DNA of 64,000 bases, taken from positions 64,001 through 128,000 of the forward strand of contig CBDCUI010000009.1 in assembly GCA_965222615.1 (NCBI GenBank), in the 5' to 3' direction. Source of the stretch: Gammaproteobacteria bacterium (GTDB lineage Bacteria; Pseudomonadota; Gammaproteobacteria; UBA4575). The translations under genes and the position numbers were made by a program. The notes beneath the pieces are model-generated. The model did no database searches and was not told where the DNA came from. It worked only from the letters and a program-made list of their open reading frames with translations. This document shows positions 1-64,000 of this stretch, piece by piece (positions within the stretch are counted from its first letter, which is position 1; every line of letters starts with the position of its first letter).

Positions 1-3
1 CTA

Positions 4-744
4 GTGGAATTAGCGGGGGTAATTGCAGACGGTGAAAACGCCAGTGCAGACAATGTGGTCTCCGGTCTGCGTGCAGCATTTGAAAATGATCGATCGGCAG
101 CAGTAATTCTGCGTATTAATAGTCCTGGTGGCAGTCCTGTGCAGGCAAGTTACATTAATAAAGAGATTAAGCGCTTACGGGAACTTCATCCCGATAAGCC
201 TATGTATGCTGTAGTTGCGGATATCTGCGCATCGGGTGGAGTTTTTGCTGCTGTGGCGGCAGACAAAATTTACGCAGACAAGGCAAGCATAGTAGGCTCC
301 ATTGGCGTGCGCATGGATAGTTTTGGTTTTGTTGAAGCATTAGACAAGTTAGGAATAGAGCGAAGGTTAATGACGGCAGGTGAACATAAAGCATTGCTTG
401 ATCCGTTTTTACCAGAAAGTAGTTATGAGAAAAAACATGTACAAACTCTTCTAGATGAAATCCATCAACAATTTATAGATGTAGTAAAAGAGGGAAGGGG
501 AGATAAGCTTGCTAATGATCCCGCTTTATTTAGTGGATTGTTTTGGACGGGTGAGCAAGCTTTAGAGTTAGGATTGGTAGATGGGTTTGGGAGTGCTAGT
601 TATGTCGCACGCGAAGTTGTAGGTGTGGAAGATGTTAGAGACTACACTTATCGTGAAGATATCTTTCAACAATTAGCAGGAAGATTTGGTGCTGCAATCC
701 TAAGACCTTTCCGTGATGCAATTTTACATCCGGGGCTTAATTAA
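4..744 (+). CDS. sppA: S49 family signal peptide peptidase (SppA-like), 5' end probably outside the window
   Basis: LRINSPGGS, ASGG, GSIGV and WTGEQALELGLVDG motifs; ORF starts at the window edge. Confidence 0.9.
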   Translation: MELAGVIADGENASADNVVSGLRAAFENDRSAAVILRINSPGGSPVQASYINKEIKRLRELHPDKPMYAVVADICASGGVFAAVAADKIYADKASIVGSIGVRMDSFGFVEALDKLGIERRLMTAGEHKALLDPFLPESSYEKKHVQTLLDEIHQQFIDVVKEGRGDKLANDPALFSGLFWTGEQALELGLVDGFGSASYVAREVVGVEDVRDYTYREDIFQQLAGRFGAAILRPFRDAILHPGLN

Positions 745-766
745 AAGATAAAACATTAGTTGTAGG

Positions 767-1351
767 CTAGTAATTGCTTAGTATATCTACACCTTCATTA
801 TTTAACATAGTTACTAATCTTATTAATGGTAAGCCTATCAATGTATTGGGGTCATTGCCTTGCATGGCCTCAAATAGGGTGATCCCCAATCCTTCCGATT
901 TAAAACTTCCCGCACAATCATACGGCTGATCTTTATCTAAATAAGTTGTGATTTGTTGTTCGGATAAATTACGAAATTTAACTTCATAAGTTTCACAAGC
1001 TAGCTGGTGTGTATTATTAGCAGCATTGTATAGACATAGCCCTGTATAGAATTTCACATAGTTACCATTTGCAGCAGCGAGTTGCTCAAATGCTTCAGCA
1101 GGGCTAGCTGGTTTAGTGATAATTTGCTCGTCTAGTTCGCCGCATTGATCAGAGCCAATGACTAAAGCACTATCGTGCTGTTTGGCTATACATGAGGCTT
1201 TTGCCAATGCTAATCGACATACATATTCAGAGGGTAGTTCATTGACTTTTTGGGCTTCGTCAATTTGTGGAGCAATGCACTCTAAATTGGGTATTAATGG
1301 TTGTAACAAGCTTTTTCGATAAAGGGAGCTAGAGGCTAAGATAATCTTCAT
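767..1351 (-). CDS. maf: Maf family nucleotide pyrophosphatase (YceF type)
   Basis: ILASSS..RK, IGSDQ and CAGSFKSEGLG..GLPL motifs; divergent from yceD-rpmF as usual. Confidence 0.92.
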   Translation of the reverse strand: MKIILASSSLYRKSLLQPLIPNLECIAPQIDEAQKVNELPSEYVCRLALAKASCIAKQHDSALVIGSDQCGELDEQIITKPASPAEAFEQLAAANGNYVKFYTGLCLYNAANNTHQLACETYEVKFRNLSEQQITTYLDKDQPYDCAGSFKSEGLGITLFEAMQGNDPNTLIGLPLIRLVTMLNNEGVDILSNY

Positions 1352-1454
1352 AATTAATAATAAGAATAAATCAGAGCTTCAATAAGTTTAAAAGTGGTGA
1401 ACTTATTCTGCCCATTTAATATACTGCATGGAAAATTGAAGACATTATTCGATC

Positions 1455-1976
1455 ATGTCCGCTAAAGGCGCCACATTATTACCAAAGAGATTCGATCCTG
1501 AAACTTATGCTGACCAGAATCTAAAATTAACTGGCATGGTACCGGTCAAAACCATGCAGCGGCTACAAAATCTAGTTATTTCCATGCAGTCTCTGGTGGC
1601 TGTTAGTTTGCAGTTCTCTCGCAACCACTTTGGTCGTGTGACGATGACAGGGCAAATTAAACATTCGTTAGAATTGCGCTGTGAACGCTGTTTAGACCAG
1701 GTCCAAATTACCATAGATCAGTCAATCGAGGTTTTACTTCAATCCAGTACTGAGTCAGTAATTGAGAATACCGAGAAACTGGAATTTTATGAATATGACG
1801 ACAAAGGCCTTGAGTTAGCTGAGATTATTGAAGATGAGCTGCTACTGGCATTGCCATTGGTCCCTAGACATGAGGATATTTCATTATGTGACCAAGATAT
1901 GGTAGCGTGGCTCGCCTCAAACGAGGCACCTGTAGATCAGGCAGAAAACCCTTTTGCTATACTAAAGCGTCAGTAA
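1455..1976 (+). CDS. yceD: YceD/DUF177 rRNA accumulation protein
   Basis: CERCL, IEDELLLALPLVPRH and ENPFAILK; directly upstream of rpmF. Confidence 0.9.
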   Translation: MSAKGATLLPKRFDPETYADQNLKLTGMVPVKTMQRLQNLVISMQSLVAVSLQFSRNHFGRVTMTGQIKHSLELRCERCLDQVQITIDQSIEVLLQSSTESVIENTEKLEFYEYDDKGLELAEIIEDELLLALPLVPRHEDISLCDQDMVAWLASNEAPVDQAENPFAILKRQ

Positions 1977-1991
1977 GTATGGAGAATTCAC

Positions 1992-2189
1992 ATGGCGGTA
2001 CAAAAGAACAGGAAAACACGTTCAAAGAGAGACATGCGTCGTGCACATGATGCACTACCCGCTGCGACTTTATCTGTGGATGGCACTACTGGTGAGACTC
2101 ATTTACGCCACCATGTTACGCCAGATGGCTATTATCGAGGTAAGCAGGTAATAGTGAAGCCAGAAGAGTATGAAGACGACGAGGAATAG
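1992..2189 (+). CDS. rpmF: 50S ribosomal protein L32 (Cys-less form)
   Basis: [19 protein letters not shown]...[15 protein letters not shown]. Confidence 0.98.
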
Positions 2190-2293
2190 TTTTTCTCGGG
2201 GGTCTTTGCATTTAAATATACTCAGACTTTTTCATCACATATATATTTAAATTCGTTTACGGTGACACATCCGTATACGCGATTGTAAAGTAA

Positions 2294-3319
2294 GTGACTA
2301 ACTATACGATTTCGCTAGATGCTATGGGTGGCGACTTCGGTGTACCCGTGGTTACTAAAGCAGCAATTAGTTATTTAGAAAATAATCACGATATTTCATT
2401 GATATTAGTTGGTGATCAGCAAGAAATTGCCTCCGAGCTCAGTAAGCAGAATGTAAAACCCTACGAAAGACTTATTGTTCATCACGCCAGTGAACGTGTA
2501 GAAATGGATGAATCTCCATCCCAGGCGCTACGTACTAAAAAAGATTCTTCTATGCGCGTTGCCATTAATTTAGTAAAAGATGGAAGTGCCGATGCCTGCG
2601 TCAGTGCTGGTAATACGGGAGCGTTAATGGCCACAGCAAGATATGTGTTGAAGACATTGCCAGGCATCGATCGACCTGCCATTACTAGCACTATTCCAGC
2701 GATTAATGGTCAAACCTATATGCTTGATTTAGGTGCAAATGTAGGTTGTACCAGTAAGCATTTATTACAGTTTGCAGTCATGGGTGCTGTGCTTGCAACT
2801 GCGGTTGACGAAATAGACAATCCTAAGGTGGGTCTATTGAATATTGGTGAAGAAGAAATTAAAGGTAATGAACAAGTTAAAGAAGCTAATGAGGTACTAC
2901 GCCAAAGTGGTTTAAACTATGTTGGTTATGTAGAAGGTGATGGAATTTATTGTGGCGACGTAAATGTAGTCGTTTGTGATGGTTTCGTTGGAAATGTTGC
3001 ACTTAAAACCAGCGAAGGGGTAGCAAAAATTATTTCGCATTATATAAAAGAAGAGTTTAATCGAAATATTTTAACTAAGTTAAGAGGTTTTTTGGCGCTA
3101 CCCGTTTTAAAGGCTTTTAGGCAACGTATCGATCCGCGACGTTATAATGGAGCAAGTTTGTTAGGCTTGCGCGGTGTAGTAATTAAAAGTCATGGTGGTG
3201 CAGATGCTTATTCATTCCAACATGCCATTAATATTGCGAGAATTGAAGCCATCAAACAGGTACCTAAGCAAATCGATGCAAGAATAGCAGAGTATTTAAA
3301 ACACGAAAGCGCGGCATGA
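2294..3319 (+). CDS. plsX: Phosphate acyltransferase PlsX
   Basis: [20 protein letters not shown] and KSHG motifs; rpmF-plsX-fabH synteny. Confidence 0.97.
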
Positions 3320-4296
3320 CCCAAGAAATGAACTACTCAAAAATAATAGGTACGGGGGGTTATTTGCCAGACAAAGTTCTGACAAATAAAGATTTGGAAA
3401 AAAGAGTAAATACTTCTGATAAGTGGATTCAAGAGCGTACAGGTATTAAACAACGACACATTGCTGCAGATGGAGAGACTACTTGTGATTTAGCGGTTAA
3501 TGCGTCGCGCCGTGCTTTAGAGATGGCCAATAAAACCCATGATGATATCGATCTCATTGTAGTTGCGACCACCACAGCAGATAAGATTTTTCCTAGTACA
3601 GCTTGTTTATTGCAAAAGCGACTCGATATACATGGCTGTGCAGCCTTTGATGTGCAGGCTGTGTGTACAGGATTTGTGTATGCCTTATCAATTGCCGATA
3701 AGTTTATTCGCACTGACTCTGCTAAATGTGCATTAGTAGTAGGTTCAGAAACATTGTCACGAATTTTAGACTGGAGTGACCGCAGTACCTGTGTGTTGTT
3801 TGGAGATGGAGCGGGTGCCGTTGTGTTGGAGGCCGCAAATAAACCTGGAATTCTTTCCACTCACTTGCATGCCGATGGAAGTTATGAGCACTTATTACAT
3901 GTACCGCATGGAATCTCAATGGGCTATGAACAACTCAAGGCCGGAGAAGCCTATGTGTACATGGAAGGCAATGCAGTATTTAAAATGGCAGTGAATACAC
4001 TTGGGCGCATTGTAGATGAGACACTTGAGGCCAATAGTATTAAAAAAAGTGATGTCGATTGGTTGGTACCCCATCAAGCCAACAACCGCATTATTGAAGC
4101 GACGGCACGCAAACTAAAAATGTCAATGGATCAAGTAGTGGTAACAGTTGCAGAACATGGCAACACCTCTGCTGCATCGATTCCACTGGCTTTGGATGTT
4201 GCCGTTCGTGATGGACGCATTAAAAAAGGTGAAATGCTTATGCTTGAGGCCTTTGGGGGTGGTTTCACGTGGGGTTCTGCCTTACTTAATTACTAG
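3316..4296 (+). CDS. fabH: Beta-ketoacyl-ACP synthase III
   Basis: Catalytic triad motifs AVCTGF, PHQAN and GNTSAAS; GGGFTWG. Confidence 0.97.
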
Positions 4297-4321
4297 ATTG
4301 CAAAGTATTATCAATCTTTAG

Positions 4322-4972
4322 GTGGCTACAGCTCACGCATCAATCTTTAAAGAGAATTGTACGAAGTGTTCTCGTCTAGCTAAATTCTTAATATCTAGTA
4401 AAAAAAAATTCCCTACTTATCATTGTAAACCGGTTGCGGCATTTGGAGATCCCAATGCAAAGCTATTGATTGTTGGTCTTGCCCCTGGTTTACATGGTGC
4501 CAATGCATCGGGAAGACCGTTCACAGGCGATTTTGCCGGAGTTTTATTATATGAAACTCTGCATAAATTTAATTTTGCCTCCCATCCAGTATCAAAAAAC
4601 CGAAGCGATGGATTAAAACTCATCAATTGTAGAATTACCAATGCCGTAAAGTGCGTACCACCTGCGAATAAACCTACCACGGATGAAATTAAGACTTGCA
4701 ATACCTATTTACAAAATGAATTACATTCGCTAACGCCAGGTTGTGTAATTTTAGCTTTAGGTAAAATTGCACACGACTCTGTCTTACGTGCCTTTGATTT
4801 AAAACTAGGCGCATATGCTTTTGGACATGGCAATCTATATACATTGCAAAATGGTACTCACTTATTGGACTCATATCACTGTAGTCGCTACAACACCCAA
4901 ACCAAACGGCTTACAACACAGCAATTTGAAGCGATCTTTGAACAGGCTAAAACTATTCTAAATGACAGTTGA
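4322..4972 (+). CDS. Uracil-DNA glycosylase, family 5 (UdgB-like, Fe-S)
   Basis: CxxC at the N-terminus, GLAPGLHGANASGRPFTGD, NAVKCVPPANKP..EIKTC and YHCSRYNT. Confidence 0.9.
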   Translation: MATAHASIFKENCTKCSRLAKFLISSKKKFPTYHCKPVAAFGDPNAKLLIVGLAPGLHGANASGRPFTGDFAGVLLYETLHKFNFASHPVSKNRSDGLKLINCRITNAVKCVPPANKPTTDEIKTCNTYLQNELHSLTPGCVILALGKIAHDSVLRAFDLKLGAYAFGHGNLYTLQNGTHLLDSYHCSRYNTQTKRLTTQQFEAIFEQAKTILNDS

Positions 4973-4978
4973 TTTGCT

Positions 4979-6811
4979 ATGAATAGCGCTAATCAAGAAT
5001 TTGATTTTAAGCAATTTGTACAAACGCTTACCCATGATCCTGGTGTCTACCGCATGTTGAATGCAGAAGGAAAGTTACTCTATGTAGGTAAAGCAAAAAG
5101 TTTAAAGAAGCGAGTGGCTAGCTATTTTTCAAAGAGTCAAGCGAGCCCACGTATTGCAAAAATGGTGGGACAGACAACAAGCGTTGAGATCACCATTACC
5201 AATACCGAAGCCGAGGCATTGTTACTTGAAAATAACTTAATCAAAGAACATCGTCCGCGTTATAACATTCTGTTAAGAGACGATAAAAGCTATCCCTATA
5301 TCTTTATCTCCTCAAAACACAAATATCCACAGATTACATTTCACCGTGGCAATCGCAGTAAATCTGGCCGCTACTTTGGTCCCTATACCAGTGTGGGGGC
5401 AGCCAGAAATGCGCTTAGTTTATTGCAAAAAGTTTTTAAAGTACGCCAATGTGATGATTATTTTTTTAATCACCGCAGTCGACCTTGTTTGCAACACCAG
5501 ATTGATCGCTGCAGTGCACCTTGTGTGGGTTTAATTGATGAAGAGAGTTATCGAAACGATATGGAATCAGCGATTGAATTCTTAGAAGGCAATAGTCAGC
5601 AACTAATTCAACGCTATGTAAAAGACATGGACGCTGCATCTAGCAATATGGATTACGAGCTGGCCGCTCAATATCGCGACAAAATTGAAATGTTGCGTAA
5701 AGTTTCTGAGCAGCAATATGTCAGTGCAGAAGATGGCAATGTAGACATTATTGCCGTGCAATGTGAAGGTGAAGTGGCTTGTGTTCAAGTATTTAACATC
5801 CGTGCCGGTATGAATTTAGGCAATAAAAGCTACTTTCCAAATTTACCGGAACCTACTTCAGCCGAAAAAACACTAGCCGCCTTTATTGGGCAATATTATT
5901 TATCCCATGCCATACCAGAAGAACTTATTACCAGTCATAAACCAGATGATTTTGCACTCATACAAGAAATGCTCAGCCACAGGGCAGGTAAAAGTGTTGT
6001 TATCAGATACTCACCACGCAGTAAACGTGCTCGTTGGTTAGAAATTGCAATAAAAAACGTTACCGCAGCCCTACAGAGTAAGCTGGCTAGCAAAGCAAGC
6101 TTAGAACAACGTTTTGAAGCGCTACAAGAAGAACTGGCCTTAGATTTTTTACCCACACGACTCGAATGTTTTGATGTCAGCCACACGAGTGGTGAAGCCA
6201 CGGTAGCATCATGCGTTGTGTTTGAACAAGAAGGGCCAGTAAAAAACGATTACCGCCGCTTTAATATCGAAAACATTAAAGCAGGTGACGACTATGCAGC
6301 AATGCAGCAAGCTCTTACACGACGCTACACAAGACTTAAAAAAGGTGAAGGAATATTACCTGATATTTTGTTCATTGATGGGGGCAAGGGGCAGGTAAAT
6401 AAGGCGAAAGAGGTCATCGATGAACTGCAAGTAGAAGGCGTTACCATCATCGGCATTGCAAAAGGGCTAGAAAGAAAAGCTGGTTATGAAACATTAGTGT
6501 TTACCGATGCAAGAGATAATATCAATTTAGCCGAACACTCCTTGGCGATGCATCTGATTCAACAAATACGCGATGAGGCACATCGTTTTGCCATTACCAG
6601 CCATCGCAAACGCCGTGCCAAAAGTCGAACCAGCTCACCACTTGAAAATATTGAGGGCTTAGGGCCGAAGCGTAGGCAAAATTTACTAAAGTATTTTGGC
6701 GGAATGAGAGGCGTCACCGATGCTGGGGAAGAGGAGCTTGCAAAAGTACCTGGTATTAGCAAGAATCTTGCAAAAGTCATTTACCAAGAATTGCATGCCA
6801 CGAGTAGTTAA
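4979..6811 (+). CDS. uvrC: Excinuclease ABC subunit C
   Basis: GIY-YIG motif PGVYRM..YVGKAK, ECFDVSH, IDGGKGQ, RDEAHRFA and C-terminal HhH. Confidence 0.98.
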   Translation: MNSANQEFDFKQFVQTLTHDPGVYRMLNAEGKLLYVGKAKSLKKRVASYFSKSQASPRIAKMVGQTTSVEITITNTEAEALLLENNLIKEHRPRYNILLRDDKSYPYIFISSKHKYPQITFHRGNRSKSGRYFGPYTSVGAARNALSLLQKVFKVRQCDDYFFNHRSRPCLQHQIDRCSAPCVGLIDEESYRNDMESAIEFLEGNSQQLIQRYVKDMDAASSNMDYELAAQYRDKIEMLRKVSEQQYVSAEDGNVDIIAVQCEGEVACVQVFNIRAGMNLGNKSYFPNLPEPTSAEKTLAAFIGQYYLSHAIPEELITSHKPDDFALIQEMLSHRAGKSVVIRYSPRSKRARWLEIAIKNVTAALQSKLASKASLEQRFEALQEELALDFLPTRLECFDVSHTSGEATVASCVVFEQEGPVKNDYRRFNIENIKAGDDYAAMQQALTRRYTRLKKGEGILPDILFIDGGKGQVNKAKEVIDELQVEGVTIIGIAKGLERKAGYETLVFTDARDNINLAEHSLAMHLIQQIRDEAHRFAITSHRKRRAKSRTSSPLENIEGLGPKRRQNLLKYFGGMRGVTDAGEEELAKVPGISKNLAKVIYQELHATSS

Positions 6812-6817
6812 TGCGTT

Positions 6818-7372
6818 GTGACATATAATATTCCTAACATCCTGACCTTTATAAGGATATTGATCATTCCATTATTGGTGTTGGTATACTATTTTCCACC
6901 CAATCGTTATGGCATGCCGGCTGCAGCATTGCTTTTTGGCATAGCGGGATTTACCGATTGGCTAGATGGCTATCTAGCCCGCAAGTTGAATCAAACTTCA
7001 AAATTAGGCGCTTTTTTAGATCCGATCGCCGACAAACTTATCGTGGTTACCGTATTGATCATGATCGTCGATGAATACGGCAAGCTATCTATTTTAATTC
7101 CAGCACTCATTATAATAGGCAGAGAAATAGCGGTTTCAGGATTACGCGAATGGATGTCCGAGCTTGGCTATCGGGACTCAGTATCTGTTTCCATGCTAGG
7201 TAAGATAAAGACCACGGCCCAGATGATTGCACTATTTTTATTGCTGTATTACTACCCAATTTTTGGATTACCGACATTTCAAATAGGCGTATGGCTGCTA
7301 TATATCGCTGCGGCCCTTACACTTTGGTCGATGTTGGTCTATATAAATCGTGCCATTAAAGCCAATAGTTGA
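6818..7372 (+). CDS. pgsA: CDP-diacylglycerol--glycerol-3-phosphate 3-phosphatidyltransferase
   Basis: TDWLDGYLAR..GAFLDPIADK; uvrC-pgsA-tRNA-Gly synteny. Confidence 0.97.
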   Translation: MTYNIPNILTFIRILIIPLLVLVYYFPPNRYGMPAAALLFGIAGFTDWLDGYLARKLNQTSKLGAFLDPIADKLIVVTVLIMIVDEYGKLSILIPALIIIGREIAVSGLREWMSELGYRDSVSVSMLGKIKTTAQMIALFLLLYYYPIFGLPTFQIGVWLLYIAAALTLWSMLVYINRAIKANS

Positions 7373-7393
7373 TGATATATATAAGAGTATTGA

Positions 7394-7421
7394 TTGACTC
7401 ATTACAGCCGATCAATAGAAT
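7394..7421 (+). promoter_or_regulatory. sigma-70 promoter of the host tRNA-Gly locus
   Basis: TTGACT-N16-TAGAAT, 10 nt upstream of the tRNA 5' fragment. Confidence 0.7.
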
Positions 7422-7428
7422 ATAAGTC

Positions 7429-7469
7429 TATGCGGGAATAGCTCAGCTGGTAGAGCGCAACCTTGCCAA
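7429..7469 (+). repeat. attL: TAT plus the 5' 38 nt of tRNA-Gly(GCC) (truncated tRNA)
   Basis: 41-bp direct repeat of 23065-23105 with one mismatch (C7447 vs T23083); ends just after the GCC anticodon loop. Confidence 0.95.
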
Positions 7470-7693
7470 TATTAAACTTCCTTTTTTAGCTCTAATATAA
7501 ACAAGAGCTTACATCACACAGTTACAGCCTTACCTTCAAAAATTGTGTATTAATCGACGCAAATAAACGGTAGTTTGGCACAAAATGTCACAGTTTTTGG
7601 AGCGCAACACTTTTTGTGTCGAGCGCTTTTGATGGCCAATATATGTGACAGTTTCAGACACTATTATCAATCATTACAGGTTTCTAACTTTAG

Positions 7694-7749
7694 TTGCATT
7701 TTATATCCGTATTTGTATAAAATATGATTTATATCAATACCGATATAAA
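7694..7749 (+). promoter_or_regulatory. Promoter with tandem palindromic operators upstream of the HTH-STAND gene
   Basis: TTGCAT..TATAAA overlapped by TTTATATC-N6-TGTATAAA (7700-7721) and followed by TTTATATC-N6-GATATAAA (7728-7749). Confidence 0.6.
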
Positions 7750-7782
7750 TTAAACATTCCGCAATGAGTTAGCAATTCATAT

Positions 7783-10700
7783 ATGAGTGACAATTTAGAA
7801 GCTACCGAGTTATCAAACGACATTCGCGAAAGGGCAGAGCTTATTGTCACTTTGCAAGAATACCTGGTGGGACAGCCAGGAACGCAAGCTGATAAAGCCA
7901 AGCAACTTGGTATAACTCAACCGAGGCTAAATGCTTTACTTAAAAACAAAGTAGAAAAGTTTAGTTTGGATGCACTCGTAAATATCGCAGCGAAAGCTGG
8001 TGTTCGAGTAAATTTACAGTTGCAAAGGATTGCTAAACCACTTAAATCGCCACCTACAATTCTCAATACATTCCAAGTTGGCCCTTTCTTTTCTCCAATG
8101 CCCGATGAATTGGGTTATTTGGATTCGACTCAATCTTCTAAAGTATTTCTAAATCTTTTACGTTGCGATGTAACTAGTGCAGGTATTAGTCCGTCAAACA
8201 TCGTGTTTTCGCTTAACACTACTACAAAAGACGGAGGTATTGACGCAAAGGTAGAAGTTGAATGTGCATCAAGCTCATTTCTTGATAATGGTAATGTTCA
8301 TTTCCAAGTTAAAAGCGGATCAAGTTTCAAGCCGTGGTATGCAAGCTGTCTTAAAAGAGAATTGTTTGGAAAATCTAATGCTCGCCCATCAAAAAAAGCT
8401 TTAGGAGATGCGGTTAAACATTGCCTTGATAATGGACACACATATTGTTTGGTTACGTTTGGGCATGATTTGCTACCAAAGGAACATACTAAAACTATAA
8501 ATTACTTAATAGAATATTTTCAGGCATGCGGTTATCGAAATCCCAAAGTTAAAGTTCTTGGTCAAGGTCAACTTATAGGTGAGATAGAAAAATACCCATC
8601 ACTTTGTCTCGAATTAAAAGGTTTATCGGTTGATGGGGCGCAGCCAATAGAATACTGGAAAAACAATGCTCAAATGCAGCTCCCATTATTTAAGGGAGAG
8701 CCGCAAAATAAATTTATTGATGAGATTCAAGACTTGATACGTAGTAATTCTGTTCAGCATATCAGAGTTATAGGTGAGCCAGGGATTGGCAAAACACGAC
8801 TTATTCTTGAGTCCGTGTCGGATCAATTTATTGCACCCACAGTTGTTTACATTAGTTCCGGAGAAGAATTTCAAAAAAGTAAATTGTTTAAAGAAATACT
8901 TAGAGTAGATAGAAACTTCTCCGCTACGTTAGTAATAGATGATTGTGATTCTCGCGATAGGACATCTATTTGGTCAGCTCTAAAAGGTAATTCCCGAATT
9001 AAATTGATAACAATTGATCATGGTCCCGAAGACAGTGATGACAGCAGTATGAAAACGATTCATTGTCCGTTGCTACCAAATGAGCAAATTGAAGAAATAT
9101 TAGCTAGCTATTTAGACAAAAAATATGACTTGCGTAATTGGGCAGAAATGTGTGACGGATCTCCTAGAGTAGCTCATGCAGTAGGAGAAAATTTAGCTAA
9201 GAATTCAAGTGATGTTTTAAAAACACCAGCTGATGTTCCAATCTGGGAAAGATTTATCATTGGACACAAACCGATTAATAGCGTTGATGCAGAACAATAT
9301 CGCATAGTTTTGCGTCACCTAGCGTTGTTTCAAAAATTTGGATTTGAGAATCCAGTTGATGAAGAAGCGCGCCACATCTGTACTCTTGTCCAAAAAGTTG
9401 ATTCGTCTATTAGTTGGGGAAAGTTCCAGACTATTGTCTTGCACTATAAAAATAAACGAATACTTCAAGGAAATACTACGTTGTATTTTGTCCCAAAAGC
9501 ATTGCATATTCATCTCTGGGTCGATTATTGGGAACAACATGGAAGAGGTTTTAAATTTCAAGACATATATGAGGAATTGCCCAGCGGCTTAAGGAACTGG
9601 TTTTTGCAGTTATTTATTTATGCTCACGATGTTGAGCCCGCAAAAAAAGTTGTAAAGAATATTTTATCCGAAGATGGGCCATTTTCAGATGTTAGCTTCT
9701 TTAAATCTAAGACTGGGTTGAAATTTATAAGTGTGTTAGCAGAGGCTGATCCTGCTTCTACATTAAGATTGATAGAAAGAACACTAGAAGAGTGGAGTCA
9801 TGAGGACATATATAAGCTTAATGAGGGGCGCCAGTACCTTGTATGGGCTTTGGAAAAAATATCTGTATGGAAAAATTTATTTGCTCGTAGTGTAGATGTA
9901 TTAACAAGGTTAGCACTCGCAGAGAATTCAAATTACGGCAATAATTCAACAGGGATATTACTAAGTCTATTTCAAATTGGACGAGGTTGGGCGCCAACGC
10001 AAGCACCCCCTGAAATGAGATTTCCCATTTTGCAAGAGTTTGTGAGGAGTGAAGATTCAGCAAAAAGAGAGTTAGGATTCAAAATGTGTGAAACATGGCT
10101 GGACACACATGGGGGAATGAGAACTATAGGTTCTGAGTATCAAGGTATACGGCCAACAATTAAATTCTGGGCGCCGAAAGTATGGGGGGAAATATTTGAT
10201 TGTTGGCGAGACGTACTGAAATTTCTATTTGATGAGATGAAAGGATTTGATATTGAAAACAAAAACAAAGCTGCGAATGTTTTAGTGCATGCTGCATTTG
10301 ACTTAATTGACACCAATGCGGTTACTGATCAAATCCATGACATATTATTTGAACTTGCAAATGATGAAGATATAAGCAAAAAGGGACTCACTAATTTTGT
10401 AATTAGGATGCTTAATAGACGAGATAGAAAACTAGAGTCTAGCCTATTAGAAAAAATAAATGAGCTAGACAATATGCTAACTGGTACCTCATTGATAGAT
10501 AGAATTACAAGATTTGTATTAAATACAAATTGGGAAGAGCACTATGGGATAAATGATGGAGATAATAGTGAATCAGATAGGCGAGTAAATGAGTTAGCAA
10601 AAGAATACATGGCTGATACTGAGCATTTCGATAAATATGCATTAAGCCTATTAAAAGCATCTGGACTTAAATTGCCACAATTCGCATATGAATGTGGAAA

Positions 10701-11838
10701 GCAAGCTACTGAGAATTTATTAGATGAAAAATTATTAAATTTGATCAAGGATAATGTCGAATACATAAATAGTGAATATTTAGGAGGTTATCTTTCTGGT
10801 ATTCGAGAGCTTGATGAGGATAGATGGGAATCATTAATTGTGTTATTGCTTAGAGATGTAAATACAAGAGACTTGGCAATAAATTGTATAACGAGATCCG
10901 GACTAAACGATTCCCTTATACATCTAATGCTAAATATGTATAAGAAAGAGGAGATAAGCTCTAGCGCATTTTTTAATTTCTATTATAAGCGTGAGAATTC
11001 AGGTGTTTCATTTGATGCGGTTAGAGAAATTATACATACCTTACTCCAATATCCCGACGACACATCAGTTAGTGTTGCAATTGAAATTTTATACGTTAAA
11101 TACATAGAAGATGAAATTAATCCTTTACCAGAAGAATTGGTACTTAACGCTCTCATTGCGCCCCCGATTAAAATTTATACCCAAGAAGCAATGTATGACT
11201 ATCATTGGGAAAAAATTGCAAATGTTTATTTGAAAGAGTATCCACATAGAAGCATGGAATTGCTAGGTTCAATTTTCGATAAAATTCTTAGTGGCGCCCA
11301 ATATTATTCTTACTCATTTTTACGAAAAACAGCAGCTAAGATTATTAAAAGCGAACCTGATTTATCGTGGAAATTAGTATCAAGGATGCTTGAAGATAAC
11401 GACGCAGCTTCTTTTCATTTAATGTATTGGTTTGATAGTGACAACATTGAGGAAGGTGAAGAGAATAAAAGCTTAGCAAGTTATTTCCCTATAGATAAAG
11501 TTATGAAATGGGTTGGTGAAGACGAAAAAATTAGGAAGAATAAAATAATTGAAATATTGCCTAAAACTTTAGAATTACAGAATGGCGGTTATCTAACTCG
11601 TGAATTTATTGATAAATTTTGTAACGATAAAAAAACCACTGGAAGGCTCATAGTGCATTTTTGGGCCGGTTCATGGAGTGGAAATACTAGTGCATACTTA
11701 TCAGGCAAGAGAGATATAGCTAGAAAATGGTTCAGTGAAATTGAATCAGCTAGGATACAAAAATGGTTAAGCTATTACATGGACTGGTTAAGTGAACGAA
11801 TTGAGAGAGAGTTGATTGAAGAAGAAAGAGAATTTTGA
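7783..11838 (+). CDS. XRE-HTH + PD-(D/E)xK-like nuclease + STAND-like P-loop NTPase + helical repeats (candidate Avs-like defence protein)
   Basis: N-terminal TQADKAKQLGITQPRLNALL..FSLDALV; DGGIDA...FQVKS; Walker A GEPGIGKT; Walker B LVIDDCD; CDGSPRVA; long alpha-helical C-terminus. Confidence 0.7.
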   Translation: MSDNLEATELSNDIRERAELIVTLQEYLVGQPGTQADKAKQLGITQPRLNALLKNKVEKFSLDALVNIAAKAGVRVNLQLQRIAKPLKSPPTILNTFQVGPFFSPMPDELGYLDSTQSSKVFLNLLRCDVTSAGISPSNIVFSLNTTTKDGGIDAKVEVECASSSFLDNGNVHFQVKSGSSFKPWYASCLKRELFGKSNARPSKKALGDAVKHCLDNGHTYCLVTFGHDLLPKEHTKTINYLIEYFQACGYRNPKVKVLGQGQLIGEIEKYPSLCLELKGLSVDGAQPIEYWKNNAQMQLPLFKGEPQNKFIDEIQDLIRSNSVQHIRVIGEPGIGKTRLILESVSDQFIAPTVVYISSGEEFQKSKLFKEILRVDRNFSATLVIDDCDSRDRTSIWSALKGNSRIKLITIDHGPEDSDDSSMKTIHCPLLPNEQIEEILASYLDKKYDLRNWAEMCDGSPRVAHAVGENLAKNSSDVLKTPADVPIWERFIIGHKPINSVDAEQYRIVLRHLALFQKFGFENPVDEEARHICTLVQKVDSSISWGKFQTIVLHYKNKRILQGNTTLYFVPKALHIHLWVDYWEQHGRGFKFQDIYEELPSGLRNWFLQLFIYAHDVEPAKKVVKNILSEDGPFSDVSFFKSKTGLKFISVLAEADPASTLRLIERTLEEWSHEDIYKLNEGRQYLVWALEKISVWKNLFARSVDVLTRLALAENSNYGNNSTGILLSLFQIGRGWAPTQAPPEMRFPILQEFVRSEDSAKRELGFKMCETWLDTHGGMRTIGSEYQGIRPTIKFWAPKVWGEIFDCWRDVLKFLFDEMKGFDIENKNKAANVLVHAAFDLIDTNAVTDQIHDILFELANDEDISKKGLTNFVIRMLNRRDRKLESSLLEKINELDNMLTGTSLIDRITRFVLNTNWEEHYGINDGDNSESDRRVNELAKEYMADTEHFDKYALSLLKASGLKLPQFAYECGKQATENLLDEKLLNLIKDNVEYINSEYLGGYLSGIRELDEDRWESLIVLLLRDVNTRDLAINCITRSGLNDSLIHLMLNMYKKEEISSSAFFNFYYKRENSGVSFDAVREIIHTLLQYPDDTSVSVAIEILYVKYIEDEINPLPEELVLNALIAPPIKIYTQEAMYDYHWEKIANVYLKEYPHRSMELLGSIFDKILSGAQYYSYSFLRKTAAKIIKSEPDLSWKLVSRMLEDNDAASFHLMYWFDSDNIEEGEENKSLASYFPIDKVMKWVGEDEKIRKNKIIEILPKTLELQNGGYLTREFIDKFCNDKKTTGRLIVHFWAGSWSGNTSAYLSGKRDIARKWFSEIESARIQKWLSYYMDWLSERIERELIEEEREF

Positions 11839-11984
11839 ATAAAATTAGTCTTTTTTTGTATTCAATATTTTATCGTGTCGATAGCCCACGTATAAAATCA
11901 CAAAGGTTGGCGAATATCTACCGTTCATTTTGTTAGTACGTATAGGCATTCACAGCTCCAATTGTTAGGGCGTTCATAAAAATA

Positions 11985-12043
11985 TTACAAATTTATGAGT
12001 GGCCATGATCATTTAAATTGTAGCCGGATACCCCCCTATGGGG
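11985..12043 (+). other. Putative packaging / terminal-repeat-like site resembling T7-type genome ends
   Basis: TTACAAATTTATGAGTG...CCCCCCTATGGGG resembles (from memory) the T7 right-end junction AAAAATCTGAGTG...CCCCCATAGGGGG. Confidence 0.45.
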
Positions 12044-12359
12044 TCGGCAAACCACCATATAGGACCACCAAAACACCTGCCTACTTGGTTTAACACCAAG
12101 ACCTCAAGTCTTCTAGCCCGAAGGCCTAGCACCTGCAAAGTCAATGTTTATGCGGGCTTAGGTCATCCTTAGCATTGTCTAGGTGTGTCAATGTTGACTT
12201 GAACTGTGACATAGGGGTGACTTGGAGAGGTTGAGGAGCTGGCTTAGGTGGTCTCAGCGCGTCCATTTGAGTGCAGGGGAGCAGGCTTCAATACGCACAT
12301 CCTAATCACTAACAATCATTCCAGTTAAATACCAACAGTAAGGAGTAACCATTCACAGC

Positions 12360-12668
12360 ATGAAAGTAGAAGCATTTAGACAACCTGACCTAGGTCATTC
12401 AGTTGAGATGCTAGACATGATCAAGCAGATGTTTAGCGAAGGCATACCGCAATCTCGGATAGCAGAGCGTCTTAATAAGAAAGGCTATAGGGGCGCTCTT
12501 GGTGGTAAATGGAATTCCAGTAGTGTCGGTAGATTGCTTAGGCAGTTGAAGCTATTGCCTACACACAGTAGTTATCTTGAAGTGACCAAACAGAATGCTG
12601 AGCTGAAGGCGAGGGTTATAGAGTTAGAGGATACGTTAGAACATATAATGAAGGAGCATTACAGTTAA
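12360..12668 (+). CDS. Small DNA-binding protein: serine-recombinase 'Recombinase'-domain-like HTH plus coiled coil
   Basis: SRIAERLNKKGYRGALGGKWNSSSVGRLL pattern; AAGGAG RBS; C-terminal heptads. Confidence 0.6.
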   Translation: MKVEAFRQPDLGHSVEMLDMIKQMFSEGIPQSRIAERLNKKGYRGALGGKWNSSSVGRLLRQLKLLPTHSSYLEVTKQNAELKARVIELEDTLEHIMKEHYS

Positions 12669-12766
12669 TTAATCTATTTTTTCAAGTAGTTACAAGTGAA
12701 ACATAAAGTAAAAATAATGGCTATATACTACGCTCAGTCATGAGGTTATATAACGCTGTTAAAGGG

Positions 12767-13283
12767 GACCCCTACTCTCAGAGAACTACAAACAAACTTT
12801 CGAGTTTAAGACCTCGACAAACAAAACTTTCCCCTATCCAATCGTCGTGTGAAACATGTTTCACGCTCTGACCTACGGGGTCGTGGGTTTTAGCCCGAGT
12901 GTTGTAACTCAACTGATAGATTCAATGTGACAGTTTTTACTGTTGTTAAAGGATTTAAGAATGGCTTAGGTAAGCGAGTGAAAATTGACTTAAGTCGGAA
13001 ACTTGAGTTTTAGGACCCTCACTTATAGACCTATGGAACCGTCGTAACCGTTCGTCAATGTTTAGAACGCCTATTCTAAGACAACTAGAACCACCACTTA
13101 TAGACTAAACAACCAAACAAACAAATCGAGTTTCTGATCTCTCAAAAAACTTTCACCTATCCAATCGAAATCAGTATATGGGGTTTTCAAAATACCTAAC
13201 ATTTTCAGTGAAGTAGTAAAAGACCCCTACTTACAGAGAAATTCATAGTTTTCTGAATCTAATATCAGTTACCTATCCAACCG
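12767..13283 (+). repeat. Four bipartite repeat modules (16-bp box A plus 12-bp box B); phage-RNAP-promoter-like
   Basis: Box A GACCCCTACTCTCAGA (12767), GACCCTCACTTATAGA (13014), AACCACCACTTATAGA (13089), GACCCCTACTTACAGA (13222); box B CCTATSSAAYCG at 12833, 13030, 13156, 13272. Confidence 0.8.
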
Positions 13284-13367
13284 TCATCACAGCTAAGGGT
13301 AGGGCTTAAAAATTTCCTCAATACTGGCTCGCAATGCCAGTTATTCATATCAACTTAAAGACATACC

Positions 13368-13625
13368 ATGAACAAACAACACCAAATCTACCGCATCAAT
13401 CTCGATGCCTTAAGCCGTGATCAACTTGAATATGCAAAGCAAAAAGTAAATGAAGTCACCGGAGCACGCTTCAGTTACTCCGAGCTTGTCCGCTGTGGTA
13501 TCGATCTAATGAGCCGTGAGCTGGAGCGTCAATTGAATAACTCAACAGGGTTAGCAAACAGATTAATAAATAGATTCGGTAAGTACCGATGGGCTAGGTC
13601 CGCTACTCAACGCAAAAGGAAGTAA
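13368..13625 (+). CDS. Putative ribbon-helix-helix-like DNA-binding protein
   Basis: Beta strand YRINL followed by a helix and SYSELVRCGI. Confidence 0.4.
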   Translation: MNKQHQIYRINLDALSRDQLEYAKQKVNEVTGARFSYSELVRCGIDLMSRELERQLNNSTGLANRLINRFGKYRWARSATQRKRK

Positions 13626-13628
13626 CAA

Positions 13629-13964
13629 ATGGAAACAGATATAGATATTAAAGATGTAAGTCTAATGGACGTGTCTACATGGCATCACGATGTAGACGAT
13701 ACGGAAGCCCTTACACGGAAGCATATCCCAAACCTAGACATTGCAAAGTGGCTGTTACAGATCAGGGCCGATGCTCCGAATAAAGCTCCAGTAGTAATTA
13801 AAGGCGAAGAACAAGAGCCCACACCACATATTGATGTTACTCGAAGTAATCAACTGCTGAAGATAATTGCTTGCAACTTATTACAACGATTCTGTGTGCT
13901 TACATTTAATTCAAACATCGAGAAGGTCATAGATGAATATGAACGTCGTACCGTTATCTACTGA
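13629..13964 (+). CDS. Hypothetical protein
   Basis: AAGGAAG RBS; tightly packed operon. Confidence 0.55.
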   Translation: METDIDIKDVSLMDVSTWHHDVDDTEALTRKHIPNLDIAKWLLQIRADAPNKAPVVIKGEEQEPTPHIDVTRSNQLLKIIACNLLQRFCVLTFNSNIEKVIDEYERRTVIY

Positions 13965-14220
13965 TCTTACATTACCAAGTGGTCCCGCAAGTTATGAAGA
14001 TGTATGCACAATACATCGGCAAGTTACCTCTATTCTGTCTGATGACTTAAACAAGATAGAAGAGGGCACTTATGATGGTGATGAGAAAGCGAAAGCAGAG
14101 ATCATCAAGGTTGCTATTAAGTTCTTAAAGGACAATAAGATCTTAGTTGATGAGGATAGCTCACCGAGAAAGTATGCAACTCAACTAGAAAGTTTAGAGT
14201 TGCCGACGTTTAGAGACTAG
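13933..14220 (+). CDS. Autographivirus-like terminase small subunit (DNA maturase A-like)
   Basis: AS.E....IH..V...L and AIKFLKDN.I...LPTF pattern recalled from TerS of T7-supergroup phages. Confidence 0.55.
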   Translation: MNMNVVPLSTDLTLPSGPASYEDVCTIHRQVTSILSDDLNKIEEGTYDGDEKAKAEIIKVAIKFLKDNKILVDEDSSPRKYATQLESLELPTFRD

Positions 14221-14256
14221 ATAAAAGCTTAAGGAAATAAATTAAAGGGATACAAA

Positions 14257-16176
14257 ATGGAACAATTAATCACAATCGACTCGAATGAGTTTGTCGAAAG
14301 GATGCAAGAACATTGGGAGACTACATTAGGCAATGTAAGCAGTGATGCATTACGCCTTGTATGGAAGCAACTATCTTCAACATTCAATGGTTATATTGGT
14401 GGACATGCAGATAAAGAATGGTATGTATTGCAACCCCCCACTGGATCAGGCAAAACTCAAGGCACTATTGTTTATGCATCGATGCTGTCTGAACTGGAAA
14501 TGACAGATCACCCTGGAATGTTAATTGTTACACGTCGGATATTCGATGCAGATTTAATAGCAGATCAGATAAATGAACTTTCAGGTCGAGAGGTAGCCGT
14601 TAGCTTTCATAGTGATAAGCATAAAGAGCTATCAATTCACGAGCTGTCCAAATGGCCTGTATTAGTCATTACCCATAGAGCCTATGAATTAGCACTGGAT
14701 CAAATCTATAAAGATCAAAGCAATAAAGATACATGGGATTACTTCAATGAGTGGATACCTAAGTTTGATTCAAATGGCAGAAAGTTAATTGTTATTGATG
14801 AGTCACTAGACATTGTTGAGCATAATCAAGTCACAGCTTCAGAGCTTAACCACACCATAGGTTGTCTTGACACAAAGCTATTAATTAAATATCCAAGTGA
14901 AATCGAAGCAATTAAGGTTGCAAGAGACCATCTCCTTAAAATAGAAGCAATGAACTTTGCAAGCACTACGACCACCATTGTCAAAAGCGTGCTCGATGAT
15001 ATTACTAAGGCACCTAATTTCTCAGAACTAATAAAAGACCTCAAGCAAGTGCGCTTCGATTTTCAAGTTCATAAGAATGACACCAATGAGAATAACAAAA
15101 TGAGGTCATTACATGAGAAGAGATTGAATGCACTGCAACGTATCTATAACTCATGGATGTACTATGCGAGGCTAGAGAATAAAGAAACATTAAACACAGC
15201 AAGATTGCTTGTACCAAGTAATGTTAGAGGCGCGGTTGTATTAGATGCAACAGCGAAGTCTAACTTGATCTATACAGTATTCGATAAAGCAAAGGTACTC
15301 ACACCACCGGAAGGTTCACGAAACTATCAGAATGTGAATGCACATTTCTTAAAGGGCTTCAACGGTGGCAAGGTATCGATGCAAAAGAATGCTAAGAAGC
15401 TTGCTAAGCAATTAATGGCGGACTTAAACACACGACTAGCGGGTCGTAATGTTCTTATCATTACTCATAAAAGTGTTAGACCAAGCCTTGAGCTATATGA
15501 AGGTAACACTAGTTTCAAAATGAACATTGCTCATTGGTTTAACGCCGCGGGTAGTAATGAATGGAAAGACTGTGATGCTGTAGTGTTATGGGGATTACCA
15601 TTTCTACCTGATTATGTGGCGACTAATACGTTCATGGCATGTCAAGGTGTACAAGAAGATGAGTGGCTGACAGATGTAACTAAGAGAGAGTTCAAAGGAA
15701 TAAAAGACATCAAGCAAGCACTTAAGGTTGGAGCTAGCGTAGTAGAGATCGTCCAAGGTCTGAATAGGATCGCCTCACGCAAAGTTATAGACACTGAAGG
15801 TAACTGTCCTGAAGTCGATTTCTATATTCCATTACCCAATAACACAATTGGAGAAGCAATCTATAAGGGGATTGTTGAGGAGATGCCTAGGATGACCTTA
15901 GGTGAACCTTGGAAACTAGACACCGATGCTAAGCCAGTTAAGAAAGGTAACGGTGAAATAGCTCTAGTGTCTTATCTCACTAATATGATGAGAGGGAAGG
16001 TTAGTGCTAGTCAGGTTAAGAGCGAGATAGGAATATCTCCCGCAACATTTAAAAGACTAGTAGCTAAGTTAAAAGATACAACTAGTTCCTTATATCAATC
16101 ACTAATAGATATAGGAGTTAAGTATCAAGTTAGTGGTAAGGGACAAAGACAAGTCGCTCATTTTGTTAAGTCTTAA
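14257..16176 (+). CDS. SF2 helicase-like replication protein with C-terminal HTH
   Basis: PTGSGKT (I), LIVT (Ia), VITH (Ib), IVIDES (II), LDATA (III), QGLNR (VI); SASQVKSEIGISPATFKR HTH. Confidence 0.75.
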   Translation: MEQLITIDSNEFVERMQEHWETTLGNVSSDALRLVWKQLSSTFNGYIGGHADKEWYVLQPPTGSGKTQGTIVYASMLSELEMTDHPGMLIVTRRIFDADLIADQINELSGREVAVSFHSDKHKELSIHELSKWPVLVITHRAYELALDQIYKDQSNKDTWDYFNEWIPKFDSNGRKLIVIDESLDIVEHNQVTASELNHTIGCLDTKLLIKYPSEIEAIKVARDHLLKIEAMNFASTTTTIVKSVLDDITKAPNFSELIKDLKQVRFDFQVHKNDTNENNKMRSLHEKRLNALQRIYNSWMYYARLENKETLNTARLLVPSNVRGAVVLDATAKSNLIYTVFDKAKVLTPPEGSRNYQNVNAHFLKGFNGGKVSMQKNAKKLAKQLMADLNTRLAGRNVLIITHKSVRPSLELYEGNTSFKMNIAHWFNAAGSNEWKDCDAVVLWGLPFLPDYVATNTFMACQGVQEDEWLTDVTKREFKGIKDIKQALKVGASVVEIVQGLNRIASRKVIDTEGNCPEVDFYIPLPNNTIGEAIYKGIVEEMPRMTLGEPWKLDTDAKPVKKGNGEIALVSYLTNMMRGKVSASQVKSEIGISPATFKRLVAKLKDTTSSLYQSLIDIGVKYQVSGKGQRQVAHFVKS

Positions 16177-16179
16177 AGT

Positions 16180-16228
16180 TATGAGGCTCACTTCCCTTTA
16201 ATAAACCTATAGGGATTCGATCCTCATA
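16180..16228. other. Imperfect inverted repeat directly after the helicase gene (candidate origin or terminator)
   Basis: TATGAGG..TCCCT..AATAAACC..AGGGA..CCTCATA. Confidence 0.45.
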
Positions 16229-16822
16229 AATATGAACGGTCAGTTATTAAAACTATCTGATACTTCGTAACCAACCGATCATAGACATCACTAGGTTTTA
16301 GGGGTCGTTATCATCCCCGTTATTTCCTCCCTGGTGGTGTCTATCCACCTAGGTCCAGCTAAGGTCATCCTTAGGTCTCTCCATACATCTTCCATACCCT
16401 ATGGATGGATCTTATTGGTCCTATAACTATCTAGCTTGCCTTATGGGCTAGAGAATGGAATAGCCGGTATAGGTCTAAACTTCGCCTATGCTGGCTAGTT
16501 CCTAGCTTATAATGACCGCTAACGACCCAAAGCGGACATTCAAATCATGACAAACTAGATAGGCTGGATCTTATTCCGCTTGAACTGCCGATTTCTCACA
16601 TTTAAACATCGCTATCTATCTAATCCTGCTGTATGGTGAATCTAAGATTAGATATTCCTATCCCGATTTTCTTCCAGAGTTTCATTTCTTTGCCAGTTGT
16701 CGGCAATCATCTCTAATTACTGATTCCTTTGACACAGTGTCATTGGAGCACTAACACATGTGCAAATAGATTGAATGGGTATGCGCACAACAAGGCTCGA
16801 TCATCGAGCAAGGATATAAACA

Positions 16823-17089
16823 ATGAAACTATATGTAGGTAATTTACCTTGGAGCGTAACTGATGTGGATTTAAAAGAACTTTTTAGTGAGGTTGGCGAA
16901 GTAACAAGCGCCACCATTATCACTGATAGAGATTCTGGTCGATCCCGTGGATTCGGTTTCGTAGAAATGGCGAAAGAGGCTGGCCAACAAGCGATTAAGA
17001 AATTCAGCGAGCACGTAATTGATAACAGAACGCTGCGTGTCAATGAAGCAAATGAAAAACAACCCCGTCAAGCTGGCGGCCATTCTTAA
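16823..17089 (+). CDS. RRM-domain RNA-binding protein
   Basis: RNP2 LYVGNL, RNP1 RGFGFVEM and LRVNEA. Confidence 0.95.
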   Translation: MKLYVGNLPWSVTDVDLKELFSEVGEVTSATIITDRDSGRSRGFGFVEMAKEAGQQAIKKFSEHVIDNRTLRVNEANEKQPRQAGGHS

Positions 17090-17169
17090 AAGGTAGTTGG
17101 GCTAATGATCTTCGGGCGACATAACAATGCCGCTCGAGATCCTTTGACTACACAAAAGGAGCTACTTCT

Positions 17170-17313
17170 ATGATCGAAGAAGAAGAAAAGAAGTTGATGG
17201 ATCAATACGGGGTCATTTCTCAGCAAAAAACGGTGTATCACTATAATGGGTACAACTATGACAATCTTGAAGATGCGATTCGGTATGCCAAGATTGACAC
17301 TCAGCGAAAGTGA
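17170..17313 (+). CDS. Small hypothetical protein (47 aa), not in the ORF track
   Basis: AAAGGAG RBS; MIEEEEKKLMDQYGVISQQKTVYHYNGYNYDNLEDAIRYAKIDTQRK. Confidence 0.65.
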   Translation: MIEEEEKKLMDQYGVISQQKTVYHYNGYNYDNLEDAIRYAKIDTQRK

Positions 17314-17352
17314 ATTTGGCCCGTTCCCACAAAATTCTATGAGGAAGCCAAC

Positions 17353-17745
17353 GTGAATACTATTAAAGATATCAAGATAAAAGGCTTAGACCCGAATCGA
17401 AGGCCCAGTCTAAAGAATAAAAACTACGTTGATATAATTTTCGAGCTGACTCAAAAAGCACCCAAAGACTGGTGCGCTGACTTCAATTTATTATTTTCAA
17501 AAGATAAGCACAACGCAAAGATAAATCCTGATGAGGGACGATATGTTGAGACATGGGTGAGAAATATTAACGACATTCCAAAAGAACTTGAGCTGATTAA
17601 ACAACTCATCGTAATCTGTAATAACAACTATATTGAACAAAAGCATCAAGAAGAACTAGCTTGGCAAAAATCTGAAAACAGCAAATCCAATAGCCGCAGC
17701 GATGAATTAGAAGGTATCCTGGCAAGCCTAAATTTCAATTCATAG
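17353..17745 (+). CDS. Hypothetical protein
   Basis: GAGGAAG RBS before GTG; 130 aa. Confidence 0.65.
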   Translation: MNTIKDIKIKGLDPNRRPSLKNKNYVDIIFELTQKAPKDWCADFNLLFSKDKHNAKINPDEGRYVETWVRNINDIPKELELIKQLIVICNNNYIEQKHQEELAWQKSENSKSNSRSDELEGILASLNFNS

Positions 17746-17776
17746 CTCTTGTCTGAAATTGGCCGAAAGGAATCAT

Positions 17777-18076
17777 ATGAATAAGGACTGCAAAGTCGTA
17801 CTTATTTCGAATTCTGGGTATAAAAAAGAACACAACGATCTATTGCAAGAGCTAATAGAAAATGAAATTGAACTTTTCTGTGCCGTGGGTATTGAGTGCC
17901 AGGAGTGGGAAGAAGCAATGGACTTGTTGTGTGCTGAGTTAGATGCAAATGACATTAAACCAAACGCTTTTTGCAACACGACATCTCATCCTAATGAAAG
18001 TGTTGAGGATGTGATTAAATTTGCCGAAAGTTGGAGCCAGAAAGGGGCAACAGAAGTAAAAATAATCGAGATTTAA
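17777..18076 (+). CDS. Hypothetical protein (cassette-like gene)
   Basis: ATG at 17777 uses AAAGGA from within the degenerate repeat as RBS; ends 12 nt before the next repeat. Confidence 0.7.
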   Translation: MNKDCKVVLISNSGYKKEHNDLLQELIENEIELFCAVGIECQEWEEAMDLLCAELDANDIKPNAFCNTTSHPNESVEDVIKFAESWSQKGATEVKIIEI

Positions 18077-18219
18077 CTAATGTAGTAGATGACCGCTATT
18101 GGCCGAAAGCGGACATAAACTAAGCCAGTAAGGCAGAAATTAGGTTGGATTCCATAAATAACATGTTCAAAATGACTGCTAACGACCCAAAGCGGACATA
18201 GGAAATAATAATATTTGAT

Positions 18220-18654
18220 ATGAAAAAGATACCAACTTTAAAAGCCGCGATGACTCCTTTCCCATATTCTGTACAGCTTGAAACGACGCTTACTGCTGTA
18301 AGGAATTTGATGCAAACGCACAATATTCATCATATTCCAGTTATGAATAGTGGGAAAATTGTAGGTGTAGTAACCGCAAGAGATGTTGAGGCAAGGCAAA
18401 AGATGATGGATAGCGATGATAATGAACCATCACTTGAGGTATTGCATGTTCCTATGTCTAAGGCTTATATCGTCGATATCAATGAACCGCTTGAAAATAT
18501 ATTGTTAACAATGGCTAGTAAACGAATTGGGGCTACTGTCGTAACTAAACATGGAAAATTAGTAGGAGTCTTTACATATATTGATGCTTGTCGTTATTTT
18601 AGTGAATACATAAAAGCAAAGTTTCCTAAAAATAATGATAATGATGCGGCATAA
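18220..18654 (+). CDS. CBS-domain pair protein
   Basis: MQTHNIHHIPVM..GKIVGVVTARD and GKLVGVFTYID. Confidence 0.9.
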   Translation: MKKIPTLKAAMTPFPYSVQLETTLTAVRNLMQTHNIHHIPVMNSGKIVGVVTARDVEARQKMMDSDDNEPSLEVLHVPMSKAYIVDINEPLENILLTMASKRIGATVVTKHGKLVGVFTYIDACRYFSEYIKAKFPKNNDNDAA

Positions 18655-18742
18655 GCATCAACTTTTGAATGACTGCTTTTGGCCGAAAGCGGACATAAAG
18701 AGCTAAGCCACATTAAAGCAACCTAGCTCTATCCCTGTAGCA

Positions 18743-19012
18743 CTAATAATTAAAAGACTCTGCTGTTAGTGTAACCTTTGTACCTTCTAACGCTTTCTTA
18801 AACGGTCCAAACTCTGGAGTGTCCCCAAAGATCGGAAAGCTACCGTCGCATCCAGTTAAGTAAATAAGTTGTTTGTCGTCTATGTCTCGGCCTTCACCCA
18901 CTATCAGTAATGCGCCGTCCTTGTCTGTATACATAGTACCTTCAACAAGATCTGCAAAACTTAATTCTTCTTCGCGATGTTCAGGTGTTTCCACTTCTAT
19001 ATCTACAATCAT
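18743..19012 (-). CDS. Hypothetical acidic protein
   Basis: GGAG RBS; 89 aa; only minus-strand gene of the element. Confidence 0.55.
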   Translation of the reverse strand: MIVDIEVETPEHREEELSFADLVEGTMYTDKDGALLIVGEGRDIDDKQLIYLTGCDGSFPIFGDTPEFGPFKKALEGTKVTLTAESFNY

Positions 19013-19266
19013 TATGTAGTTACTCCATGTAAATTAAATAAGTAACTACTTTAGTTACAAAGACACACCTAATCCAATCAATTCTCTTTCTAACTTGACT
19101 ACTCTAAACAGTTGAGAGTCGTCAACTACGGCGAGTAACTTACTGCTACAAATAACTAAAGCAGTGTTCGCTGCGTTTACAACATTCAATGACACTCAAC
19201 GATTGAGTACTGTCAAAAAATTCTACTTATAACCCACCCACTAACTCTGCAAAGGAGTACATAACT

Positions 19267-19506
19267 ATGAAATGGACAAAAGTAAATAAAGATACAGCAC
19301 ACAGATACGTAGTAGATGGAGGACTTCTTTCAGAAGGGGTTTCCACTCTCAGATCATTTAAGGATAAACTTCGCGCGACTAAGTTTGCAAAGGCTCTATC
19401 CAGAGCTATCGGTGCATGTAATTTATTAGATAAAGAGAAACTAGTTCTACAACGATTCGTTAAAGGTGACTCAAAAGCGACCTTTTCCGTAATTTACGCC
19501 TCTTAA
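19267..19506 (+). CDS. Hypothetical protein
   Basis: AAGGAG RBS. Confidence 0.55.
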   Translation: MKWTKVNKDTAHRYVVDGGLLSEGVSTLRSFKDKLRATKFAKALSRAIGACNLLDKEKLVLQRFVKGDSKATFSVIYAS

Positions 19507-19629
19507 TCCACTGATTTTGCTAAGGGTCAAATGTCTTATTTGAGCTATTTAAAACACCCCTAGCTCTACTATTAATTATTTAAACAAACGATCTGAGAGG
19601 CTCTCACGATCTATACCCATTCAATAATC

Positions 19630-19797
19630 ATGAATAACGAACCAATAACTACTCAAGACCCCGACATCAGGGTACTGCTAGAAAACATTCAAAGGCTGAG
19701 GTCATATGTCCCAGCCAAGGATAGTCTGTGGCAACGACTTAAAACTGCCAAGAAGAAAACTAGAAACAACAAACCTATAGGAAAACAAAACCAATGA
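19630..19797 (+). CDS. Small basic hypothetical protein (55 aa), not in the ORF track
   Basis: MNNEPITTQDPDIRVLL...; ATGA overlap with the next gene. Confidence 0.4.
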   Translation: MNNEPITTQDPDIRVLLENIQRLRSYVPAKDSLWQRLKTAKKKTRNNKPIGKQNQ

Positions 19798-20003
19798 AAT
19801 TAAATGTAGAAAAAGTTACTAACTACGTAAATGAAACCTACAAGTCACATGCTAATCAATCTGAACCCGTCATTTCAGATGTTGATCAAGAAGGTAACTA
19901 CACGGTTACTGTTGATCTACTGAAAGATGGTGAAGTAGTTAACACGACAGTTAGTAAGCACTCAGTGTCACCCGCTGAAGCAAGAGCGCACAACCTCTTT
20001 TAA
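19794..20003 (+). CDS. Hypothetical protein
   Basis: AGGA RBS; 69 aa. Confidence 0.55.
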   Translation: MKLNVEKVTNYVNETYKSHANQSEPVISDVDQEGNYTVTVDLLKDGEVVNTTVSKHSVSPAEARAHNLF

Positions 20004-20094
20004 TTGAGCATCAGCCACGCCCGTCGGAGCTAGTCGATTTTCGTTAAGTGGTTACGACGAATCCGACACCTAATTCAACCAACTAAATAAACAT

Positions 20095-20796
20095 ATGACA
20101 TCAAAACATATCCCTGCCGAAGCGGCAGTAAAGATCAATGAATGCAGACCATGCGCAGTAGATTGGTGCAGCGAGTACAGAGCAAATCTATATAAGTACT
20201 GTAAAAGACATGCTTACAGAGACGCTAGATACGGCGACACTAAGTTTACACCACCTGATAAAGCACAACTGTCTCAATATCGTGAATGGTCTTCTAAAGT
20301 ACTACAGGCAAATGCAAATGTACCTCATGTAATCGGTGCGCAACAAATGCTAAGGAAGATTGTTCAACATTGTTTAACTAATAAGAATGAACATGTTAGA
20401 GCGCATGCGAATCGCCTGAACAATTCATTCGATGCATTCAAGGCTTTGCATGATGTTTTTACTATTTGGCTGTGGAGTAATGATTGTTTACACCAAGCTA
20501 TCCAATTTCAAGCTAATGAAATTAAAGTACGCGACCGATTAATAGGAAGAAAATTCCTATCGGTGACACCCCTAAATAGTGAGCTGCATAAATGCAGTAA
20601 TCCAAGTGGGCGAGTCTGCCAAATCTACGGCGAATTAATAACACAAAACTTGCTAAGGATTTTTTTAGCCCTCACTCAAATCGTTGATGAGTCAAAAAAG
20701 ATGGAGCAAGAAGCCAAAGAAGAAAGTATCGAATTGAACTATCCGCAAGAGACCTTAGAACTTGCAAACAAAATGTTAAACCAACTAAGCAACTAA
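20095..20796 (+). CDS. Hypothetical protein with N-terminal Cys/His cluster (possible Zn finger)
   Basis: CRPCAVDWC...YCKRH. Confidence 0.6.
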   Translation: MTSKHIPAEAAVKINECRPCAVDWCSEYRANLYKYCKRHAYRDARYGDTKFTPPDKAQLSQYREWSSKVLQANANVPHVIGAQQMLRKIVQHCLTNKNEHVRAHANRLNNSFDAFKALHDVFTIWLWSNDCLHQAIQFQANEIKVRDRLIGRKFLSVTPLNSELHKCSNPSGRVCQIYGELITQNLLRIFLALTQIVDESKKMEQEAKEESIELNYPQETLELANKMLNQLSN

Positions 20797-20813
20797 CCAA
20801 AAAGGAAGTAAAA

Positions 20814-21683
20814 ATGAATGAAGAAAATAAAAGTGTAACTATTCAACACACAGATAATACTAGTAGAGGGTCAATATCCACTGAAGAAGTAACGCATGAT
20901 CAGTTACCGATGGGCAGATATCCACGACATCGCGTGTCTACTGAAGACTTCAAGCCTTATGAGGACAACCGATACGATGGCGGTCCGATAGTTAACGATT
21001 ACAGTAAATACAATACGAACCCTGCAAGTAAGACGATTCGCACCAATGAATCTGAAGTATACGGTGGTGAGGGCGAATTAAGCTTTCAAGCTATTACGGG
21101 CATGACTCGTAACTTTAGAAATGCTGAGCCGCATGACCTAGTTACCTTACCTGGTGGAATGGAACTAAAAGTTGAGCAAGCACTTGCACACGGAATGATT
21201 GTTAAGACAGATGAGGGCTATTCTTTACCTGGACAACCAGCACAACAACAACCTCAACCAGCTCAAAAGGTGAATGAGCAACAGTTTATTGAATTGAGTC
21301 CTGACGAAGATCACTCGCTTGCAAATGAGACCATGCAAGAACAAACCGAAGCTATGAGAGAGCATCTCGGTGATGATAAATATGAGCGTTATGCTGAACT
21401 AGTTGCTACTCACGATAATCTCGATGATGTAATTGACGCGCTCGGTGATGAGCTTCAGGGCAATTACGATTACGCAGAGACCGTTACAAATGCGCTAATT
21501 AAGAATGTGGTCAATGAAGGACTTACTTATGCTCAGGCAAGGGGAGCCGACCGAGAAGGCTTCAAGGCATATCTATTCAACCATCCGAACCAAGTTGCAG
21601 TTAAGAAAGCAATTACTAAGCTATTCAAAAGTCACAATCCTGCGCACTTGAACGAGTTCATTAATAGCTACGTAGCTAAGTAA
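20814..21683 (+). CDS. Hypothetical acidic protein, possibly capsid scaffold-like
   Basis: AAGGAAG RBS; P/Q-rich linker; acidic helical C-terminal half. Confidence 0.5.
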   Translation: MNEENKSVTIQHTDNTSRGSISTEEVTHDQLPMGRYPRHRVSTEDFKPYEDNRYDGGPIVNDYSKYNTNPASKTIRTNESEVYGGEGELSFQAITGMTRNFRNAEPHDLVTLPGGMELKVEQALAHGMIVKTDEGYSLPGQPAQQQPQPAQKVNEQQFIELSPDEDHSLANETMQEQTEAMREHLGDDKYERYAELVATHDNLDDVIDALGDELQGNYDYAETVTNALIKNVVNEGLTYAQARGADREGFKAYLFNHPNQVAVKKAITKLFKSHNPAHLNEFINSYVAK

Positions 21684-21696
21684 AGATCCATCAGTT

Positions 21697-21725
21697 TGCC
21701 GGAGCTGTAAATCCGGCATTTCTTT
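21697..21725 (+). terminator. Intrinsic terminator-like hairpin upstream of xis-int
   Basis: TGCCGGA-GCTGTAAA-TCCGGCA followed by TTTCTTT. Confidence 0.6.
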
Positions 21726-21756
21726 ACATTCATTTCATTAACTAAAGGAGTAAACA

Positions 21757-22086
21757 ATTAGTGATGAAACTTTATCCCTTAGCGAAGCTGCACATCTATT
21801 AAAGATGTCACCTGAAGCGTTACGGCGCAAAGCTAAGGCCTGTGATATTCCTGGCGCAAAACCTGCCAAGGAATGGGTATTTATTAAGGAAGATTTACTC
21901 GCTTACATCCGCTCATGTTATGCTAAACCTGTAACTGTGTGGAGTGAGCGATCAACTGAAAAGGAGATCAATCAATGCCATACAAACGAAAAGACAATGG
22001 AGTCTATTACTCCAATTTTGAATCCAGAAGTGGAGAGCGGGTACGAAAGAGCCTTAGGACGCGTGATAGAAATGAGGCCATCATAA
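21757..22086 (+). CDS. Excisionase-like HTH_17 protein, apparent ATT start
   Basis: ETLSLSEAAHLLKMSPEALRRKAK..IPGAKPAKEWVF; helix 1 lies upstream of the ATG at 21805; AAGGAG-N6-ATT; in-frame TAA at 21751. Confidence 0.7.
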   Translation: MSDETLSLSEAAHLLKMSPEALRRKAKACDIPGAKPAKEWVFIKEDLLAYIRSCYAKPVTVWSERSTEKEINQCHTNEKTMESITPILNPEVESGYERALGRVIEMRPS

Positions 22087-23036
22087 AAGAGGCTGAATTG
22101 ATTGCGGCAGATAAGGGTGAAGTCGTACAGATTAACAATAACCGGAAAACTTGGCGTGATGCTGTTTACCGATACTGGAATGAAGTGGAAGGTAAAGCTA
22201 GCGCTGATTGTATTCAAATACATTTAAGGTTCTTGGATACATTCTTAGGAGATAAGTATCTCGATGAGATCAATGATGAACTTATCGAAGATATTATTGC
22301 TGCTAAAAGTAGTGAGAAAAACCGTAAAGGTGAGAAGCTATCCGGTGCTACAGTTAATCGATTAACGGCGACGTTAAAGTCGGTGTTCAATAGTGCAAAG
22401 AAATACAGATGGATCGACAACGTTCCGTATGTAAGAAAGTTAGAAGAGTCAGAGGGTAGGAGTAGGTATCTCACACCATCTGAATCTAAACGATTACTTG
22501 ATCATTGTGCTGAACACTTAAAACCGATAGTGACATTTGCTTTGCATACAGGCTTGAGAAAGCAGAATGTATTAAGGCTTAGATGGGAGAATGTAGACCT
22601 CGATCAAGGTAAGTGCTGGGTGCTTAGCTCAGAGCATAAAAACCGAAAGGCGAGGGGTGTTACTCTCAATAGTGTTGCTTTAGGGGTGCTACGAGAATTA
22701 GCTATATATAAGGTGTCGCCCTATGTATTTAACTATAGGGGGCGGCCTATTGGAGATGTGAAGACGGGACTTAAGCGAGCCTGTGAACGGGCTGGCTTAA
22801 AGGACATATCCTTCCACACATTTCGACATACTTATGCTTCTTTACTAGCACAGCAAAACGTTTCGACCCTAGTTTTAAAGGAGCTAGGTGGATGGAAGTC
22901 AATGCAAATGGCTCAAAGATACGCTCATCTTAATGATGACGGACTGCGAGAATACCAAGAATTGCTTGTAGGTTTGTCACAGTACTGTGACAAAAATCCA
23001 CCGCCCAAGTTAAGGCTAGTAAGTGGAAAATCGTAA
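21975..23036 (+). CDS. int: Tyrosine recombinase / phage integrase
   Basis: TGLRK (R), HKN (K), HTFRH, LGGW and RYAH (Y); adjacent to attR. Confidence 0.95.
   Translation: MPYKRKDNGVYYSNFESRSGERVRKSLRTRDRNEAIIKEAELIAADKGEVVQINNNRKTWRDAVYRYWNEVEGKASADCIQIHLRFLDTFLGDKYLDEINDELIEDIIAAKSSEKNRKGEKLSGATVNRLTATLKSVFNSAKKYRWIDNVPYVRKLEESEGRSRYLTPSESKRLLDHCAEHLKPIVTFALHTGLRKQNVLRLRWENVDLDQGKCWVLSSEHKNRKARGVTLNSVALGVLRELAIYKVSPYVFNYRGRPIGDVKTGLKRACERAGLKDISFHTFRHTYASLLAQQNVSTLVLKELGGWKSMQMAQRYAHLNDDGLREYQELLVGLSQYCDKNPPPKLRLVSGKS
22973..22994. promoter_or_regulatory. Perfect 22-bp palindrome (candidate integrase arm-site pair)
   Basis: TTTGTCACAGTACTGTGACAAA; the TGTCACA/TGTGACA half-site also occurs near attL (7586, 7644). 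Confidence 0.6.
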
Positions 23037-23067
23037 GTGATTGAGTTAAATTAGGAAATTCGGTTAT

Positions 23068-23143
23068 GCGGGAATAGCTCAGTTGGTAGAGCGCAACCTT
23101 GCCAAGGTTGAGGTCGCGAGTTCGAACCTCGTTTCCCGCTCCA
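23068..23143 (+). tRNA. tRNA-Gly (GCC), intact, includes attR
   Basis: 76-nt cloverleaf GCGGGAA...TTGCCAA...GTTCGAA...TTCCCGCTCCA. Confidence 0.98.
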
Positions 23144-23429
23144 TAACTATTATCTAAGTTTGGTGGTCTACAACTACTTTCTAAAGTTACCCCTTAATCA
23201 CTCAGCAAGCTTCCTATTTCAAGACTAAAAAGAAAAATTCTCTAAGGGGGAGGGCATAAATGAGCTGCCCACACACACAAAAGAGCAAAGTACTATTAGA
23301 TAAAATACTTAATAAATCAGCTGAAGTATGAATCTAGAGTTTAAAGTAGTAAAATACATAGTTGTGTACCGTATTTAATTGCTTTGCTTTATATATGGTT
23401 TGTTTTTATTATTTATTATATGTGTAAAT

Positions 23430-24239
23430 TTATTTTCTTCTTATATTAGGTTTGATCCCAATAATGGATTCTCTTATCTGTATCCATATTTGAAGTATTG
23501 TCTTTTTTAAAAGATCACCGTCGGGTACAAGGAACTTAATAATGAGCCCACATTCATTGGGTAACAATGTAGCGCCTCCGTAAATATTGTCATAATTTTG
23601 CATATTAGTTTGTAAAGTTTCTAGTAAAGAATTATTCATATTTGAGCGGTTAATAACTGAAACTGTACCCATACCAATATATCTTTGTTTGCTATTTAAA
23701 AAGTTTTTTTGGTTCATTAGATAGGCATCTTTAGCTAGAAGCTCATTTTTTTCTGTATAAATTTGTAAATAGCTATTTAGTTGACTAAAAAGCTGGTTGT
23801 TGCCATTGAGAAAATGCAATAAGAAAGCATCCACAATGACAACGGTACTTGTTTCATCAACATATGCATTAATTGTCGAGTAAAGCTTAGATGCCGGAAA
23901 AAGTATTAGTGGATCCGATATGTATTCCGTATAGGCATGTTCATTAGCGTTTATATTAATAACTTGTTGCGCATTTTTATTTGTCATGCCATGTACAATA
24001 GTGGAAGCCTGTGTTGTGATATGACTAAATGATTCTGCATTAGCAGTTACATTGGTAGTAAGCGTTTCATTTTCGTATATTCCACCCGATGCAGATTGAA
24101 TATAGATATTGGCCATACCGTAAGGGTCATTCTCATAATATTGAGTCCGACAAATATGAAAAGGGTAGGATGCATACTGATTCTTAAGGTATGTTTTTCC
24201 ATCTTCGTTTTTAGTAAATTCCAGAGATAATTCACTCAT
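23430..24239 (-). CDS. ureD: Urease accessory protein UreD
   Basis: QYASYPFH, SASGG and ITTQASTIVH; last gene of the ure operon. Confidence 0.85.
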   Translation of the reverse strand: MSELSLEFTKNEDGKTYLKNQYASYPFHICRTQYYENDPYGMANIYIQSASGGIYENETLTTNVTANAESFSHITTQASTIVHGMTNKNAQQVININANEHAYTEYISDPLILFPASKLYSTINAYVDETSTVVIVDAFLLHFLNGNNQLFSQLNSYLQIYTEKNELLAKDAYLMNQKNFLNSKQRYIGMGTVSVINRSNMNNSLLETLQTNMQNYDNIYGGATLLPNECGLIIKFLVPDGDLLKKTILQIWIQIRESIIGIKPNIRRK

Positions 24240-24262
24240 TAACTTATTTTTATCGTTTTGAG

Positions 24263-24874
24263 TTAATTGAATAACACATTATTGACTATATGATTAACAA
24301 CTTCTTCTATACCTTCTCCAGTTTTGCAGTTAGTGAGTACAAGGGGTTTACCATCCCTAACTTCTTGGCTTTCTTTCACCATTAAGTCAACATCGGCGCC
24401 TACATAGGGGGCCAGATCAACTTTATTGATCACCAATAGATCGGATTGCACAACTCCTGGTCCGCGTTTTCTAGGAATATCGTCGCCTTCGGAGGTATCG
24501 ATGACGAACATCCAATAATCGACAAGGTCTAGAGAAAAGGTGGATGCAAGATTATCGCCACCACTTTCAATCAATATGATGTCCAAATTTTGGAATTCAT
24601 TATCCAAGCGATCTGCAGCTTGTATATTTAAGGTGGGATCTTCGCGAATAACGGTATGTGGACAAGCACCGGCTTCCACTGCAATAACACGTTCAGGTGC
24701 AAGCAAACCCGATTGCTGTAGACGTTTAGCATCTTCTCGCGTAACTAAATCATTCGTTACAATTGCAATTTCATTTCCTCTATTAATAAAAAAGGGAATT
24801 AATTGCTCAATCAGTGCAGTTTTCCCTGAACCAACAGGACCACCGATACCGACTCGTGCAGGACCATTTGACAT
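24263..24874 (-). CDS. ureG: Urease accessory GTPase UreG
   Basis: [20 protein letters not shown] and NKVD. Confidence 0.96.
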
Positions 24875-24882
24875 GTGTGTAG

Positions 24883-26595
24883 CTACCGAAGCATATATCG
24901 CTGAGTTAGTGGTAATGTTTTAGCGGGCTCGCAAGTAGCAAGCTCATCATCCACATAGACATCAAAGGTTTCAGGATTGACAGTAACTTTTGGACAACTA
25001 TCGTTATGTAACATGTGACTTTTGTTCAATTTGCGCGTGCCTTGTGCAGGCAAATTGGTTTTTTGAAGCTGCAATTTATCACCAATATTATCATCAACTG
25101 CAGATTGGTTGACAAAATTTACACTTAGATGTTGCTTAGCATTACCAAATGCACCCCATTGTGGTCGCATCGCTAAAGGTTCACAAGTCATTAACGATGC
25201 AGCACTGTCGCCCATTGCCGACCAAACAATAAATCCACCTTTAACGACTAGTTCAGGTTTAATTCCAAAAAATGCAGGTTTCCACAAGACTACATCACCC
25301 ATTTTTCCCTTTTCCAGAGAACCGATGTACTGATCAATACCAAAAGTACGTGCAGCATTAATTGTATATTTTGCAATAAAACGTTTTATTCTTTCATTAT
25401 CACCACCTTTAGTAGTTTCTTCTGCAAGGCGCCCGCGTTGGTCTTTCATCTTGCTAGCAAGTTGCCAAGTTCGACAAATGACTTCATTAATGCGACCCAT
25501 ACCTTGACTGTCTGAACCCAACATAGAAATTGCACCAAGATCATGTAATACATCTTCTGCGGCAATGGTCTGTGCACGAATACGACTCTCGGCAAATGCT
25601 ACGTCTTCCGGTATGGCGGGGTTTAAATGATGACAAACCATTGTCATATCTAAATGCTCATCAAAGGTATTAACGGTATATGGATTTGTCGGGTTGGTAG
25701 AGGAGGGCAGACAGTTATATTCACCAGCAACCCGGATAATATCGGGAGCATGACCTCCACCTGCACCTTCGGTGTGATACATATGAATTGTACGACCATT
25801 GATTGCCGCTAAGGTGTTTTCGACAAAACCACTCTCGTTGAGTGTGTCTGTATGCAATTGGACCTGGAAATCTAAATCATCAGCAACGGCAAGGCAGGTG
25901 TCAATTACTGCAGGCATCGCGCCCCAATCTTCATGAATTTTTAGTCCTAAACAGCCCCCCGCCATTTGGTCGATTAAAGATCTAGGTTTAGATGAATTAC
26001 CACGCCCCAAAAAACCAAAGTTTAGCGGCCATTGTTCCGATGCTTGTAACATCTTGCCAACATTCCACGCACCGCCACAATCGATACCTACTGTAATTGG
26101 TCCAAGTGAGCCTCCAATCATAGTAGTAATACCAGAACTTATTGCATGTTCACAGAGTTGTGCACTGTCAAAATGTACATGTACATCTATTCCCCCAGGG
26201 GTTGCAATAAGTCCTTCTGCATCACGCACAGTAGTTGCTGCTGCACAAACAAGATCAGGGTCAACATTGTCCATAGTGGCGGGATTACCCGCTTTGCCTA
26301 CACCGGCAATTTTTCCTTGTTTAATTCCGATATCGGCTTTAACGATTCCCAATACAGGATCGATAACCAGTGCATTGCTAATTAACATGTCTAACGACCC
26401 TGCAGCACTATCATAGCCAGGGGTTAACCCCAAGCCATCACGTAATGTTTTACCTCCTCCATGTAAACACTCATCACCATGTACAGCATAATCGTGTTCC
26501 ACTTCTGCTAATAAAGATGTATCACCAAGGCGTACCGCATCTCCAGTAGTGGGGCCGTACATCACTGCGTATTCTTTTCTTGAAATTTTGATCAT
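24883..26595 (-). CDS. ureC: Urease alpha subunit (divergent)
   Basis: [40 protein letters not shown] and SDSQ. Confidence 0.93.
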
Positions 26596-26597
26596 TG

Positions 26598-27299
26598 TTA
26601 TACTCCTTTATACCCGCGGATTTTTGCTTGATATAGAGCTTCTTGTTTTTTAACTTCATTAGAAGTCGATCCATTCGTTAAGCTATTTAAACCATGCACT
26701 TCTCCTGCACCACCGAACGGGACTAATTTTACTTCTTTGCTTTCACCTGGTTCAAAACGTACTGCGGTGCCTGCAGGAATATCTAAATGTTTTCCAAATG
26801 CATTTTCGCGTTTGAAATCTAGAGCAGGGTTAACCTCAAAGAAATGAAAGTGGCTGCCAATTTGTACAGGTCGATCTCCAGTATTTAACACTTTAATCTT
26901 CGTAGAAGATTTATTTTCGTTAATTTTCACATCACCGCTACCAGGAATTATTTCACCGGGTGTGACATCATCTTTACTTTTAGACTTTTTCTTGCCTGAA
27001 CGGATTGGTTCGTGAACGGTTACAAGTTTTGTTCCATCAGGAAATGTTGCTTCTACTTGTAGCATATGCATCATTTCTTCTACACCAGTCATTACATCAT
27101 CAGTACTTAATAGGGTAGAGCCATGACTAATCAGCTCTGCTACAGTGCGTCCTTCTCTAGCACCTTCTAATATTTCATCTGCAATAATTGCAGTTGCTTC
27201 AGGATGGTTTAATTTTAATCCTTTTTTTTGTCTTTTTCGTGCCAGCTCGGCTGCTGTATATATAGTTAGTCGTTCTAATTCGGTTGGTGTTAAAAGCAT
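26598..27299 (-). CDS. ureAB: Fused urease gamma-beta subunit
   Basis: [29 protein letters not shown] joined to [26 protein letters not shown]. Confidence 0.93.
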
Positions 27300-27332
27300 T
27301 GTTCTCCTCCAAATTTTAGAATAATTATTTAT

Positions 27333-28013
27333 TTAGTTCACAAACAGCCTTGCGTCAGCATTTTCATGACGCATAGAAGCGATATCTGCCAAAGGAGTAA
27401 AAGCATTAATTTCTTCAATTTCAGGAATTGGCCAAGCCGAAGCCTCAGTAATTAAGTTACAAATTCTTGATAAGCTTTTTTGGCATTCAATGTGTCCAAT
27501 AAGCCCAAGCCGTAATGCGGCTCCAAATACAGAGACGCAAAAATTATATGCGGATAAAAGTAATACAAAGTTTTTAGGCAGGCCTATCGAATTCCATATC
27601 AACCCTTGTGATATAGGCAAATGCCCATAGGCTTTGTTGCTTTTAATTAAAGATTGGTAATATTGTGCTTCTGGAATGTTTAATTTGTTATAAGTGGTTA
27701 ATAAAGCCGCGCCTAATCTTTTTGAACCATTTCTTAGTTCGCTAGCTAATGTCATGCATTCAACTAAATGATCTATATAAATTATTTTTTCTATATCATT
27801 TACATTGTCATAAGTATGAGCCAAAACGACCCGTTCGAATGGGCTCCATCTTTCAATAAGTTGGTTTTTGACAAAATCTTTCACATCTTTTGTAGAAGTG
27901 ATGATATTGTCATCCTTTAACATTTCTAAACCCCAAGAAAATGACACGGCACCAGACGGGAAAAAACTATCACCGTGTTGCAAGAGAGTAAGAATTTGTT
28001 TTTCTTTAGTCAT
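27333..28013 (-). CDS. ureF: Urease accessory protein UreF
   Basis: DSFFPSGAVSFSWGLE; C-terminal H....RLF. Confidence 0.9.
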   Translation of the reverse strand: MTKEKQILTLLQHGDSFFPSGAVSFSWGLEMLKDDNIITSTKDVKDFVKNQLIERWSPFERVVLAHTYDNVNDIEKIIYIDHLVECMTLASELRNGSKRLGAALLTTYNKLNIPEAQYYQSLIKSNKAYGHLPISQGLIWNSIGLPKNFVLLLSAYNFCVSVFGAALRLGLIGHIECQKSLSRICNLITEASAWPIPEIEEINAFTPLADIASMRHENADARLFVN

Positions 28014-28455
28014 TATTAATTTGTTTTACTTTTTTTTGTGTAAAGAAGTCTTGTAGGCGTTCTAGGTAGATTTTTTTTGGATTTTCAAGAGCGATATCTA
28101 AGCGGTCTTTTGCAAATTTCACGCGCCAATGCATGTTGCCAGCAAAATATCCTAGTTCAATAGCTGCTGAAACATCTGTAGGTTGAAGTGAAAGCCATCG
28201 ATCTTCGGATGTTTTAACTACGATAGCTCGATCTTTTTCAAGCAATAAAACTGCACCATTTGATAATTTATTGTCACGCGAAATAGAAACAGCACAGTCA
28301 GTGCCTTTATCAGTTTGAGCTCGAAATCGCCTGCGTTGTAAATTTGCGTGATCTAGAACAATATATTCAACTTTATTTTGGTGTGACAAATCGTGCAGTA
28401 TATTCGACAGTTTCGAATCATGTGAATAACCAACTACGTTTTGTATCTGTATCAT
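28006..28455 (-). CDS. ureE: Urease accessory protein UreE
   Basis: RRRFRAQTDKG and LGYFAGNMHW. Confidence 0.88.
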   Translation of the reverse strand: MIQIQNVVGYSHDSKLSNILHDLSHQNKVEYIVLDHANLQRRRFRAQTDKGTDCAVSISRDNKLSNGAVLLLEKDRAIVVKTSEDRWLSLQPTDVSAAIELGYFAGNMHWRVKFAKDRLDIALENPKKIYLERLQDFFTQKKVKQINND

Positions 28456-28509
28456 TAGGAATTATTATTTACATCAATATTCAACCAAATATTTTTTATT
28501 CCTCAAAAT

Positions 28510-28580
28510 AAAAAAGGCCCACCCGCACAAGTAATTTTGTGCTGGTAGGCCCCTTTGCCTGGTCCGTGCAATTTACACGG
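28510..28580 (-). promoter_or_regulatory. ANTAR-type attenuator in the ure leader
   Basis: Minus strand: CCGTG-N7-CACGG, then AGGC-AAAGGG-GCCT hexaloop (A1/G4) overlapping the terminator GGCCTACC...GGTGGGCC-TTTTTT. Confidence 0.75.
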
Positions 28581-28756
28581 TTAATCTGTAATTAAATGTC
28601 TAGATATATGTTTACTATAAACTTAAAGTTCTTTATATAGTCATAGCTATTTCTAATTCTGACTGTAAATATACGCTAGGTCAAGTTTACTGTGTTTTGT
28701 TTATTAACGTTTAGATTTCAATATGCCCTTCCTTATCTAGTTTTATTCTATGCGGC

Positions 28757-29374
28757 TCATATAACTTCATTCGCATGGATTATAGCCTCAGCGACATTTT
28801 GGATAGTGGTATGTTTTTGCATAGCATGTTTTCTAATAATCCGATAAGCCTCAGCTTCATTAACAGAGCGCTTGGTCATAATAATTTCTTTGGCTTTCAC
28901 TAGGGTATTAAGATTTTTTATTCGTTGTTCAAGTTTATTATTATGTTCACGAGCCTGCTGGTGTCTATTGTAGCTTCTTTGTGCAATGATAAGGCTAGAT
29001 AAAATACCAAAATTTCGAAACGGTAAACCAATAACCGCGTCGGCATTCAGTCTTAATGATGCTTCAATCGATACAGGATTTTCATAATCAAGGACCACAA
29101 CCAATGCGGCGGGTGGGTTTTTGACATCCCAATTAAATGCAACTTCTGTTTCAACAATAGGCCGCAGAGCTACCATAACGACGTCAATATCTGATGTAAT
29201 ATTTTTAGGTGGAGGCCAAGAACTAGTAATCCGGCAACCTATTCTTTCTAAGTGTTTATATAGATTTTTACTATCTCTACTACGAGGTTGAATTAGTAAT
29301 AGACGAGTGGTGCGTATATTACGGATCAGCTCAGAAACTGATCCTTTTGTATTTCTATCCCAACCACGACTCAT
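28757..29374 (-). CDS. AmiR-like ANTAR antiterminator
   Basis: Pseudo-receiver N-terminus (LERIGC..WPPP); ANTAR KAKEIIM..EAEAYRIIRKHAM. Confidence 0.88.
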   Translation of the reverse strand: MSRGWDRNTKGSVSELIRNIRTTRLLLIQPRSRDSKNLYKHLERIGCRITSSWPPPKNITSDIDVVMVALRPIVETEVAFNWDVKNPPAALVVVLDYENPVSIEASLRLNADAVIGLPFRNFGILSSLIIAQRSYNRHQQAREHNNKLEQRIKNLNTLVKAKEIIMTKRSVNEAEAYRIIRKHAMQKHTTIQNVAEAIIHANEVI

Positions 29375-30516
29375 TGATGATTTGCTAACCTTAACCCCAT
29401 TTCCAAATTTTGTCTGGAGTGGTCAACTAAATAGGGATCTGGTTTTATAGGCTTGTTTGATTGAGCTATTATTTTGTAGTCGCCATGCGGATTAATTTTT
29501 GCAATCCTTGACCATAGGTATGCATGATGAGTTTCAGAATCAATCCGGATGGTACCTTGAGGTGCATTGATTTCTATTTCTGGAATAGCGCTTCTAAGTA
29601 TCGCTGTATCCAGGCTATTTGTATGTGCAAGGGCCTTAGCAAATAAATGAAATTGAAAATAAGCAGCCTCACAACACATGCTTGTACGTTGGTGTTGTCC
29701 GAATTTTTCACGATAGTTTTTTGTAAATAAATTATTAGCTTTACTATCAATAGACTCAAAATATGTCGCAGCACCGATATGTCCGCTGGCAACAGAATAC
29801 CCCATCTGTTCAATTTCAGCTTCAGATGTTACAACGCTCGCAATAGGGAGTTCAGTCGGGTCAAGGCCTATGCGGTTATATGCTTCATAAAAGCTTATAA
29901 TCGATTGCCCTACTAAAATTGAAAAAATTATATCTGGTTTATTTTTTGCGATATCTTCGATTGTTTTTGAGATTTCTTGCTCGCTAGCATTTAGCGAGTG
30001 ATACTTTTCATTTAGGATAGTACCACCACTTTCTGTGACTAGATCAAAAACTATTCTGTGTGATTCGTAAGGAAAAATATAATTTGAGCCTACCAGATAA
30101 AACCTTTTCCCATAGTTTTTGAGTAAATAATCCGTCAACCAAACGCTGTATTGATTAGGACAAGCACCTGTATAAAAGACGTTTTCAGAAAATTCAAATC
30201 CTTCATAGAAAGTCGGATAAAATAGCAAAGCATTGTTTTGTTCAATAACTGGCAACATCGCCTTGCGACTGGCTGATGTATAACCACCGAAAATAACATT
30301 TACACCATCATTATTAACTAACCGTTCAGCTAAATCATGATAATTTTCAGGATCAGAAGCTGGGTCATAAATAACAGGTTCAACCTCTCTCCCGGCGATT
30401 CCACCAGCTGCATTAACTTCTTCAATAGCAAGCAGGGTTCCGTTTAACAGTGTTTGTTCAGAAACAACGGTACAACCAGACTTAGAGAATAGAACACCGA
30501 TGCGCCAAGGTTGCAT
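29371..30516 (-). CDS. AmiC-like cytoplasmic amide/urea sensor (PBP fold, no signal peptide)
   Basis: IGVLFSKSG, GGYTSASRKA, YEGFE and GSNYIFP; overlaps amiR. Confidence 0.85.
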   Translation of the reverse strand: MQPWRIGVLFSKSGCTVVSEQTLLNGTLLAIEEVNAAGGIAGREVEPVIYDPASDPENYHDLAERLVNNDGVNVIFGGYTSASRKAMLPVIEQNNALLFYPTFYEGFEFSENVFYTGACPNQYSVWLTDYLLKNYGKRFYLVGSNYIFPYESHRIVFDLVTESGGTILNEKYHSLNASEQEISKTIEDIAKNKPDIIFSILVGQSIISFYEAYNRIGLDPTELPIASVVTSEAEIEQMGYSVASGHIGAATYFESIDSKANNLFTKNYREKFGQHQRTSMCCEAAYFQFHLFAKALAHTNSLDTAILRSAIPEIEINAPQGTIRIDSETHHAYLWSRIAKINPHGDYKIIAQSNKPIKPDPYLVDHSRQNLEMGLRLANHQ

Positions 30517-30921
30517 GCTAATTTCGACTATTAATAAATAAAATGTGTAAGGTCACATAGTAACGAAAGCTTAAGATATTCGCTACCAAAGATAGAGTAA
30601 AAATATCATTTGTTGGTTTGTTCTAGGAGCGTTAGCCGCCGAAACCCATAAAAAAACTCAGGAAACTATACCTATAGGAAAGTATTAAGTTTTTGGTAAA
30701 AATTAACTTACTTCGCAGCATTTTTTAAAGATGATCAACCACAGTGTATTAATATGTTTTATTCAGGTTTTTTAACTTTATTAATCCTAAAGTAGTAGTC
30801 CCTTCCTTAATTAAAAAACATAAATTAGCTAGTACATAATTGTAAAGATAATGTTTCTAATTTACTTTAGATGAGTGATTTGAGATAGAATTATTCATAT
30901 AAAAATTATTAGGATAGGCTC

Positions 30922-31830
30922 ATGTGTGGGATTGCCGGCATTATGCTGAAGGACTCATCCAACTTTAAGACAGGTGAGGCTTTGGTGAATATGCTGAACG
31001 GCTGTCAACACCGTGGCCCAGATTCTACTGGTTTCGCTTTATATAGCGACTCGCATGAAAATACATTAAAACTAAGACTATTAGTAGGTAAAGGTGAAAT
31101 AGGGACTGCAGCGATTACCAGAATTAAAAAACTGCTGCAAGAATATGACGCATCCATTATAGATGAGGAGCATATTGGAGAAACCTATCGCGGAACAGTT
31201 AAATACTCAGGTGATATTCAAAAATTTTCTTACGCACTTGAACACGCCGCAAAAGTTGTTTCTATCGGAAATAGCCTGGAGATTATTAAAGATGTAGGCA
31301 GTGCAGAAGATGTAGACGAACGTTATGACATACATAAATATACGGGCTCACATGGTTTAGGACATGTACGGTTAGCAACGGAATCAGATGTGAAGCCTGA
31401 GGCTGCACATCCTTTTTGGGCCACCGGGTTTGCAGATGTTGCCATTGTACACAATGGGCAAATCACAAATTACTGGAAAATGCGCAGACGTCTTGAACAA
31501 CGTGGTTATGAATTTCGTACAGATAACGATAGTGAGCTAATCGCTGTTTATCTTGCGGATAAACTATCTCAAGGTATTGCATTAAAAGAAGCGCTTAAGA
31601 CTTCTATTGATGACCTGGATGGTACATTTTCATTCCTTGTTTCTACAAAAGATGAAATCGGTTATGCAAAAGATCGCTTGGCAGTCAAGCCTATGGTTAT
31701 GTATGAAACGGATGATTTAGTTGCGGTGGCATCTGAGGAAGTCTCGCTTAATAGATTATTTCCAGGACAAGCACTTAATACTAAAGAACCACCACCAGGA
31801 ACTTATAACACATGGTCACGATCGATCTAG
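30922..31830 (+). CDS. Class II glutamine amidotransferase (GlxB/MgsA-like)
   Basis: MCGIAG, HRGPDS, GHVRLAT, VHNGQITN and DSE. Confidence 0.85.
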   Translation: MCGIAGIMLKDSSNFKTGEALVNMLNGCQHRGPDSTGFALYSDSHENTLKLRLLVGKGEIGTAAITRIKKLLQEYDASIIDEEHIGETYRGTVKYSGDIQKFSYALEHAAKVVSIGNSLEIIKDVGSAEDVDERYDIHKYTGSHGLGHVRLATESDVKPEAAHPFWATGFADVAIVHNGQITNYWKMRRRLEQRGYEFRTDNDSELIAVYLADKLSQGIALKEALKTSIDDLDGTFSFLVSTKDEIGYAKDRLAVKPMVMYETDDLVAVASEEVSLNRLFPGQALNTKEPPPGTYNTWSRSI

Positions 31831-33779
31831 GCAAAACTTCCGTTAGAGAAGGTAACGAACAAATTCGGCAATGCGGTCAGAATGGGGAAAATGTTGAAGT
31901 CATCAATCCAGATGCGCGTCATCATATCGGCGTAGGTTTAATTCACCCCATTAATGTAAAAGTACGAGGTTCTGCAGGTTATTTCTGTGCAGGATTAAGT
32001 GATGCTGCGCATTTTGAAATAGAAAGCAACGTTGGTTGGGGTGTTGGCGATAATATGTATTCCGGTTCTGTAGTTGTAGGAGGTAACGCAGGCGCAATAC
32101 CTGGCGTTGCTATTCGCGGCGCTGAAATTGTTGTCCGTGGAAACATGGGTTCACGTGCGGGTCAGGTGATGAAAGCAGGGACGTTATGTTGTGCAGGCAA
32201 TGCAAACTTTATGGCCGGTTATATGATGTATGGTGGTCGCATTATCATCTTGGGGAATTCAGGAGAGAAAGTCGGCGAGGATATGTCTGCAGGTGAAATA
32301 TTTATTGGTGGGAAAGTTGAAAACTTAGGTTCTGATGCAGAGTTAACTGACATAGACAGCGCTGAAATAGATGATGTAATGGAATTTCTAGAGCGTTATA
32401 AAATATCGTTCAAAGGGAATTTTCAAAAAGTAGTTAATGCGGGTAAGAAATTACGCTACGCAACTTCTGAACAACAAATGCGTAGTATCCCGTTTTATTC
32501 ATTCTCAGGAACTTCCGATTACTGGAATCCTAAAATACAAGAAGACTTATACGTTAAATCTCAAATAGGGCGTTATCGAATCCGTGGATATGGTGGTGCA
32601 AGACCATTGCCTCATTTTTCAGACATTACTTTTAAAAAAGATCTGTCCCTTGCTGGCAACGAGATAGATGTAGTTTCCAAAATAAAAATGCGCACTGAAA
32701 TTGGCGGTATTAATGGCGCCGATCCACTTAAATTAAGTATGCCAGTGATGATCGCGCCTATGAGTTATGGTGCACTGAGTGCCTCTACCAAAAGAGCAAT
32801 TGGACTTGCTTCTACACTTTCTGATATCGCCGAAAATACTGGTGAAGGGGGCATGAGTGATGCCCAACGTGATGCTGCCAAACAGCTGATATTTCAAATG
32901 CTTGGTGGACGACTGGGTTGGAATATTCACGATATGAATCGTGCCGATGGTTTAGAAATTTACATATCACAAGGGGCGAAACCTGGTTTAGGTGGGCAAT
33001 TAATGGCGAAAAAAGTCACGCCTGAACTTGCCAAAATTAGAGGTATTCCGCCCGGTATCGATTTGCGTTCACCTTCTAGACACCCCGATATCTTAGGTGC
33101 AGATGATCTGGTAATTAAAGTCGAAGAGTTGCGTGAGGCAACCGGTTACCGATTGCCTGTCAGCATTAAGCTGGGTGCTGGCCGAGTTCGTGACGATATA
33201 AAAATTGCCGTTAAAGATGGTTTTGACTTTGTCGAATTGGATGGAATGCAAGGTTCTACCGGTGCTGGAAGTGCAGAAGTCATTGACTATGTAGGGGTCC
33301 CAACTTTACCGGCAATTATCGAAGCGCTTGATGCCTTAAAAGAAATTGGTAGGCGTGATGATATTCAGATTGTCCTAATGGGTGGAATCCGTGATGGTGT
33401 AGATGCGGTAAAAGCATTGTGTTTAGGTGCCGATGCAGTAGCTTTGGGTACATCAACCATCATTGCTGGTGGTTGTATTGCATGTATGCAATGTCATGTA
33501 GGTCAATGTGTGACAGGGATTGCAACCCAAGATCCTGAGCACGAAAAACGTTATGAACCTGAAGTCGAAGCGAAGAATATTCATCGCTTCTTAGAAAGTG
33601 TACGTTGGCAGATTGCTGCAATTGCAAATGAACTGGGGTATGACGATGTTACTCAATTTAATCGCAACGACTTAGTGGCACTAACACCGGAAGCTGCTGA
33701 TATGACTGGTTTACCTTATGAGCCTCAATATGGTCGTGCAGATATTGATATCGATATCAAAGTGAGGGCTGCAGTATGA
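31812..33779 (+). CDS. GXGXG domain fused to FMN-binding glutamate synthase domain (GlxC-GlxD / MgsB-MgsC-like)
   Basis: Gly-rich beta-helix; APMSYGALS, NTGEGG, SQGAKPGLGG and CIACMQCHVGQCVTGIATQ. Confidence 0.88.
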   Translation: MVTIDLGKTSVREGNEQIRQCGQNGENVEVINPDARHHIGVGLIHPINVKVRGSAGYFCAGLSDAAHFEIESNVGWGVGDNMYSGSVVVGGNAGAIPGVAIRGAEIVVRGNMGSRAGQVMKAGTLCCAGNANFMAGYMMYGGRIIILGNSGEKVGEDMSAGEIFIGGKVENLGSDAELTDIDSAEIDDVMEFLERYKISFKGNFQKVVNAGKKLRYATSEQQMRSIPFYSFSGTSDYWNPKIQEDLYVKSQIGRYRIRGYGGARPLPHFSDITFKKDLSLAGNEIDVVSKIKMRTEIGGINGADPLKLSMPVMIAPMSYGALSASTKRAIGLASTLSDIAENTGEGGMSDAQRDAAKQLIFQMLGGRLGWNIHDMNRADGLEIYISQGAKPGLGGQLMAKKVTPELAKIRGIPPGIDLRSPSRHPDILGADDLVIKVEELREATGYRLPVSIKLGAGRVRDDIKIAVKDGFDFVELDGMQGSTGAGSAEVIDYVGVPTLPAIIEALDALKEIGRRDDIQIVLMGGIRDGVDAVKALCLGADAVALGTSTIIAGGCIACMQCHVGQCVTGIATQDPEHEKRYEPEVEAKNIHRFLESVRWQIAAIANELGYDDVTQFNRNDLVALTPEAADMTGLPYEPQYGRADIDIDIKVRAAV

Positions 33780-36304
33780 GTACAGTCTACGATAGCAATA
33801 GAATTTTAATGCCTGAAGTCCCGCCTGATTATGAAGACCATACAGCTGATGTTAATTATGTGCCTGCACCATGTCAGGTTGCATGTCCAATTGGAACCGA
33901 CGCACCTTCATACATAGGTTATATTTGGGAAGGTAAATTTGATGAAGCCTTTGAAGCGATAATTGCAACCAATCCTTTCAGCTCTATTTGTGGTCGTGTG
34001 TGTGATGCACCTTGTGAACCTGCTTGTCGGCGTACAGACAGTGATGGGCCATTACAAATTCGCAATTTAAAACGCTTCGTAATGGATAAACTAGGCGCAA
34101 CTTATGAGCCTAAGCCTGTTGAAGTTACACAATCAAAAACAATAGGTATTGTCGGTTCTGGTCCTGCTGGACTTACTGCTGCACATGAATTATGCGTTGC
34201 TGGATTTGAAGTGCATATATATGAAATGACAGATCGCCTTGGTGGCATGATGATTTGGGGGATACCTGCATTTAGGTTACCCGCAGGCATTATTGAAGAA
34301 GATATTAACCGTCTACTTAAAAAGTGCCCGGGCTTGCACATTCATTTGAACACTGGGCTTGGAAAGGAAATTTCTTTAGATGAATTAAAATCTAAACACG
34401 ATGCAGTTTTGTTAACCATTGGCTCTTGGTGGGGGAAGCCTATGGGAATTCCTGGCGAAGAAAATAATGAGAATGTTATCGATGGGGTAAGTTTTTTACG
34501 GCGCGTCAATGCAGGTGAACGACCTACATTACCAGAGACGGTGGTAGTAGTAGGGGGTGGAGACGTTGCCATGGACGCATGTCGTGCTGCCTTGCGATTA
34601 CCTGGATGCAAAAACGTAAAAGTTATCTATCGGCGTGGACCTGATGAAATCCCAGCACGAAAAATTGAACTTGAAGGTGCCATAGAAGAAGGGATTGAAT
34701 TTATTTATTTCACACAACAAGTAGCTGTTAACCAAAAAGATAATAAATTATTTCTTCAATGTGTAAAAACTGAGTTAAGTGAAGAGGATGAAGACGGGCG
34801 TCGCCTACCCAAAACAGTAAATGGCAGCGAGCACGATATTGAATGCGGTATGATCATTGCGGCTGTTGGGCAAAAAGGTGAATGTGATGAGCTAGCAAAA
34901 AATAAGCTAATGGATACCGATCGTGTTCACACAGATTGGGACACTATGCGTACTCAAGATAAAAAAGTTTTTGCTGCAGGCGATGGTGCATTTGGAGGAT
35001 CTACTATTGTAATGGCTATGCATCATGGGCAACGCGCTGCTTACTATATAAACTCATTTTTAAACGGAAATCACAATCCGATCCCATACAGAACACCCTA
35101 CCGAACGCGTAGAGTCCCAGTCGCACAAGATATTAAATGGGAAAAATTCAATCCTCATCATCCTGAGTTTTTTGGGGTAGGGGATGATCCTGTCAGTTTT
35201 CCTGAAATAGAGGCTACATATGATTGGGAAACCGCACGGAATGAAGCTGCACGCTGTTATCGTTGTGATGCGGAGACCGGTTCGCCTGATTACTCTGTAG
35301 CGCATCGCGAAGATATTTTTTCCATGGCACGCACAAATCCTGCAGATCATATGAAGCTAAAATCCATGTTGCAAAAGAGATTACGGACGCGTAGTAACCC
35401 GTTCCCAGAAAATCGAGCACCAAATTTGGATGATATTGTGTTTCTACCTGCGAATTTATCCAGATTAGTGATTGATCCTTATCGAGAGGCATGCAATGTA
35501 GTTACAGATCTTGCTAATAAATTACATTTAGAACATCCCTTTCTAATTACTGGCTTTGATAATGAGCCACAAGAGATTTTTGCAGCGGTATGTGAAGGTT
35601 GTACCTTATCCGATACAGCCTATTTTGGACGCAAGAATCCTGGTAATGAGGTGAGCTGGTTACAATTAAGTTCATCTTTGTCGGAACAAACATCAAATGC
35701 AGCCGCTTATGTTTATCATTTAAATAAAGATGAGGAACCTATTGCACTTGTCCCTGCTAGCGACCAACAACTTGTAGGATTTGCCGTTTCTTCTCGCCAC
35801 AATCTGGAGCAAGTAATAACTCGTTCCTTAGAGGATAAACATGACATTCTGGTATTAGATGCGACTGGAAGCCTCGATTCCAATTGGTCAGAGCTTACCG
35901 CTGTGCCTGATTTTTGTATCTTGCGAGATGCGATCCATATATTGCGCGCTATGAAGAAAGAGGAAATGATTGAGCTTGTTTATTTTGGTGGTGTGCGATC
36001 CGGTACGGATACCGCAAAATTAATCGGCCTAGGTGCGAACGCAGTTGTTATGGGTGTTTGTGTTGGACTTGCTATGGGTGGTGAAATTCATGATGGCAAG
36101 GTTGTATTTAGCTCAAATTATTCTAACGCTGATCGTGTTCAAGGTTTAATAAATATTGTTAAAGCCAATTTAGGGGAGGCGTCTATGATGGCACGTTGTA
36201 CCGGTAAGACTAATTTATATAATATAGAACCTGAAGATTTAAGCGCAATTACAAGGGCAACATCCACGGTTACTGGAATTCCGATACCTGGAAAGTGTGC
36301 CTAA
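33776..36304 (+). CDS. GltD-like Fe-S flavoprotein fused to a degenerate glutamate synthase FMN barrel
   Basis: PCQVACP, CGRVCDAPCEPAC, GSGPAG, GGGDVAMD and RCYRC; C-terminal GGVRSGTDTAKLIGLGA with no 3Fe-4S Cys. Confidence 0.8.
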   Translation: MSTVYDSNRILMPEVPPDYEDHTADVNYVPAPCQVACPIGTDAPSYIGYIWEGKFDEAFEAIIATNPFSSICGRVCDAPCEPACRRTDSDGPLQIRNLKRFVMDKLGATYEPKPVEVTQSKTIGIVGSGPAGLTAAHELCVAGFEVHIYEMTDRLGGMMIWGIPAFRLPAGIIEEDINRLLKKCPGLHIHLNTGLGKEISLDELKSKHDAVLLTIGSWWGKPMGIPGEENNENVIDGVSFLRRVNAGERPTLPETVVVVGGGDVAMDACRAALRLPGCKNVKVIYRRGPDEIPARKIELEGAIEEGIEFIYFTQQVAVNQKDNKLFLQCVKTELSEEDEDGRRLPKTVNGSEHDIECGMIIAAVGQKGECDELAKNKLMDTDRVHTDWDTMRTQDKKVFAAGDGAFGGSTIVMAMHHGQRAAYYINSFLNGNHNPIPYRTPYRTRRVPVAQDIKWEKFNPHHPEFFGVGDDPVSFPEIEATYDWETARNEAARCYRCDAETGSPDYSVAHREDIFSMARTNPADHMKLKSMLQKRLRTRSNPFPENRAPNLDDIVFLPANLSRLVIDPYREACNVVTDLANKLHLEHPFLITGFDNEPQEIFAAVCEGCTLSDTAYFGRKNPGNEVSWLQLSSSLSEQTSNAAAYVYHLNKDEEPIALVPASDQQLVGFAVSSRHNLEQVITRSLEDKHDILVLDATGSLDSNWSELTAVPDFCILRDAIHILRAMKKEEMIELVYFGGVRSGTDTAKLIGLGANAVVMGVCVGLAMGGEIHDGKVVFSSNYSNADRVQGLINIVKANLGEASMMARCTGKTNLYNIEPEDLSAITRATSTVTGIPIPGKCA

Positions 36305-36400
36305 TTGAATCAAAAATAGTTCAAGTAAAAACTGATTGCTTAATCGACGACGTTGCAAAAGATTAGTTTTAAGTCAAAACCAAGTCGTATCTTTGTAAGT

Positions 36401-37108
36401 TTATAATAATAAGACAATTCGACTTTCGTACGCCAATAGACTCCCCAATACGATTGTTGTGAGACCAATGGCAAGATGAAATCCATTATGTAACCAGGTT
36501 AATCCTCTACTTGAGTAACGTAATGGTATGGAAATAACCACAGACAGTAGAGCCATGCCAACAATAGACCCAAGACCGAAAAGTGTCATGTACAAAAGTC
36601 CTATTATTGGGGACTTTACCGATTCCATAGTCAATAGTATCAATACTGCAGAACCTGCCATGCCATGCATAAGACCTACAAATAATGCACGAAATGGAAA
36701 AGCATTTGTATGTTCATGTTGGTGGTTCTCAAGACGGTGTTCTTTTTCACCGCGGTGGGAATGAGCATGAAAATGTTCTTGTCCGTCTTTGTGTTTATGG
36801 ATATGAAAATGAACTTTGTCTTTCAATAAACGCCTCAATACGTCGACACCAAGAACAATCAACATTAAGCCAACAACAAGTTCTAAACCTAGTGCAATAC
36901 GTTCTGGTACCATACTATCCATTACTATGACTATTGAACCAAAAAGAAATAGGGTTACAGTATGTCCAAGTCCCCATACGGTACCTTGTTTAATAGAGTT
37001 TGTTAATGAGCTGTTTTTGGTAACTAATGACGCCACTGCAGCAACATGGTCTGCCTCAAGTGCATGACGCATACCAATTAGAAATCCCAAAAATAATATG
37101 CTGAACAT
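36401..37108 (-). CDS. Nickel/cobalt transporter (NiCoT/UreH-like)
   Basis: RHALEADHVAAV, WGLGH, His-rich loop and GLMHGMAGS. Confidence 0.85.
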   Translation of the reverse strand: MFSILFLGFLIGMRHALEADHVAAVASLVTKNSSLTNSIKQGTVWGLGHTVTLFLFGSIVIVMDSMVPERIALGLELVVGLMLIVLGVDVLRRLLKDKVHFHIHKHKDGQEHFHAHSHRGEKEHRLENHQHEHTNAFPFRALFVGLMHGMAGSAVLILLTMESVKSPIIGLLYMTLFGLGSIVGMALLSVVISIPLRYSSRGLTWLHNGFHLAIGLTTIVLGSLLAYESRIVLLL

Positions 37109-37920
37109 TATGCGGTAGCTCGATTATTGTTATTCAGTTGAAGTTGTTCTTGTAACCATTGATACCAGATTTCCATACCTTCGCCTGAAGTGGCGGATAT
37201 TTTAAACACTTTTATATCTGGGTTCACTGTACGTGCGTAGTTTATACATACATCAACATCAAATGAAACATAAGGCAGTAAATCGACTTTATTTAAAATC
37301 ATAACATCCGCTGCTCGAAACATGTGCGGGTATTTTACGGGTTTATCTTCGCCTTCAGTGACCGATAATATCGCGATTTTATGTTTTTCACCTAAATCAA
37401 ATAGAGCCGGGCATACTAAGTTGCCAACGTTTTCTATCATGACTACAGAGTTCAGAGGGGGTTGTAATCCCTTAAGTCCTTTTGCCAGCATATCTGCTTC
37501 TAAGTGACAACCTGTGCCCGTATTGATCTGTACGACATTACAGCCTGTCTCCTTAATGCGTTTTGCATCGTTTAACGTTTCTTGATCACCTTCGATCACG
37601 TTTATCGGTAAGTCATTTTTAAGATCACGAATTGTTCGTTCAAGGAAAGTGGTTTTACCTGAGCCAGGCGAGCTGACAAGATTGAGTGCAAGTATGTTCC
37701 TTCCTTCAAACCAGCCACGATTTTTTTCGGCGAGTAAATTATTTTTAGCAAGAATCTCTTCTTCTAATTGAATGGTACTGCCATGCATCTCAGCATGAGT
37801 ATGCTGATGGTCGTGTTCATGAGTATGCTCATGATGATGTTCAATCAGTGCGACTTCATCAGTTTCAAGATTGGTAACCTTTGCTTTAGCATTATCTGAA
37901 CATCCACAAGTTGTACACAT
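37108..37920 (-). CDS. hypB: Hydrogenase nickel GTPase HypB
   Basis: MCTTCGC, His tract, SPGSGKT, CHL and ENVGNLVCP. Confidence 0.97.
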   Translation of the reverse strand: MCTTCGCSDNAKAKVTNLETDEVALIEHHHEHTHEHDHQHTHAEMHGSTIQLEEEILAKNNLLAEKNRGWFEGRNILALNLVSSPGSGKTTFLERTIRDLKNDLPINVIEGDQETLNDAKRIKETGCNVVQINTGTGCHLEADMLAKGLKGLQPPLNSVVMIENVGNLVCPALFDLGEKHKIAILSVTEGEDKPVKYPHMFRAADVMILNKVDLLPYVSFDVDVCINYARTVNPDIKVFKISATSGEGMEIWYQWLQEQLQLNNNNRATA

Positions 37921-38249
37921 TAGTACACCTCCATTTCTTTAATTTTCATTTCCTCACCGGCGATACACTTGATATGGCTACTGCCGCATTCACATTGTCC
38001 AAACAACTGATTTAATTCCAATTCTGTGCCACATTCTTCACAGCGACCTTTTCCAGGAATTTCATCGATAATCAACGTGGCTCCCTCAAGCTGTGTATTT
38101 TTACTGCATATATCAAAACAAAAACGAATTGCATCAGGCATGATTGCCGAAAGTGTTCCAATTTCTAAAGATACCCGCTTGACTTTATTACTGCCCGCAT
38201 GCTCATTGACAATTGCAACTATGTTACGAGTGATGCCTAGTTCATGCAT
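37920..38249 (-). CDS. hypA: Hydrogenase nickel metallochaperone HypA
   Basis: MHELGI start at 38249; CEEC and CECG. Confidence 0.95.
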   Translation of the reverse strand: MHELGITRNIVAIVNEHAGSNKVKRVSLEIGTLSAIMPDAIRFCFDICSKNTQLEGATLIIDEIPGKGRCEECGTELELNQLFGQCECGSSHIKCIAGEEMKIKEMEVY

Positions 38250-38832
38250 TGGGAAGCTCTCCAAGTGAAAGAGGTTTAGATAAGTGCATCATGCTAAAAG
38301 CGGATTGAAGAGATAATAACCACAGTTTTGTGCTCAATTCAGTTTTAAATGCATTAAATGCTTCTTTATCTTGAGGAGTTTCCTTAGCAGTATTGAGTCG
38401 GTCCAATAATTCATAAAATGAGTTCGGGACAAATCCAGAACGTAAATTTATCTTTACTGCAGAACAACCGTTGCTCACCCACCATTCAAATTTCATATCT
38501 CGGCTACAGCCTATAGCATCAGCAACTTCCGGTGTTAAGCGGAATCGTTTTTTAGTAACGCAACAAGTGACAAAATCGATTGCATCCAACACACCTGGAC
38601 CCGGGTGTGCACTTACGATATATAAATTATCTCGATCCCAGATCGATTGTTGTGATAAAGCTTCAGCGGCCATTTGCATGGCGCGAAAACCTACAGTACA
38701 ACCCCACCATGAATCACCAGAATGAAAGTCTTCAAGATCGGAGTAATGTACAGTAATTACTTTACCTTGGTCTGCAATTTTTATCTCACGGCTTTCTTGC
38801 ATGGTTTTTAAATTAGCTAAGTTCATTAACAA
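38242..38832 (-). CDS. FmdE-like hypothetical protein
   Basis: FHSG....C.VGFRAM and HPGPGVLDAI; located between hypE and hypA. Confidence 0.5.
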   Translation of the reverse strand: MLMNLANLKTMQESREIKIADQGKVITVHYSDLEDFHSGDSWWGCTVGFRAMQMAAEALSQQSIWDRDNLYIVSAHPGPGVLDAIDFVTCCVTKKRFRLTPEVADAIGCSRDMKFEWWVSNGCSAVKINLRSGFVPNSFYELLDRLNTAKETPQDKEAFNAFKTELSTKLWLLSLQSAFSMMHLSKPLSLGELPNA

Positions 38833-39890
38833 ATCCTGGGGAGTTGTTCGCCAACTAACATATCGACGATGCGTTCACCACCAAACAAAGTAGATAGAAC
38901 GACTGTTTTAGAAGGAGATACAATTATTTCTCCTATGATAGAGCTGTGTAGTCCAGCAGGATGTGCCTGCATCACCTCGAGAAGTTTTTCGGCATGGTCA
39001 GCAGGAACGATTGCAACTAGTTTGCCTTCATTGGCAAGATATAGAGGGTCTAAGCCTAGTATTTCACACATTCCTCTTACTTCGTCACGTAAAGGAATTG
39101 CCGACTCATCAAGTCGAACTCCAACATCACTACTTTGTGCAAATTCATTTAAGACTGTTGCAACTCCACCTCGTGTTGCATCACGCATGCAATGAATATC
39201 AGGGCATACCTTCAACATTTCAGAAACTAAAGAATTAAGTGGTTGGCAATCTGTTTTAATACTATTGTTTAATGACATCTCCCCACGTGCATCGACGATT
39301 GCTGCTCCATGATCCCCAATGTAGCCATTAATGATGATTACATCTCCTGCTAGTGCGCCATGTGAGTTGATGTTGATGCCTTTAGGAATTACACCAATAC
39401 CTGCAGTATTGATAAATAACTTATCCGCGGCGCCTCGATGTACGACTTTTGTATCGCCGGTTACAATTTTTACCTTGGCTTGATCGGCAGTGCTTTTCAT
39501 TGATAAAACAATTTGGCGTAAATCATCAATCGACATGCCTTCTTCTATAATCATGCTGCAAGTTAAATACAATGGCGTGGCACCACCTACAGCTAAATCG
39601 TTTACCGTACCGGTTACTGCCAGTTTGCCGATATCACCACCAGGGAAAAACAATGGATCAATCACATAGGAATCTGTGGTGAAAGCTATTCGATCGCCAT
39701 TTAAATTAAGTGCCGCAAGATCAAATCGTGCTTGATCTTCTAATCGTGATAATTCTGAGTTATCAAAAGTGCTTACAAAGAGATCATCTATAAGATCGCG
39801 CATGGCCTTACCGCCACTACCATGAGCAAGCGTAATGGTATTCGCTCTTGAAGATGTATTACTTGGCTTGATTGCGGTTACTGTACTCAT
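38826..39890 (-). CDS. hypE: Carbamoyl dehydratase HypE
   Basis: HGSGG, TDSYV, RDATRGG and C-terminal PRIC. Confidence 0.97.
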   Translation of the reverse strand: MSTVTAIKPSNTSSRANTITLAHGSGGKAMRDLIDDLFVSTFDNSELSRLEDQARFDLAALNLNGDRIAFTTDSYVIDPLFFPGGDIGKLAVTGTVNDLAVGGATPLYLTCSMIIEEGMSIDDLRQIVLSMKSTADQAKVKIVTGDTKVVHRGAADKLFINTAGIGVIPKGININSHGALAGDVIIINGYIGDHGAAIVDARGEMSLNNSIKTDCQPLNSLVSEMLKVCPDIHCMRDATRGGVATVLNEFAQSSDVGVRLDESAIPLRDEVRGMCEILGLDPLYLANEGKLVAIVPADHAEKLLEVMQAHPAGLHSSIIGEIIVSPSKTVVLSTLFGGERIVDMLVGEQLPRIC

Positions 39891-39892
39891 GG

Positions 39893-41047
39893 CTAAATGG
39901 CATTGGCTTTGTTGAGCTCACGTTTTTGCAACAACTCATTTAAATTTCCAAAATTGTAATAAGCCGCGCATGCACCTTCCGTGGATACCATCAATGCACC
40001 CATTGGTGTTTCAGGTGTGCAGGCGCTACCAAAAACTTTACATTCCCAAGGCCTTATCGAGCCTTTTAACACTTCACCGCATTGACAAGATTTAGGGTCG
40101 GCAATTTTTATATTAGGCACTGCAAATTTACGTTCTGCATCATAGTGTGCATAGGCATCGCGCATGCGTACCCCTGAATGGTCAATCGAACCTAATCCGC
40201 GCCATTCGAAGAATTCACGTAATTCAAATACTTTTGATATGGCCTCAAGTCCAGGTTCATTGCCATCTGCAGGTACAATTCGCGAATATTGGTTTTCAAC
40301 TTCAACCCGTTTTTCTATTAACTGACGCAACAGCATCCAAATGGACTGAAGGATATCCAATGGTTCAAAACCGGTTATTACAATAGGTTTCTGATAAGTT
40401 TCCGCGACGAAATCAAACGGTCGTTCACCAACAACCATGCTGACGTGACCCGGGGCAAGAAATCCGTCAATTTTCATATCGGGCGAATCCAATATCGCCT
40501 TGATAGTGGGTACCGTAGTAATGTGATTACAAAAGAGTGAAAAGTTTGTAATGTGCTCTGCTTCGGCTTGTAACACGGTAAGTGCAGTACTGGGCATGGT
40601 GGTTTCAAAGCCCAGTGCAAAAAAGATGACTTCACGTTCTGGATTTTCTCGTGTAAGTTGCAGTGCATCCAATGGCGAGTACACCATACGAATATCAGCC
40701 CCATCTGCTTTTGCTTGTAAAAGGGTTTTTCTCGATCCAGGTACGCGCATGGCATCGCCAAAGGTTGTGAAAATTACATTTGGACGTTCTGCAAGTACAA
40801 CGCAATCATCTACTCGGCCCATGGGTAGCACACACACCGGACAACCAGGGCCGTGTACTAACTCTATTTCTTTGGGCAGCATTTGTTCTACGCCGTAGCG
40901 AAAAATTGTGTGCGTATGTCCACCACAAAATTCCATCAACTGCAATGGATGTTTTGTTGAAATAGCTAATTGCTCAACTTGTTCACAAATTTTATCGACA
41001 AGTACACTTGCCTTATCGGGGTTACGAAATTCGTCAACATATTTCAT
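39893..41047 (-). CDS. hypD: Hydrogenase maturation protein HypD
   Basis: Start MKYVDEFR (41047); CGGHTH, GPGCPVC and EGACAAYY. Confidence 0.97.
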   Translation of the reverse strand: MKYVDEFRNPDKASVLVDKICEQVEQLAISTKHPLQLMEFCGGHTHTIFRYGVEQMLPKEIELVHGPGCPVCVLPMGRVDDCVVLAERPNVIFTTFGDAMRVPGSRKTLLQAKADGADIRMVYSPLDALQLTRENPEREVIFFALGFETTMPSTALTVLQAEAEHITNFSLFCNHITTVPTIKAILDSPDMKIDGFLAPGHVSMVVGERPFDFVAETYQKPIVITGFEPLDILQSIWMLLRQLIEKRVEVENQYSRIVPADGNEPGLEAISKVFELREFFEWRGLGSIDHSGVRMRDAYAHYDAERKFAVPNIKIADPKSCQCGEVLKGSIRPWECKVFGSACTPETPMGALMVSTEGACAAYYNFGNLNELLQKRELNKANAI

Positions 41048-41733
41048 TGTTGTTTGCTTCCCAATTTTCCACGACAGTCTGCAAGCAAAGTATGGGTTAA
41101 ATCCCAAAGAATGTGATAGGTAGCAACATGAACTTCTTGCACACGGTGAATAGAATCTGTCTTTACCACTAGACAATGATCGACTAGTTGGCTGGATTTC
41201 ATTTCGCCTCCATCACCACCAGCTAAACCAAAAGTGGTTAAACCGATATCTTTGGCTTTTTCATACGCAGCCATTAAATTCGATGAGTTACCGCTGGTGG
41301 AAAAACCGATTAAACCATCGTTATTTTTTCCATGTGCTTCGAGTTGTCGAACAAATATATGTGTACTGCCCACATCATTTGCTACTGCACTGATCATGGC
41401 ATTATCCATAGTGAGATTAAGCGCCGGTAGTGCAGGGCGGCCAGTCGTGATTGGATGTTGAAACTCCACGGCAAAGTGTGCGGCATCACAACTGGACCCT
41501 CCATTACCCATGCTTAACATACGCCCTTGATTGATATAGACATTGGCAATGGCCTTTGCAGTTGCAATGATGGCGTCTGCATTTTGTTGAAAGAATTGTT
41601 GTTTAACCGACACACTGTGTTCGGATTTTTGTTTGACAGATTCGAGCAATGCTTGATTTTCAAGCTCTGGATCTTTCTTACTTCCATGTAGGAAAGGATA
41701 AAGGTCGTTGACAATTGTTGAAGTATTGCTCAT
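41044..41733 (-). CDS. SIS-domain GmhA-like protein in the hyp operon
   Basis: GNGGSSCDAAH, STSGNS and IHRVQEVH. Confidence 0.85.
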   Translation of the reverse strand: MSNTSTIVNDLYPFLHGSKKDPELENQALLESVKQKSEHSVSVKQQFFQQNADAIIATAKAIANVYINQGRMLSMGNGGSSCDAAHFAVEFQHPITTGRPALPALNLTMDNAMISAVANDVGSTHIFVRQLEAHGKNNDGLIGFSTSGNSSNLMAAYEKAKDIGLTTFGLAGGDGGEMKSSQLVDHCLVVKTDSIHRVQEVHVATYHILWDLTHTLLADCRGKLGSKQQ

Positions 41734-41748
41734 AGGTAATCTTTAAAG

Positions 41749-42030
41749 TTAATGCAATGTCGATGACTTAATCGATTGTAATTCTGCTTGTGCCTCATCT
41801 AACTCGGTTAACAGTGCTAGCGTTTTTTTCGCCTCTTCTTCATTTATTCTGCTCATCGCAAATCCGACGTGCACCAACACCCAATCGCCCACACATGCTT
41901 CAATGGGATGGTCCTCGGTTACAATGCAGGCGATGTTGACAGGGCGCTTTATCCCAGATACATCAACGATTGCTTGTTTTGTTTCTACATCTAAAATTTC
42001 TGTAATTTGGCCAGGAATACCAAGACACAT
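41749..42030 (-). CDS. hypC: Hydrogenase chaperone HypC
   Basis: MCLGIPG and GDWVLVHVGFA. Confidence 0.97.
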   Translation of the reverse strand: MCLGIPGQITEILDVETKQAIVDVSGIKRPVNIACIVTEDHPIEACVGDWVLVHVGFAMSRINEEEAKKTLALLTELDEAQAELQSIKSSTLH

Positions 42031-42032
42031 AA

Positions 42033-44444
42033 TTAACCTCTGTAATTTTTTATCGTTCTGGCTGCTGCAATTGCCGCTTGCCCCAAGGCAAGTCCACCAT
42101 CATTCGCGGGGACTTGTTGATGGGTGAGTACATTAAAGTTTTCTTTTTCCAATCGAGTAATTACTTGCTCTAGTAAAAACTTGTTTTGAAATACTCCACC
42201 GCTGAGAACGATGTCATTAATCGTTCGTATTTCATTCTCAGTAGTGAGTTTCTTAACCATAGTGACAATGATCATTGCCAAGCCTTTATGAAACCGAGCC
42301 GACATAACTCCTAACGGTGTTTTTAAAATTAAATCACCGAGTAATGCTTGCCACATCGCAAGTGGTTCTATATAGGGTATTTGATTTTCTAAGTTAGGAA
42401 TTGCGAACGGGTAGGCGAGCAATTCATCTTCATAAAGTAATGTATCTGTATCGACTAATGACTCAAGTTCGATTGCCGCTTGACCTTCATAACTGACAGA
42501 TTCACGTGAAATGCCCATTGCAGCAGCAACCGCATCAAACAAGCGCCCACAGGAAGAAACCAGAGGCGAGTGGTTACCCGTTTTTAACATTGCATTGAAT
42601 GTTTCTAAAGGCTTGCTTTCCAAAAACCGAATGAGTTCAAGTTGAGCGAAATTCATTTTTAAGTCTTGCCAACCCAGCTCTGCCATTAAATGTGCGTAAG
42701 TATTTCGCCATGGTTCGTAAATGGCTTTTGTACCACCTAACATGGCAACCGGTTTAAACGTTCCTACTTGTTTGGCCTGTAAGTAATCCGCAACTAAAAA
42801 TTCGCCACCCCAAAGTTGGGCTTGCTCGTCGTTTGTTTCACCATAACCTAGGCCATCCAGTGCAACGCCTAACACGGGTTCAGAATTTAATGCACGATTA
42901 TTGTCAGCAAGACAAGCCGCTATATGGGCATGATGGTGTTGCACTTTTTGCAGTGGAAGTGCTTGTTTGTTAGAGATTTCTTCACCGAGCTTACTTGATA
43001 AGTATTCCGGATGTGCATCGATCACTATTTGTTGAGGTTTGTGCTGGAACAGCTTGGAGTACAAATTTAAATTCTTTTGATAGTCGACAAAGGTTGTCGC
43101 GTCTTCAAGATCGCCCATGTGTTGTGACAATATGGCTTGTCCATCTTTAATTAAACAAAAGGTATTTTTTAATTCTCCGCCCATGGCTAAAAGATTTGGG
43201 CTGGCAGCAAAACCATTGGGTAGGGGAATGCTTGCAGGGGCGTAGCCGCGTGCACGTCGCAACAGACGCGGGGCATTTGCCATGACTCGAACTACCGAAT
43301 CATCGACTCGGTTTACAATATCGCGATTATGCAAAAGTACATATTCAGCGAGTTCACCTAAACGTTTTTTTGCAGCATTGTTTTCGATGCATTGTGGTTC
43401 ATCACTGAGATTACCTGAAGTCAATACAATCGGTCGTTGCATGCGTTTTAATAACAAATGGTGCAAAGGTGTGTAGGGCAACATGAAGCCCAACGTATTT
43501 TGTTGTGGCGCAATGGCTTGTGGTAAAGAATTATTTTTGGCTTGTAAGATTACGATAGGGGCTTCTGTGCTTAGCAATAAAGCCTTTTCTTGTTCACTGG
43601 TGTAGCAGTATTGATTAATAATCTCTAGATCACGCGCCATTAATGCAAAAGGTTTATGGTAGCGGCGCTTGCGTTGACGCAAGGTTTCCACGGCTTGAGT
43701 GTTGGTCGCATCGCAAGCAAGGTGAAAGCCGCCAATTCCTTTAATTGCAAGTATCTTGCCTTGTTGCAATAATGAACATGCTGCATCGATGTCATCTAAC
43801 TGAGTTAAGTTTTCTGTGCATAAGGTATGTCCATCACTTCTTTCTAACCAAGCCTTTGGACCACATACATAGCAGGCGTTGGGTTGTGCATGGAAACGAC
43901 GGTCAAGCGGATTTTGGTATTCATTGTTGCAATCTTCGCATAATGAAAATTCGGCCATGCTTGTTTGTGCACGGTCATAGGGAATTCCATGTACGATAGA
44001 AAAGCGAGGTCCACAGTGTGTGCAGTTTGTAAATGGATAGCGATAACGTCGACTAAATGGATTTAAAGTATCTTCAGTACATGCAGCACAGTTTGCCGCA
44101 TCGGCCGCAACATTTGTGCGCACTTCGTTATTTGTGCTCGTGGCAATTTCAAAACAATCCGGTTGAATTTCGTCTTGCAGGGGCTCCGATTCAATATGGT
44201 GAATCTTTGCAAGCGGCGGGCAATGCGTGTGTAGATTATCAATAAAGTTATCAATAGATAAACGATTCCCCCATATATGAATTAATACCCCATTGCCATC
44301 ATTTAGTACTTTACCTTGTAACCCAAACTCATTGGCTAAACGCCACACCGTTGGACGAAATCCGACCCCTTGAACAATTCCGTTAATGCGAATTTGTCTT
44401 GCATCAATCGTATGCGAAGTCGAAGTGTGGGCTAATAAAGTCAT
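42033..44444 (-). CDS. hypF: Carbamoyltransferase HypF
   Basis: VQGVGFRP, zinc fingers, HHHAH and NDGGLALGQ; ATG at 44444 coupled to the upstream stop. Confidence 0.97.
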   Translation of the reverse strand: MTLLAHTSTSHTIDARQIRINGIVQGVGFRPTVWRLANEFGLQGKVLNDGNGVLIHIWGNRLSIDNFIDNLHTHCPPLAKIHHIESEPLQDEIQPDCFEIATSTNNEVRTNVAADAANCAACTEDTLNPFSRRYRYPFTNCTHCGPRFSIVHGIPYDRAQTSMAEFSLCEDCNNEYQNPLDRRFHAQPNACYVCGPKAWLERSDGHTLCTENLTQLDDIDAACSLLQQGKILAIKGIGGFHLACDATNTQAVETLRQRKRRYHKPFALMARDLEIINQYCYTSEQEKALLLSTEAPIVILQAKNNSLPQAIAPQQNTLGFMLPYTPLHHLLLKRMQRPIVLTSGNLSDEPQCIENNAAKKRLGELAEYVLLHNRDIVNRVDDSVVRVMANAPRLLRRARGYAPASIPLPNGFAASPNLLAMGGELKNTFCLIKDGQAILSQHMGDLEDATTFVDYQKNLNLYSKLFQHKPQQIVIDAHPEYLSSKLGEEISNKQALPLQKVQHHHAHIAACLADNNRALNSEPVLGVALDGLGYGETNDEQAQLWGGEFLVADYLQAKQVGTFKPVAMLGGTKAIYEPWRNTYAHLMAELGWQDLKMNFAQLELIRFLESKPLETFNAMLKTGNHSPLVSSCGRLFDAVAAAMGISRESVSYEGQAAIELESLVDTDTLLYEDELLAYPFAIPNLENQIPYIEPLAMWQALLGDLILKTPLGVMSARFHKGLAMIIVTMVKKLTTENEIRTINDIVLSGGVFQNKFLLEQVITRLEKENFNVLTHQQVPANDGGLALGQAAIAAARTIKNYRG

Positions 44445-45649
44445 ACGCTTAGATTCCAAACGCTGACACGGTTATTGCCGGAATCTGCAATCACCAGTTT
44501 GTTACCAGTAACTTGCACGCCATAAGGCCAACACAAACTATCTGCACAAGCCGGCTGCCAACGGTTATCACCTTTTTCGTGAAAATTTTTCTGGCCCATC
44601 AGTGCGCGCGCATCTGCACCATTGCAAAGGTCATCGATATGCCAGGCGAGTAATCTTGAATTGGCCGTATCCGCAACGATTAGCCACTCATCTTTAGTGG
44701 CGATGGCGTAAGGCATGTTAAGTGTATTGGCACGTGGCCAATACAAAGACTGGTTATGATCGACAAGATCGGTATTGGTTTGACCTAAGACAAAATCACA
44801 TTTGGCAGCATTACTTTGTGGAATGCCTTTCCAAATCATGATGCGATTATTTCCTGCGTCGGCTACACAAAGGTGTCCGCACCACATGGCAAGTCCATGT
44901 GGCCAGCGCATACTCATGGCATTGGGGTTGCCACCGGCATTTTCATCACGATTAGTAAAATTCTGTTGTCCAAGTACTACATTCGCAGGCTGATCATCGA
45001 ATTCTGGAATGCCTTGCCAAATTAATACTCGGCGATTTTCAGAATCGGCAACGACTAAATGTCCATCCAGCCATGCGATTCCATATGGCCAATGAAAACT
45101 ATTTGCCAGTGCATGCTTGTTGCCTTTGTTTGCAGCGTTTGAGTGAAAATCTGCTTGGCCCAAAACTAAATCTGCCGGGACATTGTTGTCTTTAGGTATT
45201 TCATGCCAAATGAGAACACGGTGATTCCATGCATCGGCAACCGCCAAGCCATTACCGCATTTACAAATGCCGGTAGGGACATTTACAGTGGTTGTGCAAA
45301 CAGGTCCTTTGGCATTTCTACCTTCGGTATCAAAGTTTGCTTGCCCAATAATCCAATCCGCTGGAGTGCAGTCACTTTGCGGTAAGTTTTTCCAAGCAAG
45401 TAAGCGATGATGGCCGGTATCGCTAACCCACAGAGGACCATTTTCTTCTAATAGCATTGCAGCACGTGGACCAAAACACGTTTTTGCACTGGGCTGCACA
45501 CTCGCCGTGACCAATTCAGGTTCTCGTGCAGCACCTAATACGCTGATAGGTGTCGACTCAACTAAATCTATATGTGGAACCGTAGCTGCTTGTTGCACCT
45601 TTAATGTGGGATCCGGAGATACTTTTAAAGTTACTTGCTGCACCGTCAT
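44441..45649 (-). CDS. NHL-repeat beta-propeller protein
   Basis: Repeated P.G....L.VAD.GN.R units with VLGQ..F. Confidence 0.88.
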   Translation of the reverse strand: MTVQQVTLKVSPDPTLKVQQAATVPHIDLVESTPISVLGAAREPELVTASVQPSAKTCFGPRAAMLLEENGPLWVSDTGHHRLLAWKNLPQSDCTPADWIIGQANFDTEGRNAKGPVCTTTVNVPTGICKCGNGLAVADAWNHRVLIWHEIPKDNNVPADLVLGQADFHSNAANKGNKHALANSFHWPYGIAWLDGHLVVADSENRRVLIWQGIPEFDDQPANVVLGQQNFTNRDENAGGNPNAMSMRWPHGLAMWCGHLCVADAGNNRIMIWKGIPQSNAAKCDFVLGQTNTDLVDHNQSLYWPRANTLNMPYAIATKDEWLIVADTANSRLLAWHIDDLCNGADARALMGQKNFHEKGDNRWQPACADSLCWPYGVQVTGNKLVIADSGNNRVSVWNLSV

Positions 45650-46530
45650 AGCAATTTAACTTCCACTTTATTATTCACTGTGCGCACCGCGTGGGTTTGT
45701 AATTGAACTTCTGGCGCAGTTAGACATTCACCGCTTTCAAGTGAATAGACAAAACCATGGTGTGGGCATGTTAAGTTTCCATTGCTTATTTCACCAAGGT
45801 CTAATGGCATTCCCATATGTGCACAGGCATTTTGGTAACAAGTAACTTTGCGATCAAAGCGACTTAGCAAAATATCATTGCCTGCAATGGACATAACTTT
45901 GATGTTTGCTTCAGGGATTTCATTCAATTGGCATGCATATAACCAACCGGCATCTTCATTGCGTGCAAACGGACTAATAAAATTTACCGGCACGGCATCA
46001 ACTGGTTTTGCCGTGACACCACCTTTGGCTTTTTTAATGGTAGTAATTTCAGAACAGTATTCCTTAATGGCTTTTTCCACACCTTCCGATAAGGTTAATG
46101 AGGAAGCGGGACAGCCATCACAGGCGCCAAGCAATCTGATTTCGACGGTGTCAGGTAAGGTTATTGCTACAAGTTCGACATCACCGCCGTGGCTGGCAAG
46201 AAATGGCCGTACAGAATCTAAAGCCGCTTCAACTCGTTCATGTAAAGAGGGTTTAACAATTTCATGATGCCTAAGCACTGCGTAGATCACTTCATCGGCA
46301 GCGGCTTCGCGTAAGGACTTTGCAGCAACAGTATTTTTCTTTAATGATCGAATTAAACGAGTAAAGGCTTCTTTGTTTAAATCACCGTGAGCACGAAGCA
46401 AGGCTTCAACCGTATTGCGCTGCTGTTCATCCCAGTTTGCAACAATGCTTTCTAGTGATTGAATATCTTTTAGCAAATTATCCAGTTCTGATTCAGATTC
46501 TGTAAATACAGGTTCGGCTAAAGATGACAT
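45646..46530 (-). CDS. NifU-like domain plus Rieske domain protein
   Basis: VRPFLASHGGDVE..GACDGC; CAH...CPHH. Confidence 0.88.
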   Translation of the reverse strand: MSSLAEPVFTESESELDNLLKDIQSLESIVANWDEQQRNTVEALLRAHGDLNKEAFTRLIRSLKKNTVAAKSLREAAADEVIYAVLRHHEIVKPSLHERVEAALDSVRPFLASHGGDVELVAITLPDTVEIRLLGACDGCPASSLTLSEGVEKAIKEYCSEITTIKKAKGGVTAKPVDAVPVNFISPFARNEDAGWLYACQLNEIPEANIKVMSIAGNDILLSRFDRKVTCYQNACAHMGMPLDLGEISNGNLTCPHHGFVYSLESGECLTAPEVQLQTHAVRTVNNKVEVKLL

Positions 46531-46539
46531 GCTTGATCG

Positions 46540-46764
46540 TTATGCGTATTTAAGATTTTTAAATAGGAAGGGTTGGGCGATTCCAGATGCGAGGCTGGCT
46601 AACACAATTGCTAGCCATAACGGTATTCCTAACATCGCTAAGGCAATTGTTATGACTGCAGCGATCACAACACCAATAATGGTTTGGCGAATTACGCTGC
46701 CAACGTCTTGAAATAAACGACCTTGTAGAAATAAAACAACTGAGTTTTTAAACATCTCAAACAT
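46540..46764 (-). CDS. Small membrane protein
   Basis: Two TM segments; QPFLFKNLKYA. Confidence 0.7.
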   Translation of the reverse strand: MFEMFKNSVVLFLQGRLFQDVGSVIRQTIIGVVIAAVITIALAMLGIPLWLAIVLASLASGIAQPFLFKNLKYA

Positions 46765-46774
46765 AAGGGCTTCC

Positions 46775-47005
46775 TCAGATAAACACTAAAACAACAAGTG
46801 CAAGTAAAATTCCTGGTACGGCACCGATGGGCCCATAAAACGAGCCCATCATGGCGGCAAGTTCGTTTCCCATATGTTTTCCACCTACAAGAATTCCGCC
46901 AATAGAACCCCCAATCGCACTCACAATTAGCGCAATTAAAATATAAATAGCGCTGGTAATGATTGAGATATCGCCTGATGCTACAGAGCTAAAGACATCA
47001 CCCAT
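46775..47005 (-). CDS. Small Gly-rich membrane protein
   Basis: GGSIGGILVGGK..LAAMMG; GGAG RBS. Confidence 0.7.
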   Translation of the reverse strand: MGDVFSSVASGDISIITSAIYILIALIVSAIGGSIGGILVGGKHMGNELAAMMGSFYGPIGAVPGILLALVVLVFI

Positions 47006-47045
47006 AATATTTTTCTCCTACCTGTTTTTAATAGTAATAATTTAT

Positions 47046-48062
47046 TTAAATTCTAGATTCACCAAACCCGTTTCCGCTATTAGAGTGAGTGCTATCTAGA
47101 TTTAATTCACCGCTAACTTCCACCAATACTTCTCTAATGACATTCGCTTTTTCTGCATCATCAAATTGGTTGAATATATCCAAAGCTTGGCTATACATTT
47201 CACGTGCCTGATGAAGATGATCAAAATTGCCTGTTTCGGGGTTTTGTAGGTCATCTGGTAAGTTGCGTAGGCAATTGGCTTTATTGCAAATGGTATTGGC
47301 ATATTCGAGCGGTGTATCTTTTTCGGTACGCACTTTTAATGCTTCATCGTAAGCTTCAAGTGCGCGCAAATTATTTTCCACTGCGTGTCCACTAGAAACA
47401 TATTGCAATGCGTTGCCAAGATTATTTTGTAACATCGCGTATTCACTAGGTTGTTCGACCAGAGTGACGACTTTTAATGCCTCCTCAAAAGATTGTACGG
47501 CGAGTGCTTCACGAATTTTTGCCTTTTCATCTGTAATCGGAATGGATAAATACGCGGTTGCTAAATTATTGTGCAAAATTGCATACTCCTTGGGGAATTT
47601 TTCGCAGGTAAAAACACGCAGTGAACGTTGGTATGCTGCAATGGCATCACTTATCGATGCAGCATTTAAATTTGATAAGGCTTGCAGCACGAGACCTAGA
47701 TTCATTTCCACTTCTGCAACTTCTTCTTGGGTGCCAGAAATCTTTAATTCAGGCAGGGCGGTTTCAAATTCAGCTTGGGCTTTAAGTAAAAATTCTGTAC
47801 CTAGGGCAGGGACTGCTTGTAAGGCTGTGCCTTTACGCGCATGGATCCTGGCGATAAGTAAGGGGTTATCGGCTGGGCATAATGCTAAAGATTTGTCATA
47901 GAGTTGAATGGCATTGTGTAGTTGCTGGGGAGTTTTGGGTTTTTGCTGTAACCCCATTGCAATCTGCATCAGCAGCTCGACTTTTTCTTCAGCACTGATT
48001 TCTTCGGCTTCGACTGCCGCAAGCGCCTGAGTAAATTCGTGATCTGAAACGCTGTTCACCAC
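47046..48062 (-). CDS. TPR-repeat protein heading the hyp operon
   Basis: Repeated EYA..NNL..A helices; GAGGAGG RBS. Confidence 0.8.
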   Translation of the reverse strand: MVNSVSDHEFTQALAAVEAEEISAEEKVELLMQIAMGLQQKPKTPQQLHNAIQLYDKSLALCPADNPLLIARIHARKGTALQAVPALGTEFLLKAQAEFETALPELKISGTQEEVAEVEMNLGLVLQALSNLNAASISDAIAAYQRSLRVFTCEKFPKEYAILHNNLATAYLSIPITDEKAKIREALAVQSFEEALKVVTLVEQPSEYAMLQNNLGNALQYVSSGHAVENNLRALEAYDEALKVRTEKDTPLEYANTICNKANCLRNLPDDLQNPETGNFDHLHQAREMYSQALDIFNQFDDAEKANVIREVLVEVSGELNLDSTHSNSGNGFGESRI

Positions 48063-48131
48063 GTCTTCCTCCTCAATAACAGGCTTATAAGTATTTTTAT
48101 GCGCAAAACCCTACGCTAATGTACACAGGAA

Positions 48132-48168
48132 TGTCAAGTAAATAAACAGAATGTAAACTTACTTTACA
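48132..48168. promoter_or_regulatory. Tandem TGTAAA-N5-TTTACA sites between the divergent hyp operon and activator gene
   Basis: Perfect site 48152-48168, degenerate site 48132-48148; the same motif lies upstream of the hydrogenase promoter. Confidence 0.65.
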
Positions 48169-48245
48169 ATAAATATAATTAATGCTTGCTAGATAGATAT
48201 TTTCTTTATATAGTGCAAACTAAGTTAACAATACTAAGTTCATAC

Positions 48246-49697
48246 ATGAATGACGGGGTATCCACGATAGTCATTGCAGGCTTTTCTGCGAAAAAGGCAG
48301 TTGAGCTCAATCGATGTCTAGGACTGCACTACAGTATTCACACGGTCGATCATGAATCTGACGTCATGCCTTTGCTCGATTCTGAGCAAGTGGATCTGCT
48401 GTTATGCCAATTCGGTGAAGAGGGCTTTGATGCACTCAAGCTGTTACAAGAGTCCAGAGTCAGCCACCCTGAAACCGTACGCCTGCTTGCGGGTTCACTA
48501 GACCGAGATACACGTAAAAAGGCAATTAATGAAGCTGCTATTTATCAATTTGTGCCAAACGAATTTTCAGTAGAACAAATCGAATTATTAGTAAGACGGG
48601 CATTAGAAAACAGAGAACTGGCGTATCGCCACCGGCATCTAAGTCGCGACTTGAAAATTGCTGAAGACGTACTCAGAAAACATAAAGACATTGTAAAACT
48701 TGGCACTAGTGAAAGTACACGGTTTGAAAAACTAGTGTATTGCAGTCCTAGCATGGCATCACTATGTAATATGGCAAAAAAATCCGCAAAAACTAATTTA
48801 CCCATTCTAATTCAAGGCGAAACTGGTACGGGTAAAGAGTTAATGGCACGTGCCATTCACTATAATAGTGAGCGTAAAAATCAGCCCTTGATGGTGCAAA
48901 ACTGTGGTGGCATGTCGGATGAGTTGTTGCATTCAGAGCTATTTGGTCACAAGCGAGGTGCATTTACGGGCGCAGTGAGTGATCGTTTAGGTCTATTTCC
49001 GGCTGCTGATGGTGGTACGGTTTTTCTTGATGAAATTTCTTCCGTATCACCAACCTTTCAAGTCAGTTTGCTACGTTTTTTACAAGAGGGTGAAGTCAAA
49101 CCACTAGGCAGTGACCAAACGATTAAATGCGATGTACGAATTATCGCTGCAAGCAATCAGCCCTTAGATGTATTAATTAGTAAAAATAAATTTAGAAAAG
49201 ACCTGTTTTATCGTCTCAATGGCTTTCAATTAAATATTCCTCCTTTACGCAAAAGAATCGAGGATGTTGAAGTGCTTGCAGATTATTTGGTTAAACAGTT
49301 TTCTGAACAAGCCAATAGACATATCTTGGGGGTTTCTCCTGGTGTGTTGGAGCAATTTGCACTTTATGATTGGCCGGGTAATGTGCGCGAACTGGAAAAT
49401 GAAATTAAGAGAATGATTGCGGTCACAGAAAGCGGCAATTTTATTACAGAGGAGCATTTATCCAGTCATATTCGTGCACTTAAACCAACAGTCAAATCAA
49501 AAGGAATGGAATTAGAATTAGATGGTATTACCTTAAAAGAAAAAGTCGAACGCATGGAAGCAGAAATTATTTTAAATACACTTAAAAGATTACGCTGGAA
49601 TCAAAGTAAAGCTGCAATGGAATTGGGTCTATCAAGAGTTGGGTTATCCAATAAAATAAAACGTTATCAACTAGGCGAACAAAGCAACGCGGCTTAG
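48246..49697 (+). CDS. HoxA/HupR-like sigma-54 activator with degenerate receiver domain
   Basis: GETGTGKE, SELFGHKRGAFTGA, WPGNVRELEN and Fis-HTH; receiver lacks the acidic pocket. Confidence 0.88.
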   Translation: MNDGVSTIVIAGFSAKKAVELNRCLGLHYSIHTVDHESDVMPLLDSEQVDLLLCQFGEEGFDALKLLQESRVSHPETVRLLAGSLDRDTRKKAINEAAIYQFVPNEFSVEQIELLVRRALENRELAYRHRHLSRDLKIAEDVLRKHKDIVKLGTSESTRFEKLVYCSPSMASLCNMAKKSAKTNLPILIQGETGTGKELMARAIHYNSERKNQPLMVQNCGGMSDELLHSELFGHKRGAFTGAVSDRLGLFPAADGGTVFLDEISSVSPTFQVSLLRFLQEGEVKPLGSDQTIKCDVRIIAASNQPLDVLISKNKFRKDLFYRLNGFQLNIPPLRKRIEDVEVLADYLVKQFSEQANRHILGVSPGVLEQFALYDWPGNVRELENEIKRMIAVTESGNFITEEHLSSHIRALKPTVKSKGMELELDGITLKEKVERMEAEIILNTLKRLRWNQSKAAMELGLSRVGLSNKIKRYQLGEQSNAA

Positions 49698-49720
49698 TGA
49701 TTTAGTTTTATAAAATTTTT

Positions 49721-49966
49721 GTGGCCGATAAGACCAATAGAAATGCTAAGGATGGCTCTTCAAAGACAATAGTTTTTCCGCAATCTAGAACTCGCCCTAA
49801 ACAAAGTAAACAGGAAGTGCGTGAACTCGGTGTTTCAAAATTTGCTAAACAATTAGGCGGTATTCAACCTAATCTAAAAGGACATTGGTGTAGTCGCTGC
49901 AAAGGGATATGGTATGGCTATGTAGGGGAGTGTGAATGTCCTGCCTGTGGTAATCGCAACGGCTAG
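49721..49966 (+). CDS. Small zinc-ribbon protein
   Basis: HWCSRC...CECPACG. Confidence 0.65.
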   Translation: MADKTNRNAKDGSSKTIVFPQSRTRPKQSKQEVRELGVSKFAKQLGGIQPNLKGHWCSRCKGIWYGYVGECECPACGNRNG

Positions 49967-50005
49967 GCGTTAACTCTTTCTTATCGATTTTCTTGAAATA
50001 GCTTG

Positions 50006-50046
50006 TGTAAATAATCTTTACAGTTTGCATATAAACTATGTTTACA
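50006..50046. promoter_or_regulatory. Candidate upstream activator sites for the hydrogenase promoter
   Basis: TGTAAA-TAATC-TTTACA (50006-50022) and TATAAA-CTATG-TTTACA (50030-50046). Confidence 0.65.
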
Positions 50047-50133
50047 AATAGGCTAATTTAAACCTAGATTCAACCTTTATATTTTCTCGCAATTTATTGA
50101 ATTTAAAAAATTAAATAAATTATATTATTCGTT

Positions 50134-50149
50134 TGGCACATAACTTGCT
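50134..50149 (+). promoter_or_regulatory. sigma-54 (-24/-12) promoter of the hydrogenase structural genes
   Basis: TGGCAC-ATAAC-TTGCT matches the consensus; IHF-like site around 50090-50102. Confidence 0.88.
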
Positions 50150-50209
50150 CGCTTAACTGAAAAAGCATTCATTGCTGAATAAAAACATACGTTAAAGCGG
50201 AGGAGTGAA

Positions 50210-51172
50210 ATGGCCAATATCATGTGGTTACAGGGTGGTGCCTGTTCGGGTAACACCATGTCTTTTCTAAACGCTGAAGAACCAAGTGCCTGTGATCTAG
50301 TTACTGATTTCGGCATGAATGTGCTTTGGCACCCATCGCTCGGCATGGAATTGGGCGACAACCTGCAGCAAATGTTGCGCGATTGTGTTTCTGGTGCAAT
50401 TAAGCTCGATATCTTTGTATTTGAAGGTACGGTAGTAAATGCGCCAGGTGGTACCGGGGAGTGGAACCGTTTTGCTGGGCGCCCAATGAAAGAATGGGTT
50501 CGTGAATTAGCCGATGCAGCAGATTTTGTGGTGGCCATTGGGGATTGTGCGACTTGGGGCGGTATTCCTGCAACGGCACCTAATCCTTCTGAATCACAGG
50601 GACTACAGTTTTTAAAGCGAGATCATGGTGGCTTCTTGGGGGCTGACTTTAAGAGTAAAGCTGGTTTGCCTGTTATTAATATTCCCGGATGTCCATGTCA
50701 TCCAGATTGGGTGACACAAATACTTGTGGGCATTGCAACCGGTAGAGCAGGTGATTTGGCGTTAGATGAATTTCAACGTCCAAAAACATTCTTTCAAAGT
50801 TTCACGCAAACCGGTTGTACTCGAAATATGCATTTTGCATACAAGGTTTCTGCCACCGAGTTTGGTCAGCGCAAAGGATGCCTGTTTTATGATTTAGGTT
50901 GTCGTGGACCAATGACCCATTCACCTTGCAATCGAATATTGTGGAATCGAGTTTCCTCAAAAACGCGTTCAGGTATGCCTTGCTTAGGTTGTACGGAACC
51001 AGAATTTCCATTTTTTGATCTCGCTCCGGGAACGGTATTTAAAACCCAAACCGTTATGGGTGTGCCAAAAGACTTACCAACGGGGGTTGATAAGAAAGGT
51101 TACGTCAAGCTCACTGGTGCAGCAAAAGCTGCAATGCCGGCGTGGGCAGAACAAGACATATTCGTCGTTTAA
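50210..51172 (+). CDS. [NiFe]-hydrogenase small subunit, group 2a type (no Tat signal)
   Basis: WLQGGACSGNTMSFLNAEEP (Asn in the proximal cluster motif), PGCPCHP, QTGCTR..GCLF..GCRG. Confidence 0.92.
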   Translation: MANIMWLQGGACSGNTMSFLNAEEPSACDLVTDFGMNVLWHPSLGMELGDNLQQMLRDCVSGAIKLDIFVFEGTVVNAPGGTGEWNRFAGRPMKEWVRELADAADFVVAIGDCATWGGIPATAPNPSESQGLQFLKRDHGGFLGADFKSKAGLPVINIPGCPCHPDWVTQILVGIATGRAGDLALDEFQRPKTFFQSFTQTGCTRNMHFAYKVSATEFGQRKGCLFYDLGCRGPMTHSPCNRILWNRVSSKTRSGMPCLGCTEPEFPFFDLAPGTVFKTQTVMGVPKDLPTGVDKKGYVKLTGAAKAAMPAWAEQDIFVV

Positions 51173-51195
51173 TTTTTACTAAGGAGTCATAAAAA

Positions 51196-52797
51196 ATGTC
51201 AGCACAAGTACAGACTCTAGATATTTCTCCAGTCGGACGCGTTGAAGGGGATCTTGATGTCCGCGTCGATGTTGAAGACGGCGTAGTCGTTAATGCATGG
51301 ACTTCAGCAGAATTATTTAGAGGGTTTGAAATCATCTTACGCGATAAAGATCCTCAAGCCGGTTTAGTGGTAACCCCACGTGCCTGCGGAATATGTGGTG
51401 CATCTCACTTAACTTGCGCCGCATGGGCATTGGATACTGCATGGCAAACCGAAGTACCTAGAAATGCCATCATTGCGCGTAACTTAGGTCAACTCGCTGA
51501 AAGTATTCAGAGCCTACCAAGGCACCACTATGGTTTGTTCATGATCGATATGACCAATAAGAATTATCAGAACAGTCAGTATTATGAAGAAGCAGTAAAA
51601 CGTTGGGCGCCTTTTACCGGTACAAACTATGAACTAGGGGTGACCATTTCCGGAAGACCCGTAGAGATTTATGCGATGTTGGGTGGCCAATGGCCGCATT
51701 CCAGTTATATGGTTCCAGGTGGCGTGATGTGTTCACCAACCTTAACCGATGTGACTCGTGCCTGGTCGATTCTGGAACACTTTCGTACCAATTGGCTAGA
51801 GCCAATGTGGTTTGGCTGTTCCTTAGAACGCTATGAAGAAATTCAAACCTATGATGATTTCATGGCTTGGCTCGATGAAAAACCAGAACATGCCAATTCT
51901 GATTTAGGCATGTACTGGCGTATGGGAATGGATGTTGGCCTAGATAAATATGGCAAAGGTTTGGGGAAATATGTTTCTTGGGGGTATTTACCTCATGAAG
52001 ACAAATATAATCGCCCAACCATTGACGGTCGTAATGCGGCCGTGCAAATGCCTAGTGGTGTTTATGATAGTGCCACCGATACGCATAAGTTGATGAATCA
52101 AAGTTTTGCACGTGAAGATGTTACACACTCTTGGTATGTAAACTCAGATGGGCCTGTACATCCGTTCGATCGCACCACGCAACCTGTTCCTAAGAATGAT
52201 TCGGATTATAACGATAAATATTCTTGGGCGACTGCAGTTATGCATCATGAAAATGGTCATCTAGAGGCAGGCCCATTAGCAAGAGAATTGATCTATGGCG
52301 GCGATCATATGGAAAGCTGGCAGCATAGGGATGGACTGGTATTGGATATGTGTAAAAAAATGGGTGGTGCAAATGTGTTACTACGACATTTTGCACGAAT
52401 GCATGAAGCCAAGTACCTGTATCGACAAATTGAAAGATGTCTACGCGAATTCCGTTTAGATGAACCTTTCTATAACAAGCCTAATGAAACAGACGGACAA
52501 GGATGGGGAGCCACCGAGGCGATTCGTGGTGCATTGTGTCATTGGATAAAGGTTGAAGGTGGCAAGATTAATAACTATCAAATCATTGCACCTACAACTT
52601 GGAATGTTGGTCCACGTACCGGTGAAGGTGAGCGAGGACCAATTGAAGAGGCACTGATTGGTACTCCGATTGCTGATCCTAGCGATCCTGTCGAAGTCGG
52701 TCATGTTGCACGTTCGTATGATTCTTGTTTGGTATGTACGGTGCATGCACATGACGCGAAAACAGGCAAAGAATTAGCAAGATTTCAAACCTCTTAA
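51196..52797 (+). CDS. [NiFe]-hydrogenase large subunit, group 2a type
   Basis: L1 PRACGICGASH; L2 RSYDSCLVCTVH followed by a cleavable tail. Confidence 0.93.
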   Translation: MSAQVQTLDISPVGRVEGDLDVRVDVEDGVVVNAWTSAELFRGFEIILRDKDPQAGLVVTPRACGICGASHLTCAAWALDTAWQTEVPRNAIIARNLGQLAESIQSLPRHHYGLFMIDMTNKNYQNSQYYEEAVKRWAPFTGTNYELGVTISGRPVEIYAMLGGQWPHSSYMVPGGVMCSPTLTDVTRAWSILEHFRTNWLEPMWFGCSLERYEEIQTYDDFMAWLDEKPEHANSDLGMYWRMGMDVGLDKYGKGLGKYVSWGYLPHEDKYNRPTIDGRNAAVQMPSGVYDSATDTHKLMNQSFAREDVTHSWYVNSDGPVHPFDRTTQPVPKNDSDYNDKYSWATAVMHHENGHLEAGPLARELIYGGDHMESWQHRDGLVLDMCKKMGGANVLLRHFARMHEAKYLYRQIERCLREFRLDEPFYNKPNETDGQGWGATEAIRGALCHWIKVEGGKINNYQIIAPTTWNVGPRTGEGERGPIEEALIGTPIADPSDPVEVGHVARSYDSCLVCTVHAHDAKTGKELARFQTS

Positions 52798-52805
52798 AGA
52801 GAGTT

Positions 52806-52843
52806 ATAACGCCGGTGTTTTCCGTCCACTGGCGTTATTTTTT
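52806..52843 (+). terminator. Intrinsic terminator after the large subunit gene
   Basis: ATAACGCCGGTG-loop-CACTGGCGTTAT followed by a T-run. Confidence 0.8.
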
Positions 52844-52881
52844 AAATCATGCTGATAAACACTAATAGGGAGTCGTGATTA

Positions 52882-53196
52882 GTGAGTAATGCCGATGACG
52901 ATGCATTGCGAGATCGAATCGCTAGATTGATGCAAAATGGTTTGGAGACATTAACCGAACCGTTTCCAGAAGATAATCATCAATTCGAAGACATACTCGA
53001 ACAACTTCGTGGACTAAATGACGATAATCTAGAAGAAAAACTCGTCATATCTGGCTTTGTTGATCATCCTTATGGGCCTGATGAACAACGTTGTCTTGAG
53101 TGTATGTACTACCTTGTGCACCGCAAATGGTGTGATCTTCCAGAACTTGCCGTACCAGTCGAGGCGGATTGGTGGTGCAGGTTGTGGAGGATTTAA
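52882..53196 (+). CDS. HiPIP-like four-Cys protein, paralogue 1
   Basis: CLECMYY-x6-C...WWCRLW. Confidence 0.6.
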   Translation: MSNADDDALRDRIARLMQNGLETLTEPFPEDNHQFEDILEQLRGLNDDNLEEKLVISGFVDHPYGPDEQRCLECMYYLVHRKWCDLPELAVPVEADWWCRLWRI

Positions 53197-53220
53197 ATTC
53201 ATTTTTACTTACCTTAAACC

Positions 53221-53571
53221 ATGGGTCCCGAGAATCAAGATTCAGTCGCGAGCGCAACTTCTATAGATGAGAACTCACTTAGACAAGCTTTAAAAGCGCG
53301 TTTATCTCATTTGAAAACAGAAATTGAGCCTCGTGCATACAGCCATGAAGAAATTCTAGAAATAGTTTCCAGGCTGCAAAAGCTGGATGACGACGATTAT
53401 GACGAAAAACTTGTTACCGCTGGGTTCACATTAGAACCATATGGTGAAGCAGATGATGAACAAGCTTGTGAGACCTGCATGTATTACCAAGTACATCGAA
53501 AGTTTTGTGAGCTACCCGAGCTTATGCTTCCAGTAGAAGCAGAATGGTCATGTCGTTTGTGGAGAATTTAA
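53221..53571 (+). CDS. HiPIP-like four-Cys protein, paralogue 2
   Basis: CETCMYY-x6-C...WSCRLW. Confidence 0.6.
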   Translation: MGPENQDSVASATSIDENSLRQALKARLSHLKTEIEPRAYSHEEILEIVSRLQKLDDDDYDEKLVTAGFTLEPYGEADDEQACETCMYYQVHRKFCELPELMLPVEAEWSCRLWRI

Positions 53572-53604
53572 TAAATAACAACAAAAAGCAAAAAAGGGGA
53601 ATTT

Positions 53605-54234
53605 ATGAACTTGAATAAAGTATTGCGTGATTTGTCTGGAGCAACGATTAGAATTATTGCTTGCTTATCTATTCTATACCCAGTTATAGGTCATACCGAA
53701 GCAGGGGATTGGATGATACGAACAACGATAATTGGTGTAATTCCAGATACCGATTCAAAGTCATCTATTGGCTTAGATCTCGATGCCGATGATGAAGCAT
53801 CAGTGGCAGTAGATGGTACTTATTTTTTTACTAATAACATTGCACTAAATGTGTTGGCAACATTTTTAAGTCCTGATATTGATTCTGATGTTGGTGATCT
53901 TGGATCAGTGGATTTAATTCCACCAATATTTACACTGCAATACCATTTTTCTCCTGGAGAAACTGTCAGCCCATATGTTGGGATAGGGTTTAACTACAAT
54001 ATTTTCTATAATGAATCTGGACAACTCGACGCCTTGGATGTAGATGTAGAAAATACATTTGGTTTTGTTGTCCAAGCAGGTATGGACTACGGAATAAATG
54101 AAAATCTTTCATTTAATTTAGATTTAAAATACCTGACATTTGATGCAGATGTCGATATTGATGCTTTAGGTGTAGAAGATGAGCTTGAATACGATGCCTT
54201 CATTATTGGAGCAGGTTTGGGCTACCGTTTTTAG
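53605..54234 (+). CDS. OmpW/AlkL family outer-membrane beta-barrel
   Basis: AGDW, PPIFTLQYHF, PYVGIG and C-terminal GYRF. Confidence 0.9.
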   Translation: MNLNKVLRDLSGATIRIIACLSILYPVIGHTEAGDWMIRTTIIGVIPDTDSKSSIGLDLDADDEASVAVDGTYFFTNNIALNVLATFLSPDIDSDVGDLGSVDLIPPIFTLQYHFSPGETVSPYVGIGFNYNIFYNESGQLDALDVDVENTFGFVVQAGMDYGINENLSFNLDLKYLTFDADVDIDALGVEDELEYDAFIIGAGLGYRF

Positions 54235-54558
54235 GCTAGTAATATTTTGTATTTTATTCTGTCGGAGTTTAAATGACAGATGTCGCTTATAATAAAGTTG
54301 TTGTTTGCCTTGATGACTTTGATACACAAATGCTTCAATTAAATAATTGAAAGCTAGATAAAGTATTTCAAGGCAAACAAGATAATTTTTATTTCGCTTA
54401 TGGCGAAGCGATGTCACACGCCAGCTACTACATTGGTAAATGTCCGGTTGGAATACGTGCTGCAGAAGATCATGGCAACTTTTTTTGGGAGGTTTACCTG
54501 CAGATAGTAGGGTAGATGCGTTAAAATTGATAATTGTTTCAATACGTATTCTTAAGTC

Positions 54559-55035
54559 ATGCTATCTATAATTGGCTGTGGAAATCCAAATCGTCAAGAT
54601 GATGGTGTAGGTGTTCATGTAGTTCAACGATTAATGGAATCTACCAAGGACCTCCATGCTGAAAATATACGTATATTTGATGCCGGGACTTCAGGAATGG
54701 ACGTCATGTTTCAGGCCAGAGGCAGTGATTCCCTAATTATTATTGACGCCAATCAAAGCGGTTCTAAAGCGGGAAGCATCTTTCAAGTGCCTGGTGAAGA
54801 ATTAGAAAATGTTCCTGAGCCAAGCTATAACCTACATGATTTTCGCTGGGACCATGCGCTTTACGCCGGCAGAAAAATTTATAAAGAAGATTTTCCAACA
54901 GACATTACCGTATTCTTGATTGAGGCAGAGTCTTTAGACTTAGGTACGGAATTGACGCAAAGCGTCGAACAAGCTTCTAATAGAGTGGTGGAATTGGTGT
55001 TAGAACGAATCGGCACTTATCTAAGTAAAAAATGA
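54559..55035 (+). CDS. Hydrogenase maturation protease
   Basis: IGCGNPNRQDDGVG, DAGT and H-D-F-R. Confidence 0.92.
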   Translation: MLSIIGCGNPNRQDDGVGVHVVQRLMESTKDLHAENIRIFDAGTSGMDVMFQARGSDSLIIIDANQSGSKAGSIFQVPGEELENVPEPSYNLHDFRWDHALYAGRKIYKEDFPTDITVFLIEAESLDLGTELTQSVEQASNRVVELVLERIGTYLSKK

Positions 55036-55331
55036 TGCACCAGATGACTCTAAACAACGGAAATTTGTACTTAAATAGTGACTTATGTGATACATATTTT
55101 AAATCAATCGATTCAGTTGCTTTATTGCGAAAAAATTCTAAATTCTTATTAGTACCGGTACAACAAGCAGGAGGTGGTCTGCTTTTAAAGATTCGTAATG
55201 TAAAAGGAGATCGGGTAGTGCATGCGATAGAGTTTTTTCAAAGTCATGGTATAGAAACTAATAAACCTATAACACTAGATGTAGAATGGAATTCAGACTA
55301 TGCTGCTCTAACATTTGAAATAACAATTTAG
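55032..55331 (+). CDS. Hypothetical protein coupled to the maturation protease
   Basis: ATGA overlap; GGGLLLKIRN..GDRVV. Confidence 0.65.
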   Translation: MMHQMTLNNGNLYLNSDLCDTYFKSIDSVALLRKNSKFLLVPVQQAGGGLLLKIRNVKGDRVVHAIEFFQSHGIETNKPITLDVEWNSDYAALTFEITI

Positions 55332-55341
55332 GCGTAGGTTT

Positions 55342-55683
55342 ATGGGTTTTTATGCTTTCAAGGTAATTGTGACCGTTGCCATCATTATTTTAGTCACCGA
55401 AATCAGTAAACGAGACACAATTTTCGGCGGTTTAATTGCATCCCTGCCACTCATATCTTTTCTATCTTTTATTTGGTTATATGTGGATACACAAGATACC
55501 AATAGAATTGCGCAACTTTCCATGCAAATATTTTGGCTAGTAATTCCGTCGCTGTTTTTTTTCGTAGCCTTTACTTGGCTAATTAAACTTCAATTTGGAT
55601 TTGCCATAAGCATGGTGGCAGCAACCATCGTTATGCTTATCGGTTATGGCATTACTACCTATCTATTGAGACAGTTTGCATAA
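55342..55683 (+). CDS. DUF3147-like membrane protein
   Basis: EISKR...GGLIASLPLIS. Confidence 0.7.
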   Translation: MGFYAFKVIVTVAIIILVTEISKRDTIFGGLIASLPLISFLSFIWLYVDTQDTNRIAQLSMQIFWLVIPSLFFFVAFTWLIKLQFGFAISMVAATIVMLIGYGITTYLLRQFA

Positions 55684-55700
55684 GTATATAAGGAGAAACC

Positions 55701-56108
55701 ATGTCAAAGGCTAAACTTACTTGCACACATCCAATAATGAAATCGATTCAATGGATTGAGTGGGCTGGCTTAGCATTAATAACGATCGCGACAATTATTG
55801 CTATTCTTCAAGAGGTCTACACAGTTTTTTTAAAACAACGCGTGGAACTACATGATATCTTGTTATTATTCATATACTTAGAAGTAATGACCATGGTTGC
55901 CTTATATCTCACCAGCGGCAAGCTTCCTGTTCGTTATCCAATTTATATTGCCATCGTTGCTATAGCTCGTTTTGTAATCTTAGATATGAAAGAACTTGGG
56001 GCAGTTGATGTAATCTGGCTTACAATTTCGATTTTAATTTTAACGATTGCAGCGTTAGTGCTTCGATATGGAACAACTGCTTTTCCATATAAGGAAAATA
56101 TAGAGTGA
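55701..56108 (+). CDS. PsiE family membrane protein
   Basis: DILLLFIYLE and PVRYPIYIAIVAIAR. Confidence 0.85.
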   Translation: MSKAKLTCTHPIMKSIQWIEWAGLALITIATIIAILQEVYTVFLKQRVELHDILLLFIYLEVMTMVALYLTSGKLPVRYPIYIAIVAIARFVILDMKELGAVDVIWLTISILILTIAALVLRYGTTAFPYKENIE

Positions 56109-56124
56109 CAATAAATTACAGGTA

Positions 56125-57339
56125 TTAGATCTTAACCTGCATAATTTTCCACATAATGAATACGCCAAGTGCGCCCCATAAGGCCATGGCCAATATCAAT
56201 AGCCATCCAAGTACAGTCGTGTATAGCAAACTAAATGTTTCTGGTTGAAAGGTATTTAAAATCCAAGCTAAAAAGAAGGGGATGATTCCAATTATAATTG
56301 CTTGTGCTCGACCTTCTGCAGTCATGGTTAGAATTTTCTCTTTTACGCGTTGCCGTTCGCGAATAATATAAGCAATATTTTGAAAGGCTTCGGGCAAGTT
56401 ACCGCCTGTTTCAGCTAAGGTCGCAGTTGTGTTGACTAACACCTTAGTATCTTCAGTAGGCATACGAACCGCTAACCCAGACATGGCATCCTCAAGAGAT
56501 TTTCCAAGTTGGTACTCTTTTAATAACAATCCGAATTCTTGATTAGTAGGGATAGGCATTTGTTTAGCTACAACTTCAAGAGATTGTTGTAAACTGAGTC
56601 CAGCTTGTAAGGCATTACTCATGATGCCTAAAGTGTCTGCAAGCTGTTTATCAAAACGTTGCATTCTACGTTTGCGCAGATGAGAAATTATACCTCCTGC
56701 TAACTTGAAACCTAATAATCCAAATATTGTGCAGAATAATATGCGCAAGAATAAGTAACCAAGGCCTTCATCTTTTGAGCCATAGAGCGAATCGATATCT
56801 ATGCTTGTTTTACTTGCTTCTGCTGCACGCCGCATCTCAAAGTCTGCATTGGTGAATTCTTTCATAAGTTGGTAGGCGTAAGCCAAGTTAGAGTGTGCTT
56901 GACTATAGTTAGGTTCTAACTTTGTGGCACGTTTAAAATTTGAAATGGCATCTTCAAGATTATTCATTCCGAGATGACTAACGCCCATTTCGTTGTAAAC
57001 TAAAGGTGATTTGCTACGTTGGTAGTTAACTAGCATATTTAATGCTTGCTCATAGAGTCCGTGTTTATTTAATCGCATCGCATCATCAATCACTAGTTGA
57101 TTGATGCCAGAAAATCCACTAGGCAATAGAAAACCAATAATCGCTAAAATAAGTGCACTAATAGGTATAATTGTACTGGCAAGTTTTTTGGGATTCTCGA
57201 TAAAGAGAGCATCTAAATCATCTTCAGCTTTATTGCGTGCAATGGTCCATGATGTGCCTCCACCCCGTGCGGCATAACGTGTTATCAGCCAACTTGCGGC
57301 TAATAATGTTGCTAAAAATACGACAATTAAATAAAGCAT
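56125..57339 (-). CDS. tadB: TadB (T2SS-F family) with inserted TPR domain
   Basis: QLADTL...AG.SL, GGNL and LTMTAEGR; TPR between the TM segments; start reassigned to ATG 57339. Confidence 0.8.
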   Translation of the reverse strand: MLYLIVVFLATLLAASWLITRYAARGGGTSWTIARNKAEDDLDALFIENPKKLASTIIPISALILAIIGFLLPSGFSGINQLVIDDAMRLNKHGLYEQALNMLVNYQRSKSPLVYNEMGVSHLGMNNLEDAISNFKRATKLEPNYSQAHSNLAYAYQLMKEFTNADFEMRRAAEASKTSIDIDSLYGSKDEGLGYLFLRILFCTIFGLLGFKLAGGIISHLRKRRMQRFDKQLADTLGIMSNALQAGLSLQQSLEVVAKQMPIPTNQEFGLLLKEYQLGKSLEDAMSGLAVRMPTEDTKVLVNTTATLAETGGNLPEAFQNIAYIIRERQRVKEKILTMTAEGRAQAIIIGIIPFFLAWILNTFQPETFSLLYTTVLGWLLILAMALWGALGVFIMWKIMQVKI

Positions 57340-57355
57340 GATGTTGTTTTTAATA

Positions 57356-59434
57356 TTACGATGACCAGAAAATTTCTCGTGGTATAGGTACTCCTGAAGT
57401 TTCAAATTTATCAACGCATTTAGGAATATATCCTGTGGATACAAAGCTACCTTGGATTTTCCCATTTTCATCAGGTGGAAGTTGCTCAAAGATAAAAACA
57501 TCTTGCACATCAATTATGCCATCTTCGATACCTGTTACCTCAGATACTTGAAGAATGCGCCGTGAGCCATCTTTAAGTCTTCCAATTTGAATCAATAAAT
57601 TTACAGCACCAACTATTTGTTCACGAATTGCTCGAGAAGGAAGCTCAAGTCCGGTGAACATCACTAATGTCTCTAAACGAGTTAAGGCTTCACTTGTGGA
57701 GTTCGCGTGTATAGTAGTCATGGAGCCATCATGACCCGTATTCATAGCTTGCAACATATCTAAAGCCTCACCAGAACGACATTCTCCAACAACAATACGA
57801 TCTGGTCTCATACGTAATGCATTCTTTACTAAATCACGAATTGTGACTTCACCTTTGCCTTCAATATTTGGCGGACGAGCCTCAAGTGTTACCACATGAG
57901 GTTGAACAAGTCGTAATTCAGCTGAGTCTTCAACGGTAATGATGCGTTGATCTGCAGGAATAAATGAAGATAGTGTGTTCAGCAAAGTGGTTTTACCGCT
58001 ACTAGTTCCTCCAGACACAATGATGTTAAGTTTACTTACAACCGCAGAATTCAAGAAATCTGAAAGTTGTTTGTTTATAGTGCCAAAAGAAATTAAATCA
58101 TCTATTCCAAATACCGTTTTTGAAAATTTTCGTATAGTTAAAGTAGCTCCTTTCAATGCTAGAGGAGGGATGATGGCATTCACTCGGGAGCCGTCGGCGA
58201 GGCGCGCATCGACCATAGGTGAACTTAAATCTATGCGTCGGCCTAGTGGCGCAACAATGCGCTCTATAATACAGCGCAACTGATTTTCAGAAAGAAATTT
58301 TTGTGATGTTATTTCAAGTTTGCCTTTTCGTTCGACATAAATTTGGTCCCAGCGATTTACCATTATTTCTGTTATAGACGGATCATCCAATAGATCTTCT
58401 AAAGGTCCTAACTTTAATACTTCTTGTAATACTTCTACTACAATGCGGTCTCTTATATCGCGTTGTCGAATGTCTGTTTCATGATCGAGTATTTCAACAA
58501 TGCGGCTGCGAACAATATTTTCTAACTCGCGAATCTTCTCAGGATCATCTTGTACTTCAGTATCAAGTCTTTTTAAATCAGGCAAGTGTAAAACTTTTTG
58601 ATGTATGTCTAGTTTCACGCGATCTAAATCTTCTTCGCTAGGCACGCTTGAAGATTTAGATTTTATAGATAGATCATTTTCATGTTGCAGCAGTCCAGAA
58701 GAAGGTTTTTGCAATAGTTGCAAAATTAGTTTTTCTAATTCTTTGCGTATTGGAGATTTAAGGGAGGCCTTTTTGTCGGTTTCCAAGTAAGGGAAAGGGG
58801 TTTGTAGATGTTTAGGGATAACTGCCGATAAATCTACACCCATATGAGTTTTTACCCATTCTGGTGTGATCGACTCATGGCCATTACGCATATTTAATGC
58901 AACATGCATTAAGGTATGAGTAAAGTTTCTTTGTTGTAAAAGCTCAAGATCTTCAGTAGTACTGCGTAAACTAACTGGATCGCTTTCAGTTAATAAAATA
59001 ATACCATCGGCTAAATCCATAATACTTTGTGCTAACGGGCCAAGAGGTAACCCTAAGTCAACAACGATGAACCGATAACGCTGCGAAATCTTTTTGAGTA
59101 ATGTTTTTAATAACTCCGCATTTTCATCTGTATCCGGTGTACTTTGTGATTTACCACTTACTAATCCAAGCAAATTAATTCCTGACAAATGATTAGTAGC
59201 ATAACTCGCCAATACATTTGGGTTAATGGTGCTAGCCATTGGTAACAAACTATCTACATAACGAATTCCATTTACGTTTAATGCAGCAGGCACATCGTTA
59301 GAAATTGGAACGTTACAATCCAGTAACAACACAGCTGACTTAGTTTCTTCATGAAGTCCTGTGGCAAGATTCACAGCAGCAAACGTTTTGCCTGCGCCTC
59401 CCTTAGAACTATATGTGGCATACAAGCGTGCCAT
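57356..59434 (-). CDS. cpaF: CpaE/TadZ (MinD-like) fused to CpaF/TadA ATPase
   Basis: KGGAGKT at the N-terminus; [22 protein letters not shown] and AMNTGHDG. Confidence 0.88.
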
Positions 59435-59566
59435 GACTAGATAGTATTTAAGTGAAATATGTAATAGTAAGTTTGTTAAAATCAAACTTACTATTAATAT
59501 AAAATGTTTGAGAGTTTATGTTTATGAGATTTGGCATAATAACCTCAACATATACTAATTATATTC

Positions 59567-61075
59567 TCATTCTTGGGTTTTGATGTTAGAGCGCTCATAT
59601 TCTTTAAAAGAACCTTCCACTTCACGACCAATTCTTTTCAAAGCATCGCCAGTATCTACTAGAGTTCTTGGTGTAATGAAGACAAATACTTCATTAGTAT
59701 CAATATCAAACACGTTGGGCTTATGCCGAGGTTGTGAGTTCGCTAAACGTTGTCCCAGATAAGGTCCTCCAGGTTGTTGATTTTTAACTTTTCTTTGTTG
59801 AGGTGTTCTTCTTGCAGTACCTTCAAATGATCGCACTTCACGTTGTCCTATTAAACCACCTAAAGCAAGACTTTCTTCTGAATCAACGTAAGCTGCAGTA
59901 TTTAATCTTGTTGTACTCAGTTGTGGTGCTCCACCAATACTTTCTCCAACAATAAAAGAAGACTCAACTCCAATAGACATATCAATTAATTCTTGAGGTG
60001 TAATCGTTGGCACGACTTCCAGTGTGAGTCCAACATCACGGTATTCAATTGAAACTGCTCCAGTGCCTTGAGCTACTGGTATCGGTATTTCATCTCCAAC
60101 AAAAAAAGTGGCAAGTTGTCCATTTTTAGTAATAATAGATTGTTGATACAAGGTTCGAGCTTTACCGTTTTGTTCAAGTTTGCGCAATTGAGGGAAGAGT
60201 GCATTGATAGTACCGGTTGTAAGATCACTACCATCACTCGATGCCGTTGCGTTGATATTCGCCTCTATTTCTAAATCCAATGAAAGATCTTTGAATGCAT
60301 CCCGCTCTATCTCCATAATACTAAGATCAACCTGAATCAATGGTTCAGCAAGTGGTGCACGAGGGGGGCGTTTTTTTGGTTTAGCAACGGCACGCTGAAC
60401 TTTTAATACATTAATAATTTCATCTGAATAGGCTCTGGCAATTTGTTCCGCGCGATTACGTGCATCCTCAGATCGTACCGTGCCTTCAAGGATATAATTA
60501 TTTCGTGTAGGTTTTACTTTTACAGTAGATATGCCAATGGTATTTCTTATTTCTTCTGCAATGATGTTTTTTAGAGTAGGGCTGGTTCTTACTAAATTAA
60601 CAACATTTGGCATTTCAGAAACCACATCTTCGACACGATTTAAATCTTCCTCAGAATAGACTTCACCTTCAACTACAACGCGATCACCAGCAATTCTAAC
60701 GCTGACTCCTTCAATGTCTTGCAATAGTCGTTGCACGTCTTCAGATAGAGACTGGGAATCTTTTACACGTCCTACTGTAACAACTAATTCTTGACGAAGG
60801 TTTTGTTTGTCCCAAAGTAGAATGTTTGTACTACCAACTTGTTTTGCATTTAACAATATTTCTTGTGGACCAACTCGTGTTGTTTCGCATACTTCTGGAT
60901 CTCCGGTGCCTATTTTTGCAACTTCAAAGTCAGTTTCAATTACTTGGCTTTGACCTGGCTGCATTTGTATTTTAATTTTTTCAGCAGTAAATGCAGTTTG
61001 ATAGCATAAGGATAATAGAAATATAAAGATTATTAATTTGAATACGCTGTTGCTTAATCTATAAAACACACGCAT
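59567..61075 (-). CDS. Tad secretin (RcpA/CpaC-like) with BON domain
   Basis: Signal peptide; GDPEV..LNAKQVGSTN; F.VG.EIP..IEYRDVGLTLEVVP. Confidence 0.85.
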   Translation of the reverse strand: MRVFYRLSNSVFKLIIFIFLLSLCYQTAFTAEKIKIQMQPGQSQVIETDFEVAKIGTGDPEVCETTRVGPQEILLNAKQVGSTNILLWDKQNLRQELVVTVGRVKDSQSLSEDVQRLLQDIEGVSVRIAGDRVVVEGEVYSEEDLNRVEDVVSEMPNVVNLVRTSPTLKNIIAEEIRNTIGISTVKVKPTRNNYILEGTVRSEDARNRAEQIARAYSDEIINVLKVQRAVAKPKKRPPRAPLAEPLIQVDLSIMEIERDAFKDLSLDLEIEANINATASSDGSDLTTGTINALFPQLRKLEQNGKARTLYQQSIITKNGQLATFFVGDEIPIPVAQGTGAVSIEYRDVGLTLEVVPTITPQELIDMSIGVESSFIVGESIGGAPQLSTTRLNTAAYVDSEESLALGGLIGQREVRSFEGTARRTPQQRKVKNQQPGGPYLGQRLANSQPRHKPNVFDIDTNEVFVFITPRTLVDTGDALKRIGREVEGSFKEYERSNIKTQE

Positions 61076-61076
61076 G

Positions 61077-61955
61077 TTAATATCTTCCTATTTGTTGAGT
61101 TCCCCTAATCTCGACCCATGCAGGAGATCGTGGCACTACCGTTTTTTGTACACCTAAAAGTTCTTTGGCACCAAGTTTGTTTTCGTCATATTGCTGTTCC
61201 TGTTCAGAAGGCCATGCTGAACGCAGAGTAAGTGATATGGATCCAATTTCTTGTGCTAGGTTTAGTGGCAAGATTTGGTCATTACTCACGGCTAAGGTAG
61301 CGGTAGTAATTGCTTCAGAATCGAGACCAGGATTTTCCGGTAATGTGCTAAATACATTTCCTGGGCCACCAGAAGAAACTGGTTGAATTGAAGCAGCACG
61401 GCTTCGATGTGAACGTTGGTCAACAGCGAGTACCAATACGTTTTCCAGCACCACTTTTGTCATAACTTCAGTATCAATACTGGACTGACCGCTGGTGTTT
61501 ACGCCAACATCTCCTACTTCAACGGTGACCAACACATCCACAAAATCACCAGGCTGTACCAGTCCTGCAATGCCTGTTACGTTATTTACTGCAATACTGA
61601 ACGCTAATTTATCTTTGGGAATTTTGCGTGCCAAACTTGAAGTATCCGATGCGCCTAACATTGAACCTAATAACTGCGTTCCACGTAATACCGGAACCGA
61701 GACAACATGGTTAACTGCATATTTCACATCGGTCAGTGCTTCAGGTTGCACGAACTTTTTTGGAATTTCGATGATTTCTACTAGGCTTTCGTCGAGGCGA
61801 GTTCCCTCAGGGATATCACGTGCAGCGACAACAATTTCTACTGGAGAACTGATATCTAACAATTCGCGCTCACGCTTTTGCACGTGAGAGTAAACTAGAA
61901 ACACAGCGACAATACCTAAAAGTATAGATAGGAGTAATACGCGGGTATTTTGCAT
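61077..61955 (-). CDS. cpaB: Flp pilus assembly protein CpaB/RcpC
   Basis: VVAARDIPEG SAF domain, GLVQPGDFVDV and LENVLVLAVD. Confidence 0.92.
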   Translation of the reverse strand: MQNTRVLLLSILLGIVAVFLVYSHVQKRERELLDISSPVEIVVAARDIPEGTRLDESLVEIIEIPKKFVQPEALTDVKYAVNHVVSVPVLRGTQLLGSMLGASDTSSLARKIPKDKLAFSIAVNNVTGIAGLVQPGDFVDVLVTVEVGDVGVNTSGQSSIDTEVMTKVVLENVLVLAVDQRSHRSRAASIQPVSSGGPGNVFSTLPENPGLDSEAITTATLAVSNDQILPLNLAQEIGSISLTLRSAWPSEQEQQYDENKLGAKELLGVQKTVVPRSPAWVEIRGTQQIGRY

Positions 61956-62398
61956 TGAAAGAATCCCCTAACTCTTGTTTTTATAGCCCCAAAATAATAA
62001 GCCCAAGTTCATTAGTGTTTTTATGTTGGACTTGTTAATAACTTACATTACATTATTTGCGTAGTTAGTTCCATGTAAGCCGTGATAAGTTTATTTAAGA
62101 TTGATTATTAATCAAAACAGCGATGTATTGTTGGTGTAAAACTGAATTTTGGAAAAATGCTCGTGAAATAAGTTAATTAATTCTTTTTTATGGTTGATTG
62201 CTGGCTATTTTTCGTTAGTTCGGAATCAACTTTAAGTTATCTATCTATAATGTACTCAATAACTATATGGTTTTTAAACCTAATTTGTCTGCAGAATATA
62301 CTAACGAAAATACAACAACTTTATTTATAATCGTATACATATAAAATTTTAATATTAAACTGATAGGTATAATCAGTTCAGGAAGGGGACATTCGTTA

Positions 62399-63322
62399 AT
62401 GAGCAAAGCAAAAACAAGGTTCAATCGCAAACAAACAAATAACAACTCGCGCTATCAACGTGGCTCCTCTACTGTGTTTTTTGGGTTTTTTATGCCAGTT
62501 ATGTTGATGATGATTGTGTTGGTGGCCGATATTGGTCAACTTATCTTTGAGAGGATTCGCCTGCAAGAGGTAGTGGATGCCAGCACATTAGCAGCTGCAA
62601 ATATTCAATCTATTGGCATGAATGAAATCGCAGATTTGAATCGTGATGCTTTATTGGAGTACAACAAATTTGTAAGAATCATGGGCGGTATTATCTGGAA
62701 TGATTCAGGCCAGGCTAATCGAGCCGCACGCTATTATGGACGTGTATTTAACAGCATCCATGGTTATCAAGAAGAGGCAAATAAGTACTTTGCACGTCTT
62801 GCTCAACGCTATGCACAAAACTATGTGCAAAGAAATTTACCAGGTGCAGAATTAACTCCAGTTCAGGGTTCAAGTTTGAATGCACTAGTTAGCTATCAAA
62901 AAGAGCGTCTACCTGTAAATTGGTTGTATTACACGGCTGGTTGTAAGTATTGCTATAATGTTACAAAGATTTGGACCTATCCGGATAGCCCAAGGTTTAT
63001 CGGCCATCATGATGGTCGAAAGTACATTGTCAATGATCGTACTCTTCCCGTACCGGGATTTAAATTGCAGGAAGTCCGCTGGATTAAAGATACTCCACCT
63101 GTAACCTATGCAGCTTATAGCTTGAAACAGCGCCCCAAAGGTTTTCTACTGGGCCGGCGTATTTTTGATGCAATCATACCGGAAATGGTGGCGTATTCTT
63201 CGGCTAAACCTACACGAGGGCATATATTTAATATGGATGCAAGATATCGCCCAATTTTGAAACACCTTCAACGTCATTCGCCAAACCCTGCTGTTCCATC
63301 ACTTAGAAATATGGAGCACTAA
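62399..63322 (+). CDS. TadG-like pilus protein
   Basis: QRG cleavage site, TM segment and DIG...RLQEVVDASTLAAA. Confidence 0.75.
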   Translation: MSKAKTRFNRKQTNNNSRYQRGSSTVFFGFFMPVMLMMIVLVADIGQLIFERIRLQEVVDASTLAAANIQSIGMNEIADLNRDALLEYNKFVRIMGGIIWNDSGQANRAARYYGRVFNSIHGYQEEANKYFARLAQRYAQNYVQRNLPGAELTPVQGSSLNALVSYQKERLPVNWLYYTAGCKYCYNVTKIWTYPDSPRFIGHHDGRKYIVNDRTLPVPGFKLQEVRWIKDTPPVTYAAYSLKQRPKGFLLGRRIFDAIIPEMVAYSSAKPTRGHIFNMDARYRPILKHLQRHSPNPAVPSLRNMEH

Positions 63323-63324
63323 AC

Positions 63325-63678
63325 ATGTATAAGATTTCACAGCGTGGTTCTACCTTTGTCGAAATGATGCTCATTCTTCCATTATTTGTAATGGTTTTAT
63401 TGTTTTTTATTTTCAGTTATGACTTAGTCAATGAACAGCTCGAAAAACAAGTAGAAGTTTCTGCTAATTTAAGAGAAGGCCTATGGAACAATGAACCAGG
63501 TTGTTATGCCCAAGTTAAAGCAACTGCAACGGGCGGCAGTGTAATGCCTGATGTAGTCTGGCGGTTTTTCAATCTCAAGCGCTATTATCGAGTGGAGGCT
63601 GAACTACAGTCCCATGGTGGACCCTGTCAGGGCCTGGGGAGAAATAAATACCGCATGTCACACTATCGTCGTTATTGA
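63325..63678 (+). CDS. TadE-like minor pseudopilin
   Basis: QRGSTFVEMMLILP. Confidence 0.75.
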   Translation: MYKISQRGSTFVEMMLILPLFVMVLLFFIFSYDLVNEQLEKQVEVSANLREGLWNNEPGCYAQVKATATGGSVMPDVVWRFFNLKRYYRVEAELQSHGGPCQGLGRNKYRMSHYRRY

Positions 63679-63713
63679 ATAGCTTATTAAACATTACTGA
63701 AAAATTATGACAT

Positions 63714-63748
63714 AAAAAAACATGCCTTACTTTTGGTCGTAAGGCATG
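63714..63748 (-). terminator. Intrinsic terminator of flp
   Basis: CATGCCTTAC-N8-GTAAGGCATG with an A7 run on the + strand. Confidence 0.8.
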
Positions 63749-63790
63749 GTTAGTAATGGATGGAAATATTAATTATAGTTTACTTTTAGC

Positions 63791-64000
63791 TTAGCCCATC
63801 CAATCCGTGATTTTCTGAGCGGCTGCTTCGAAGAAAGCTTCTAATTCATCGCTCATTGCATTTGCTGCAACAATCACAATCGTAACAACAATTGCAAGAA
63901 TTAAGCCGTATTCCACAGCCAAGGCACCCCGTTGACGCTTGCATTGTGCAAACGTTTCTTTTGCTTCAGCAGCTGCAATATTTGATTTTGCATATGACAA
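63791..64000 (-). CDS. flp: Flp type IVb pilin (start at window edge uncertain)
   Basis: QRG|ALAVEYGLI followed by a hydrophobic helix. Confidence 0.85.
   Translation of the reverse strand: MSYAKSNIAAAEAKETFAQCKRQRGALAVEYGLILAIVVTIVIVAANAMSDELEAFFEAAAQKITDWMG

Follow-up and report, generated by a model that had tools for sequence, protein, structure and literature searches.

A tRNA-Gly island with a putative T7-gp18-family small terminase as a possible satellite of T7-like podoviruses

Here we describe a 15.7-kb island (7429-23105 of the window, by which we mean the whole 64-kb stretch of DNA analysed) that is a real, integrated, non-viral element inserted at a tRNA-Gly gene. Judging from its gene content, the island belongs, within an SF2-helicase family, to the rare subset that carries a putative small terminase of the T7 gp18 family, and we propose, with a probability of roughly 45%, that it is a self-replicating, PICI-like or tycheposon-like satellite of T7-like podoviruses. 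Its ends are a 41-nt direct repeat (7429-7469 and 23065-23105, identity 40/41) corresponding to the 5' half of tRNA-Gly(GCC), with the complete tRNA at 23068-23143. Host genes lie on both sides, uvrC and pgsA on the left and urease genes on the right; the site is empty in 4/4 relatives examined, where pgsA adjoins an intact tRNA-Gly, and one diverged contig (from public run X1) joins 7344 to 23064. A preliminary description of this DNA had called the element att-bounded, and these borders bear that out. The features of the island are as follows, L005 and L147 being two loci with related helicases.

7429-7469, plus strand: attL, the displaced 5' half of tRNA-Gly(GCC), native position ~60 nt past pgsA
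7783-11838, plus strand: 1351-aa HTH and ATPase protein, PD-Lambda-4_A-like defence cargo (PADLOC PDLC03991)
11950-12330, plus strand: Region A, non-coding, GC-richer than its flanks
12360-12668, plus strand: 102-aa C-terminal "Recombinase"/HTH part of a small serine recombinase (SSR; PF07508, 2e-6)
12700-13360, plus strand: Region B, repeated boxes of two families, all in one orientation; candidates for promoters, iterons or binding sites of a regulator
13368-13625, plus strand: 85-aa conserved small protein, with homologues at the matching position in L005 and L147
13629-13964, plus strand: 111-aa ORF, no family match
13933-14220, plus strand: 95-aa small terminase-like (TerS-like) protein, T7 gp18 family (PF11123; phrog_891)
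14257-16176, plus strand: 639-aa helicase of SF2 (DEAD-like), the replication gene and the marker of the family, assigned from homologues
16177-16545, plus strand: Region C, hairpin-rich non-coding DNA directly 3' of the helicase, candidate replication origin
16513-18697, plus strand: cargo block of small host-like genes and four palindromes (family matches, repeats), with genes for an RRM protein (16823-17089), a 47-aa ORF, a 130-aa ORF, DUF7684 (17759-18076) and a CBS pair (18220-18654)
18743-20003: four small ORFs (18743-19012 on the minus strand, 19267-19506, 19630-19797 and 19794-20003), no family matches
20095-20796, plus strand: 233-aa protein with a Cys/His-rich N-terminus, conserved helicase partner (weak homologues)
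20814-21683, plus strand: 289-aa protein, scaffold candidate of the preliminary description, no family match
21805-22086, plus strand: 93-aa Xis/AlpA-like HTH ORF, weak (HTH_17, E 0.0025; phrog_1840 excisionase, E 0.004)
21975-23036, plus strand: tyrosine integrase (PF00589, 1.2e-30; phrog_1, 1.8e-65)
23065-23105, plus strand: attR, within the intact tRNA-Gly(GCC) (23068-23143), whose 5' half is supplied by the island

The integrase of the reported int-xis pair is secure, and its xis is weak, with sub-threshold matches only (HTH_17 reaches 18.5 bits, the cut-off being 27). When 17-18 island ORFs were compared with Pfam, PHROGs, NCBIfam and PADLOC, none matched a capsid, portal, tail, TerL or RNAP family; the element had been described as lacking virion and RNAP genes, which is so for recognisable families, with the caveat that nine of the scanned ORFs, the 233-aa and 289-aa proteins included, match nothing in these libraries and may include a novel structural protein. 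The 289-aa protein has only two relatives in 5.8 billion clusters. A search of both island and genome returned no TerL, and PF00940 (RNAP) has 0 matches in the genome, control genomes being equally silent. These results bear on whether the island is a decayed T7-like prophage, as its gp18-family gene might suggest, some T7-like phages carrying integrases. We consider this origin highly improbable: RNAP (with the same silence in controls), DNAP, portal, capsid, tail and TerL are all unmatched in these searches, and the helicase, which has matches at 38 bacterial genome loci and in 110 metagenome stretches, has no relative among 50,697 phage records, which argues that the backbone is that of an element and not of a decayed phage.

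Although its own Pfam match is weak, the helicase has 229 homologues, many of them with PF00270, in keeping with its initial assignment to SF2; in some relatives it is fused to a Prim-Pol. It marks a large, widespread family of integrative elements, which is further characterised by a hairpin region, a ~230-aa partner, a tyrosine integrase and a small serine recombinase; defence cargo is usual (type I R-M, TIR, HNH, Dcm/Vsr and Schlafen in relatives). The hairpin region here, Region C, has a fold z-score of -6.9 and the highest CTAG density in the genome, and z-scores of -3 or below just after the helicase recur in 22/65 relatives as opposed to 0/54 controls inside the gene; it is the probable origin of replication. 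Weak homologues of the 233-aa protein lie directly 3' of the helicase in L004, L006 and L007, with N-terminal matches in L005 and L010. The 85-aa protein, which has no Pfam or PDB match, is related to its L005 counterpart at E 8e-5 and to that of L147 by alignment, and may be a ribbon-helix-helix-like DNA binder. The 102-aa recombinase fragment lacks a catalytic domain, and relatives keep an intact Resolvase+Recombinase gene at this place; the truncation could reflect decay. Syntenic elements of the kind that the preliminary description proposed to look for do exist: L005 has, in sequence, SSR - boxes - 85-aa protein - TerS-like - helicase - ~230-aa protein; L147 keeps SSR - small ORF - helicase.

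The TerS-like ORF, from which a link to the T7 supergroup had originally been drawn, scores 33.1 bits against PF11123 (DNA_Packaging_2; Pfam gathering cut-off 27.5) and 1.2e-8 against phrog_891 "terminase small subunit", a homology that sustains the link and makes the 95-aa product a putative small terminase of the T7-gp18 family. T7 gp18 itself (89 aa; GenBank V01146), of similar size, reaches 54.8 bits in the same model. PF11123 is the best Pfam match in 8/8 members of the ORF's family, above the cut-off in four of them, and is rare on bacterial chromosomes: of 400 genomes of the class, three have it at E <= 0.001, and this one alone exceeds the cut-off. Pairwise or profile-to-sequence similarity to gp18 was, by contrast, not detected: the family profile could not be aligned to T7 gp18 alone by hhalign (probability 0.1), and tblastn of the ORF against the 50,697 phage records gave no match. 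The structural check suggested at the outset was likewise negative, a Foldseek search of the predicted model (pLDDT 84) against BFVD returning no match at E <= 0.001; the best matches had E 0.3-0.5, a podophage TerS ranking third at E 0.5. The island further differs from T7 in having no TerL, RNAP or terminal repeat.

A packaging link beyond the evidence of the preliminary description comes from L147, the only helicase relative in 2.9 million IMG/VR viral contigs, which by homology encodes a true T7-type TerL (PF22530, 8.7e-37; 46% identity to T7 gp19 over 542 aa; best phage match 57.6%, to an Autographiviridae roseophage). The gene order is int - TerL - tandem 12-15-nt repeats - SSR - 85-aa homologue - helicase, and the short tandem repeats that come after its gp19-type TerL resemble the arrays beside the T7 terminal repeat. 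Across the family, packaging genes are evidently accessory, since a TerS-like gene occurs in only 4/119 related loci (L005, L045, L082 and L010) and a TerL in 1/119. The 115 loci that keep the helicase, often with integrase and defence genes, and have no TerS-like gene fit a different life style, namely that of a non-packaged, replicative, integrative defence and cargo island spread by vesicles, transformation or mobilisation, in which the gp18-like protein would be a relic, or else a decoy that interferes with an infecting T7-like phage by poisoning its terminase. The defence gene aboard agrees with such an interfering island, and most tycheposons are without packaging genes and proposed to move in vesicles, according to the available text of their description (10.1101/2020.12.28.424599). 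Neither a helper phage nor an attP circle nor a copy of the element in virions turned up in the 50,697 phage records and the assembled contigs of public runs, and the island length is no simple fraction of a ~40-kb T7-type genome, which counts against the satellite reading. However, the TerS-like ORF is intact and holds a fixed place upstream of the helicase in L005, L045 and L082, three of its four distant carriers (in L010 it lies ~2.7 kb upstream), and interference alone is hard to square with a full T7-type TerL adjoining T7-style repeats in L147. We consider an unpackaged island somewhat unlikely.

How the island would be switched on may depend on Region B, with boxes of family 1 at 12767, 13015, 13066, 13090 and 13222 and of family 2 at 12819-12850, 13142-13173 and 13258-13289. 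The region (12700-13360) contains two direct 19-nt pairs with <=2 mismatches, and any such pair appeared in 0/500 dinucleotide shuffles. The preliminary description had seen tandem phage-promoter-like boxes here; the repeats are non-random, but they correspond to no known phage promoter, and family 1 fails a T7 matrix built from 17 annotated T7 promoters, its five boxes ranking 290th-4905th of the 127,956 positions scanned. The strong boxes occur nowhere else in the genome, two IMG/VR scans returned single chance-level copies only and no viral contig with more than one copy, and blastn of 11950-13360 against the 50,697 phage records gave no match. We judge it an even question whether the boxes are iterons or operators for the island's own small DNA binders (the 102-aa HTH, 85-aa and TerS-like proteins), and not promoters of a phage RNAP. 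Expression would then be governed, like that of ordinary PICIs, by de-repression or by activation of the AlpA type, a difference of mechanism only that is compatible with the satellite life style. The failed matrix and absence of multi-copy IMG/VR matches lean that way, as do the two distinct sets of directly repeated boxes next to three small proteins that may bind DNA, the three 37-nt boxes of other sequence at the matching place in L005, and short iteron arrays near the helicase in L005 and L007. Set against this, every box is co-oriented with the operon, and Sigma-70-like sites are depleted in the island (20 versus 46 +/- 7 in shuffles), with only one, weak plus-strand site (12689, 9/12) in the 700 nt that precede the operon, which starts at 13368. 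Furthermore, the best T7-matrix match of the whole window (8.7 bits, at 13162 in family 2) falls within this 660-nt region, and box 13015 has a 9-mer in common with what we take to be the T3 promoter. Promoter specificity varies among T7-like phages, so failure of the T7 matrix is weak evidence. Region A, in which a T7-end-like site had been placed near 12.0 kb, has a GC content of 0.45-0.49 against 0.32-0.36 beside it and a fold z-score of -0.6; real T7 ends align there no better than elsewhere in the window, and the region holds no tandem array or resolvase remnant, so that this site is not upheld.

Of the cargo, the 1351-aa protein matches PDLC03991 at 8.6e-40 over residues 108-1349 and HTH_37 at 7.3e-13, in accord with the defence cargo first proposed for the island, with no B component among the 17 ORFs scanned. 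In the cargo block, a 28-nt REP-like palindrome without Rfam match occurs in four copies (16513, 18090, 18173 and 18670), and 16629-17712 is 77% identical to C9:959422-960507; elsewhere the palindrome core abuts IS110-family transposase genes, at IS110 insertion points. The "cassettes" noted earlier are real as palindromes and not supported as integron gene cassettes, given the palindromes' length, IS110 association and lack of an Rfam match, and a sole true IntI (490 bits) at C9:397324-398262, ~310 kb from the island.

Satellites of the P4 type carry psu, delta, sid, epsilon and the alpha primase-helicase, none of which matched among 18 island ORFs in PHROGs or Pfam, and the island does not fit this class. 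PICIs in the SatelliteFinder sense combine int, alpA and primase/rep in ~10-15 kb without virion or lysis genes; the island fits in its int, helicase and size, with a sub-threshold AlpA-like ORF, no primase domain and the nine unmatched ORFs. To place this gene set outside all known satellite classes was too strong. As presented in the available text of Hackl et al. (10.1101/2020.12.28.424599), PICI-like tycheposons lay out int, xis, helicase, small serine recombinase and terS beside a partial tRNA, and the island is like them in its integration at a tRNA gene, part of which is repeated at the opposite end, its tyrosine recombinase, xis (weak), helicase/primase-type module and small serine recombinase (a C-terminal fragment only), and its terS without virion genes, capsid hijack having been proposed for tycheposons. 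It differs from them in host, theirs being cyanobacterial, and in its defence gene and host-like block, since that text, which names no terS type, reports no PICI-like tycheposon with extra cargo; tycheposon membership is also partly a matter of integrase clades, and we liken the island on integration site and modules. Gram-negative PICIs and marine VEIMEs, some of the latter with terS, are similar in size class (~5-18 kb), defence cargo, int, AlpA/Xis-like regulator (weak here), replication gene with adjacent origin (a candidate here), and a terS that redirects helper packaging there and is putative here, as far as the accessible parts of both accounts go (PMC10085698, PMC9618062). In contrast, the island has an SF2 helicase without primase domain as replication gene, a terS of the T7 gp18 family (PF11123), and int as last gene of a nearly unidirectional set, and the helpers described in those parts are temperate siphoviruses or unknown, none T7-like. 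PICMIs of Vibrionaceae recall the island as marine satellites of virulent phages with a minimal gene set and concatemer packaging; the available text of their preprint (10.1101/2023.07.18.549517) uses none of the terms terminase, helicase, T7-like, podovir- and Autographivir-, so the gene sets differ.

On the satellite reading, entry of a T7-like podovirus would be followed by excision of the island through Int and Xis, and its own helicase would copy it from its own origin, with priming from host or helper because the island encodes no primase. Helper TerL would next be recruited by the gp18-like TerS to some site in the island's DNA, which would thereby enter helper capsids, while the PD-Lambda-4_A-like gene shields the host. 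Integration, gene content, homology of the TerS-like ORF, family synteny and a relative with a T7-type TerL are established; that a helper induces the island, that it is packaged, which pac site is used and whether the boxes serve as helper-RNAP promoters we only infer.

A bolder version, which we think improbable, is that virulent T7-like phages (Autographiviridae) have in this island their first recognised satellite, one coupled directly to the helper's single-subunit RNAP. If so, the boxes at 12.7-13.3 kb would mimic phage promoters and stay silent until helper RNAP appears, switching on the operon of RHH-like protein, TerS and helicase, and would also prime replication into concatemers, as at T7's own origins; the gp18-like TerS would direct the gp19-type motor of the helper to a site on the island that resembles a junction. 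The helicase family, some of whose members carry TerS or TerL, would then constitute a broad, unrecognised lineage of satellites of this kind across Proteobacteria.

Here we find that the 15.7-kb element at 7429-23105 is best read, with a probability of roughly 0.45, as a PICI-like or tycheposon-like satellite whose gp18-family small terminase (TerS) would recruit the terminase of a T7-like helper phage. The element sits in tRNA-Gly(GCC) (23068-23143), the sole tRNA that ARAGORN detects in the window. Its left border, 7429-7469, repeats the first 38 bases of this tRNA and 3 bases upstream (40/41 identical), beginning ~60 nt beyond pgsA (6818-7372); uvrC precedes pgsA on the left and urease accessory genes lie beyond the intact tRNA on the right. 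In four of four relatives examined (one congeneric, the other three from the same family) an intact tRNA-Gly(GCC) is found within ~70 nt after pgsA, and a diverged contig of higher depth in public sequencing run X1 joins 7344 to 23064. Together, the tRNA-half repeat, the gene adjacency in relatives and the X1 joint establish 7470-23105 as an insertion, bearing out the att-bounded element of the preliminary description. The crossover is two bases beyond the anticodon, and the element contributes the 5' half of the functional tRNA. An Rfam scan of the element gave no match other than the tRNA. Four public runs, all as assembled contigs, hold the element or parts of it: X1 and X2 from one sample, X3 from a second sample with the same organism label, and X4, of another organism label and study, with a few short pieces at 100% identity. 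Among the joints listed from these contigs, none is an attP joint.

Nearly all genes of the element are oriented left to right:

7783-11838, 1351-aa protein with HTH and ATPase, matching PD-Lambda-4_A over almost its full length (8.6e-40)
12360-12668, 102-aa protein, the C-terminal 'Recombinase' part only of a serine recombinase
13368-13625 and 13629-13964, two small ORFs without family match
13933-14220, TerS-like ORF, 95 aa, PF11123 and phrog_891
14257-16176, SF2 helicase, 639 aa
16823-18654, small host-like genes: RRM protein, DUF7684 protein and CBS-pair protein
18743-20003, four small ORFs without family match
20095-20796, 233-aa protein without family match
20814-21683, 289-aa protein without family match
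21805-22086, Xis/AlpA-like ORF
21975-23036, tyrosine integrase (PF00589, 1.2e-30)

When the element's ORFs were scanned in Pfam, PHROGs and NCBIfam (18 ORFs) and in PADLOC (17), none matched a capsid, portal, tail, large terminase or RNA polymerase family, in agreement with the gene set first described; nine ORFs lack any match, so a novel structural protein is possible among them. The integrase and helicase named at that stage are likewise confirmed, while the xis match is weak and sub-threshold. Between 7300 and 23300, sigma-70-like matches number less than half of those in shuffles (20 against 46 +/- 7) and terminator-like hairpins about twice the expectation (20 against 10.8 +/- 3).

On profile similarity, we accept the TerS-like ORF as a distant homologue of the gp18 family. 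With PF11123 the ORF reaches 33.1 bits (cut-off 27.5 bits; T7 gp18 as reference, 54.8 bits), and with phrog_891, 'terminase small subunit', 1.2e-8. Furthermore, PF11123 is the best Pfam match in all eight members of its family, four of them from related loci, and lies above the cut-off in four of the eight. Chromosomes seldom match this profile: of 400 genomes of the class, 3 do so at E <= 0.001, and this genome alone exceeds the cut-off. Its own family is very small: an exhaustive phmmer search over 1.84 billion representatives gave five proteins at E <= 0.001, three of which are true small relatives (75, 52 and 40% identity), and the predicted structure consists of three helices, modelled confidently (pLDDT 84). 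Other comparisons speak against the homology: hhalign detected no similarity between the family profile and T7 gp18 by itself, and the model had no match in BFVD at E <= 0.001, with a podophage TerS among the three top rows at E 0.5. Additionally, no match was found by tblastn against 50,697 phage records, by an IMG/VR single-protein scan, or by scanning the TerS alignment through metagenome contigs, and PDB sequence searches for both this family and the 85-aa family at 13368-13625 returned only designed helical repeats or insignificant matches. A gp18-family match might also be left behind by a decayed T7-like prophage, which we consider very unlikely; the element's helicase is encoded by none of the 50,697 phage records.

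A second link to T7 comes from L147, a 6.5-kb viral contig that provides an independent tie between the element family and T7-type packaging. No other contig in IMG/VR was found to carry a helicase relative; an IMG/VR single-protein scan for the helicase found none, and a re-scan using L147's own helicase piece returned L147 itself only. Its order is integrase, large terminase (TerL), two tandem-repeat arrays, intact serine recombinase, 85-aa homologue and helicase. The TerL (590 aa; PF22530, 8.7e-37) is 46% identical to T7 gp19 over 542 residues and matches 2681 phage records, the best (57.6%) being an Autographiviridae roseophage whose TerL gene sits near the right genome end. Both arrays (3552-3751 of L147) consist of 12-15-nt tandem repeats with the unit TCTAGGTCCTCC, and this T7-style repeat region occupies the position equivalent to region A, a non-coding stretch of our element (11950-12330). 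L147 may be a satellite that brings along a TerL of its own, or else a piece of an atypical T7-like phage able to integrate.

Region A itself has a higher G+C than its flanks, with neither a tandem array nor any sign of folding (z = -0.6). The left and right ends of T7 align no better there than in the rest of the window, the best tiles lying elsewhere, and the 'T7-end-like' label first given to a site near 12.0 kb therefore stays an impression. A resolvase remnant was also considered for region A and rejected, with no pseudogene found and an upstream frame full of stops. Its similarity to region C, the non-coding stretch 3' of the helicase, amounts to a single 17-nt match (E 0.011). At 12006, the X2 contig has an extra GATC inside the palindrome TGATCA that X1, from the same sample, and the window lack; strain variation may account for it, or an artefact of sequencing at a GATC site.

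Behind the element stands a large family defined by its helicase: of 8000 candidates scored, 229 are homologous at E <= 0.001 (best non-self 46% identical), some of them fused to a Prim-Pol. Loci were taken in from species genomes (38) and from 80 of 110 metagenome stretches; among the host's 61 near relatives, one other genome only has a homologue, at 28% identity. Pfam annotation of 105 ORFs in seven loci reveals a recurrent order in which a small serine recombinase is followed by one or more small ORFs, the helicase (alone or with Prim-Pol) and a ~230-aa protein. Nearby are tyrosine integrases and defence genes, among them type I R-M, TIR, HNH, Dcm/Vsr, Schlafen and Fic. A counterpart of the 233-aa protein directly follows the helicase in L004, L006 and L007, so that the 16.2-20.0 kb block here looks like cargo inserted between the two genes. 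L005, from a betaproteobacterial MAG, has the finer order in common: small serine recombinase, three 37-nt boxes, 85-aa homologue, gp18-like ORF, helicase and 234-aa protein. Of 119 related loci, just four were found to have a gp18-like ORF: a local iterative HMM run on every ORF picked out L005, L082 and L010, and Pfam L045. Such rarity, with defence genes nearby, could suit the main rival, namely an unpackaged replicative defence island whose gp18-like protein would either disturb the packaging of phages or be a relic; with the T7-type TerL of L147 on the other side, we regard it as less likely than the satellite reading.

A satellite of this kind would replicate by means of its own helicase, and region C (16177-16545), directly 3' of the helicase gene, is the candidate origin. 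This stretch folds far better than its shuffles (z = -6.9), and nowhere else in the genome is CTAG as dense. PICI origins adjoin rep, and it is by this analogy that we read region C as a putative origin. Among loci L003-L120, the 330 nt after the helicase stop reach z <= -3 in 22 of 65 cases as against 0 of 54 in-gene controls (rough values, from 15 shuffles each), with L010 at z = -9.9; short iteron arrays follow the helicase in L005 and L007. Across the family, this hairpin-rich DNA is a candidate for a conserved origin or a structured RNA.

Upstream of the TerS-like ORF, region B (12700-13360) carries two families of boxes, all on the + strand:

12767, 13015, 13066, 13090 and 13222, first family, + strand
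12819-12850, 13142-13173 and 13258-13289, second family, + strand

As repeats, the boxes are real: two 19-nt pairs with at most two mismatches are present, 0 of 500 shuffles gave any, and the strong boxes are unique in the genome. Their likeness to phage promoters, as first proposed, did not hold against a matrix of 17 annotated T7 promoters, which places the first family's five boxes between ranks 290 and 4905 among 127,956 positions; the window's best match, at 13162 in the second family, reaches 8.7 bits, far below real promoters. A matrix built from the first family's own five boxes was discarded as circular (~11 outside matches at the level of the weakest box). No match to 11950-13360 was found by blastn in the 50,697 phages, and in IMG/VR the two motifs occur in 1 and 20 contigs, one copy each, which yields no candidate helper. 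Whether or not the element is a satellite, it is doubtful that the boxes are promoters for a helper RNA polymerase; they may serve as promoters, iterons or operators. The three direct boxes of L005 (8792-9226) lie between serine recombinase and gp18-like operon, the position of region B, and differ from it in sequence except for a short ACTCT.AG-like core noted by eye.

Defence cargo would travel with the element, and the genes from RRM to CBS, earlier described as cassettes, are indeed bounded by four 28-nt imperfect palindromes ending in AAAGCGGACAT:

16513-16540, unoccupied
18090-18117, unoccupied
18173-18200, unoccupied
18670-18697, unoccupied

A stringent whole-palindrome pattern matches the genome just 8 times, at 7 positions, with 4 of the matches inside the element, and a looser core search adds a few more. 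Elsewhere (C7:818127, C7:822165, C8:1839, C9:258052, C9:260123 and C9:266288) the core adjoins IS110-family transposase genes, marking IS junctions, and three of these sites have an identical 43-mer in common. Because of this adjacency, and with the true integron integrase ~310 kb away (C9:397324-398262; TIGR02249, 490 bits, cut-off 265), the palindromes look like REP-like targets for site-specific IS110 insertion rather than like proven attC sites. The 1.1-kb block 16629-17712 (RRM protein, 47-aa ORF and 130-aa ORF) is 77% identical to C9:959422-960507, which also adjoins an IS110-family transposase. Palindrome joints in public runs were rejected as cassette excision, coming from one higher-depth contig of repeat units only.

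The satellite we propose has counterparts in described elements. Tycheposons are tRNA-flanked and carry a tyrosine recombinase, xis, helicase or primase and small serine recombinase, to which a 'PICI-like' subset adds terS or a capsid gene (10.1101/2020.12.28.424599), and some virion-borne marine elements have small terminases (Eppley et al., PMC9618062). Among titles and abstracts from full-text searches we found none naming a satellite of T7-like phages; supplements may hold terS typing. The main interest lies in the T7-type packaging link and the large helicase-defined family behind the element. Few virulent phages are as common as the T7-like podoviruses, and their logic is one of linear concatemers, defined ends and RNAP-dependent steps. 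If true, a satellite borrowing a T7-like terminase would take satellite biology into a phage group that replicates and packages its DNA in a very different way, and would account for the movement of PD-Lambda-4 and similar defence genes in hosts without temperate helpers. The helicase-defined family also serves as a marker with which many further islands of this type could be found, both in genomes and in metagenomes.

Follow-up and report, generated by a model that had tools for sequence, protein, structure and literature searches.

Genomic context of P0001

The analyzed window, a 64,000-nucleotide stretch of DNA from a gammaproteobacterium, contains a 1351-aa open reading frame with an ATG start, termed P0001. 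Among the cargo genes of a 15.6-kb integrative island in a tRNA-Gly gene, P0001 comes first (Table 1). The two ends of the island carry the direct repeat D2 (positions 7416-7469 versus 23052-23105, 87% over 54 nt), and a tyrosine integrase is encoded next to the intact tRNA. One island ORF is similar to small terminases (phrog_891, 1.2e-8; PF11123, 5.8e-8), and 14 of the 17 island ORFs lack a PHROG match. The first-pass annotation of this region considered an element that may depend on phage packaging, an idea that is backed in part: the island, the att repeat, the integrase, and the small-terminase-like gene proved to be real, and the island may, but need not, be a PICI-like phage satellite.

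Joints that skip the island, found in contigs of three DNA runs, were rejected as signs of excision: their sides within the tRNA are just 24-26 nt long, and the joints may stem from other organisms. The TGTSACAGTTT motif near attL was also discarded as not significant (6 matches versus 3.1 expected; 12 of 100 shuffles reach 6). Of 56 genomes from the order, 2 encode a 639-aa island protein, one of them being the genome of the window itself; this protein has no match in PDB by sequence and helicase-like leads only in the Atlas.

Table 1. Features of the P0001 locus, in coordinates of the window
Feature	Position	Strand	Evidence
attL, duplicated 5' 38 nt of tRNA-Gly(GCC) up to the anticodon loop; left end of the island	7432..7469	+	direct repeat D2
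Distal operator-like site TTATATCCGTATTTGTATAA, differing from TTATATC-N6-GATATAA at 2 positions; overlaps the predicted -35 hexamer and spacer	7701..7720	.	palindrome scan
Proximal operator TTATATCAATACCGATATAA, exact family palindrome; abuts the downstream edge of the predicted -10 hexamer, 54 nt from ATG	7729..7748	.	palindrome scan
P0001, gene for the HTH / Mrr-like nuclease / STAND NTPase / sensor protein	7783..11838	+	ORF call, Pfam, PADLOC
HigA-type HTH_37 DNA-binding domain, aa ~10-80	7810..8022	+	Pfam, PDB sequence match, fold matches
PD-(D/E)xK Mrr-like nuclease effector domain, aa ~105-285; D150, D154, Q175, K177	8095..8637	+	invariant residues, model, fold matches
STAND NTPase module, bounds approximate; P-loop NBD aa ~306-430, helical and winged-helix domains to ~aa 590	8698..9552	+	motifs, model, fold matches
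C-terminal sensor region, aa ~591-1351; homologous to the corresponding portion of PD-Lambda-4_A	9553..11835	+	PADLOC alignment to aa 1349; end-to-end BLASTP with L074
Tyrosine integrase of the island, ends 32 nt before the tRNA	21975..23036	+	Pfam Phage_integrase 1.2e-30; phrog_1 1.8e-65
Intact tRNA-Gly(GCC), 5' 38 nt = attR repeat copy	23068..23143	+	tRNA call, repeat D2

Domain architecture of P0001

The N-terminal domain, initially described as a HigA-like XRE HTH, belongs to the Pfam family HTH_37 (PF13744; aa 13-79, E 7.3e-13, 48.6 bits versus the gathering cut-off of 27). The PDB structure 2a6c resembles it in sequence (E 4.7e-9) as well as in fold (34% identity and rmsd 1.3 A at a Foldseek TM of 0.81), with Z scores of 11.1-11.7 against 2a6c and 2o38 (VIA), and the C-proteins and CapH are also among its fold matches. 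When the profile of alignment A1 was compared with PDB, the HTH alone was matched, and no close relative with a solved structure emerged at the sequence level. The HTH is followed by a disordered linker of about 20 residues (aa 79-99, pLDDT < 50) that precedes the nuclease domain.

Structure prediction and fold searches recovered both the nuclease and the STAND folds. The nuclease-like motif DGGIDA...FQVKS, recognized earlier as a D..D...QxK signature, corresponds to D150, G152, D154, Q175, and K177; these residues are invariant in all 25 clade members and in 30 of 30 sequences when the HTH-less relatives are included. The model of this domain (aa ~100-283) has an alpha-beta-beta-beta-alpha-beta core and matches PD-(D/E)xK enzymes only, namely AF1548 and the LlaBIII nuclease domain (Z 7.8 each) and MspJI and FokI (Z 7.5), while residues 1-178 of Avs4 align with aa 102-283 at Z 6.7, all these scores being in the middling range of the tool.

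The Walker A motif GEPGIGKT (residues 331-338) and the Walker B residues D386/D387 are intact and invariant in 25 of 25 clade members. The model of aa 85-726 (pLDDT 86.1, pTM 0.81) yields 137 fold matches at E <= 1e-3, and the best of them are STAND proteins: Apaf-1, SAMD9, Avs3 (8dgc), Avs4 (8dgf), Avs5, MalT, CED-4, and plant NLRs. In the same model, helices start near aa 590. Residues 727-1351 match no Pfam repeat family. The proposed stretch of about 800 aa of helical repeats is thus confirmed only in part. Comparison of aa 700-1351 with the Atlas returned unnamed clusters only, with HEAT-like leads below 0.8.

Membership in the Avs8 superfamily and distribution of relatives

The PD-lambda-4A (Avs8) system was reportedly described by Vassallo et al. 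in 2022. The E. coli Avs8 system, as defined, consists of two genes, the second being Avs8B. PADLOC assigns P0001 to PD-Lambda-4_A (PDLC03991, E 8.6e-40), aligning aa 108-1349 with positions 9-1273 of the 1283-position profile; the score of 134 bits is a remote one versus 1019-1129 bits for canonical members. By BLASTP, the canonical protein L070 shares 24% identity with P0001 over aa 125-762 (E 1e-19), and the C-terminal 590 residues are not reached. The protein L074, in turn, aligns with P0001 end to end (aa 40-1350, E 2e-26) and with the PD-Lambda-4_A profile over its full length (310 bits), and so bridges P0001 and canonical Avs8. These comparisons support the assignment of P0001 to the PD-lambda-4A/Avs8 superfamily as a distant relative of Avs8. 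An Avs8B-like neighbor was sought beside P0001 in the window and beside the canonical L070 and L072, and PADLOC gave no match of any kind; the region 11839-12359 contains no co-oriented ORF of at least 60 aa.

Relatives in genome contigs were found by an alignment-based search, whereas a single-protein search found none; in viral contigs, none of the 149 pattern matches of alignment A1 encodes a relative. Of the 120 top-scoring database matches, P0001 included, at least 119 carry an HTH, all annotated as 'XRE regulators' only. HTH-Avs8 fusions bear wrong annotations as transcription factors, and a search for defence genes would miss or under-call them. The HTH_37-fused proteins are about 50% identical across Nitrospirales, Desulfobulbaceae, and Gammaproteobacteria. 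Among 29 loci of relatives, 14 have an AbiEi-like gene upstream and 12 an AbiEii-like one, restriction-modification (R-M) genes lie downstream of relatives, and the HTH-less relatives are found inside hsdS-X-hsdR operons.

Most family members are about 1255 aa long and carry neither an HTH nor an N-terminal extension. Since other clades of the family bear different N-terminal HTH types, the HTH fusion recurs, and the HTH has been gained or lost several times independently on the Avs8 scaffold. Two candidate variants were set aside: L037, considered as a split form, has two small HTH genes that are distinct and lie about 2 kb from each other, and the extra N-terminal part of the L022 ORF, in which no HTH is seen by eye, seems to reflect a start called too far upstream. 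In the literature listings and passages covered, we found no description of an HTH-Avs8 fusion or its operator. The main text of the Nature 2026 paper (PMC13581612) has no occurrence of HTH, helix-turn-helix, autoregulat, or repressor, and seven of its supplement files have none of HTH, Avs8, or XRE.

The HTH_37 palindrome and probable autoregulation

The region upstream of P0001 contains promoter-like hexamers (predicted TTTATA at 7700-7705 and TATGAT at 7723-7728) and two copies of a palindromic site (Table 1). No clear Shine-Dalgarno sequence precedes the gene. All 22 HTH_37-fused loci contain the 20-bp palindrome TTATATC-N6-GATATAA, with up to 2 mismatches allowed, in the 200 nt that precede the gene; these loci do not amount to 22 independent observations because many of them are related Nitrospirales MAGs. 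In the 310,560 nt of the same loci outside the upstream zone, there are no sites with at most one mismatch and 6 sites with two. The palindrome is missing upstream of the HTH-less relatives (0/6) and of the canonical loci (0/3), and upstream of L074, a single example of another HTH type, no convincing palindrome was found. L079, identified by an independent route, has two exact palindromes just upstream of the gene. Paired sites with a spacing of 18-29 nt likewise occur in L002, L003, L005, L008, L019, L029, and L079. Exact matches to the palindrome core (28 in 25 of 65 loci) all precede the HTH-coding match, at a distance of about 410 nt or less. In the 3.1-Mb genome, the proximal site of P0001 is the only exact copy, and sites with one mismatch are as frequent as in the control (4 versus 4).

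The same palindrome was identified upstream of stand-alone HTH_37 genes in 24 of 36 loci, and all 12 upstream ORFs tested in such loci encode Gp49/HigB-like toxins. The recognition-helix region, LGITQPRLNxLLKxRIDKFSLDALV, is near-identical in the fused and stand-alone proteins. The N-terminal 'SVWDAIED' segment of the stand-alone antitoxins, which, going by HigA2, we take to be the toxin-binding part, is not retained in the fusions, and no Gp49/HigB-like toxin ORF lies upstream of P0001, where positions 7470-7782 are non-coding. Judged by these similarities, the antitoxin DNA-binding domain and its operator were evidently captured together from a HigBA-type toxin-antitoxin (TA) module. HTH_37 having been fused along with its operator, autorepression is strongly argued, and the HTH_37 domain of P0001 most likely represses its own promoter.

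Candidate trigger

The first-pass annotation pointed to phage proteins such as terminase or portal as triggers. The trigger published for the Avs8 family is the HK97-fold major capsid protein (PMC13581612; bioRxiv 10.1101/2025.07.02.662641) and not terminase or portal. PD-lambda-4A is now named Avs8 and counted as a capsid-sensing Avs.

In a complex prediction using a stand-in coliphage capsid and a sensor shortened for the size limit, aa 693-1351 and the lambda capsid protein gave an ipSAE of 0.53 (runs 0.46, 0.57, and 0.53), versus 0.00 for the best of three controls, a result graded as 'weak support' on the calibration of the tool. The runs have at least 50% of contacts in common, and the partner pLDDT is at least 66. 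Of 157 solved complexes, 116 reach the mark applied, as do 2 of 215 mismatches; scores at the mark yet not above 0.60 are given by just 18 of the same 157 complexes and by both passing mismatches. The host genome has no match to the capsid family PF05065, and so offers no native partner. By homology, the monomeric HK97-fold major capsid protein would be the likeliest trigger of P0001, an assignment that is weakly supported; since the similarity to canonical Avs8A is remote, the trigger of P0001 may differ from that of Avs8.

Proposed mechanism and alternative explanations

Given the domain folds, catalytic motifs, superfamily membership, defence-island context of relatives, and strict co-occurrence of HTH_37 with the palindrome established here, we consider it probable that P0001 is a single-gene antiviral STAND protein (Avs) of the PD-lambda-4A/Avs8 superfamily, to which a HigA-type antitoxin domain has been fused together with its promoter and operator. 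This agrees with the initial description of an Avs-like effector-STAND-sensor protein with a fused transcriptional repressor, as do the PADLOC match, the relatives in defence islands, and the conserved operator.

In the uninfected cell, HTH_37, presumably as a dimer, would bind the palindromes at 7701-7720 and 7729-7748 that flank and overlap the promoter; as the comparative evidence suggests, this binding would keep transcription low and self-limiting for a nuclease that may be toxic to its own cell. During infection, the C-terminal sensor would bind a conserved phage protein, perhaps the monomeric capsid protein considered above. By analogy with Avs3, Avs4, and Avs8, NTP-dependent oligomerization of the STAND module would then gather the Mrr-like PD-(D/E)xK domains, leading to DNA cleavage and abortion of the infection. 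A further step, which we regard as unlikely although worth stating, is the coupling of activation to transcription: capsid-driven STAND tetramers would strip or exclude HTH dimers from the operator, or exhaust the free pool, and the resulting derepression would supply more sensor. If true, this would be a one-polypeptide feed-forward immune circuit made from an exapted TA antitoxin and its operator; on the one scaffold, it would have arisen several times over, with HTH domains of different types.

It is improbable that the HTH serves mainly as a DNA-tethering or targeting module, or as a part of sensing or effector delivery, with the palindrome left over from an ancestral TA promoter. The flexible 20-residue linker between the HTH and the nuclease would suit such a role, and N-terminal HTH domains have been counted as 'effector module' domains in STAND/NACHT conflict systems. 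However, a relic would decay, whereas the palindrome is kept in all 22 fused loci over three groups despite about 50% protein identity; moreover, the sole exact genomic site is at the gene's own promoter, so that little is left for sequence-specific tethering elsewhere.

Still less credible is a fused TA-like switch, in which the HigA-derived domain would neutralize the nuclease in cis until released by a phage factor in the manner of CapRel, the STAND and sensor regions being secondary. Capsid-sensing fused TA defence proteins such as CapRel are known, and the HTH of P0001 clearly derives from the antitoxins of Gp49/HTH_37 modules; but the 'SVWDAIED' segment has been lost, most family members work without an HTH, and Mrr nucleases are not related to toxins of the Gp49 type, which leaves no inherited interface for neutralization in cis. 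Least probable of all, a signal-sensing STAND transcription factor of the MalT, AfsR, or GutR type with a non-catalytic nuclease relic would fit the database name of the clade ('XRE family transcriptional regulator'), the presence of MalT (8bob) among the fold matches, and the existence of STAND transcription regulators, but conflicts with the invariance of D150, D154, Q175, K177, and the Walker motifs, with the full-length match to a validated defence family, with the location of relatives in defence islands and R-M operons, and with the one exact operator in the genome, because of which P0001 has no regulon.

Comparison with known systems

The Avs8-like P0001, probably autorepressed, shares the effector-STAND-sensor layout with Avs4 (8dgf) and Avs3 (8dgc), whose structures in complex with their targets are solved and which are both among its top STAND fold matches; these differ in having other sensor families, portal and terminase as triggers, no HTH, and only 7-10% sequence identity to P0001. 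The Avs8/PD-lambda-4A proteins of E. coli and Klebsiella have an Mrr-like nuclease, a STAND NTPase, and a long helical sensor, in the same order as the nuclease, NTPase, and putative helical sensor of P0001, and capsid-triggered oligomerization and DNA cleavage would be expected in common by homology, whereas P0001, at about 24% identity, adds the N-terminal HTH_37 and the cognate operator. KpAvs8 is reported to be degenerate in its Walker motifs; those of P0001 are intact.

The HTH domains of Gp49(HigB-like)/HTH_37(HigA-like) TA modules are 38-53% identical to that of P0001. The 20-bp palindrome is common to both, with 24-29 nt from operator to toxin start versus 29 nt to ATG in the single-site fusions (54 nt from the proximal site in P0001). 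In contrast to these modules, the P0001 window has no toxin gene, the N-terminal segment of the antitoxin is replaced, and the HTH forms one polypeptide with an immune protein of 1250 aa. The comparison offers a concrete evolutionary route, the capture of an antitoxin with its operator from a HigBA-type module.

How bacteria regulate their toxic immune effectors is under active study, and in the known cases, to our knowledge, the repressors are encoded by separate genes. The HTH_37 fusions constitute a large clade of NLR-like nucleases with a built-in repressor domain and a recognizable 20-bp operator, and suggest a testable model of cis-encoded dose control, possibly with infection-coupled induction. 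Transcriptional restraint of a toxic immune effector is shared with CapH/CapP, BrxR/WYL, RptR, and the C-proteins of R-M systems, but these regulators are encoded separately from the effectors and in many cases respond to a signal of their own, whereas the repressor domain of P0001 resides within the effector polypeptide, so that the repressor dose equals the effector dose.

Domain architecture and family placement of P0001

Comparative analysis of P0001, the product of the first ORF of a genomic island, supports a nuclease-STAND sensor of the Avs8 superfamily to which a putative TA-derived autorepressor domain is fused in cis, together with its predicted operator. The ORF is uninterrupted, starts with ATG and has a GC content of 0.34-0.37, versus ~0.40 in its surroundings. 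HTH_37 (PF13744) is the single significant Pfam domain (aa 13-79, E 7.3e-13, 48.6 bits at a cut-off of 27), and the 1351-aa HTH protein of the first-pass annotation is confirmed. Sub-threshold matches were obtained for DUF4365 (aa 144-182) and for NB-ARC, ATPase_2 and AAA_16 (near aa 312-380). The DGGIDA...QVK nuclease-like motif and the Walker A and B motifs, also noted previously, were located at D150-G-G-I-D154 ... Q175-V-K177, GEPGIGKT (331-338) and D386/D387, respectively, and do not vary among 25 aligned clade members; across 30 aligned sequences, HTH-less relatives among them, the residues of the nuclease motif and P-loop are likewise invariant.

For the AlphaFold2 model of aa 85-726 (mean pLDDT 86.1, pTM 0.81), a Foldseek search against PDB gave 137 matches at E <= 1e-3, the best of which are all STAND proteins: Apaf-1 (1z6t, E 4e-6), Avs3 with terminase (8dgc, E 6.2e-6), Avs4 with portal (8dgf, E 1.7e-5), and further SAMD9, Avs5, MalT, plant NLR resistosomes and CED-4. 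The ~800 aa of helical repeats proposed earlier are borne out as far as aa 726 only, because the structural read-out ends there and aa 727-1351 lie outside it. The model of aa 1-300 (pLDDT 82.6) comprises (i) a confident HTH domain (aa 1-75), (ii) a disordered linker (aa 79-99, pLDDT <50), and (iii) a second confident domain with an alpha-beta-beta-beta-alpha-beta arrangement. The HTH domain superposes on 2a6c (TM 0.81, rmsd 1.3 A, 34% identity, Z 11.1) and on many repressors of the XRE, HipB and C-protein types. Structural matches of the second domain (aa ~100-283) are PD-(D/E)xK nucleases only, namely AF1548 and the nuclease domain of Type ISP LlaBIII (both Z 7.8), MspJI and FokI (Z 7.5), EcoT38I (Z 7.3), residues 1-178 of Avs4 (Z 6.7), and further Can2, Card1 and LmuA. 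These Z values (6.7-7.8) are middling by the tool's own scale; despite this, the matches to the predicted fold are all of one kind and are consistent with the invariant motif.

PADLOC classified P0001 as PD-Lambda-4_A (PDLC03991, E 8.6e-40), aligning aa 108-1349 with positions 9-1273 of the 1283-position profile, and gave no match for any of 18 neighbouring ORFs. Together with the STAND and PD-(D/E)xK folds, this match upholds the earlier description of an Avs-like effector-STAND-sensor protein. PD-lambda-4 has been renamed Avs8, and Avs8A combines an Mrr nuclease with a P-loop STAND NTPase, according to a preprint (bioRxiv 10.1101/2025.07.02.662641). All 20 scanned family members match only PD-Lambda-4_A among Avs-type models (57-129 bits). 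The similarity to canonical Avs8A is remote: P0001 shares 24% identity with the canonical member L070 (BLASTP, aa 125-762, E 1e-19), and the window gene scores 110-134 bits against the profile, versus 1019-1129 bits for canonical members in a 401-genome class sample. One relative, L074, is a bridging protein: its alignment with P0001 spans aa 40-1350 (21% identity, E 2e-26), and it matches the PD-Lambda-4_A profile end to end (310 bits). In the tree described below, its branch lies between those of canonical Avs8A and of the window's clade. Since the profile match of P0001 is full-length but remote and is bridged by L074, we place P0001 in the Avs8/PD-lambda-4A superfamily as a member of a large sister clade, not an orthologue. 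L074 (1343 aa) is encoded at 1492-5523 of the minus strand in a genome (G317) from the same taxonomic family as the window; its N-terminal region differs and by eye resembles an HTH_3/XRE type.

Relatives of aa 90-1289 are numerous: among 1.84 billion representative proteins, 2,812 match with E <= 1e-3, and 816 do so with E <= 1e-30. A close-clade search gave 881 matches; the best 120 of these are ~1,270-1,391 aa long and 46-53% identical to P0001, PF13744 is present in 119 of them, and the few that are named are called 'XRE family transcriptional regulator'.

Recurrence and origin of the fused HTH domain

Pfam domains were compared in 17 representatives with N-terminal extensions and 8 of canonical length. 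Among the extended proteins, one has HTH_37, eight have HTH_3 or HTH_31 above threshold, three have sub-threshold HTH_3 or HTH_23, and five have no Pfam match; no HTH was detected by Pfam in the eight of canonical length. In a FastTree phylogeny (LG+gamma; 61 sequences; 1,253 alignment columns that follow the HTH; canonical pair as root), sampled from the top 150 representatives with fragments and most unscanned full-length proteins excluded, the HTH_37 fusions form one clade (4/4, support 1.0) nested among lineages without an HTH. Forms with HTH_3/31 or HTH_23 occur in at least three other places, and this scattered placement implies that an N-terminal HTH was gained or lost several times on a single scaffold.

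The HTH_37-fused genes are preceded by a 20-bp palindrome, TTATATC-N6-GATATAA (consensus TTATATCAAT/ATTGATATAA). With at most two mismatches, it was found less than 200 nt from the start in all 22 HTH_37-fused loci, about half of which are from related Nitrospirales MAGs; it also persists in Desulfobulbaceae, in several Gammaproteobacteria and in one Pseudomonadales MAG, where the flanking sequence is different. Outside the 400-nt upstream zone of the same loci (310,560 nt), there are no sites with 0-1 mismatch and six with two. The palindrome is absent from the six HTH-less and three canonical PD-lambda-4A loci. The exact 18-nt core has 28 matches in 25 of 65 loci, all at most about 410 nt upstream of an HTH-coding match, and L079, a locus found independently via the PADLOC profile, carries two exact sites immediately 5' of a 1360-aa gene.

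The window has two sites, distal and proximal, that bracket promoter-like hexamers. The proximal site is the only exact copy in the 3.1-Mb genome; one-mismatch sites number four, equal to the control count. Paired sites spaced 18-29 nt apart also occur in L002, L003, L005, L008, L019, L029 and L079. In single-site loci (L004, L006, L009, L014, L015 and others), the mRNAs may be leaderless or near-leaderless, because only 9 nt separate the end of the palindrome from the ATG and the right arm of the palindrome is similar to a -10 box. The same spacing is seen before Gp49 toxin genes in TA operons.

The locus search yielded 36 further loci with only a small protein (~93 aa, 38-56% identical to P0001 aa 3-90), and 24 of these have the same palindrome (at most two mismatches) upstream. 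In those loci, the distance from the first base of the palindrome to the start codon of an overlapping ~107-aa ORF is usually 24-29 nt, the same geometry as in the single-site fusions, where the palindrome starts 29 nt before the ATG. All 12 tested upstream ORFs are Gp49/HigB-like toxins (PF05973, E 1e-22 to 3e-28). The fused HTH domain is collinear with the entire antitoxin, and fused and stand-alone forms are nearly identical over the segment LGITQPRLNxLLKxRIDKFSLDALV; the N-terminal 'SVWDAIED' segment of the antitoxin is not kept in the fusions. The simplest reading is loss of the toxin gene from a HigBA-type module, whose promoter, operator and antitoxin would have been joined to an Avs8-like gene.

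Type II antitoxins bind their operators and repress transcription. From this precedent and the co-inheritance of HTH and palindrome in two unrelated gene contexts, we infer that the HTH domain binds the palindrome and represses. The fused transcriptional repressor suggested at first pass is supported by the HTH_37 domain and by the palindrome in 22 of 22 fused loci; repression itself is predicted.

The island and the genomic context of relatives

The island lies between pgsA and tRNA-Gly(GCC) and is flanked by a duplication of the 5' part of the tRNA (Table). The att segment is the tRNA 5' half, which is unusual, and the integrase reads toward the intact tRNA; therefore the 5' half of the restored tRNA is island-borne.

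Table. Features of the island and its boundaries (window coordinates)
Feature	Position	Remarks
att duplication, 5' part of tRNA	7432-7469, 23068-23105
Insertion	7470-23067	15.6 kb; between pgsA and tRNA-Gly(GCC)
TGTSACAGTTT	7586-7596, 7644-7654	between attL and operator
TGTSACAGTTT	12926-12936	further into island
Promoter-like hexamer TTTATA	7700-7705	bracketed by the two sites
Distal palindrome	7701-7720	2 mismatches
Promoter-like hexamer TATGAT	7723-7728	bracketed by the two sites
Proximal palindrome	7729-7748	exact
P0001 gene (+)	7783-11838	1351 aa
Serine-recombinase fragment	12360-12668	102-aa ORF; 'Recombinase' PF07508 2e-6; phrog_95
CCTATCCAAYCG, direct copies	12833-12844, 13156-13167, 13272-13283	1.5-kb non-coding stretch upstream of 13368-16176 operon
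~48-nt repeat	16493-16540, 18070-18117, 18153-18200, 18650-18697	67-73% identical to reference copy
RRM_1 ORF	16823-17089	between repeats
DUF7684 ORF	17759-18076	between repeats
CBS pair	18220-18654	between repeats
Tyrosine integrase	21975-23036	far end; reads toward intact tRNA
Small-terminase-like ORF		PF11123 5.8e-8; phrog_891 1.2e-8
Helicase-like protein		639 aa; Atlas lead

The earlier proposal of a packaging-dependent element is partly sustained, in that the integrase, att duplication and small-terminase-like ORF are present. Of 17 island ORFs, 14 lack PHROG matches. A satellite-like element is possible. The serine-recombinase ORF is probably a remnant. An alignment-based query did not find the P0001 family on IMG/VR contigs.

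Several repeats were also observed. The ~48-nt repeat (core ...CCRAAAGCGGACAT) separates small ORFs in a layout that looks cassette-like; its 14-nt core has only four copies in the genome, and the repeats are places at which metagenome contigs break or are joined. The three CCTATCCAAYCG copies compare with 0.23 expected (0 of 100 shuffles reach three) and may be regulatory sites or else the iterons of an origin within the island. Near attL, the two TGTSACAGTTT copies are candidate arm-type sites for a recombinase; the count of this motif over the whole window is not significant.

The context of relatives was surveyed by BLAST, with Pfam on examples, in 29 genomic loci with long matches. An AbiEi-like gene is divergent and upstream of the Avs8-like gene in 14 of 29 loci, an AbiEii-like gene is present in 12, and Type IIG or type I R-M genes are downstream in several. 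Three HTH-less relatives (L020, L024, L025) are inside type I R-M operons of hsdS-X-hsdR order, with hsdS on one side and hsdR on the other; these operons also contain DUF3800 or small ORFs. Such contexts are typical of defence islands. The AbiEi-like (~358 aa) and AbiEii-like (275 aa) proteins are 65-94% identical to the L001 pair, and the pair is at about 3600-5870 in L001, L004, L006, L007, L009, L011, L013-L016, L018 and L026-L028. It shares an operator-containing intergenic region with the HTH-Avs8-like gene, and the two may form a co-travelling two-system cassette. The window lacks the AbiEi/AbiEii-like pair.

Candidate trigger

Avs8 is one of three capsid-sensing Avs families, which wrap the A-domain of the capsid protein, according to a published study (Nature 2026, PMC13581612) and its preprint. 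Because the host genome has no match to the PF05065 capsid gene, the lambda capsid protein was used as a stand-in in complex prediction with the sensor cut to aa 693-1351, alongside three controls. The sensor/capsid pair reached ipSAE 0.53 (runs 0.46, 0.57, 0.53; best control 0.00), graded 'weak support' by the tool, by whose own account passes of this kind are wrong more often than right if the pairing was not already likely. The runs have at least 50% of contacts in common, with partner pLDDT of at least 66. In calibration, 116 of 157 solved complexes and 2 of 215 mismatches passed the mark; only 18 of the 157 complexes did so with a value <=0.60, as did both passing mismatches. Since Avs8 homology supplies the prior, capsid sensing is the leading, unproven candidate trigger, to which we give roughly an even chance.

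Comparison with known systems

The defence function, repression and trigger of P0001 are predicted. P0001 is of a known kind as a member of the Avs8 superfamily, and its new feature is the fused TA-derived HTH_37 domain with a conserved palindrome.

Follow-up and report, generated by a model that had tools for sequence, protein, structure and literature searches.

A 28-nt hairpin repeat bounds candidate mobile gene cassettes in integron-like arrays without attC sites

Small accessory genes in the window (the whole 64,000-nt stretch of DNA analysed here) and in related genomes lie between copies of a 28-nt near-palindrome, in discrete units that vary between sister genomes, recur in unrelated contexts and have been copied edge to edge within one genome. 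We put at about 0.5 the probability that these units are passenger cassettes of a transposon-like kind, whose ends are strand-specific and on which an enzyme acts in trans. Integrons, recognised by the integrase IntI and its attC sites, are the textbook route for stockpiling and shuffling single genes; the arrays described here look like integron arrays and are stocked like them, yet lack both of these hallmarks.

The repeat, ATGACYGCT-N10-AGCGGACAT, is present in the window as four intact plus-strand copies and gave no match in 100 shuffles (Table 1). As the original prediction had it, the copies fall into two loop types, A and B, and both B copies are trailed by CTAAGCCA (at 18120–18127 and 18703–18710). 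The leftmost A copy, with a DNA fold of −5.8 kcal/mol (z −4.2), recurs in metagenome contigs as a self-contained repeat whose flanks are unrelated, its loose ends falling at 16510/11 and 16541–44. The predicted decayed copy is also borne out: it abuts the ATG at 17777, the likely start of the DUF7684 gene, supplies a Shine-Dalgarno-like GGA and has lost its folding in our computation, and an intact B copy occupies the orthologous place in a genome of the same genus (G001). Pfam supported the RRM and CBS assignments of the cargo and additionally matched the DUF7684 domain, while no family matched the 130-aa ORF. Homology to the RRM block (16600–17729/17744) was found in five other places. The window array would comprise two units, of which the first arose by fusion of two earlier ones, carried as a passenger in a tRNA-Gly island whose attachment site is probably the tRNA-Gly(GCC) gene; the tyrosine integrase of this island is treated here as a context gene.

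Table 1 Features of the hairpin array, its surroundings and comparable arrays in other genomes.
Feature	Coordinates	Strand	Details
Type A hairpin	16512..16539	+	Loop AACGACCCAA; 0 mismatches; 5′ end of unit 1, array left end
RRM gene leader, long, untranslated	16540..16822	+	Within conserved RRM block
RRM_1 RNA-binding protein, 88 aa, cargo	16823..17089	+	Pfam PF00076, E 1.2e-19
47-aa ORF inside RRM block, cargo	17170..17313	+	Homologous 46–52 aa ORFs in G001, G019 and G022
130-aa ORF, final RRM-block gene, cargo	17353..17745	+	59–82% identical in five other places
Decayed type B hairpin	17749..17776	+	Putative former 3′ end of RRM unit; 19/28 identities to each B copy
DUF7684 protein, cargo	17759..18076	+	Pfam PF24733, E 6.3e-10
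Type B hairpin	18089..18116	+	Loop ATTGGCCGAA; 0 mismatches; 3′ end of unit 1; fold −5.8 kcal/mol
Junction spacer, 55 nt	18117..18171	+	CTAAGCCA after B; GGTTGGA (18143) starts 29 nt before A
Type A hairpin	18172..18199	+	Loop AACGACCCAA; 0 mismatches; 5′ end of unit 2; fold −2.6 kcal/mol
CBS-pair protein, 144 aa, cargo	18220..18654	+	Pfam PF00571, E 1e-20
Type B hairpin with trailing AAAGAGCTAAGCCA	18669..18710 (hairpin 18669–18696)	+	Loop TTTGGCCGAA; 0 mismatches; array right end
Tyrosine integrase of surrounding island, context	21975..23036	+	Pfam Phage_integrase, E 1.2e-30; PHROG 1 integrase
tRNA-Gly(GCC), context	23068..23143	+	ARAGORN
Array in G022	C1:15067-31091		One-way ORFs of 70–316 aa (range over the three arrays), junction repeats between
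Array in G001	C1:351436-356278		As above
Array in G007	C1:232712-236087		As above

Beyond the window, the recurring element is a junction of about 110 nt, formed by a type B copy, a spacer of 45–55 nt and a type A copy, between small genes that point one way. Junction DNA is present in 15 of 41 related genomes, and these include 13 of the 24 further members of the family; the motif was found at a minimum of 124 loci in gamma-, alpha- and deltaproteobacterial and Nitrospina records, whereas an even sample of the class yielded it in no more than 2 of the 200 other families covered. Arrays reach about 16 kb, and their cargo (Cass2/GyrI-like, DinB, NYN, DUF1428, GNAT and MBL proteins) is typical of cassettes. 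Many chromosomal loci carry them without an integrase close by, which speaks against the predicted role of the island's own integrase as the general partner.

The repeats are oriented relative to the genes that they bound. ORFs were called mechanically in these comparisons, and the compared loci are related rather than independent. In 58 one-way units, the A copy at the 5′ end reads in the sense direction 35 times and in the antisense direction twice. The predicted arrangement, A before and B after the genes, is the commonest pattern but no rule, accounting for 32 of the 58; a further three also carry both ends on the same strand. Type A copies are co-oriented with the upstream gene in a ratio of 62:18 and with the downstream gene in a ratio of 68:24. 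GGTTGG stands at exactly −29 from A in 47 of 199 A-type copies. We also noted a motif, GCGAATATGAG..., upstream of some A copies, which is possibly an IS end.

Several comparisons suggest that whole units have moved. The G022 array lies between nuoN and rimP and is missing from all four relatives examined, in which the gap is 1.3–1.8 kb and free of hairpins. Similarly, the window's genome carries a 4.5-kb insert (C9:829877-834362; A′-genes-B-spacer-A-gene-B′) between convergent conserved genes that overlap each other in G001. Homology of the CBS unit runs from hairpin to hairpin (82% in G006, 84% in G019), the DUF7684 copy in G006 shares 88% DNA identity and is followed there by an A-type hairpin, and the RRM block occurs in six places with differing neighbours, four of them flanked by hairpins. 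For all three of these shared cassettes homology stops at the hairpins, and identities of shared units across genera exceed the 74–77% of most core DNA between two genomes of one genus. In agreement with the gene shuffling originally proposed, gene content between the repeats differs among relatives, and the repeats are not scattered regardless of gene boundaries.

The one recent duplication that we found, in the Sphingomonas isolate G042, defines the unit most sharply. A 435-bp unit is present at 837 kb and 1670 kb, 98.4% identical and with unrelated flanks, and homology extends from the outer edge of one hairpin to 6 nt beyond the other, without a clear target duplication at the copy pair. 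The copied unit contains two whole hairpins and no spacer. Boundaries of this kind, on the outer side of each of two complete hairpins, fit a transposon-like unit better than a single-site, integron-like cassette. In the contigs of four sequencing runs we found no circle, excision joint or empty-site read, and the joints seen in short contigs are explained by the repeat itself; no RNA run was listed among those containing the sequence.

Based on these comparisons, we propose that a pair of near-palindromes delimits each of a set of small mobile gene modules that are non-autonomous. A module would consist of an A copy on the coding strand at its 5′ end, one to four passenger genes, and a B or second A-like copy at its 3′ end, and could land in an intergenic site free of hairpins. 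If several landed one behind another, head to tail, the outcome would be an integron-like array with B-spacer-A junctions, where a conserved GGTTGGA box lies in the spacer at constant spacing from A. The module model does not account for the origin of the spacer, which is absent from the copied Sphingomonas unit and from array ends. Movement may be a transposition-like reaction on both ends by an enzyme supplied in trans; the same-strand ends and the absence of an obvious target duplication liken the modules to single-strand, IS200/IS605-like elements.

None of IntI, Y1, Y2, IS110 and serine resolvases co-occurs with the repeats. The statement in the original prediction that IntI is absent is correct for the window, but the window's genome encodes a bona fide IntI (TIGR02249, 490 bits, C9:397324-398262) with its own classical attC array, about 315 kb from the hairpin array; IntI did not exceed the cut-off in any of five same-family genomes with arrays or in the two isolates. 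Y1 transposases (PF01797) occur in 4 of 12 strong carriers versus 13 of 29 other genomes and in neither isolate, and the sole Y1 gene of the window's genome (C8:549505) has no hairpin match nearby. IS110 (3 of 12 versus 7 of 29) and serine resolvases (PF00239; 3 of 12 versus 10 of 29) show no co-occurrence either, and Y2 transposases (PF04986) were found in none of the 12 strong carriers. Neither a Y1 nor a Y2 transposase is recognisable as the enzyme that would move the units. The five listed carriers share XerC- and XerD-like genes and no other tyrosine recombinases. In Lysobacter, hairpins flank a gene for a 218-aa tyrosine recombinase; it was rejected as the partner, since its close homologues in G020 are unflanked and most carriers lack the gene.

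Insertion sequences also home into the hairpins. IS1111-family elements were inserted in the B hairpin in all four copies examined, and an IS110-type element in the A loop in five of five. A group II intron, considered for the B hairpins, was discarded, as there was no Rfam match and the element is an IS of the IS1111 type. PMC11187229 describes IS1111-family elements as targeting REPs and attC sites.

This insertion pattern is among the observations that could favour a different reading, in which the hairpins are REP/BIME-like intergenic repeats, selfish or host-tamed, that spread alone, as hairpins and as the B-spacer-A doublet, mainly within islands made up of accessory genes, while their cargo is swapped secondarily by homologous recombination at the 28-nt repeats. 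First-look candidates number up to 130–179 per genome in some relatives, many of them solo, with the maximum of 179 in G006; hairpin depth in two soil metagenomes is 110–156 against 8–10 for the flanks; and a junction 89% identical to that of the window sits between unrelated genes in G019. The B-spacer-A doublet, whose spacer in relatives contains an IHF-like motif (AATCAA), may resemble E. coli BIME-1/RIP. Non-autonomous IS200/IS605 elements (PATEs) and REP/REPIN-RAYT systems appear to share with the hairpin units same-strand stem-loop ends, the lack of a clear target duplication, and solo copies or doublets in intergenic DNA, but what lies between the ends of the hairpin units is ordinary passenger genes, not tnpB or an empty interior. 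We nevertheless consider the REP/BIME-like reading rather unlikely. RAYT-type Y1 transposases are absent from 8 of 12 carriers, including G006, which has the most copies, and from both isolates; the motif is common to several classes, whereas REPs are species-specific; and we found no pair of conserved neighbours between which a hairpin had been gained. Recombination between existing repeats, moreover, cannot place arrays or single units where insertion sites are hairpin-free in relatives. For the window's genome a genome-wide REP was rejected, given only seven sites at ≤2 mismatches and about nine full junctions plus partial ones (about 15–25 copies). An expression role, with B as a 3′ stabilising stem-loop, the spacer as a promoter and A as a 5′ stem-loop or operator, all travelling passively with the genes, would account for hairpin orientation tracking the genes, for hairpins 12–40 nt past the stop codon of a co-oriented gene with A about 20 nt before the next start, and for a spacer readable as TTGGAW-17 nt-YAAWAT whose position relative to A is fixed. 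We regard it as quite improbable: the weak sigma-70-like sequence of the window spacer (TTGGAT-17 nt-CAAAAT) is an 8/12 match that the consensus scan did not call, the hairpins are not trailed by a T-run and none was listed as terminator-like in the scan, and searches of five loci against Rfam gave no match at gathering score, as did one of 16100–18900 at E up to 5. The stems themselves lack compensatory change. The A·A mismatch at stem position 4, noted originally for all intact copies, holds for the four in the window but not beyond them, with T-A in 84 and A·A in 65 of 173 A-type copies from many genomes, as expected from independent halves, and no compensatory covariation was detected among A-type copies compared across genomes. 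The earlier argument for single-strand folding from stem variants therefore fails, and sequence variation lends a single-strand mechanism no support. Whole-unit insertion, and homing into the loops by three kinds of IS, would also go unexplained by an expression role.

The integron likeness raises a further alternative, a true site-specific cassette system. Here the junction, either folded or as a duplex, would be the counterpart of attC, and cassettes would be excised as circles when like sites recombine and then be re-inserted, with a tyrosine recombinase acting in trans. Integron arrays, including CALINs (attC clusters without an integrase), likewise hold short accessory genes that are promoter-poor, mostly point one way and are each trailed by an imperfect palindrome, and share Cass2, DinB and GNAT cargo and IS1111-family homing into the repeat. 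The 111-nt junction folds into one extended, imperfect hairpin that pairs B with A (−15.6 kcal/mol, z −3.1), and the shared XerC- and XerD-like genes could supply the recombinase. This too appears improbable, and somewhat more so than the REP/BIME-like reading. Arrays begin with a complete A and finish with a complete B, with no half or hybrid sites, and the copied Sphingomonas unit is bounded by whole hairpins, whereas integrons have one site per cassette with the boundary inside it. attC sites are at least 57 nt long and the basic hairpin site is 28 nt. The RYYYAAC...GTTRRRY boxes of integron arrays are absent from the hairpin repeats: among 46 listed junctions, the left stem at the start is mostly of the ATGWCC type (B is missing from three), the end is in every case ...GGACAT or something very near it, and an AAC start with a GTT end occurs on neither strand in any. 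The only IntI found among the carriers serves other sites, classical attCs ending in CTTGTTAGG, which rules out the hairpins as attCs of that genome's own integron, and the Lysobacter 218-aa recombinase has no consistent partner relationship elsewhere. The likeness to integrons is best read as architectural, not mechanistic. The pdif modules of Acinetobacter plasmids, in which genes are flanked by 28-bp XerC/XerD sites, are similar in site length, in having two inverted arms, in their discrete recurring gene modules and in containing no recombinase gene; the hairpin sites differ in being chromosomal, in occurring in many taxa and in their mostly direct rather than alternating orientation, and their arms are not known to resemble those of dif. 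An 11-6-11 reading of the 28-nt site is possible, as for Xer sites.

Passenger cassettes with transposon-like ends have a precedent in mobile insertion cassettes (MICs), in which IS ends flank passenger genes moved in trans and no transposase gene lies inside. The hairpin units depart from MICs in that each end is itself palindromic, units stack in tandem, and no parent IS with such ends was found. They are set apart from IS200/IS605 and REP/RAYT systems by the lack of Y1 in most carriers, the lack of stem covariation and the spread of the motif across classes. It is possible, though we hold this tentatively, that they represent a previously undescribed way of packaging genes, in cross-phylum cassettes with strand-specific 28-nt stem-loop ends that form arrays without an integron integrase and are moved by a new enzyme family or by host functions acting on palindromes; searches of the literature with exact motif strings or keywords found no published description. 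From the original prediction of a gene-capture and shuffling system, the bounded, variable, one-way accessory cargo and the distinction from attC survive, whereas the element's own integrase as general partner and the folding argument are not supported.

Since IS1111/IS110-type (RNA-guided) and IS30-type elements naturally home into the hairpins, target choice can usefully be studied on them. The arrays occur in Gammaproteobacteria that are uncultured and also in cultured Lysobacter and Sphingomonas, with Lysobacter dokdonensis DS-58 and Sphingomonas sp. LHG3443-2 among the cultured carriers. Should the movement suggested by these comparisons be real, a second pool of cassettes, moved by an as yet undescribed enzyme or host pathway, escapes the tools used to find integrons.

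The pattern ATGACYGCT-N10-AGCGGACAT has four matches in the window, all on the + strand and free of mismatches, and none was found in 100 shuffles; the repeat with two loop types given in the original prediction held for 4/4 copies. The decayed copy that it also described was recovered with 19/28 identities to each B copy, and an intact B occupies the orthologous position in a same-genus relative (G001), 3' of the same 130-aa gene. Both intact B copies are followed by CTAAGCCA. As single-stranded DNA, the four intact copies give predicted folds of -2.6 to -5.8 kcal/mol, with no predicted fold for the relic. The hairpins enclose genes for RRM_1, a 47-aa ORF, a 130-aa ORF, DUF7684 and a CBS pair, and the RRM gene has a conserved leader of ~280 nt (16540-16822). 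Core genes (plsX, fabH, a UDG gene, uvrC and pgsA) extend to 7372, from where an island with the hairpin array, small ORFs and the genes tabulated below runs to tRNA-Gly at 23068-23143. Since the array lies within this tRNA-Gly island content, it is a passenger of an integrative island.

Locations of hairpins and island genes in the window, arrays in relatives, and IS and MITE copies of the window's own genome (G000)
Feature	Location	Strand	Remark
1351-aa protein	within window 7783-16176		island gene; HTH_37 at N-terminus only
P-loop ATPase, 639 aa	within window 7783-16176		island gene; without clear family
Large serine recombinase fragment, 102 aa	window 12360-12668		island gene
Small-terminase-like ORF	window 13933-14220		island gene
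Tyrosine integrase	window 21975-23036		island gene
Type A, loop AACGACCCAA	window 16512-16539	+	pattern match
Type B relic	window 17749-17776	+	abuts ATG at 17777
Type B, loop ATTGGCCGAA	window 18089-18116	+	pattern match
Type A, loop AACGACCCAA	window 18172-18199	+	pattern match
Type B, loop TTTGGCCGAA	window 18669-18696	+	pattern match
Array, ~16 kb, ~20 junctions	G022:C1:15067-31091		between rimP-nusA-infB and nuoN
Array	G001:C1:351436-356278		between scpAB and pseudouridine synthase gene
Array	G007:C1:232712-236087		after pth-ychF
IS1111-type element	G000 C7:813.6, 788.9, 820.2 kb; C9:256.2, 259.6, 961.7 kb		
IS110-type element	G000 C7:816.8, 820.9 kb; C8:0.6, 2.5 kb; C9:253.8 kb		
MITE	G000 C8:4381-4667; C9:266284, 675284, 787110, 926715, 1003013		

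Copies elsewhere in G000 (3.1 Mb, 9 contigs) revealed a larger unit of which B and A each form one half: a junction of ~110 nt in which a spacer of 45-55 nt separates B from A. Searching with a profile built from four junctions gave nine copies that are nearly full and several that are partial. The consensus of the spacer is TTGGAW, 17 nt, YAAWAT, where the last two positions already belong to the hairpin as its first two, and it also reads as an IHF-like AATCAA box. In 47 of the 199 distinct A-type copies pooled from all loci, the distance from the start of GGTTGG to A is exactly 29 nt. The spacer may serve as promoter, IHF site or end extension; a consensus promoter scan called no promoter in it. 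Before some A hairpins, B is replaced by a motif of ~55 nt (GCGAATATGAG and a short stem-loop followed by ...GATTAA), perhaps the terminus of an IS or of another module (loci L043, the left end of the G022 array, L138, L102, L112 and L118/L119).

As predicted, gene content between repeats varies, arrays being present, absent or different at shared sites among relatives. The G022 array is missing from the same nuoN-rimP site in G007, G019, G014 and G001, where the gap measures 1.3-1.8 kb and has no hairpin. Downstream of ychF there are seven cassettes in G007, one oppositely directed A-two genes-B unit in G019, and no cassette in G022, G014 or G006. Similarly, a 4.5-kb insert in G000 (C9:829877-834362; A', three genes with a TPR protein and a GNAT among them, B-spacer-A, a gene of the MBL fold, B') sits between two convergent conserved genes that overlap in G001, with no hairpin there, and at another locus the two genomes share conserved flanks around different hairpin-bearing content.

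The window's own cassettes recur elsewhere. The CBS unit is 82% identical hairpin to hairpin in G006, where A-type copies lie on both sides, and 84% in G019; the DUF7684 gene is 88% identical in G006, followed by an A-type hairpin where the window has B. The block of RRM gene, 47-aa ORF and 130-aa ORF occurs in six places with differing neighbours, among them a 76% identical paralogue at G000:C9:959393-960524 and copies in four other genomes, and is hairpin-flanked in 4/6. Set against core DNA of two same-genus genomes, mostly 74-77% identical with one 923-bp stretch at 90%, the cassettes (82-88%) look exchanged between genera, in what is a small sample. The strongest single piece of evidence comes from a Sphingomonas unit of 435 bp (A-type hairpin, minus-strand ORF of ~115 aa, and a further hairpin, loop TTCCACCCAA, on the same strand as the gene), present at 837 kb and 1670 kb with 98.4% identity. 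Homology runs from the outer edge of one hairpin to 6 nt past the other, flanks are unrelated, and neither copy has a clear target duplication, which points to the hairpin-bounded unit as the mobile entity; unlike an integron cassette, it carries two whole ends.

Units are polarised. In 19 loci of relatives, 58 one-way units lie between neighbouring hairpins; of these, 32 read A(sense)...B 5' to 3', 14 B...B, four B...A(sense), three B...A(antisense), three A...A and two A(antisense)...B. Across 113 loci from many taxa, A pointed the same way as its upstream neighbour gene in a ratio of 62:18 and as its downstream neighbour in a ratio of 68:24, the remainder being undetermined. At 8/8 stem pairs, the paired fraction equalled that expected from independent halves (0.50 observed vs 0.50 expected at pair 4-25), and pair 6-23 of type B was C.A 23 times and C-G 21 times. 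An earlier argument for single-strand folding from wobble pairs was therefore removed; the pairing statistics would count against a folded substrate, and with related rows they are weak evidence either way.

Junction DNA was present in 15 of the 41 genomes searched: G000, 13 of 24 others of its family and 1 of 16 from other families. ORFs in the three tabulated arrays span 70-316 aa, nearly all in one direction on the repeat's strand, and their families (Cass2/GyrI-like, DinB, NYN, DUF1428, DUF1801, HSP20 and another RRM) are those usual in integron cassettes. Beyond the relatives, cultured Lysobacter dokdonensis has 24 A-type sites, ~18 within one 24-kb island, and a cultured Sphingomonas isolate has 19. 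When the class was sampled evenly, an A-type site turned up in 2 of 200 other families, which makes a mobile origin likely and a housekeeping binding site unlikely. Loci L085 and L163, from two genomes, each place a reverse-strand A-type hairpin ~200 nt upstream of an apparent tRNA-/tmRNA-like gene 3' end, and the two share 93% identity over the 239 nt that follow the hairpin. L062 ('Mycobacterium' MAG, a label that is probably a binning error) and L113 (Thiotrichales MAG) share a nearly identical AT-rich flank and hairpin.

The hairpins are themselves insertion targets in G000. An IS1111-type element (344-aa DEDD transposase; 12-bp subterminal repeats ATGGCCTCCCTC/GAGGGAGGCCAT) enters B at one fixed point in 4/4 copies examined, and an IS110-type element (347 aa) starts with TGTATGGACAC right after ...ACCCAA of the A-type loop in 5/5. 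Six further hairpins carry, at their centre of dyad symmetry, a ~265-bp MITE whose inverted ends are IS30-like; complete IS30-like genes (386/389 aa, HTH_38 + rve) adjoin hairpin halves. Contig ends of C7 and C8 break within IS110-type/A-loop repeats.

IS1111-family elements home into attC sites and REPs (PMC11187229), a behaviour compatible with both repeat types. That the arrays stem from REP/BIME-like repeats and secondary recombination is unlikely; in favour of this reading, first-look candidates reach up to 130-179 per genome in some relatives. In G000, a REP-like flood is ruled out by its seven sites at ≤2 mismatches. Somewhat less probable still is a genuine site-specific system acting at the junction, to which one might relate the predicted folding of a 111-nt junction into a single long B:A hairpin (-15.6 kcal/mol, z -3.1). 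G000 does encode a true IntI (C9:397324-398262; 490 bits, cut-off 265), and its linked attC sites are classical and heterogeneous, ending CTTGTTAGG; the 28-nt repeat is ruled out as attC of this integron, whose sites are different. That integron has at least ~10 cassettes on the strand opposite IntI, in the ~12 kb upstream of its gene (L016). IntI exceeded the cut-off in 0/5 genomes of array-bearing relatives, and neither IntI nor a Y1 transposase was found in L. dokdonensis or the Sphingomonas isolate. Punctuation at the RNA level, to which the position of hairpins 12-40 nt 3' of the stop codon of genes in the same orientation could be related, seems improbable.

None of the four enzyme families compared tracked the repeat: carriers (12 of the 41 genomes, with ≥9 junction matches) vs the other 29 had Y1_Tnp in 4/12 vs 13/29, IS110 DEDD in 3/12 vs 7/29, Y2_Tnp in 0/12 vs 2/29 and Resolvase in 3/12 vs 10/29. 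A hairpin-flanked 218-aa tyrosine recombinase of Lysobacter did not hold up as partner on comparison. Exact-string and keyword searches of part of the PubMed Central literature found no published description of the repeat.

The system is integron-like in architecture and cargo and not in its site, its two-ended units and its absence of IntI. In the best-supported account, to which we give a probability of about 0.5, the units are passenger cassettes that resemble non-autonomous transposons, have strand-specific ends and depend for their movement on a putative factor acting in trans; such cassettes would land in tandem and thereby give rise to arrays.

Follow-up and report, generated by a model that had tools for sequence, protein, structure and literature searches.

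The window, i.e., the 64,000-nucleotide stretch of DNA analyzed here, carries a second, complete nickel urease cluster that belongs to a widespread and unstudied subtype, and whose catalytic subunit exhibits a remodelled pocket. Judging from the sequence, the cluster most probably (about 65%) encodes a true urease of a distinct structural subtype, gated in this genome by AmiC/AmiR antitermination.

Gene content and order of the cluster

Together with its regulators, the urease cluster occupies positions 23430-30516 on the minus strand and comprises an amiC-like sensor gene, amiR (encoding an ANTAR protein), a leader containing a terminator, and ureE-F-(AB fusion)-C-G-D (Table 1). All eight ORFs are intact, and amiR overlaps the amiC stop by 4 nt. 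The fused UreAB scored 346.4 against NF009671 (‘bifunctional urease subunit gamma/beta’; cut-off 243), and UreD, UreE, UreF and UreG constitute a full accessory set by Pfam and NCBIfam profiles. The initial annotation had called both the gamma-beta fusion and the gene order atypical. The fusion is real, with both Pfam domains in a single protein, and the order ureE-F-AB-C-G-D is not only real but kept across 80 related loci; among the 45 related loci with 8 kb on both sides, each of the four maturation proteins was detected in 41-45.

Table 1. Coordinates of the urease cluster and its regulatory elements within the window
Feature	Positions	Strand	Evidence
amiC-like cytoplasmic ligand sensor (P0008, 381 aa)	29371-30516	-	Pfam Peripla_BP_5 at residues 4-366
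amiR-type ANTAR antiterminator (P0007, 205 aa)	28757-29374	-	Pfam AmiR_N (1.2e-27) and ANTAR (6.8e-12)
Leader RNA within the 301-nt amiR-ureE spacer	28505-28580	-	Sequence and RNA fold
ureE (149 aa)	28006-28455	-	Pfam UreE_N; NCBIfam NF009752, 177.9 bits (cut-off 162)
ureF (226 aa)	27333-28013	-	Pfam UreF (3.6e-28)
ureAB, fused gamma-beta structural subunit (233 aa)	26598-27299	-	Pfam Urease_gamma (1-99) and Urease_beta (114-210)
ureC, alpha subunit (P0001, 570 aa)	24883-26595	-	Pfam Urease_alpha and Amidohydro_1; TIGR01792
ureG, GTPase (203 aa)	24263-24874	-	TIGR00101, 249.9 (cut-off 204.2)
ureD (269 aa)	23430-24239	-	Pfam UreD (7e-27)

An integrase gene and a tRNA-Gly gene neighbour ureD; a search for island boundaries did not reveal the 3' end of the tRNA-Gly gene a second time. 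These neighbours, as well as the occurrence of the clade across phyla and on plasmids, would fit a silent or decaying duplicate acquired by horizontal transfer, comparable to Brucella ure2, only ure1 encoding an active urease according to the abstract of PMC2868824. Such decay is nonetheless very improbable, given the eight intact ORFs and a UreC whose sequence is 75-96% conserved between phyla and whose catalytic residues never vary, a pattern indicative of purifying selection.

Catalytic residues and pocket of UreC

The UreC of the cluster (P0001) scored 826.9 bits against TIGR01792 (urease alpha, EC 3.5.1.5), above the equivalog cut-off of 680 (the genome's canonical UreC scored 1005 bits), and 688.9 bits against Klebsiella aerogenes UreC (1ejw_C), to which it is 56% identical by structure alignment. 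Its AF2 model (pLDDT 90.4, pTM 0.94) presents the urease fold, i.e., an N-terminal beta domain and a TIM-barrel amidohydrolase, and superimposes on 39 solved urease chains with TM scores of 0.95-0.97 and an rmsd of 1.6-2.2 Å. Residues were mapped by alignment to 1ejw_C and to the canonical UreC of the same genome, whose numbering is that of K. aerogenes. This mapping confirmed the initial annotation's statement that the nickel ligands and the flap Cys-His pair are intact: the ligands H139/H141, K219, H248, H274 and D362 correspond to H134/H136, K217, H246, H272 and D360, and the catalytic residues H221/D223, flap C321-H322 and R338 correspond to H219/D221, C319-H320 and R336. The nickel ligands are conserved in all 78 related UreC ORFs counted, namely those with >90% coverage (T275 of HTEG is Ala in 2), and all 78 also carry KIHEDWG, MVCHH and ESRIR.

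The pocket changes listed in the same annotation were likewise all found. In P0001, HFICPQ reads HFDSAQ (142-146 and the following Q), the pocket loop GGGTGPATGTNATTCTPG is replaced by a version 3 residues shorter (loop 161-177, including PITVGID), and SDSQAMGR reads SDSQGMGR, with Gly365 in place of K. aerogenes Ala363. Canonical Ala167 aligns to Gly (HMMER) or Val (MAFFT); the canonical GTxATT wall with Ala167 and Ala363 is absent, and new Asp residues, D143 and D172, lie near the pocket. Among the 78 relatives, the short loop ending in [CS]GG and SDSQGMGR are invariant, H[VI]HFDSA occurs in all, and Ala363 is Gly in 79/79, so these substitutions are not drift in one gene. When the clade was compared with 13 canonical UreCs, 45 columns separated the two groups, 15 of them within canonical positions 135-172, a segment of only 38 of the 573 columns (hypergeometric P about 1e-8). 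The remodelling of the pocket is real and clade-specific.

The Ala residues of NATT and SQAM had been said to line the urea site. This agrees with the review PMC7433671 on Sporosarcina pasteurii Ala170 and Ala366 (Ala167 and Ala363 in K. aerogenes), whose backbone carbonyls hold the Ni(2)-bound urea nitrogen; there, the C-beta of Ala366 also touches the Ni(2)-bound nitrogen site, so that a Gly makes room at this position. Both walls that hold this nitrogen are what changed, and invariantly, an observation that speaks against a plain urease.

The cluster could conceivably encode a neofunctionalised urease homolog, although we consider this doubtful. Its rebuilt Ni(2)-side pocket would favour another R-CO-NH2 compound, with urea hydrolysis a side activity at most, and its substrate, imported by an amide transporter, would be what the AmiC paralog senses; possible substrates include N-methylurea and other N-substituted ureas, hydroxyurea, semicarbazide, formamide and biuret-like compounds. 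The concentration of clade-invariant changes at canonical positions 135-172 and 363, the space opened by Gly where the Ala366 C-beta makes its contact (PMC7433671) and the new D143 and D172 are in line with such a shift, yet every residue acting on the leaving NH3 or on the carbonyl oxygen is unchanged, and the hydrogen-bond acceptors are backbone atoms, able to survive an Ala-to-Gly replacement.

Phylogeny and distribution of the variant clade

The 78 relatives are 75-96% identical in UreC and derive from Alpha- and Gammaproteobacteria, Chloroflexota, Actinobacteria and Bacillota, with some members borne on plasmids. Cultured carriers include Methylobacterium radiotolerans JCM 2831, Aminobacter aminovorans KCTC 2477 and Amorphus coralli DSM 19760. 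A quick IQ-TREE run on 51 of 120 alignment rows, in which the variant clade was represented by the window UreC and every fourth of its other sequences and from which ten degenerate representatives were excluded, placed the variant clade as a monophyletic group within a broader short-loop lineage, itself sister to the canonical ureases. The separate clade that had been anticipated was thereby recovered. Its link to amiC/amiR is also real, in the window as well as, for AmiR, at 26/80 related loci. The clade is nested among short-loop UreC-like proteins that are more divergent and have altered flap and HEDWG motifs, a kinship that counts against a plain urease and for a neofunctionalised homolog. 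Literature searches returned nothing relevant on the variant clade, on second ureases, or on urease homologs acting on formamide or methylurea.

Whether the genome also has a canonical urease had been raised in the initial annotation, and a urtABCDE-ureDABCEFG locus is indeed present. Canonical urease is also kept by 34/45 other carriers and by 3/3 in a random sample, compared with a base rate of 146/397; such retention would be expected if the function were non-redundant, which counts against a plain urease and in favour of a shifted substrate. Conversely, a long-loop canonical urease is absent from 11/45 carrier genomes, and these carriers favour a true urease over a neofunctionalised homolog. 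Most of the genomes surveyed are MAGs of unstated completeness, a limitation of the preferred reading.

Neighbouring genes and the link to urea release

At 7/80 related loci, ureE lies a few tens of bases 3' of a co-oriented tandem pair of arginase-family genes, with HypA encoded upstream in 6 and HypB in 5 of these loci. The tandem genes scored 612 and 558 bits against metformin hydrolase subunits A and B, and are orthologous to dimethylguanidine/metformin hydrolase (DmgH). The DmgH-type enzymes of Aminobacter and Hyphomicrobium convert dimethylguanidine to dimethylamine and urea, and the clustering of their genes with urease genes has been noted (Sinn et al. 2024, PMC11399263). An independent draw of 300 genomes yielded 7 DmgH-type loci in 5 new genomes; 2 of these loci (L134/L135) had an adjacent urease, both of the variant subtype and 0 canonical. 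When four DmgH-linked genomes were checked, the variant UreC was the sole UreC homolog in two (G006, G031), and only short-loop UreC types were present in the others (G032, G035). That urea-releasing operons (PMC11399263) precede the variant subtype argues against a neofunctionalised homolog. The DmgH link is limited to 7/80 loci and excludes the window, where no ureohydrolase pair was found and whose genome yielded no DmgH homolog by tblastn, which weighs against the preferred reading. We also considered tying two DmgH-type loci (L135/L137) to cultured Aminobacter; this was dropped, their by-eye identities to the solved metformin hydrolase (~70% and ~80%; 577 and 677 bits) being below the ~93% reported between Aminobacter strains.

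Other neighbours act on amides. The aliphatic amidase AmiE (NF009802, 710-722 bits) is co-oriented at 23/80 loci, the formamidase FmdA (NF045496, 559.5 bits) occurs at 6/80, and an amidase-signature enzyme at 6/80 by one query and at 10 loci in the clustering. Since AmiE and FmdA are present in the same operons, acetamide and formamide are already covered, leaving urea as the unserved small amide, again at odds with a neofunctionalised homolog. The initial annotation had read the enzyme as non-canonical: its remodelled pocket, separate clade, AmiC/AmiR link and accompanying canonical urease stood, but the non-urea substrate it proposed is not favoured, in view of AmiE and FmdA in these operons and of DmgH-type urea producers upstream at 7/80 and 2/2 loci; an altered or broadened substrate range keeps some probability.

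Urt-type permease and ATPase genes accompany 29/80 loci, one set (L040) scoring above the UrtB/C/D/E equivalog cut-offs. Beside the related loci, glnT homologs pass the type III glutamine synthetase model at 7/80. The divergent neighbour that had been labelled ‘Glx/Mgs-like’ turned out to resemble a split glutamate synthase with a GltD-like subunit, not a methylamine pathway, and the methylamine/N-methylglutamate link was abandoned; in our reading, the glnT and GltD-like neighbours assimilate ammonia and provide no evidence for methylurea. Genes for ureide catabolism adjoin the cluster on plasmids of Aminobacter and M. radiotolerans, yet only 0-1 hits were obtained in 80 loci, so there is no general link.

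The AmiC-type sensor

The AmiC-type sensor that had been placed upstream of the urease genes is present, together with AmiR/ANTAR. In P0008, the Peripla_BP_5 domain spans nearly the entire protein (residues 4-366), which leaves no signal peptide, whereas this domain starts at residues 30-44 in transporter binding proteins. P0008 scored 288.5 bits against Pseudomonas aeruginosa AmiC (1pea), with AmiC structures outscoring UrtA structures, and 357.6 bits against the UrtA model TIGR03407, below its cut-off of 492.75. The pocket signature of P0008, YSYTFEYFVV, matches that of AmiC (YSYTPEYYVT) at 7/10 compared positions; the corresponding UrtA signature is WSYVQEYYNS. UrtA contacts urea through Trp120, Ser122, Tyr141, Gln144, Glu146, Tyr190, Asn246 and Ser274 (PMC10392092). 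At these sites, P0008 has Tyr for Trp120, Phe for Gln144, Val for Asn246 and Val for Ser274; lacking these four residues and resembling acetamide-binding AmiC, it sits uneasily with a urea-responsive system.

Across 60 linked AmiC/Urt-like proteins, UrtA Asn246 is missing in all and Gln144 in 58, which speaks for a neofunctionalised homolog. However, a WSYTFEYWVS-like signature occurs in 6/18 proteins above the UrtA cut-off elsewhere, one of them ~5 kb from a Methylophaga canonical ureC, so a non-UrtA signature does not exclude urea, and this weakens the case for a shifted substrate. Binding-protein pocket residues were accordingly dropped as a decisive substrate discriminator. The P0008 signature is itself identical to that of transporter binding proteins at two urease-only Methylophaga loci (L040, L042).

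Alternatively, the enzyme could be a true urease whose AmiC paralog senses a short-chain aliphatic amide, the urease then being a general ammonia-releasing add-on of an amide regulon, induced with it and not through urea. P0008 shares 53% identity with the AmiC encoded in the amiC-amiR-amiE operon of the same genome and scores higher against AmiC than against UrtA structures, and at 23/80 loci a single AmiC/AmiR pair appears to govern transporter, AmiE and urease together. This arrangement is nevertheless improbable here: the genome holds two AmiC/AmiR pairs whose pocket residues differ at 144, 192 and 274, no amidase or transporter adjoins the pair in the window, and Phe/Gln144 sensors track urease-only loci (5 vs 1) whereas Leu144 sensors track AmiE loci (12 vs 3; Fisher P 0.014, with kin not independent).

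The leader RNA

Antitermination of the AmiC/AmiR type involves a leader RNA with paired hexaloop hairpins (A at loop position 1, G at position 4), the second of which overlaps an intrinsic terminator. The leader preceding ureE folds with -38.6 kcal/mol (z = -6.1; 0/200 shuffles were equally stable) and contains a terminator stem-loop (28556-28511) followed by a T-run. Its second hairpin, AGGC-AAAGGG-GCCT (28560-28547), fits the hexaloop consensus and overlaps the terminator, its 3' arm being the start of the terminator stem; the first, CCGTG..CACGG (28580-28564), has a loop of 5 or 7 nt, not a hexaloop, which weighs against the preferred reading. The leader matched no Rfam family. An equivalent layout lies 5' of amiE in the genome's amidase operon, and terminator-like hairpins were found 3' of amiR in 12/20 testable related loci. 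Our literature searches found no paper describing AmiC/AmiR control of urease.

Proposed function

We propose that the cluster encodes a functional nickel-dependent urease that would hydrolyze urea to ammonia and carbamate. Its subtype appears to have spread horizontally, and is marked by two structural subunits (the UreAB fusion and UreC), the fixed gene order, a shortened pocket loop that bears an Asp and lies towards Ni(2), and the Ala363-to-Gly replacement. Catalysis would proceed as in canonical ureases, using the dinickel centre, the carbamylated Lys, His219, Asp221, the flap Cys-His and Arg336, all of them present; the amide nitrogen bound to Ni(2) would presumably donate hydrogen bonds to the rebuilt loop and the Gly365 backbone. 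More broadly, the subtype may serve as a portable ‘urea disposal’ module that follows enzymes releasing urea or importers of amides and urea.

By analogy with the P. aeruginosa AmiC/AmiR model, AmiC would hold AmiR in the absence of ligand, and transcripts would end at the terminator before ureE. Upon ligand binding to AmiC, AmiR would be freed and bind the hexaloop hairpin overlapping the 5' arm of the terminator, allowing readthrough into ureEF(AB)CGD. The ligand is most likely urea itself, the least certain step of this scheme. The canonical urt-ure locus could then provide high-affinity scavenging, and the second urease a substrate-induced activity.

Implications

Urease is commonly regarded as a textbook single-substrate enzyme with one conserved pocket. 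The variant clade presents a second urease pocket architecture, conserved across phyla, carried on plasmids, usually kept in genomes that also have a canonical urease, and embedded in operons for amide and guanidine catabolism. Should it be a plain urease, urea can be hydrolyzed without the Ala167/Ala363 wall, and genome annotation and ureC-based environmental surveys merge two lineages that differ in regulation and ecology. AmiC/AmiR antitermination of urease, if true, would be a new regulatory mode; if specificity has shifted, a family of nickel amidohydrolases is open to discovery. Either reading is directly testable, as members exist in culturable strains. A bolder and rather speculative view would be that the short-loop/Gly363 pocket confers a new substrate range or inhibitor tolerance (e.g., N-substituted ureas, formamide), that the AmiC paralog represents the first known case of a ligand-sensing antitermination switch acting on a urease, and that the clade is the urea-proximal tip of a wider UreAB-UreC nickel amidohydrolase radiation (L094-L100 types and deeper representatives) with undiscovered substrates.

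Comparison with known systems

The cluster shares with canonical urease (K. aerogenes UreABC and UreDEFG; S. pasteurii) its fold (TM 0.96-0.97), nickel ligands, catalytic residues and four accessory proteins, UreD/E/F/G. It differs in the fused gamma-beta subunit, the order ureE-F-AB-C-G-D as opposed to ureDABCEFG, the loop after strand 2 (shorter by 3, with a new Asp), HFDSAQ, Gly at 363 and its placement in a separate clade. Its two-subunit architecture is like that of Helicobacter pylori urease, in which UreA is a gamma-beta fusion and UreB the alpha subunit. The H. pylori urease operon has the order ureABIEFGH, the Helicobacter-type models NF010592 and NF010591 match the window UreAB/UreC cluster below their cut-offs, and Helicobacter-type UreB differs from the window UreC in having the long loop and Ala363, like all canonical (long-loop) rows; the gamma-beta fusion in the window is probably independent of that in Helicobacter.

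Regulation resembles P. aeruginosa amiEBCRS, with a cytoplasmic AmiC-type protein, an AmiR_N-ANTAR protein and a terminator leader before the regulated genes, and the genome also has a classical amiC-amiR-amiE-amiB-like operon with a similar leader. In the window, however, the regulated genes form a urease operon, not an amidase operon, and P0008 has Phe, Phe and Val at positions 107, 152 and 233 (AmiC numbering), where P. aeruginosa AmiC has Pro, Tyr and Thr. Finally, DmgH/metformin hydrolase operons (PMC11399263) are similar in that the variant ureEF(AB)CGD follows tandem ureohydrolases, with hypB and hypA upstream where found, at 7/80 loci and at L134/L135, whereas in the window the same urease module is coupled to AmiC/AmiR.

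A urease gene cluster with a remodelled substrate pocket

The cluster comprises eight intact genes (see table). Its UreC (K. aerogenes numbering) retains the Ni ligands in full, together with the carbamylated Lys, His219/Asp221, Arg336 and the flap Cys-His, and the alignment bears out the pocket changes that the initial annotation had described around an intact catalytic set: canonical HFICPQ is HFDSAQ, the loop bearing Ala167 in canonical UreC is three residues shorter, and Ala363 is replaced by Gly. The residue at Ala167 is aligner-dependent (Gly with HMMER, Val with MAFFT). According to a review (PMC7433671), the carbonyls of both alanines keep the urea nitrogen in place at Ni(2), and the C-beta of Ala366 (S. 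pasteurii numbering of Ala363) contacts the same nitrogen site. Of 45 columns separating the variant clade from 13 canonical UreCs, 15 fall at canonical positions 135-172 (P about 1e-8). Opposite ureC, Rfam gives a weak hit (23.9 bits, gathering 40, E 0.004) for the Helicobacter 5' ureB antisense sRNA family, which probably reflects mere conservation of urease coding sequence.

Features of the window and of contig C8 of the same genome (window coordinates unless marked C8)
Feature	Position	Strand	Size or content
AmiC/AmiR-urease cluster	23430-30516	-	eight genes
AmiC-like binding protein (sensor)	29371-30516	-
AmiR_N/ANTAR protein	28757-29374	-
amiR-ureE spacer	between ANTAR gene and ureE		301 nt
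ureE	28006-28455	-
ureF	27333-28013	-
ureAB	26598-27299	-	gamma-beta fusion
ureC	24883-26595	-
ureG	24263-24874	-
ureD	23430-24239	-
Rfam match opposite ureC	26150-26445	+
ORFs left of integrase	14257-21683
Intergenic repeat	16493-18697		four copies, ~48 nt
Tyrosine integrase, directly followed by tRNA-Gly(GCC)	21975-23143	+
Split glutamate synthase-like operon	30922-36304	+	class-II glutamine amidotransferase (302 aa); GXGXG + FMN glutamate-synthase fusion (655 aa); GltD-like protein with second, weak FMN-barrel domain at C-terminus (842 aa)
Hydrogenase maturation cluster	36401-46530	-	NicO-like nickel transporter, hypB, hypA, unassigned 196-aa ORF, hypE, hypD, SIS-domain protein, hypF, NHL-repeat protein, NifU-Rieske protein
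Amidase locus (L127)	C8:930360-945230		classical amiC-amiR-amiE-(CbbQ-type AAA)-VWA-acetyl-CoA synthetase operon; divergent Fmd/Urt-like ABC transporter
UT-family half-ORFs	C8:935741-936121, C8:936180-936602

The remodelled pocket is a clade trait

We searched for protein relatives of the window UreC by scoring the 8000 candidates with the most shared words, and at least 120 protein clusters among the matches listed were 84-96% identical to it. A scan of species-representative genomes gave 513 relatives, of which 80 loci (75-96% identity) were kept. Their hosts are Alpha- and Gammaproteobacteria, one Chloroflexota MAG, Nakamurella and Oceanobacillus, with Methylobacterium/Methylorubrum, Paracoccus limosus, Amorphus coralli and Pontibaca salina among those cultured; a plasmid collection added Aminobacter, Shinella, Ancylobacter, Acinetobacter and M. 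radiotolerans. All 78 full-length UreC relatives carry the three motif changes and the unchanged catalytic motifs, and the order ureE-F-AB-C-G-D is constant throughout; the rebuilt pocket is a trait of the clade and not a single-gene oddity. Such invariance in a clade at least 75% identical is not by itself evidence for a new substrate.

The separate UreC clade predicted initially was recovered in a quick maximum-likelihood tree of 51 rows (SH-aLRT 100), nested with more divergent UreC-like proteins in a short-loop/Gly363 lineage (SH-aLRT 99) that is sister to canonical ureases (SH-aLRT 99). Since deeper UreC-like representatives share short loops and Gly363, the short loop may be the older state.

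Of note, a wider UreAB-UreC-like radiation (loci L094-L100 and L128-L131; proteins P0132, P0134, P0135, P0137, P0139, P0141 and P0154) keeps all Ni ligands and His320, with short loops, Gly363, flaps altered to MLAHI, MVAHR or MSSHL, and HEDLG, HEDFG or HEDYG motifs. Accessory genes range from a full set plus a Urt-like transporter at L129 to none adjacent at L130 and L131; L094 lies ~8 kb from the variant cluster of locus L014.

Coexistence with canonical urease

A check for a canonical urease had been proposed for the window's genome, and one is present on contig C8 (urtABCDE-ureDABCEFG; UreC, 1005 bits). A long-loop urease was also found in 34 of 45 other carrier genomes, the other 11 having the variant UreC alone (9) or short-loop types only (2). 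A sample of 400 Pseudomonadota genomes, drawn evenly, contained UreC of any type in 149 and the variant type in 3, each with a canonical copy too; the two types are positively associated (odds ratio 5.8), related genomes not being independent. This frequent coexistence fits a non-redundant role, which could differ from the canonical one in substrate or in regulatory niche. Because it is precisely the Ni(2)-side wall of the pocket that has changed, and a canonical urease usually stands beside the variant enzyme, a shifted or broadened substrate range stays a live, if rather unlikely, explanation.

Gene neighbourhoods point to urea

The gene context of the variant urease points to urea as its likely substrate. 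Related loci recurrently place amiC-amiR, a binding protein and Urt-type permeases and ATPases before ureEF(AB)CGD. A co-oriented AmiE aliphatic amidase occurs in 23 of the 80 loci (710-722 bits, cut-off 427), FmdA formamidase in 6, and an amidase-signature enzyme in 6 by one query or 10 by clustering; acetamide and formamide thus already have their own enzymes in these amide operons, AmiE and FmdA.

At seven of the 80 loci, a gap of a few tens of nucleotides separates the start of ureE from the second gene of a co-oriented tandem pair of the arginase family. The paired genes match metformin hydrolase subunits A and B at 612 and 558 bits, respectively. HypA (six loci) and HypB (five) lie upstream, usually preceded by an SsuA-type ABC system. 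The natural form of metformin hydrolase converts dimethylguanidine to dimethylamine and urea, and that report also mentions clustering of the dimethylguanidine-hydrolysing enzyme with urease genes (Sinn et al. 2024, PMC11399263). As an independent check, we drew 300 genomes from the order concerned and found seven tandem-ureohydrolase loci in five new genomes; urease was adjacent at two, both of the variant subtype and none canonical. The variant UreC was the sole UreC homolog in two of four ureohydrolase-linked genomes checked. For the cultured Aminobacter strain, the urease downstream of dmgH could not be tied to the variant subtype. These urea-producing operons, together with AmiE and FmdA in the amide operons, disfavour the non-urea substrate suggested initially.

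The other five independent loci (L136-L140) had no urease within the fetched flanks, L136 and L139 ending at contig ends. Four have hypB-hypA upstream of the tandem ureohydrolases, and L139, beginning at a contig end, only hypA.

The sensor and its leader RNA

An AmiC-type sensor does lie upstream of the variant urease, as first described, and is 53% identical to its C8 paralog. The amiR-ureE spacer holds one hairpin and then a short hairpin with an AAAGGG loop, whose 3' arm is the start of a long terminator stem with a T-run behind it; the fold comes to -38.6 kcal/mol (z = -6.1). The layout is the same ahead of amiE in the classical amiC-amiR-amiE-amiB-like-VWA-acs operon on C8, and terminator-like hairpins follow amiR at 12 of 20 testable related loci.

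We compared sensors with the UrtA urea site (PMC10392092) at ten pocket positions. The window sensor reads YSYTFEYFVV, the C8 amidase-operon AmiC YSYTLEYYVT, P. aeruginosa AmiC YSYTPEYYVT and canonical UrtA WSYVQEYYNS. Leu144-type sensors went with AmiE-containing loci (12 vs 3) and Phe/Gln144-type sensors with urease-only loci (5 vs 1, window counted); the window signature equals that of transporter binding proteins of urease-only Methylophaga loci. We infer that the sensor would bind the variant enzyme's own substrate, its ligand probably being urea. Pocket residues alone are no proof of this: proteins with a comparable non-UrtA signature also score above the UrtA cut-off, and one such protein is encoded near the canonical ureC of Methylophaga.

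That signature, WSYTFEYWVS (Thr143, Phe144, Trp192, Val246), occurs in 6 of 18 proteins above the UrtA cut-off (L115, L117-L120 and L124; Methylophaga, Methylobacterium and other genomes), the Methylophaga protein being the one ~5 kb away from a canonical ureC. It replaces the Gln144/Asn246 urea contacts, which are described as strictly conserved (PMC10392092), and would represent either a second mode of urea binding or an amide/urea binder.

Other features of the window and related loci

The divergent three-gene operon encodes a glutamate synthase-like system that is unusual in being split. Type III glutamine synthetase genes stand ahead of ureE in the window's closest relatives (L007, L008). 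The integrase lies just past ureD, and several ORFs to its left had no Pfam match; a search for a repeat of the tRNA-Gly 3' end as island boundary found none. The intergenic repeat (core ATGAC[CT]GCT..CC.AAAGCGGACAT) looks like a REP-type element. The hydrogenase maturation cluster and the urease may draw on one nickel supply; in L005, L006, L023, L039 and L134, ureD is followed by NicO-like genes. On C8, the amidase locus comes right after the canonical urt-ure locus, and a UT urea-transporter gene looks split, because two adjacent ORFs each match half of the family.

A probable urease of a distinct subtype

Taken together, we put at roughly two in three the probability that the variant cluster encodes a true urease, structurally a subtype of its own, and acts as a mobile urea-disposal module that is here under AmiC/AmiR antitermination. 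Literature searches returned no paper on the variant clade. Compared with known ureases, the window UreC aligns end to end with that of K. aerogenes, scores 826.9 bits against a cut-off of 680 in the NCBI urease-alpha equivalog model, and gives an AlphaFold model (pLDDT 90.4) with TM 0.95-0.97 to every solved urease.
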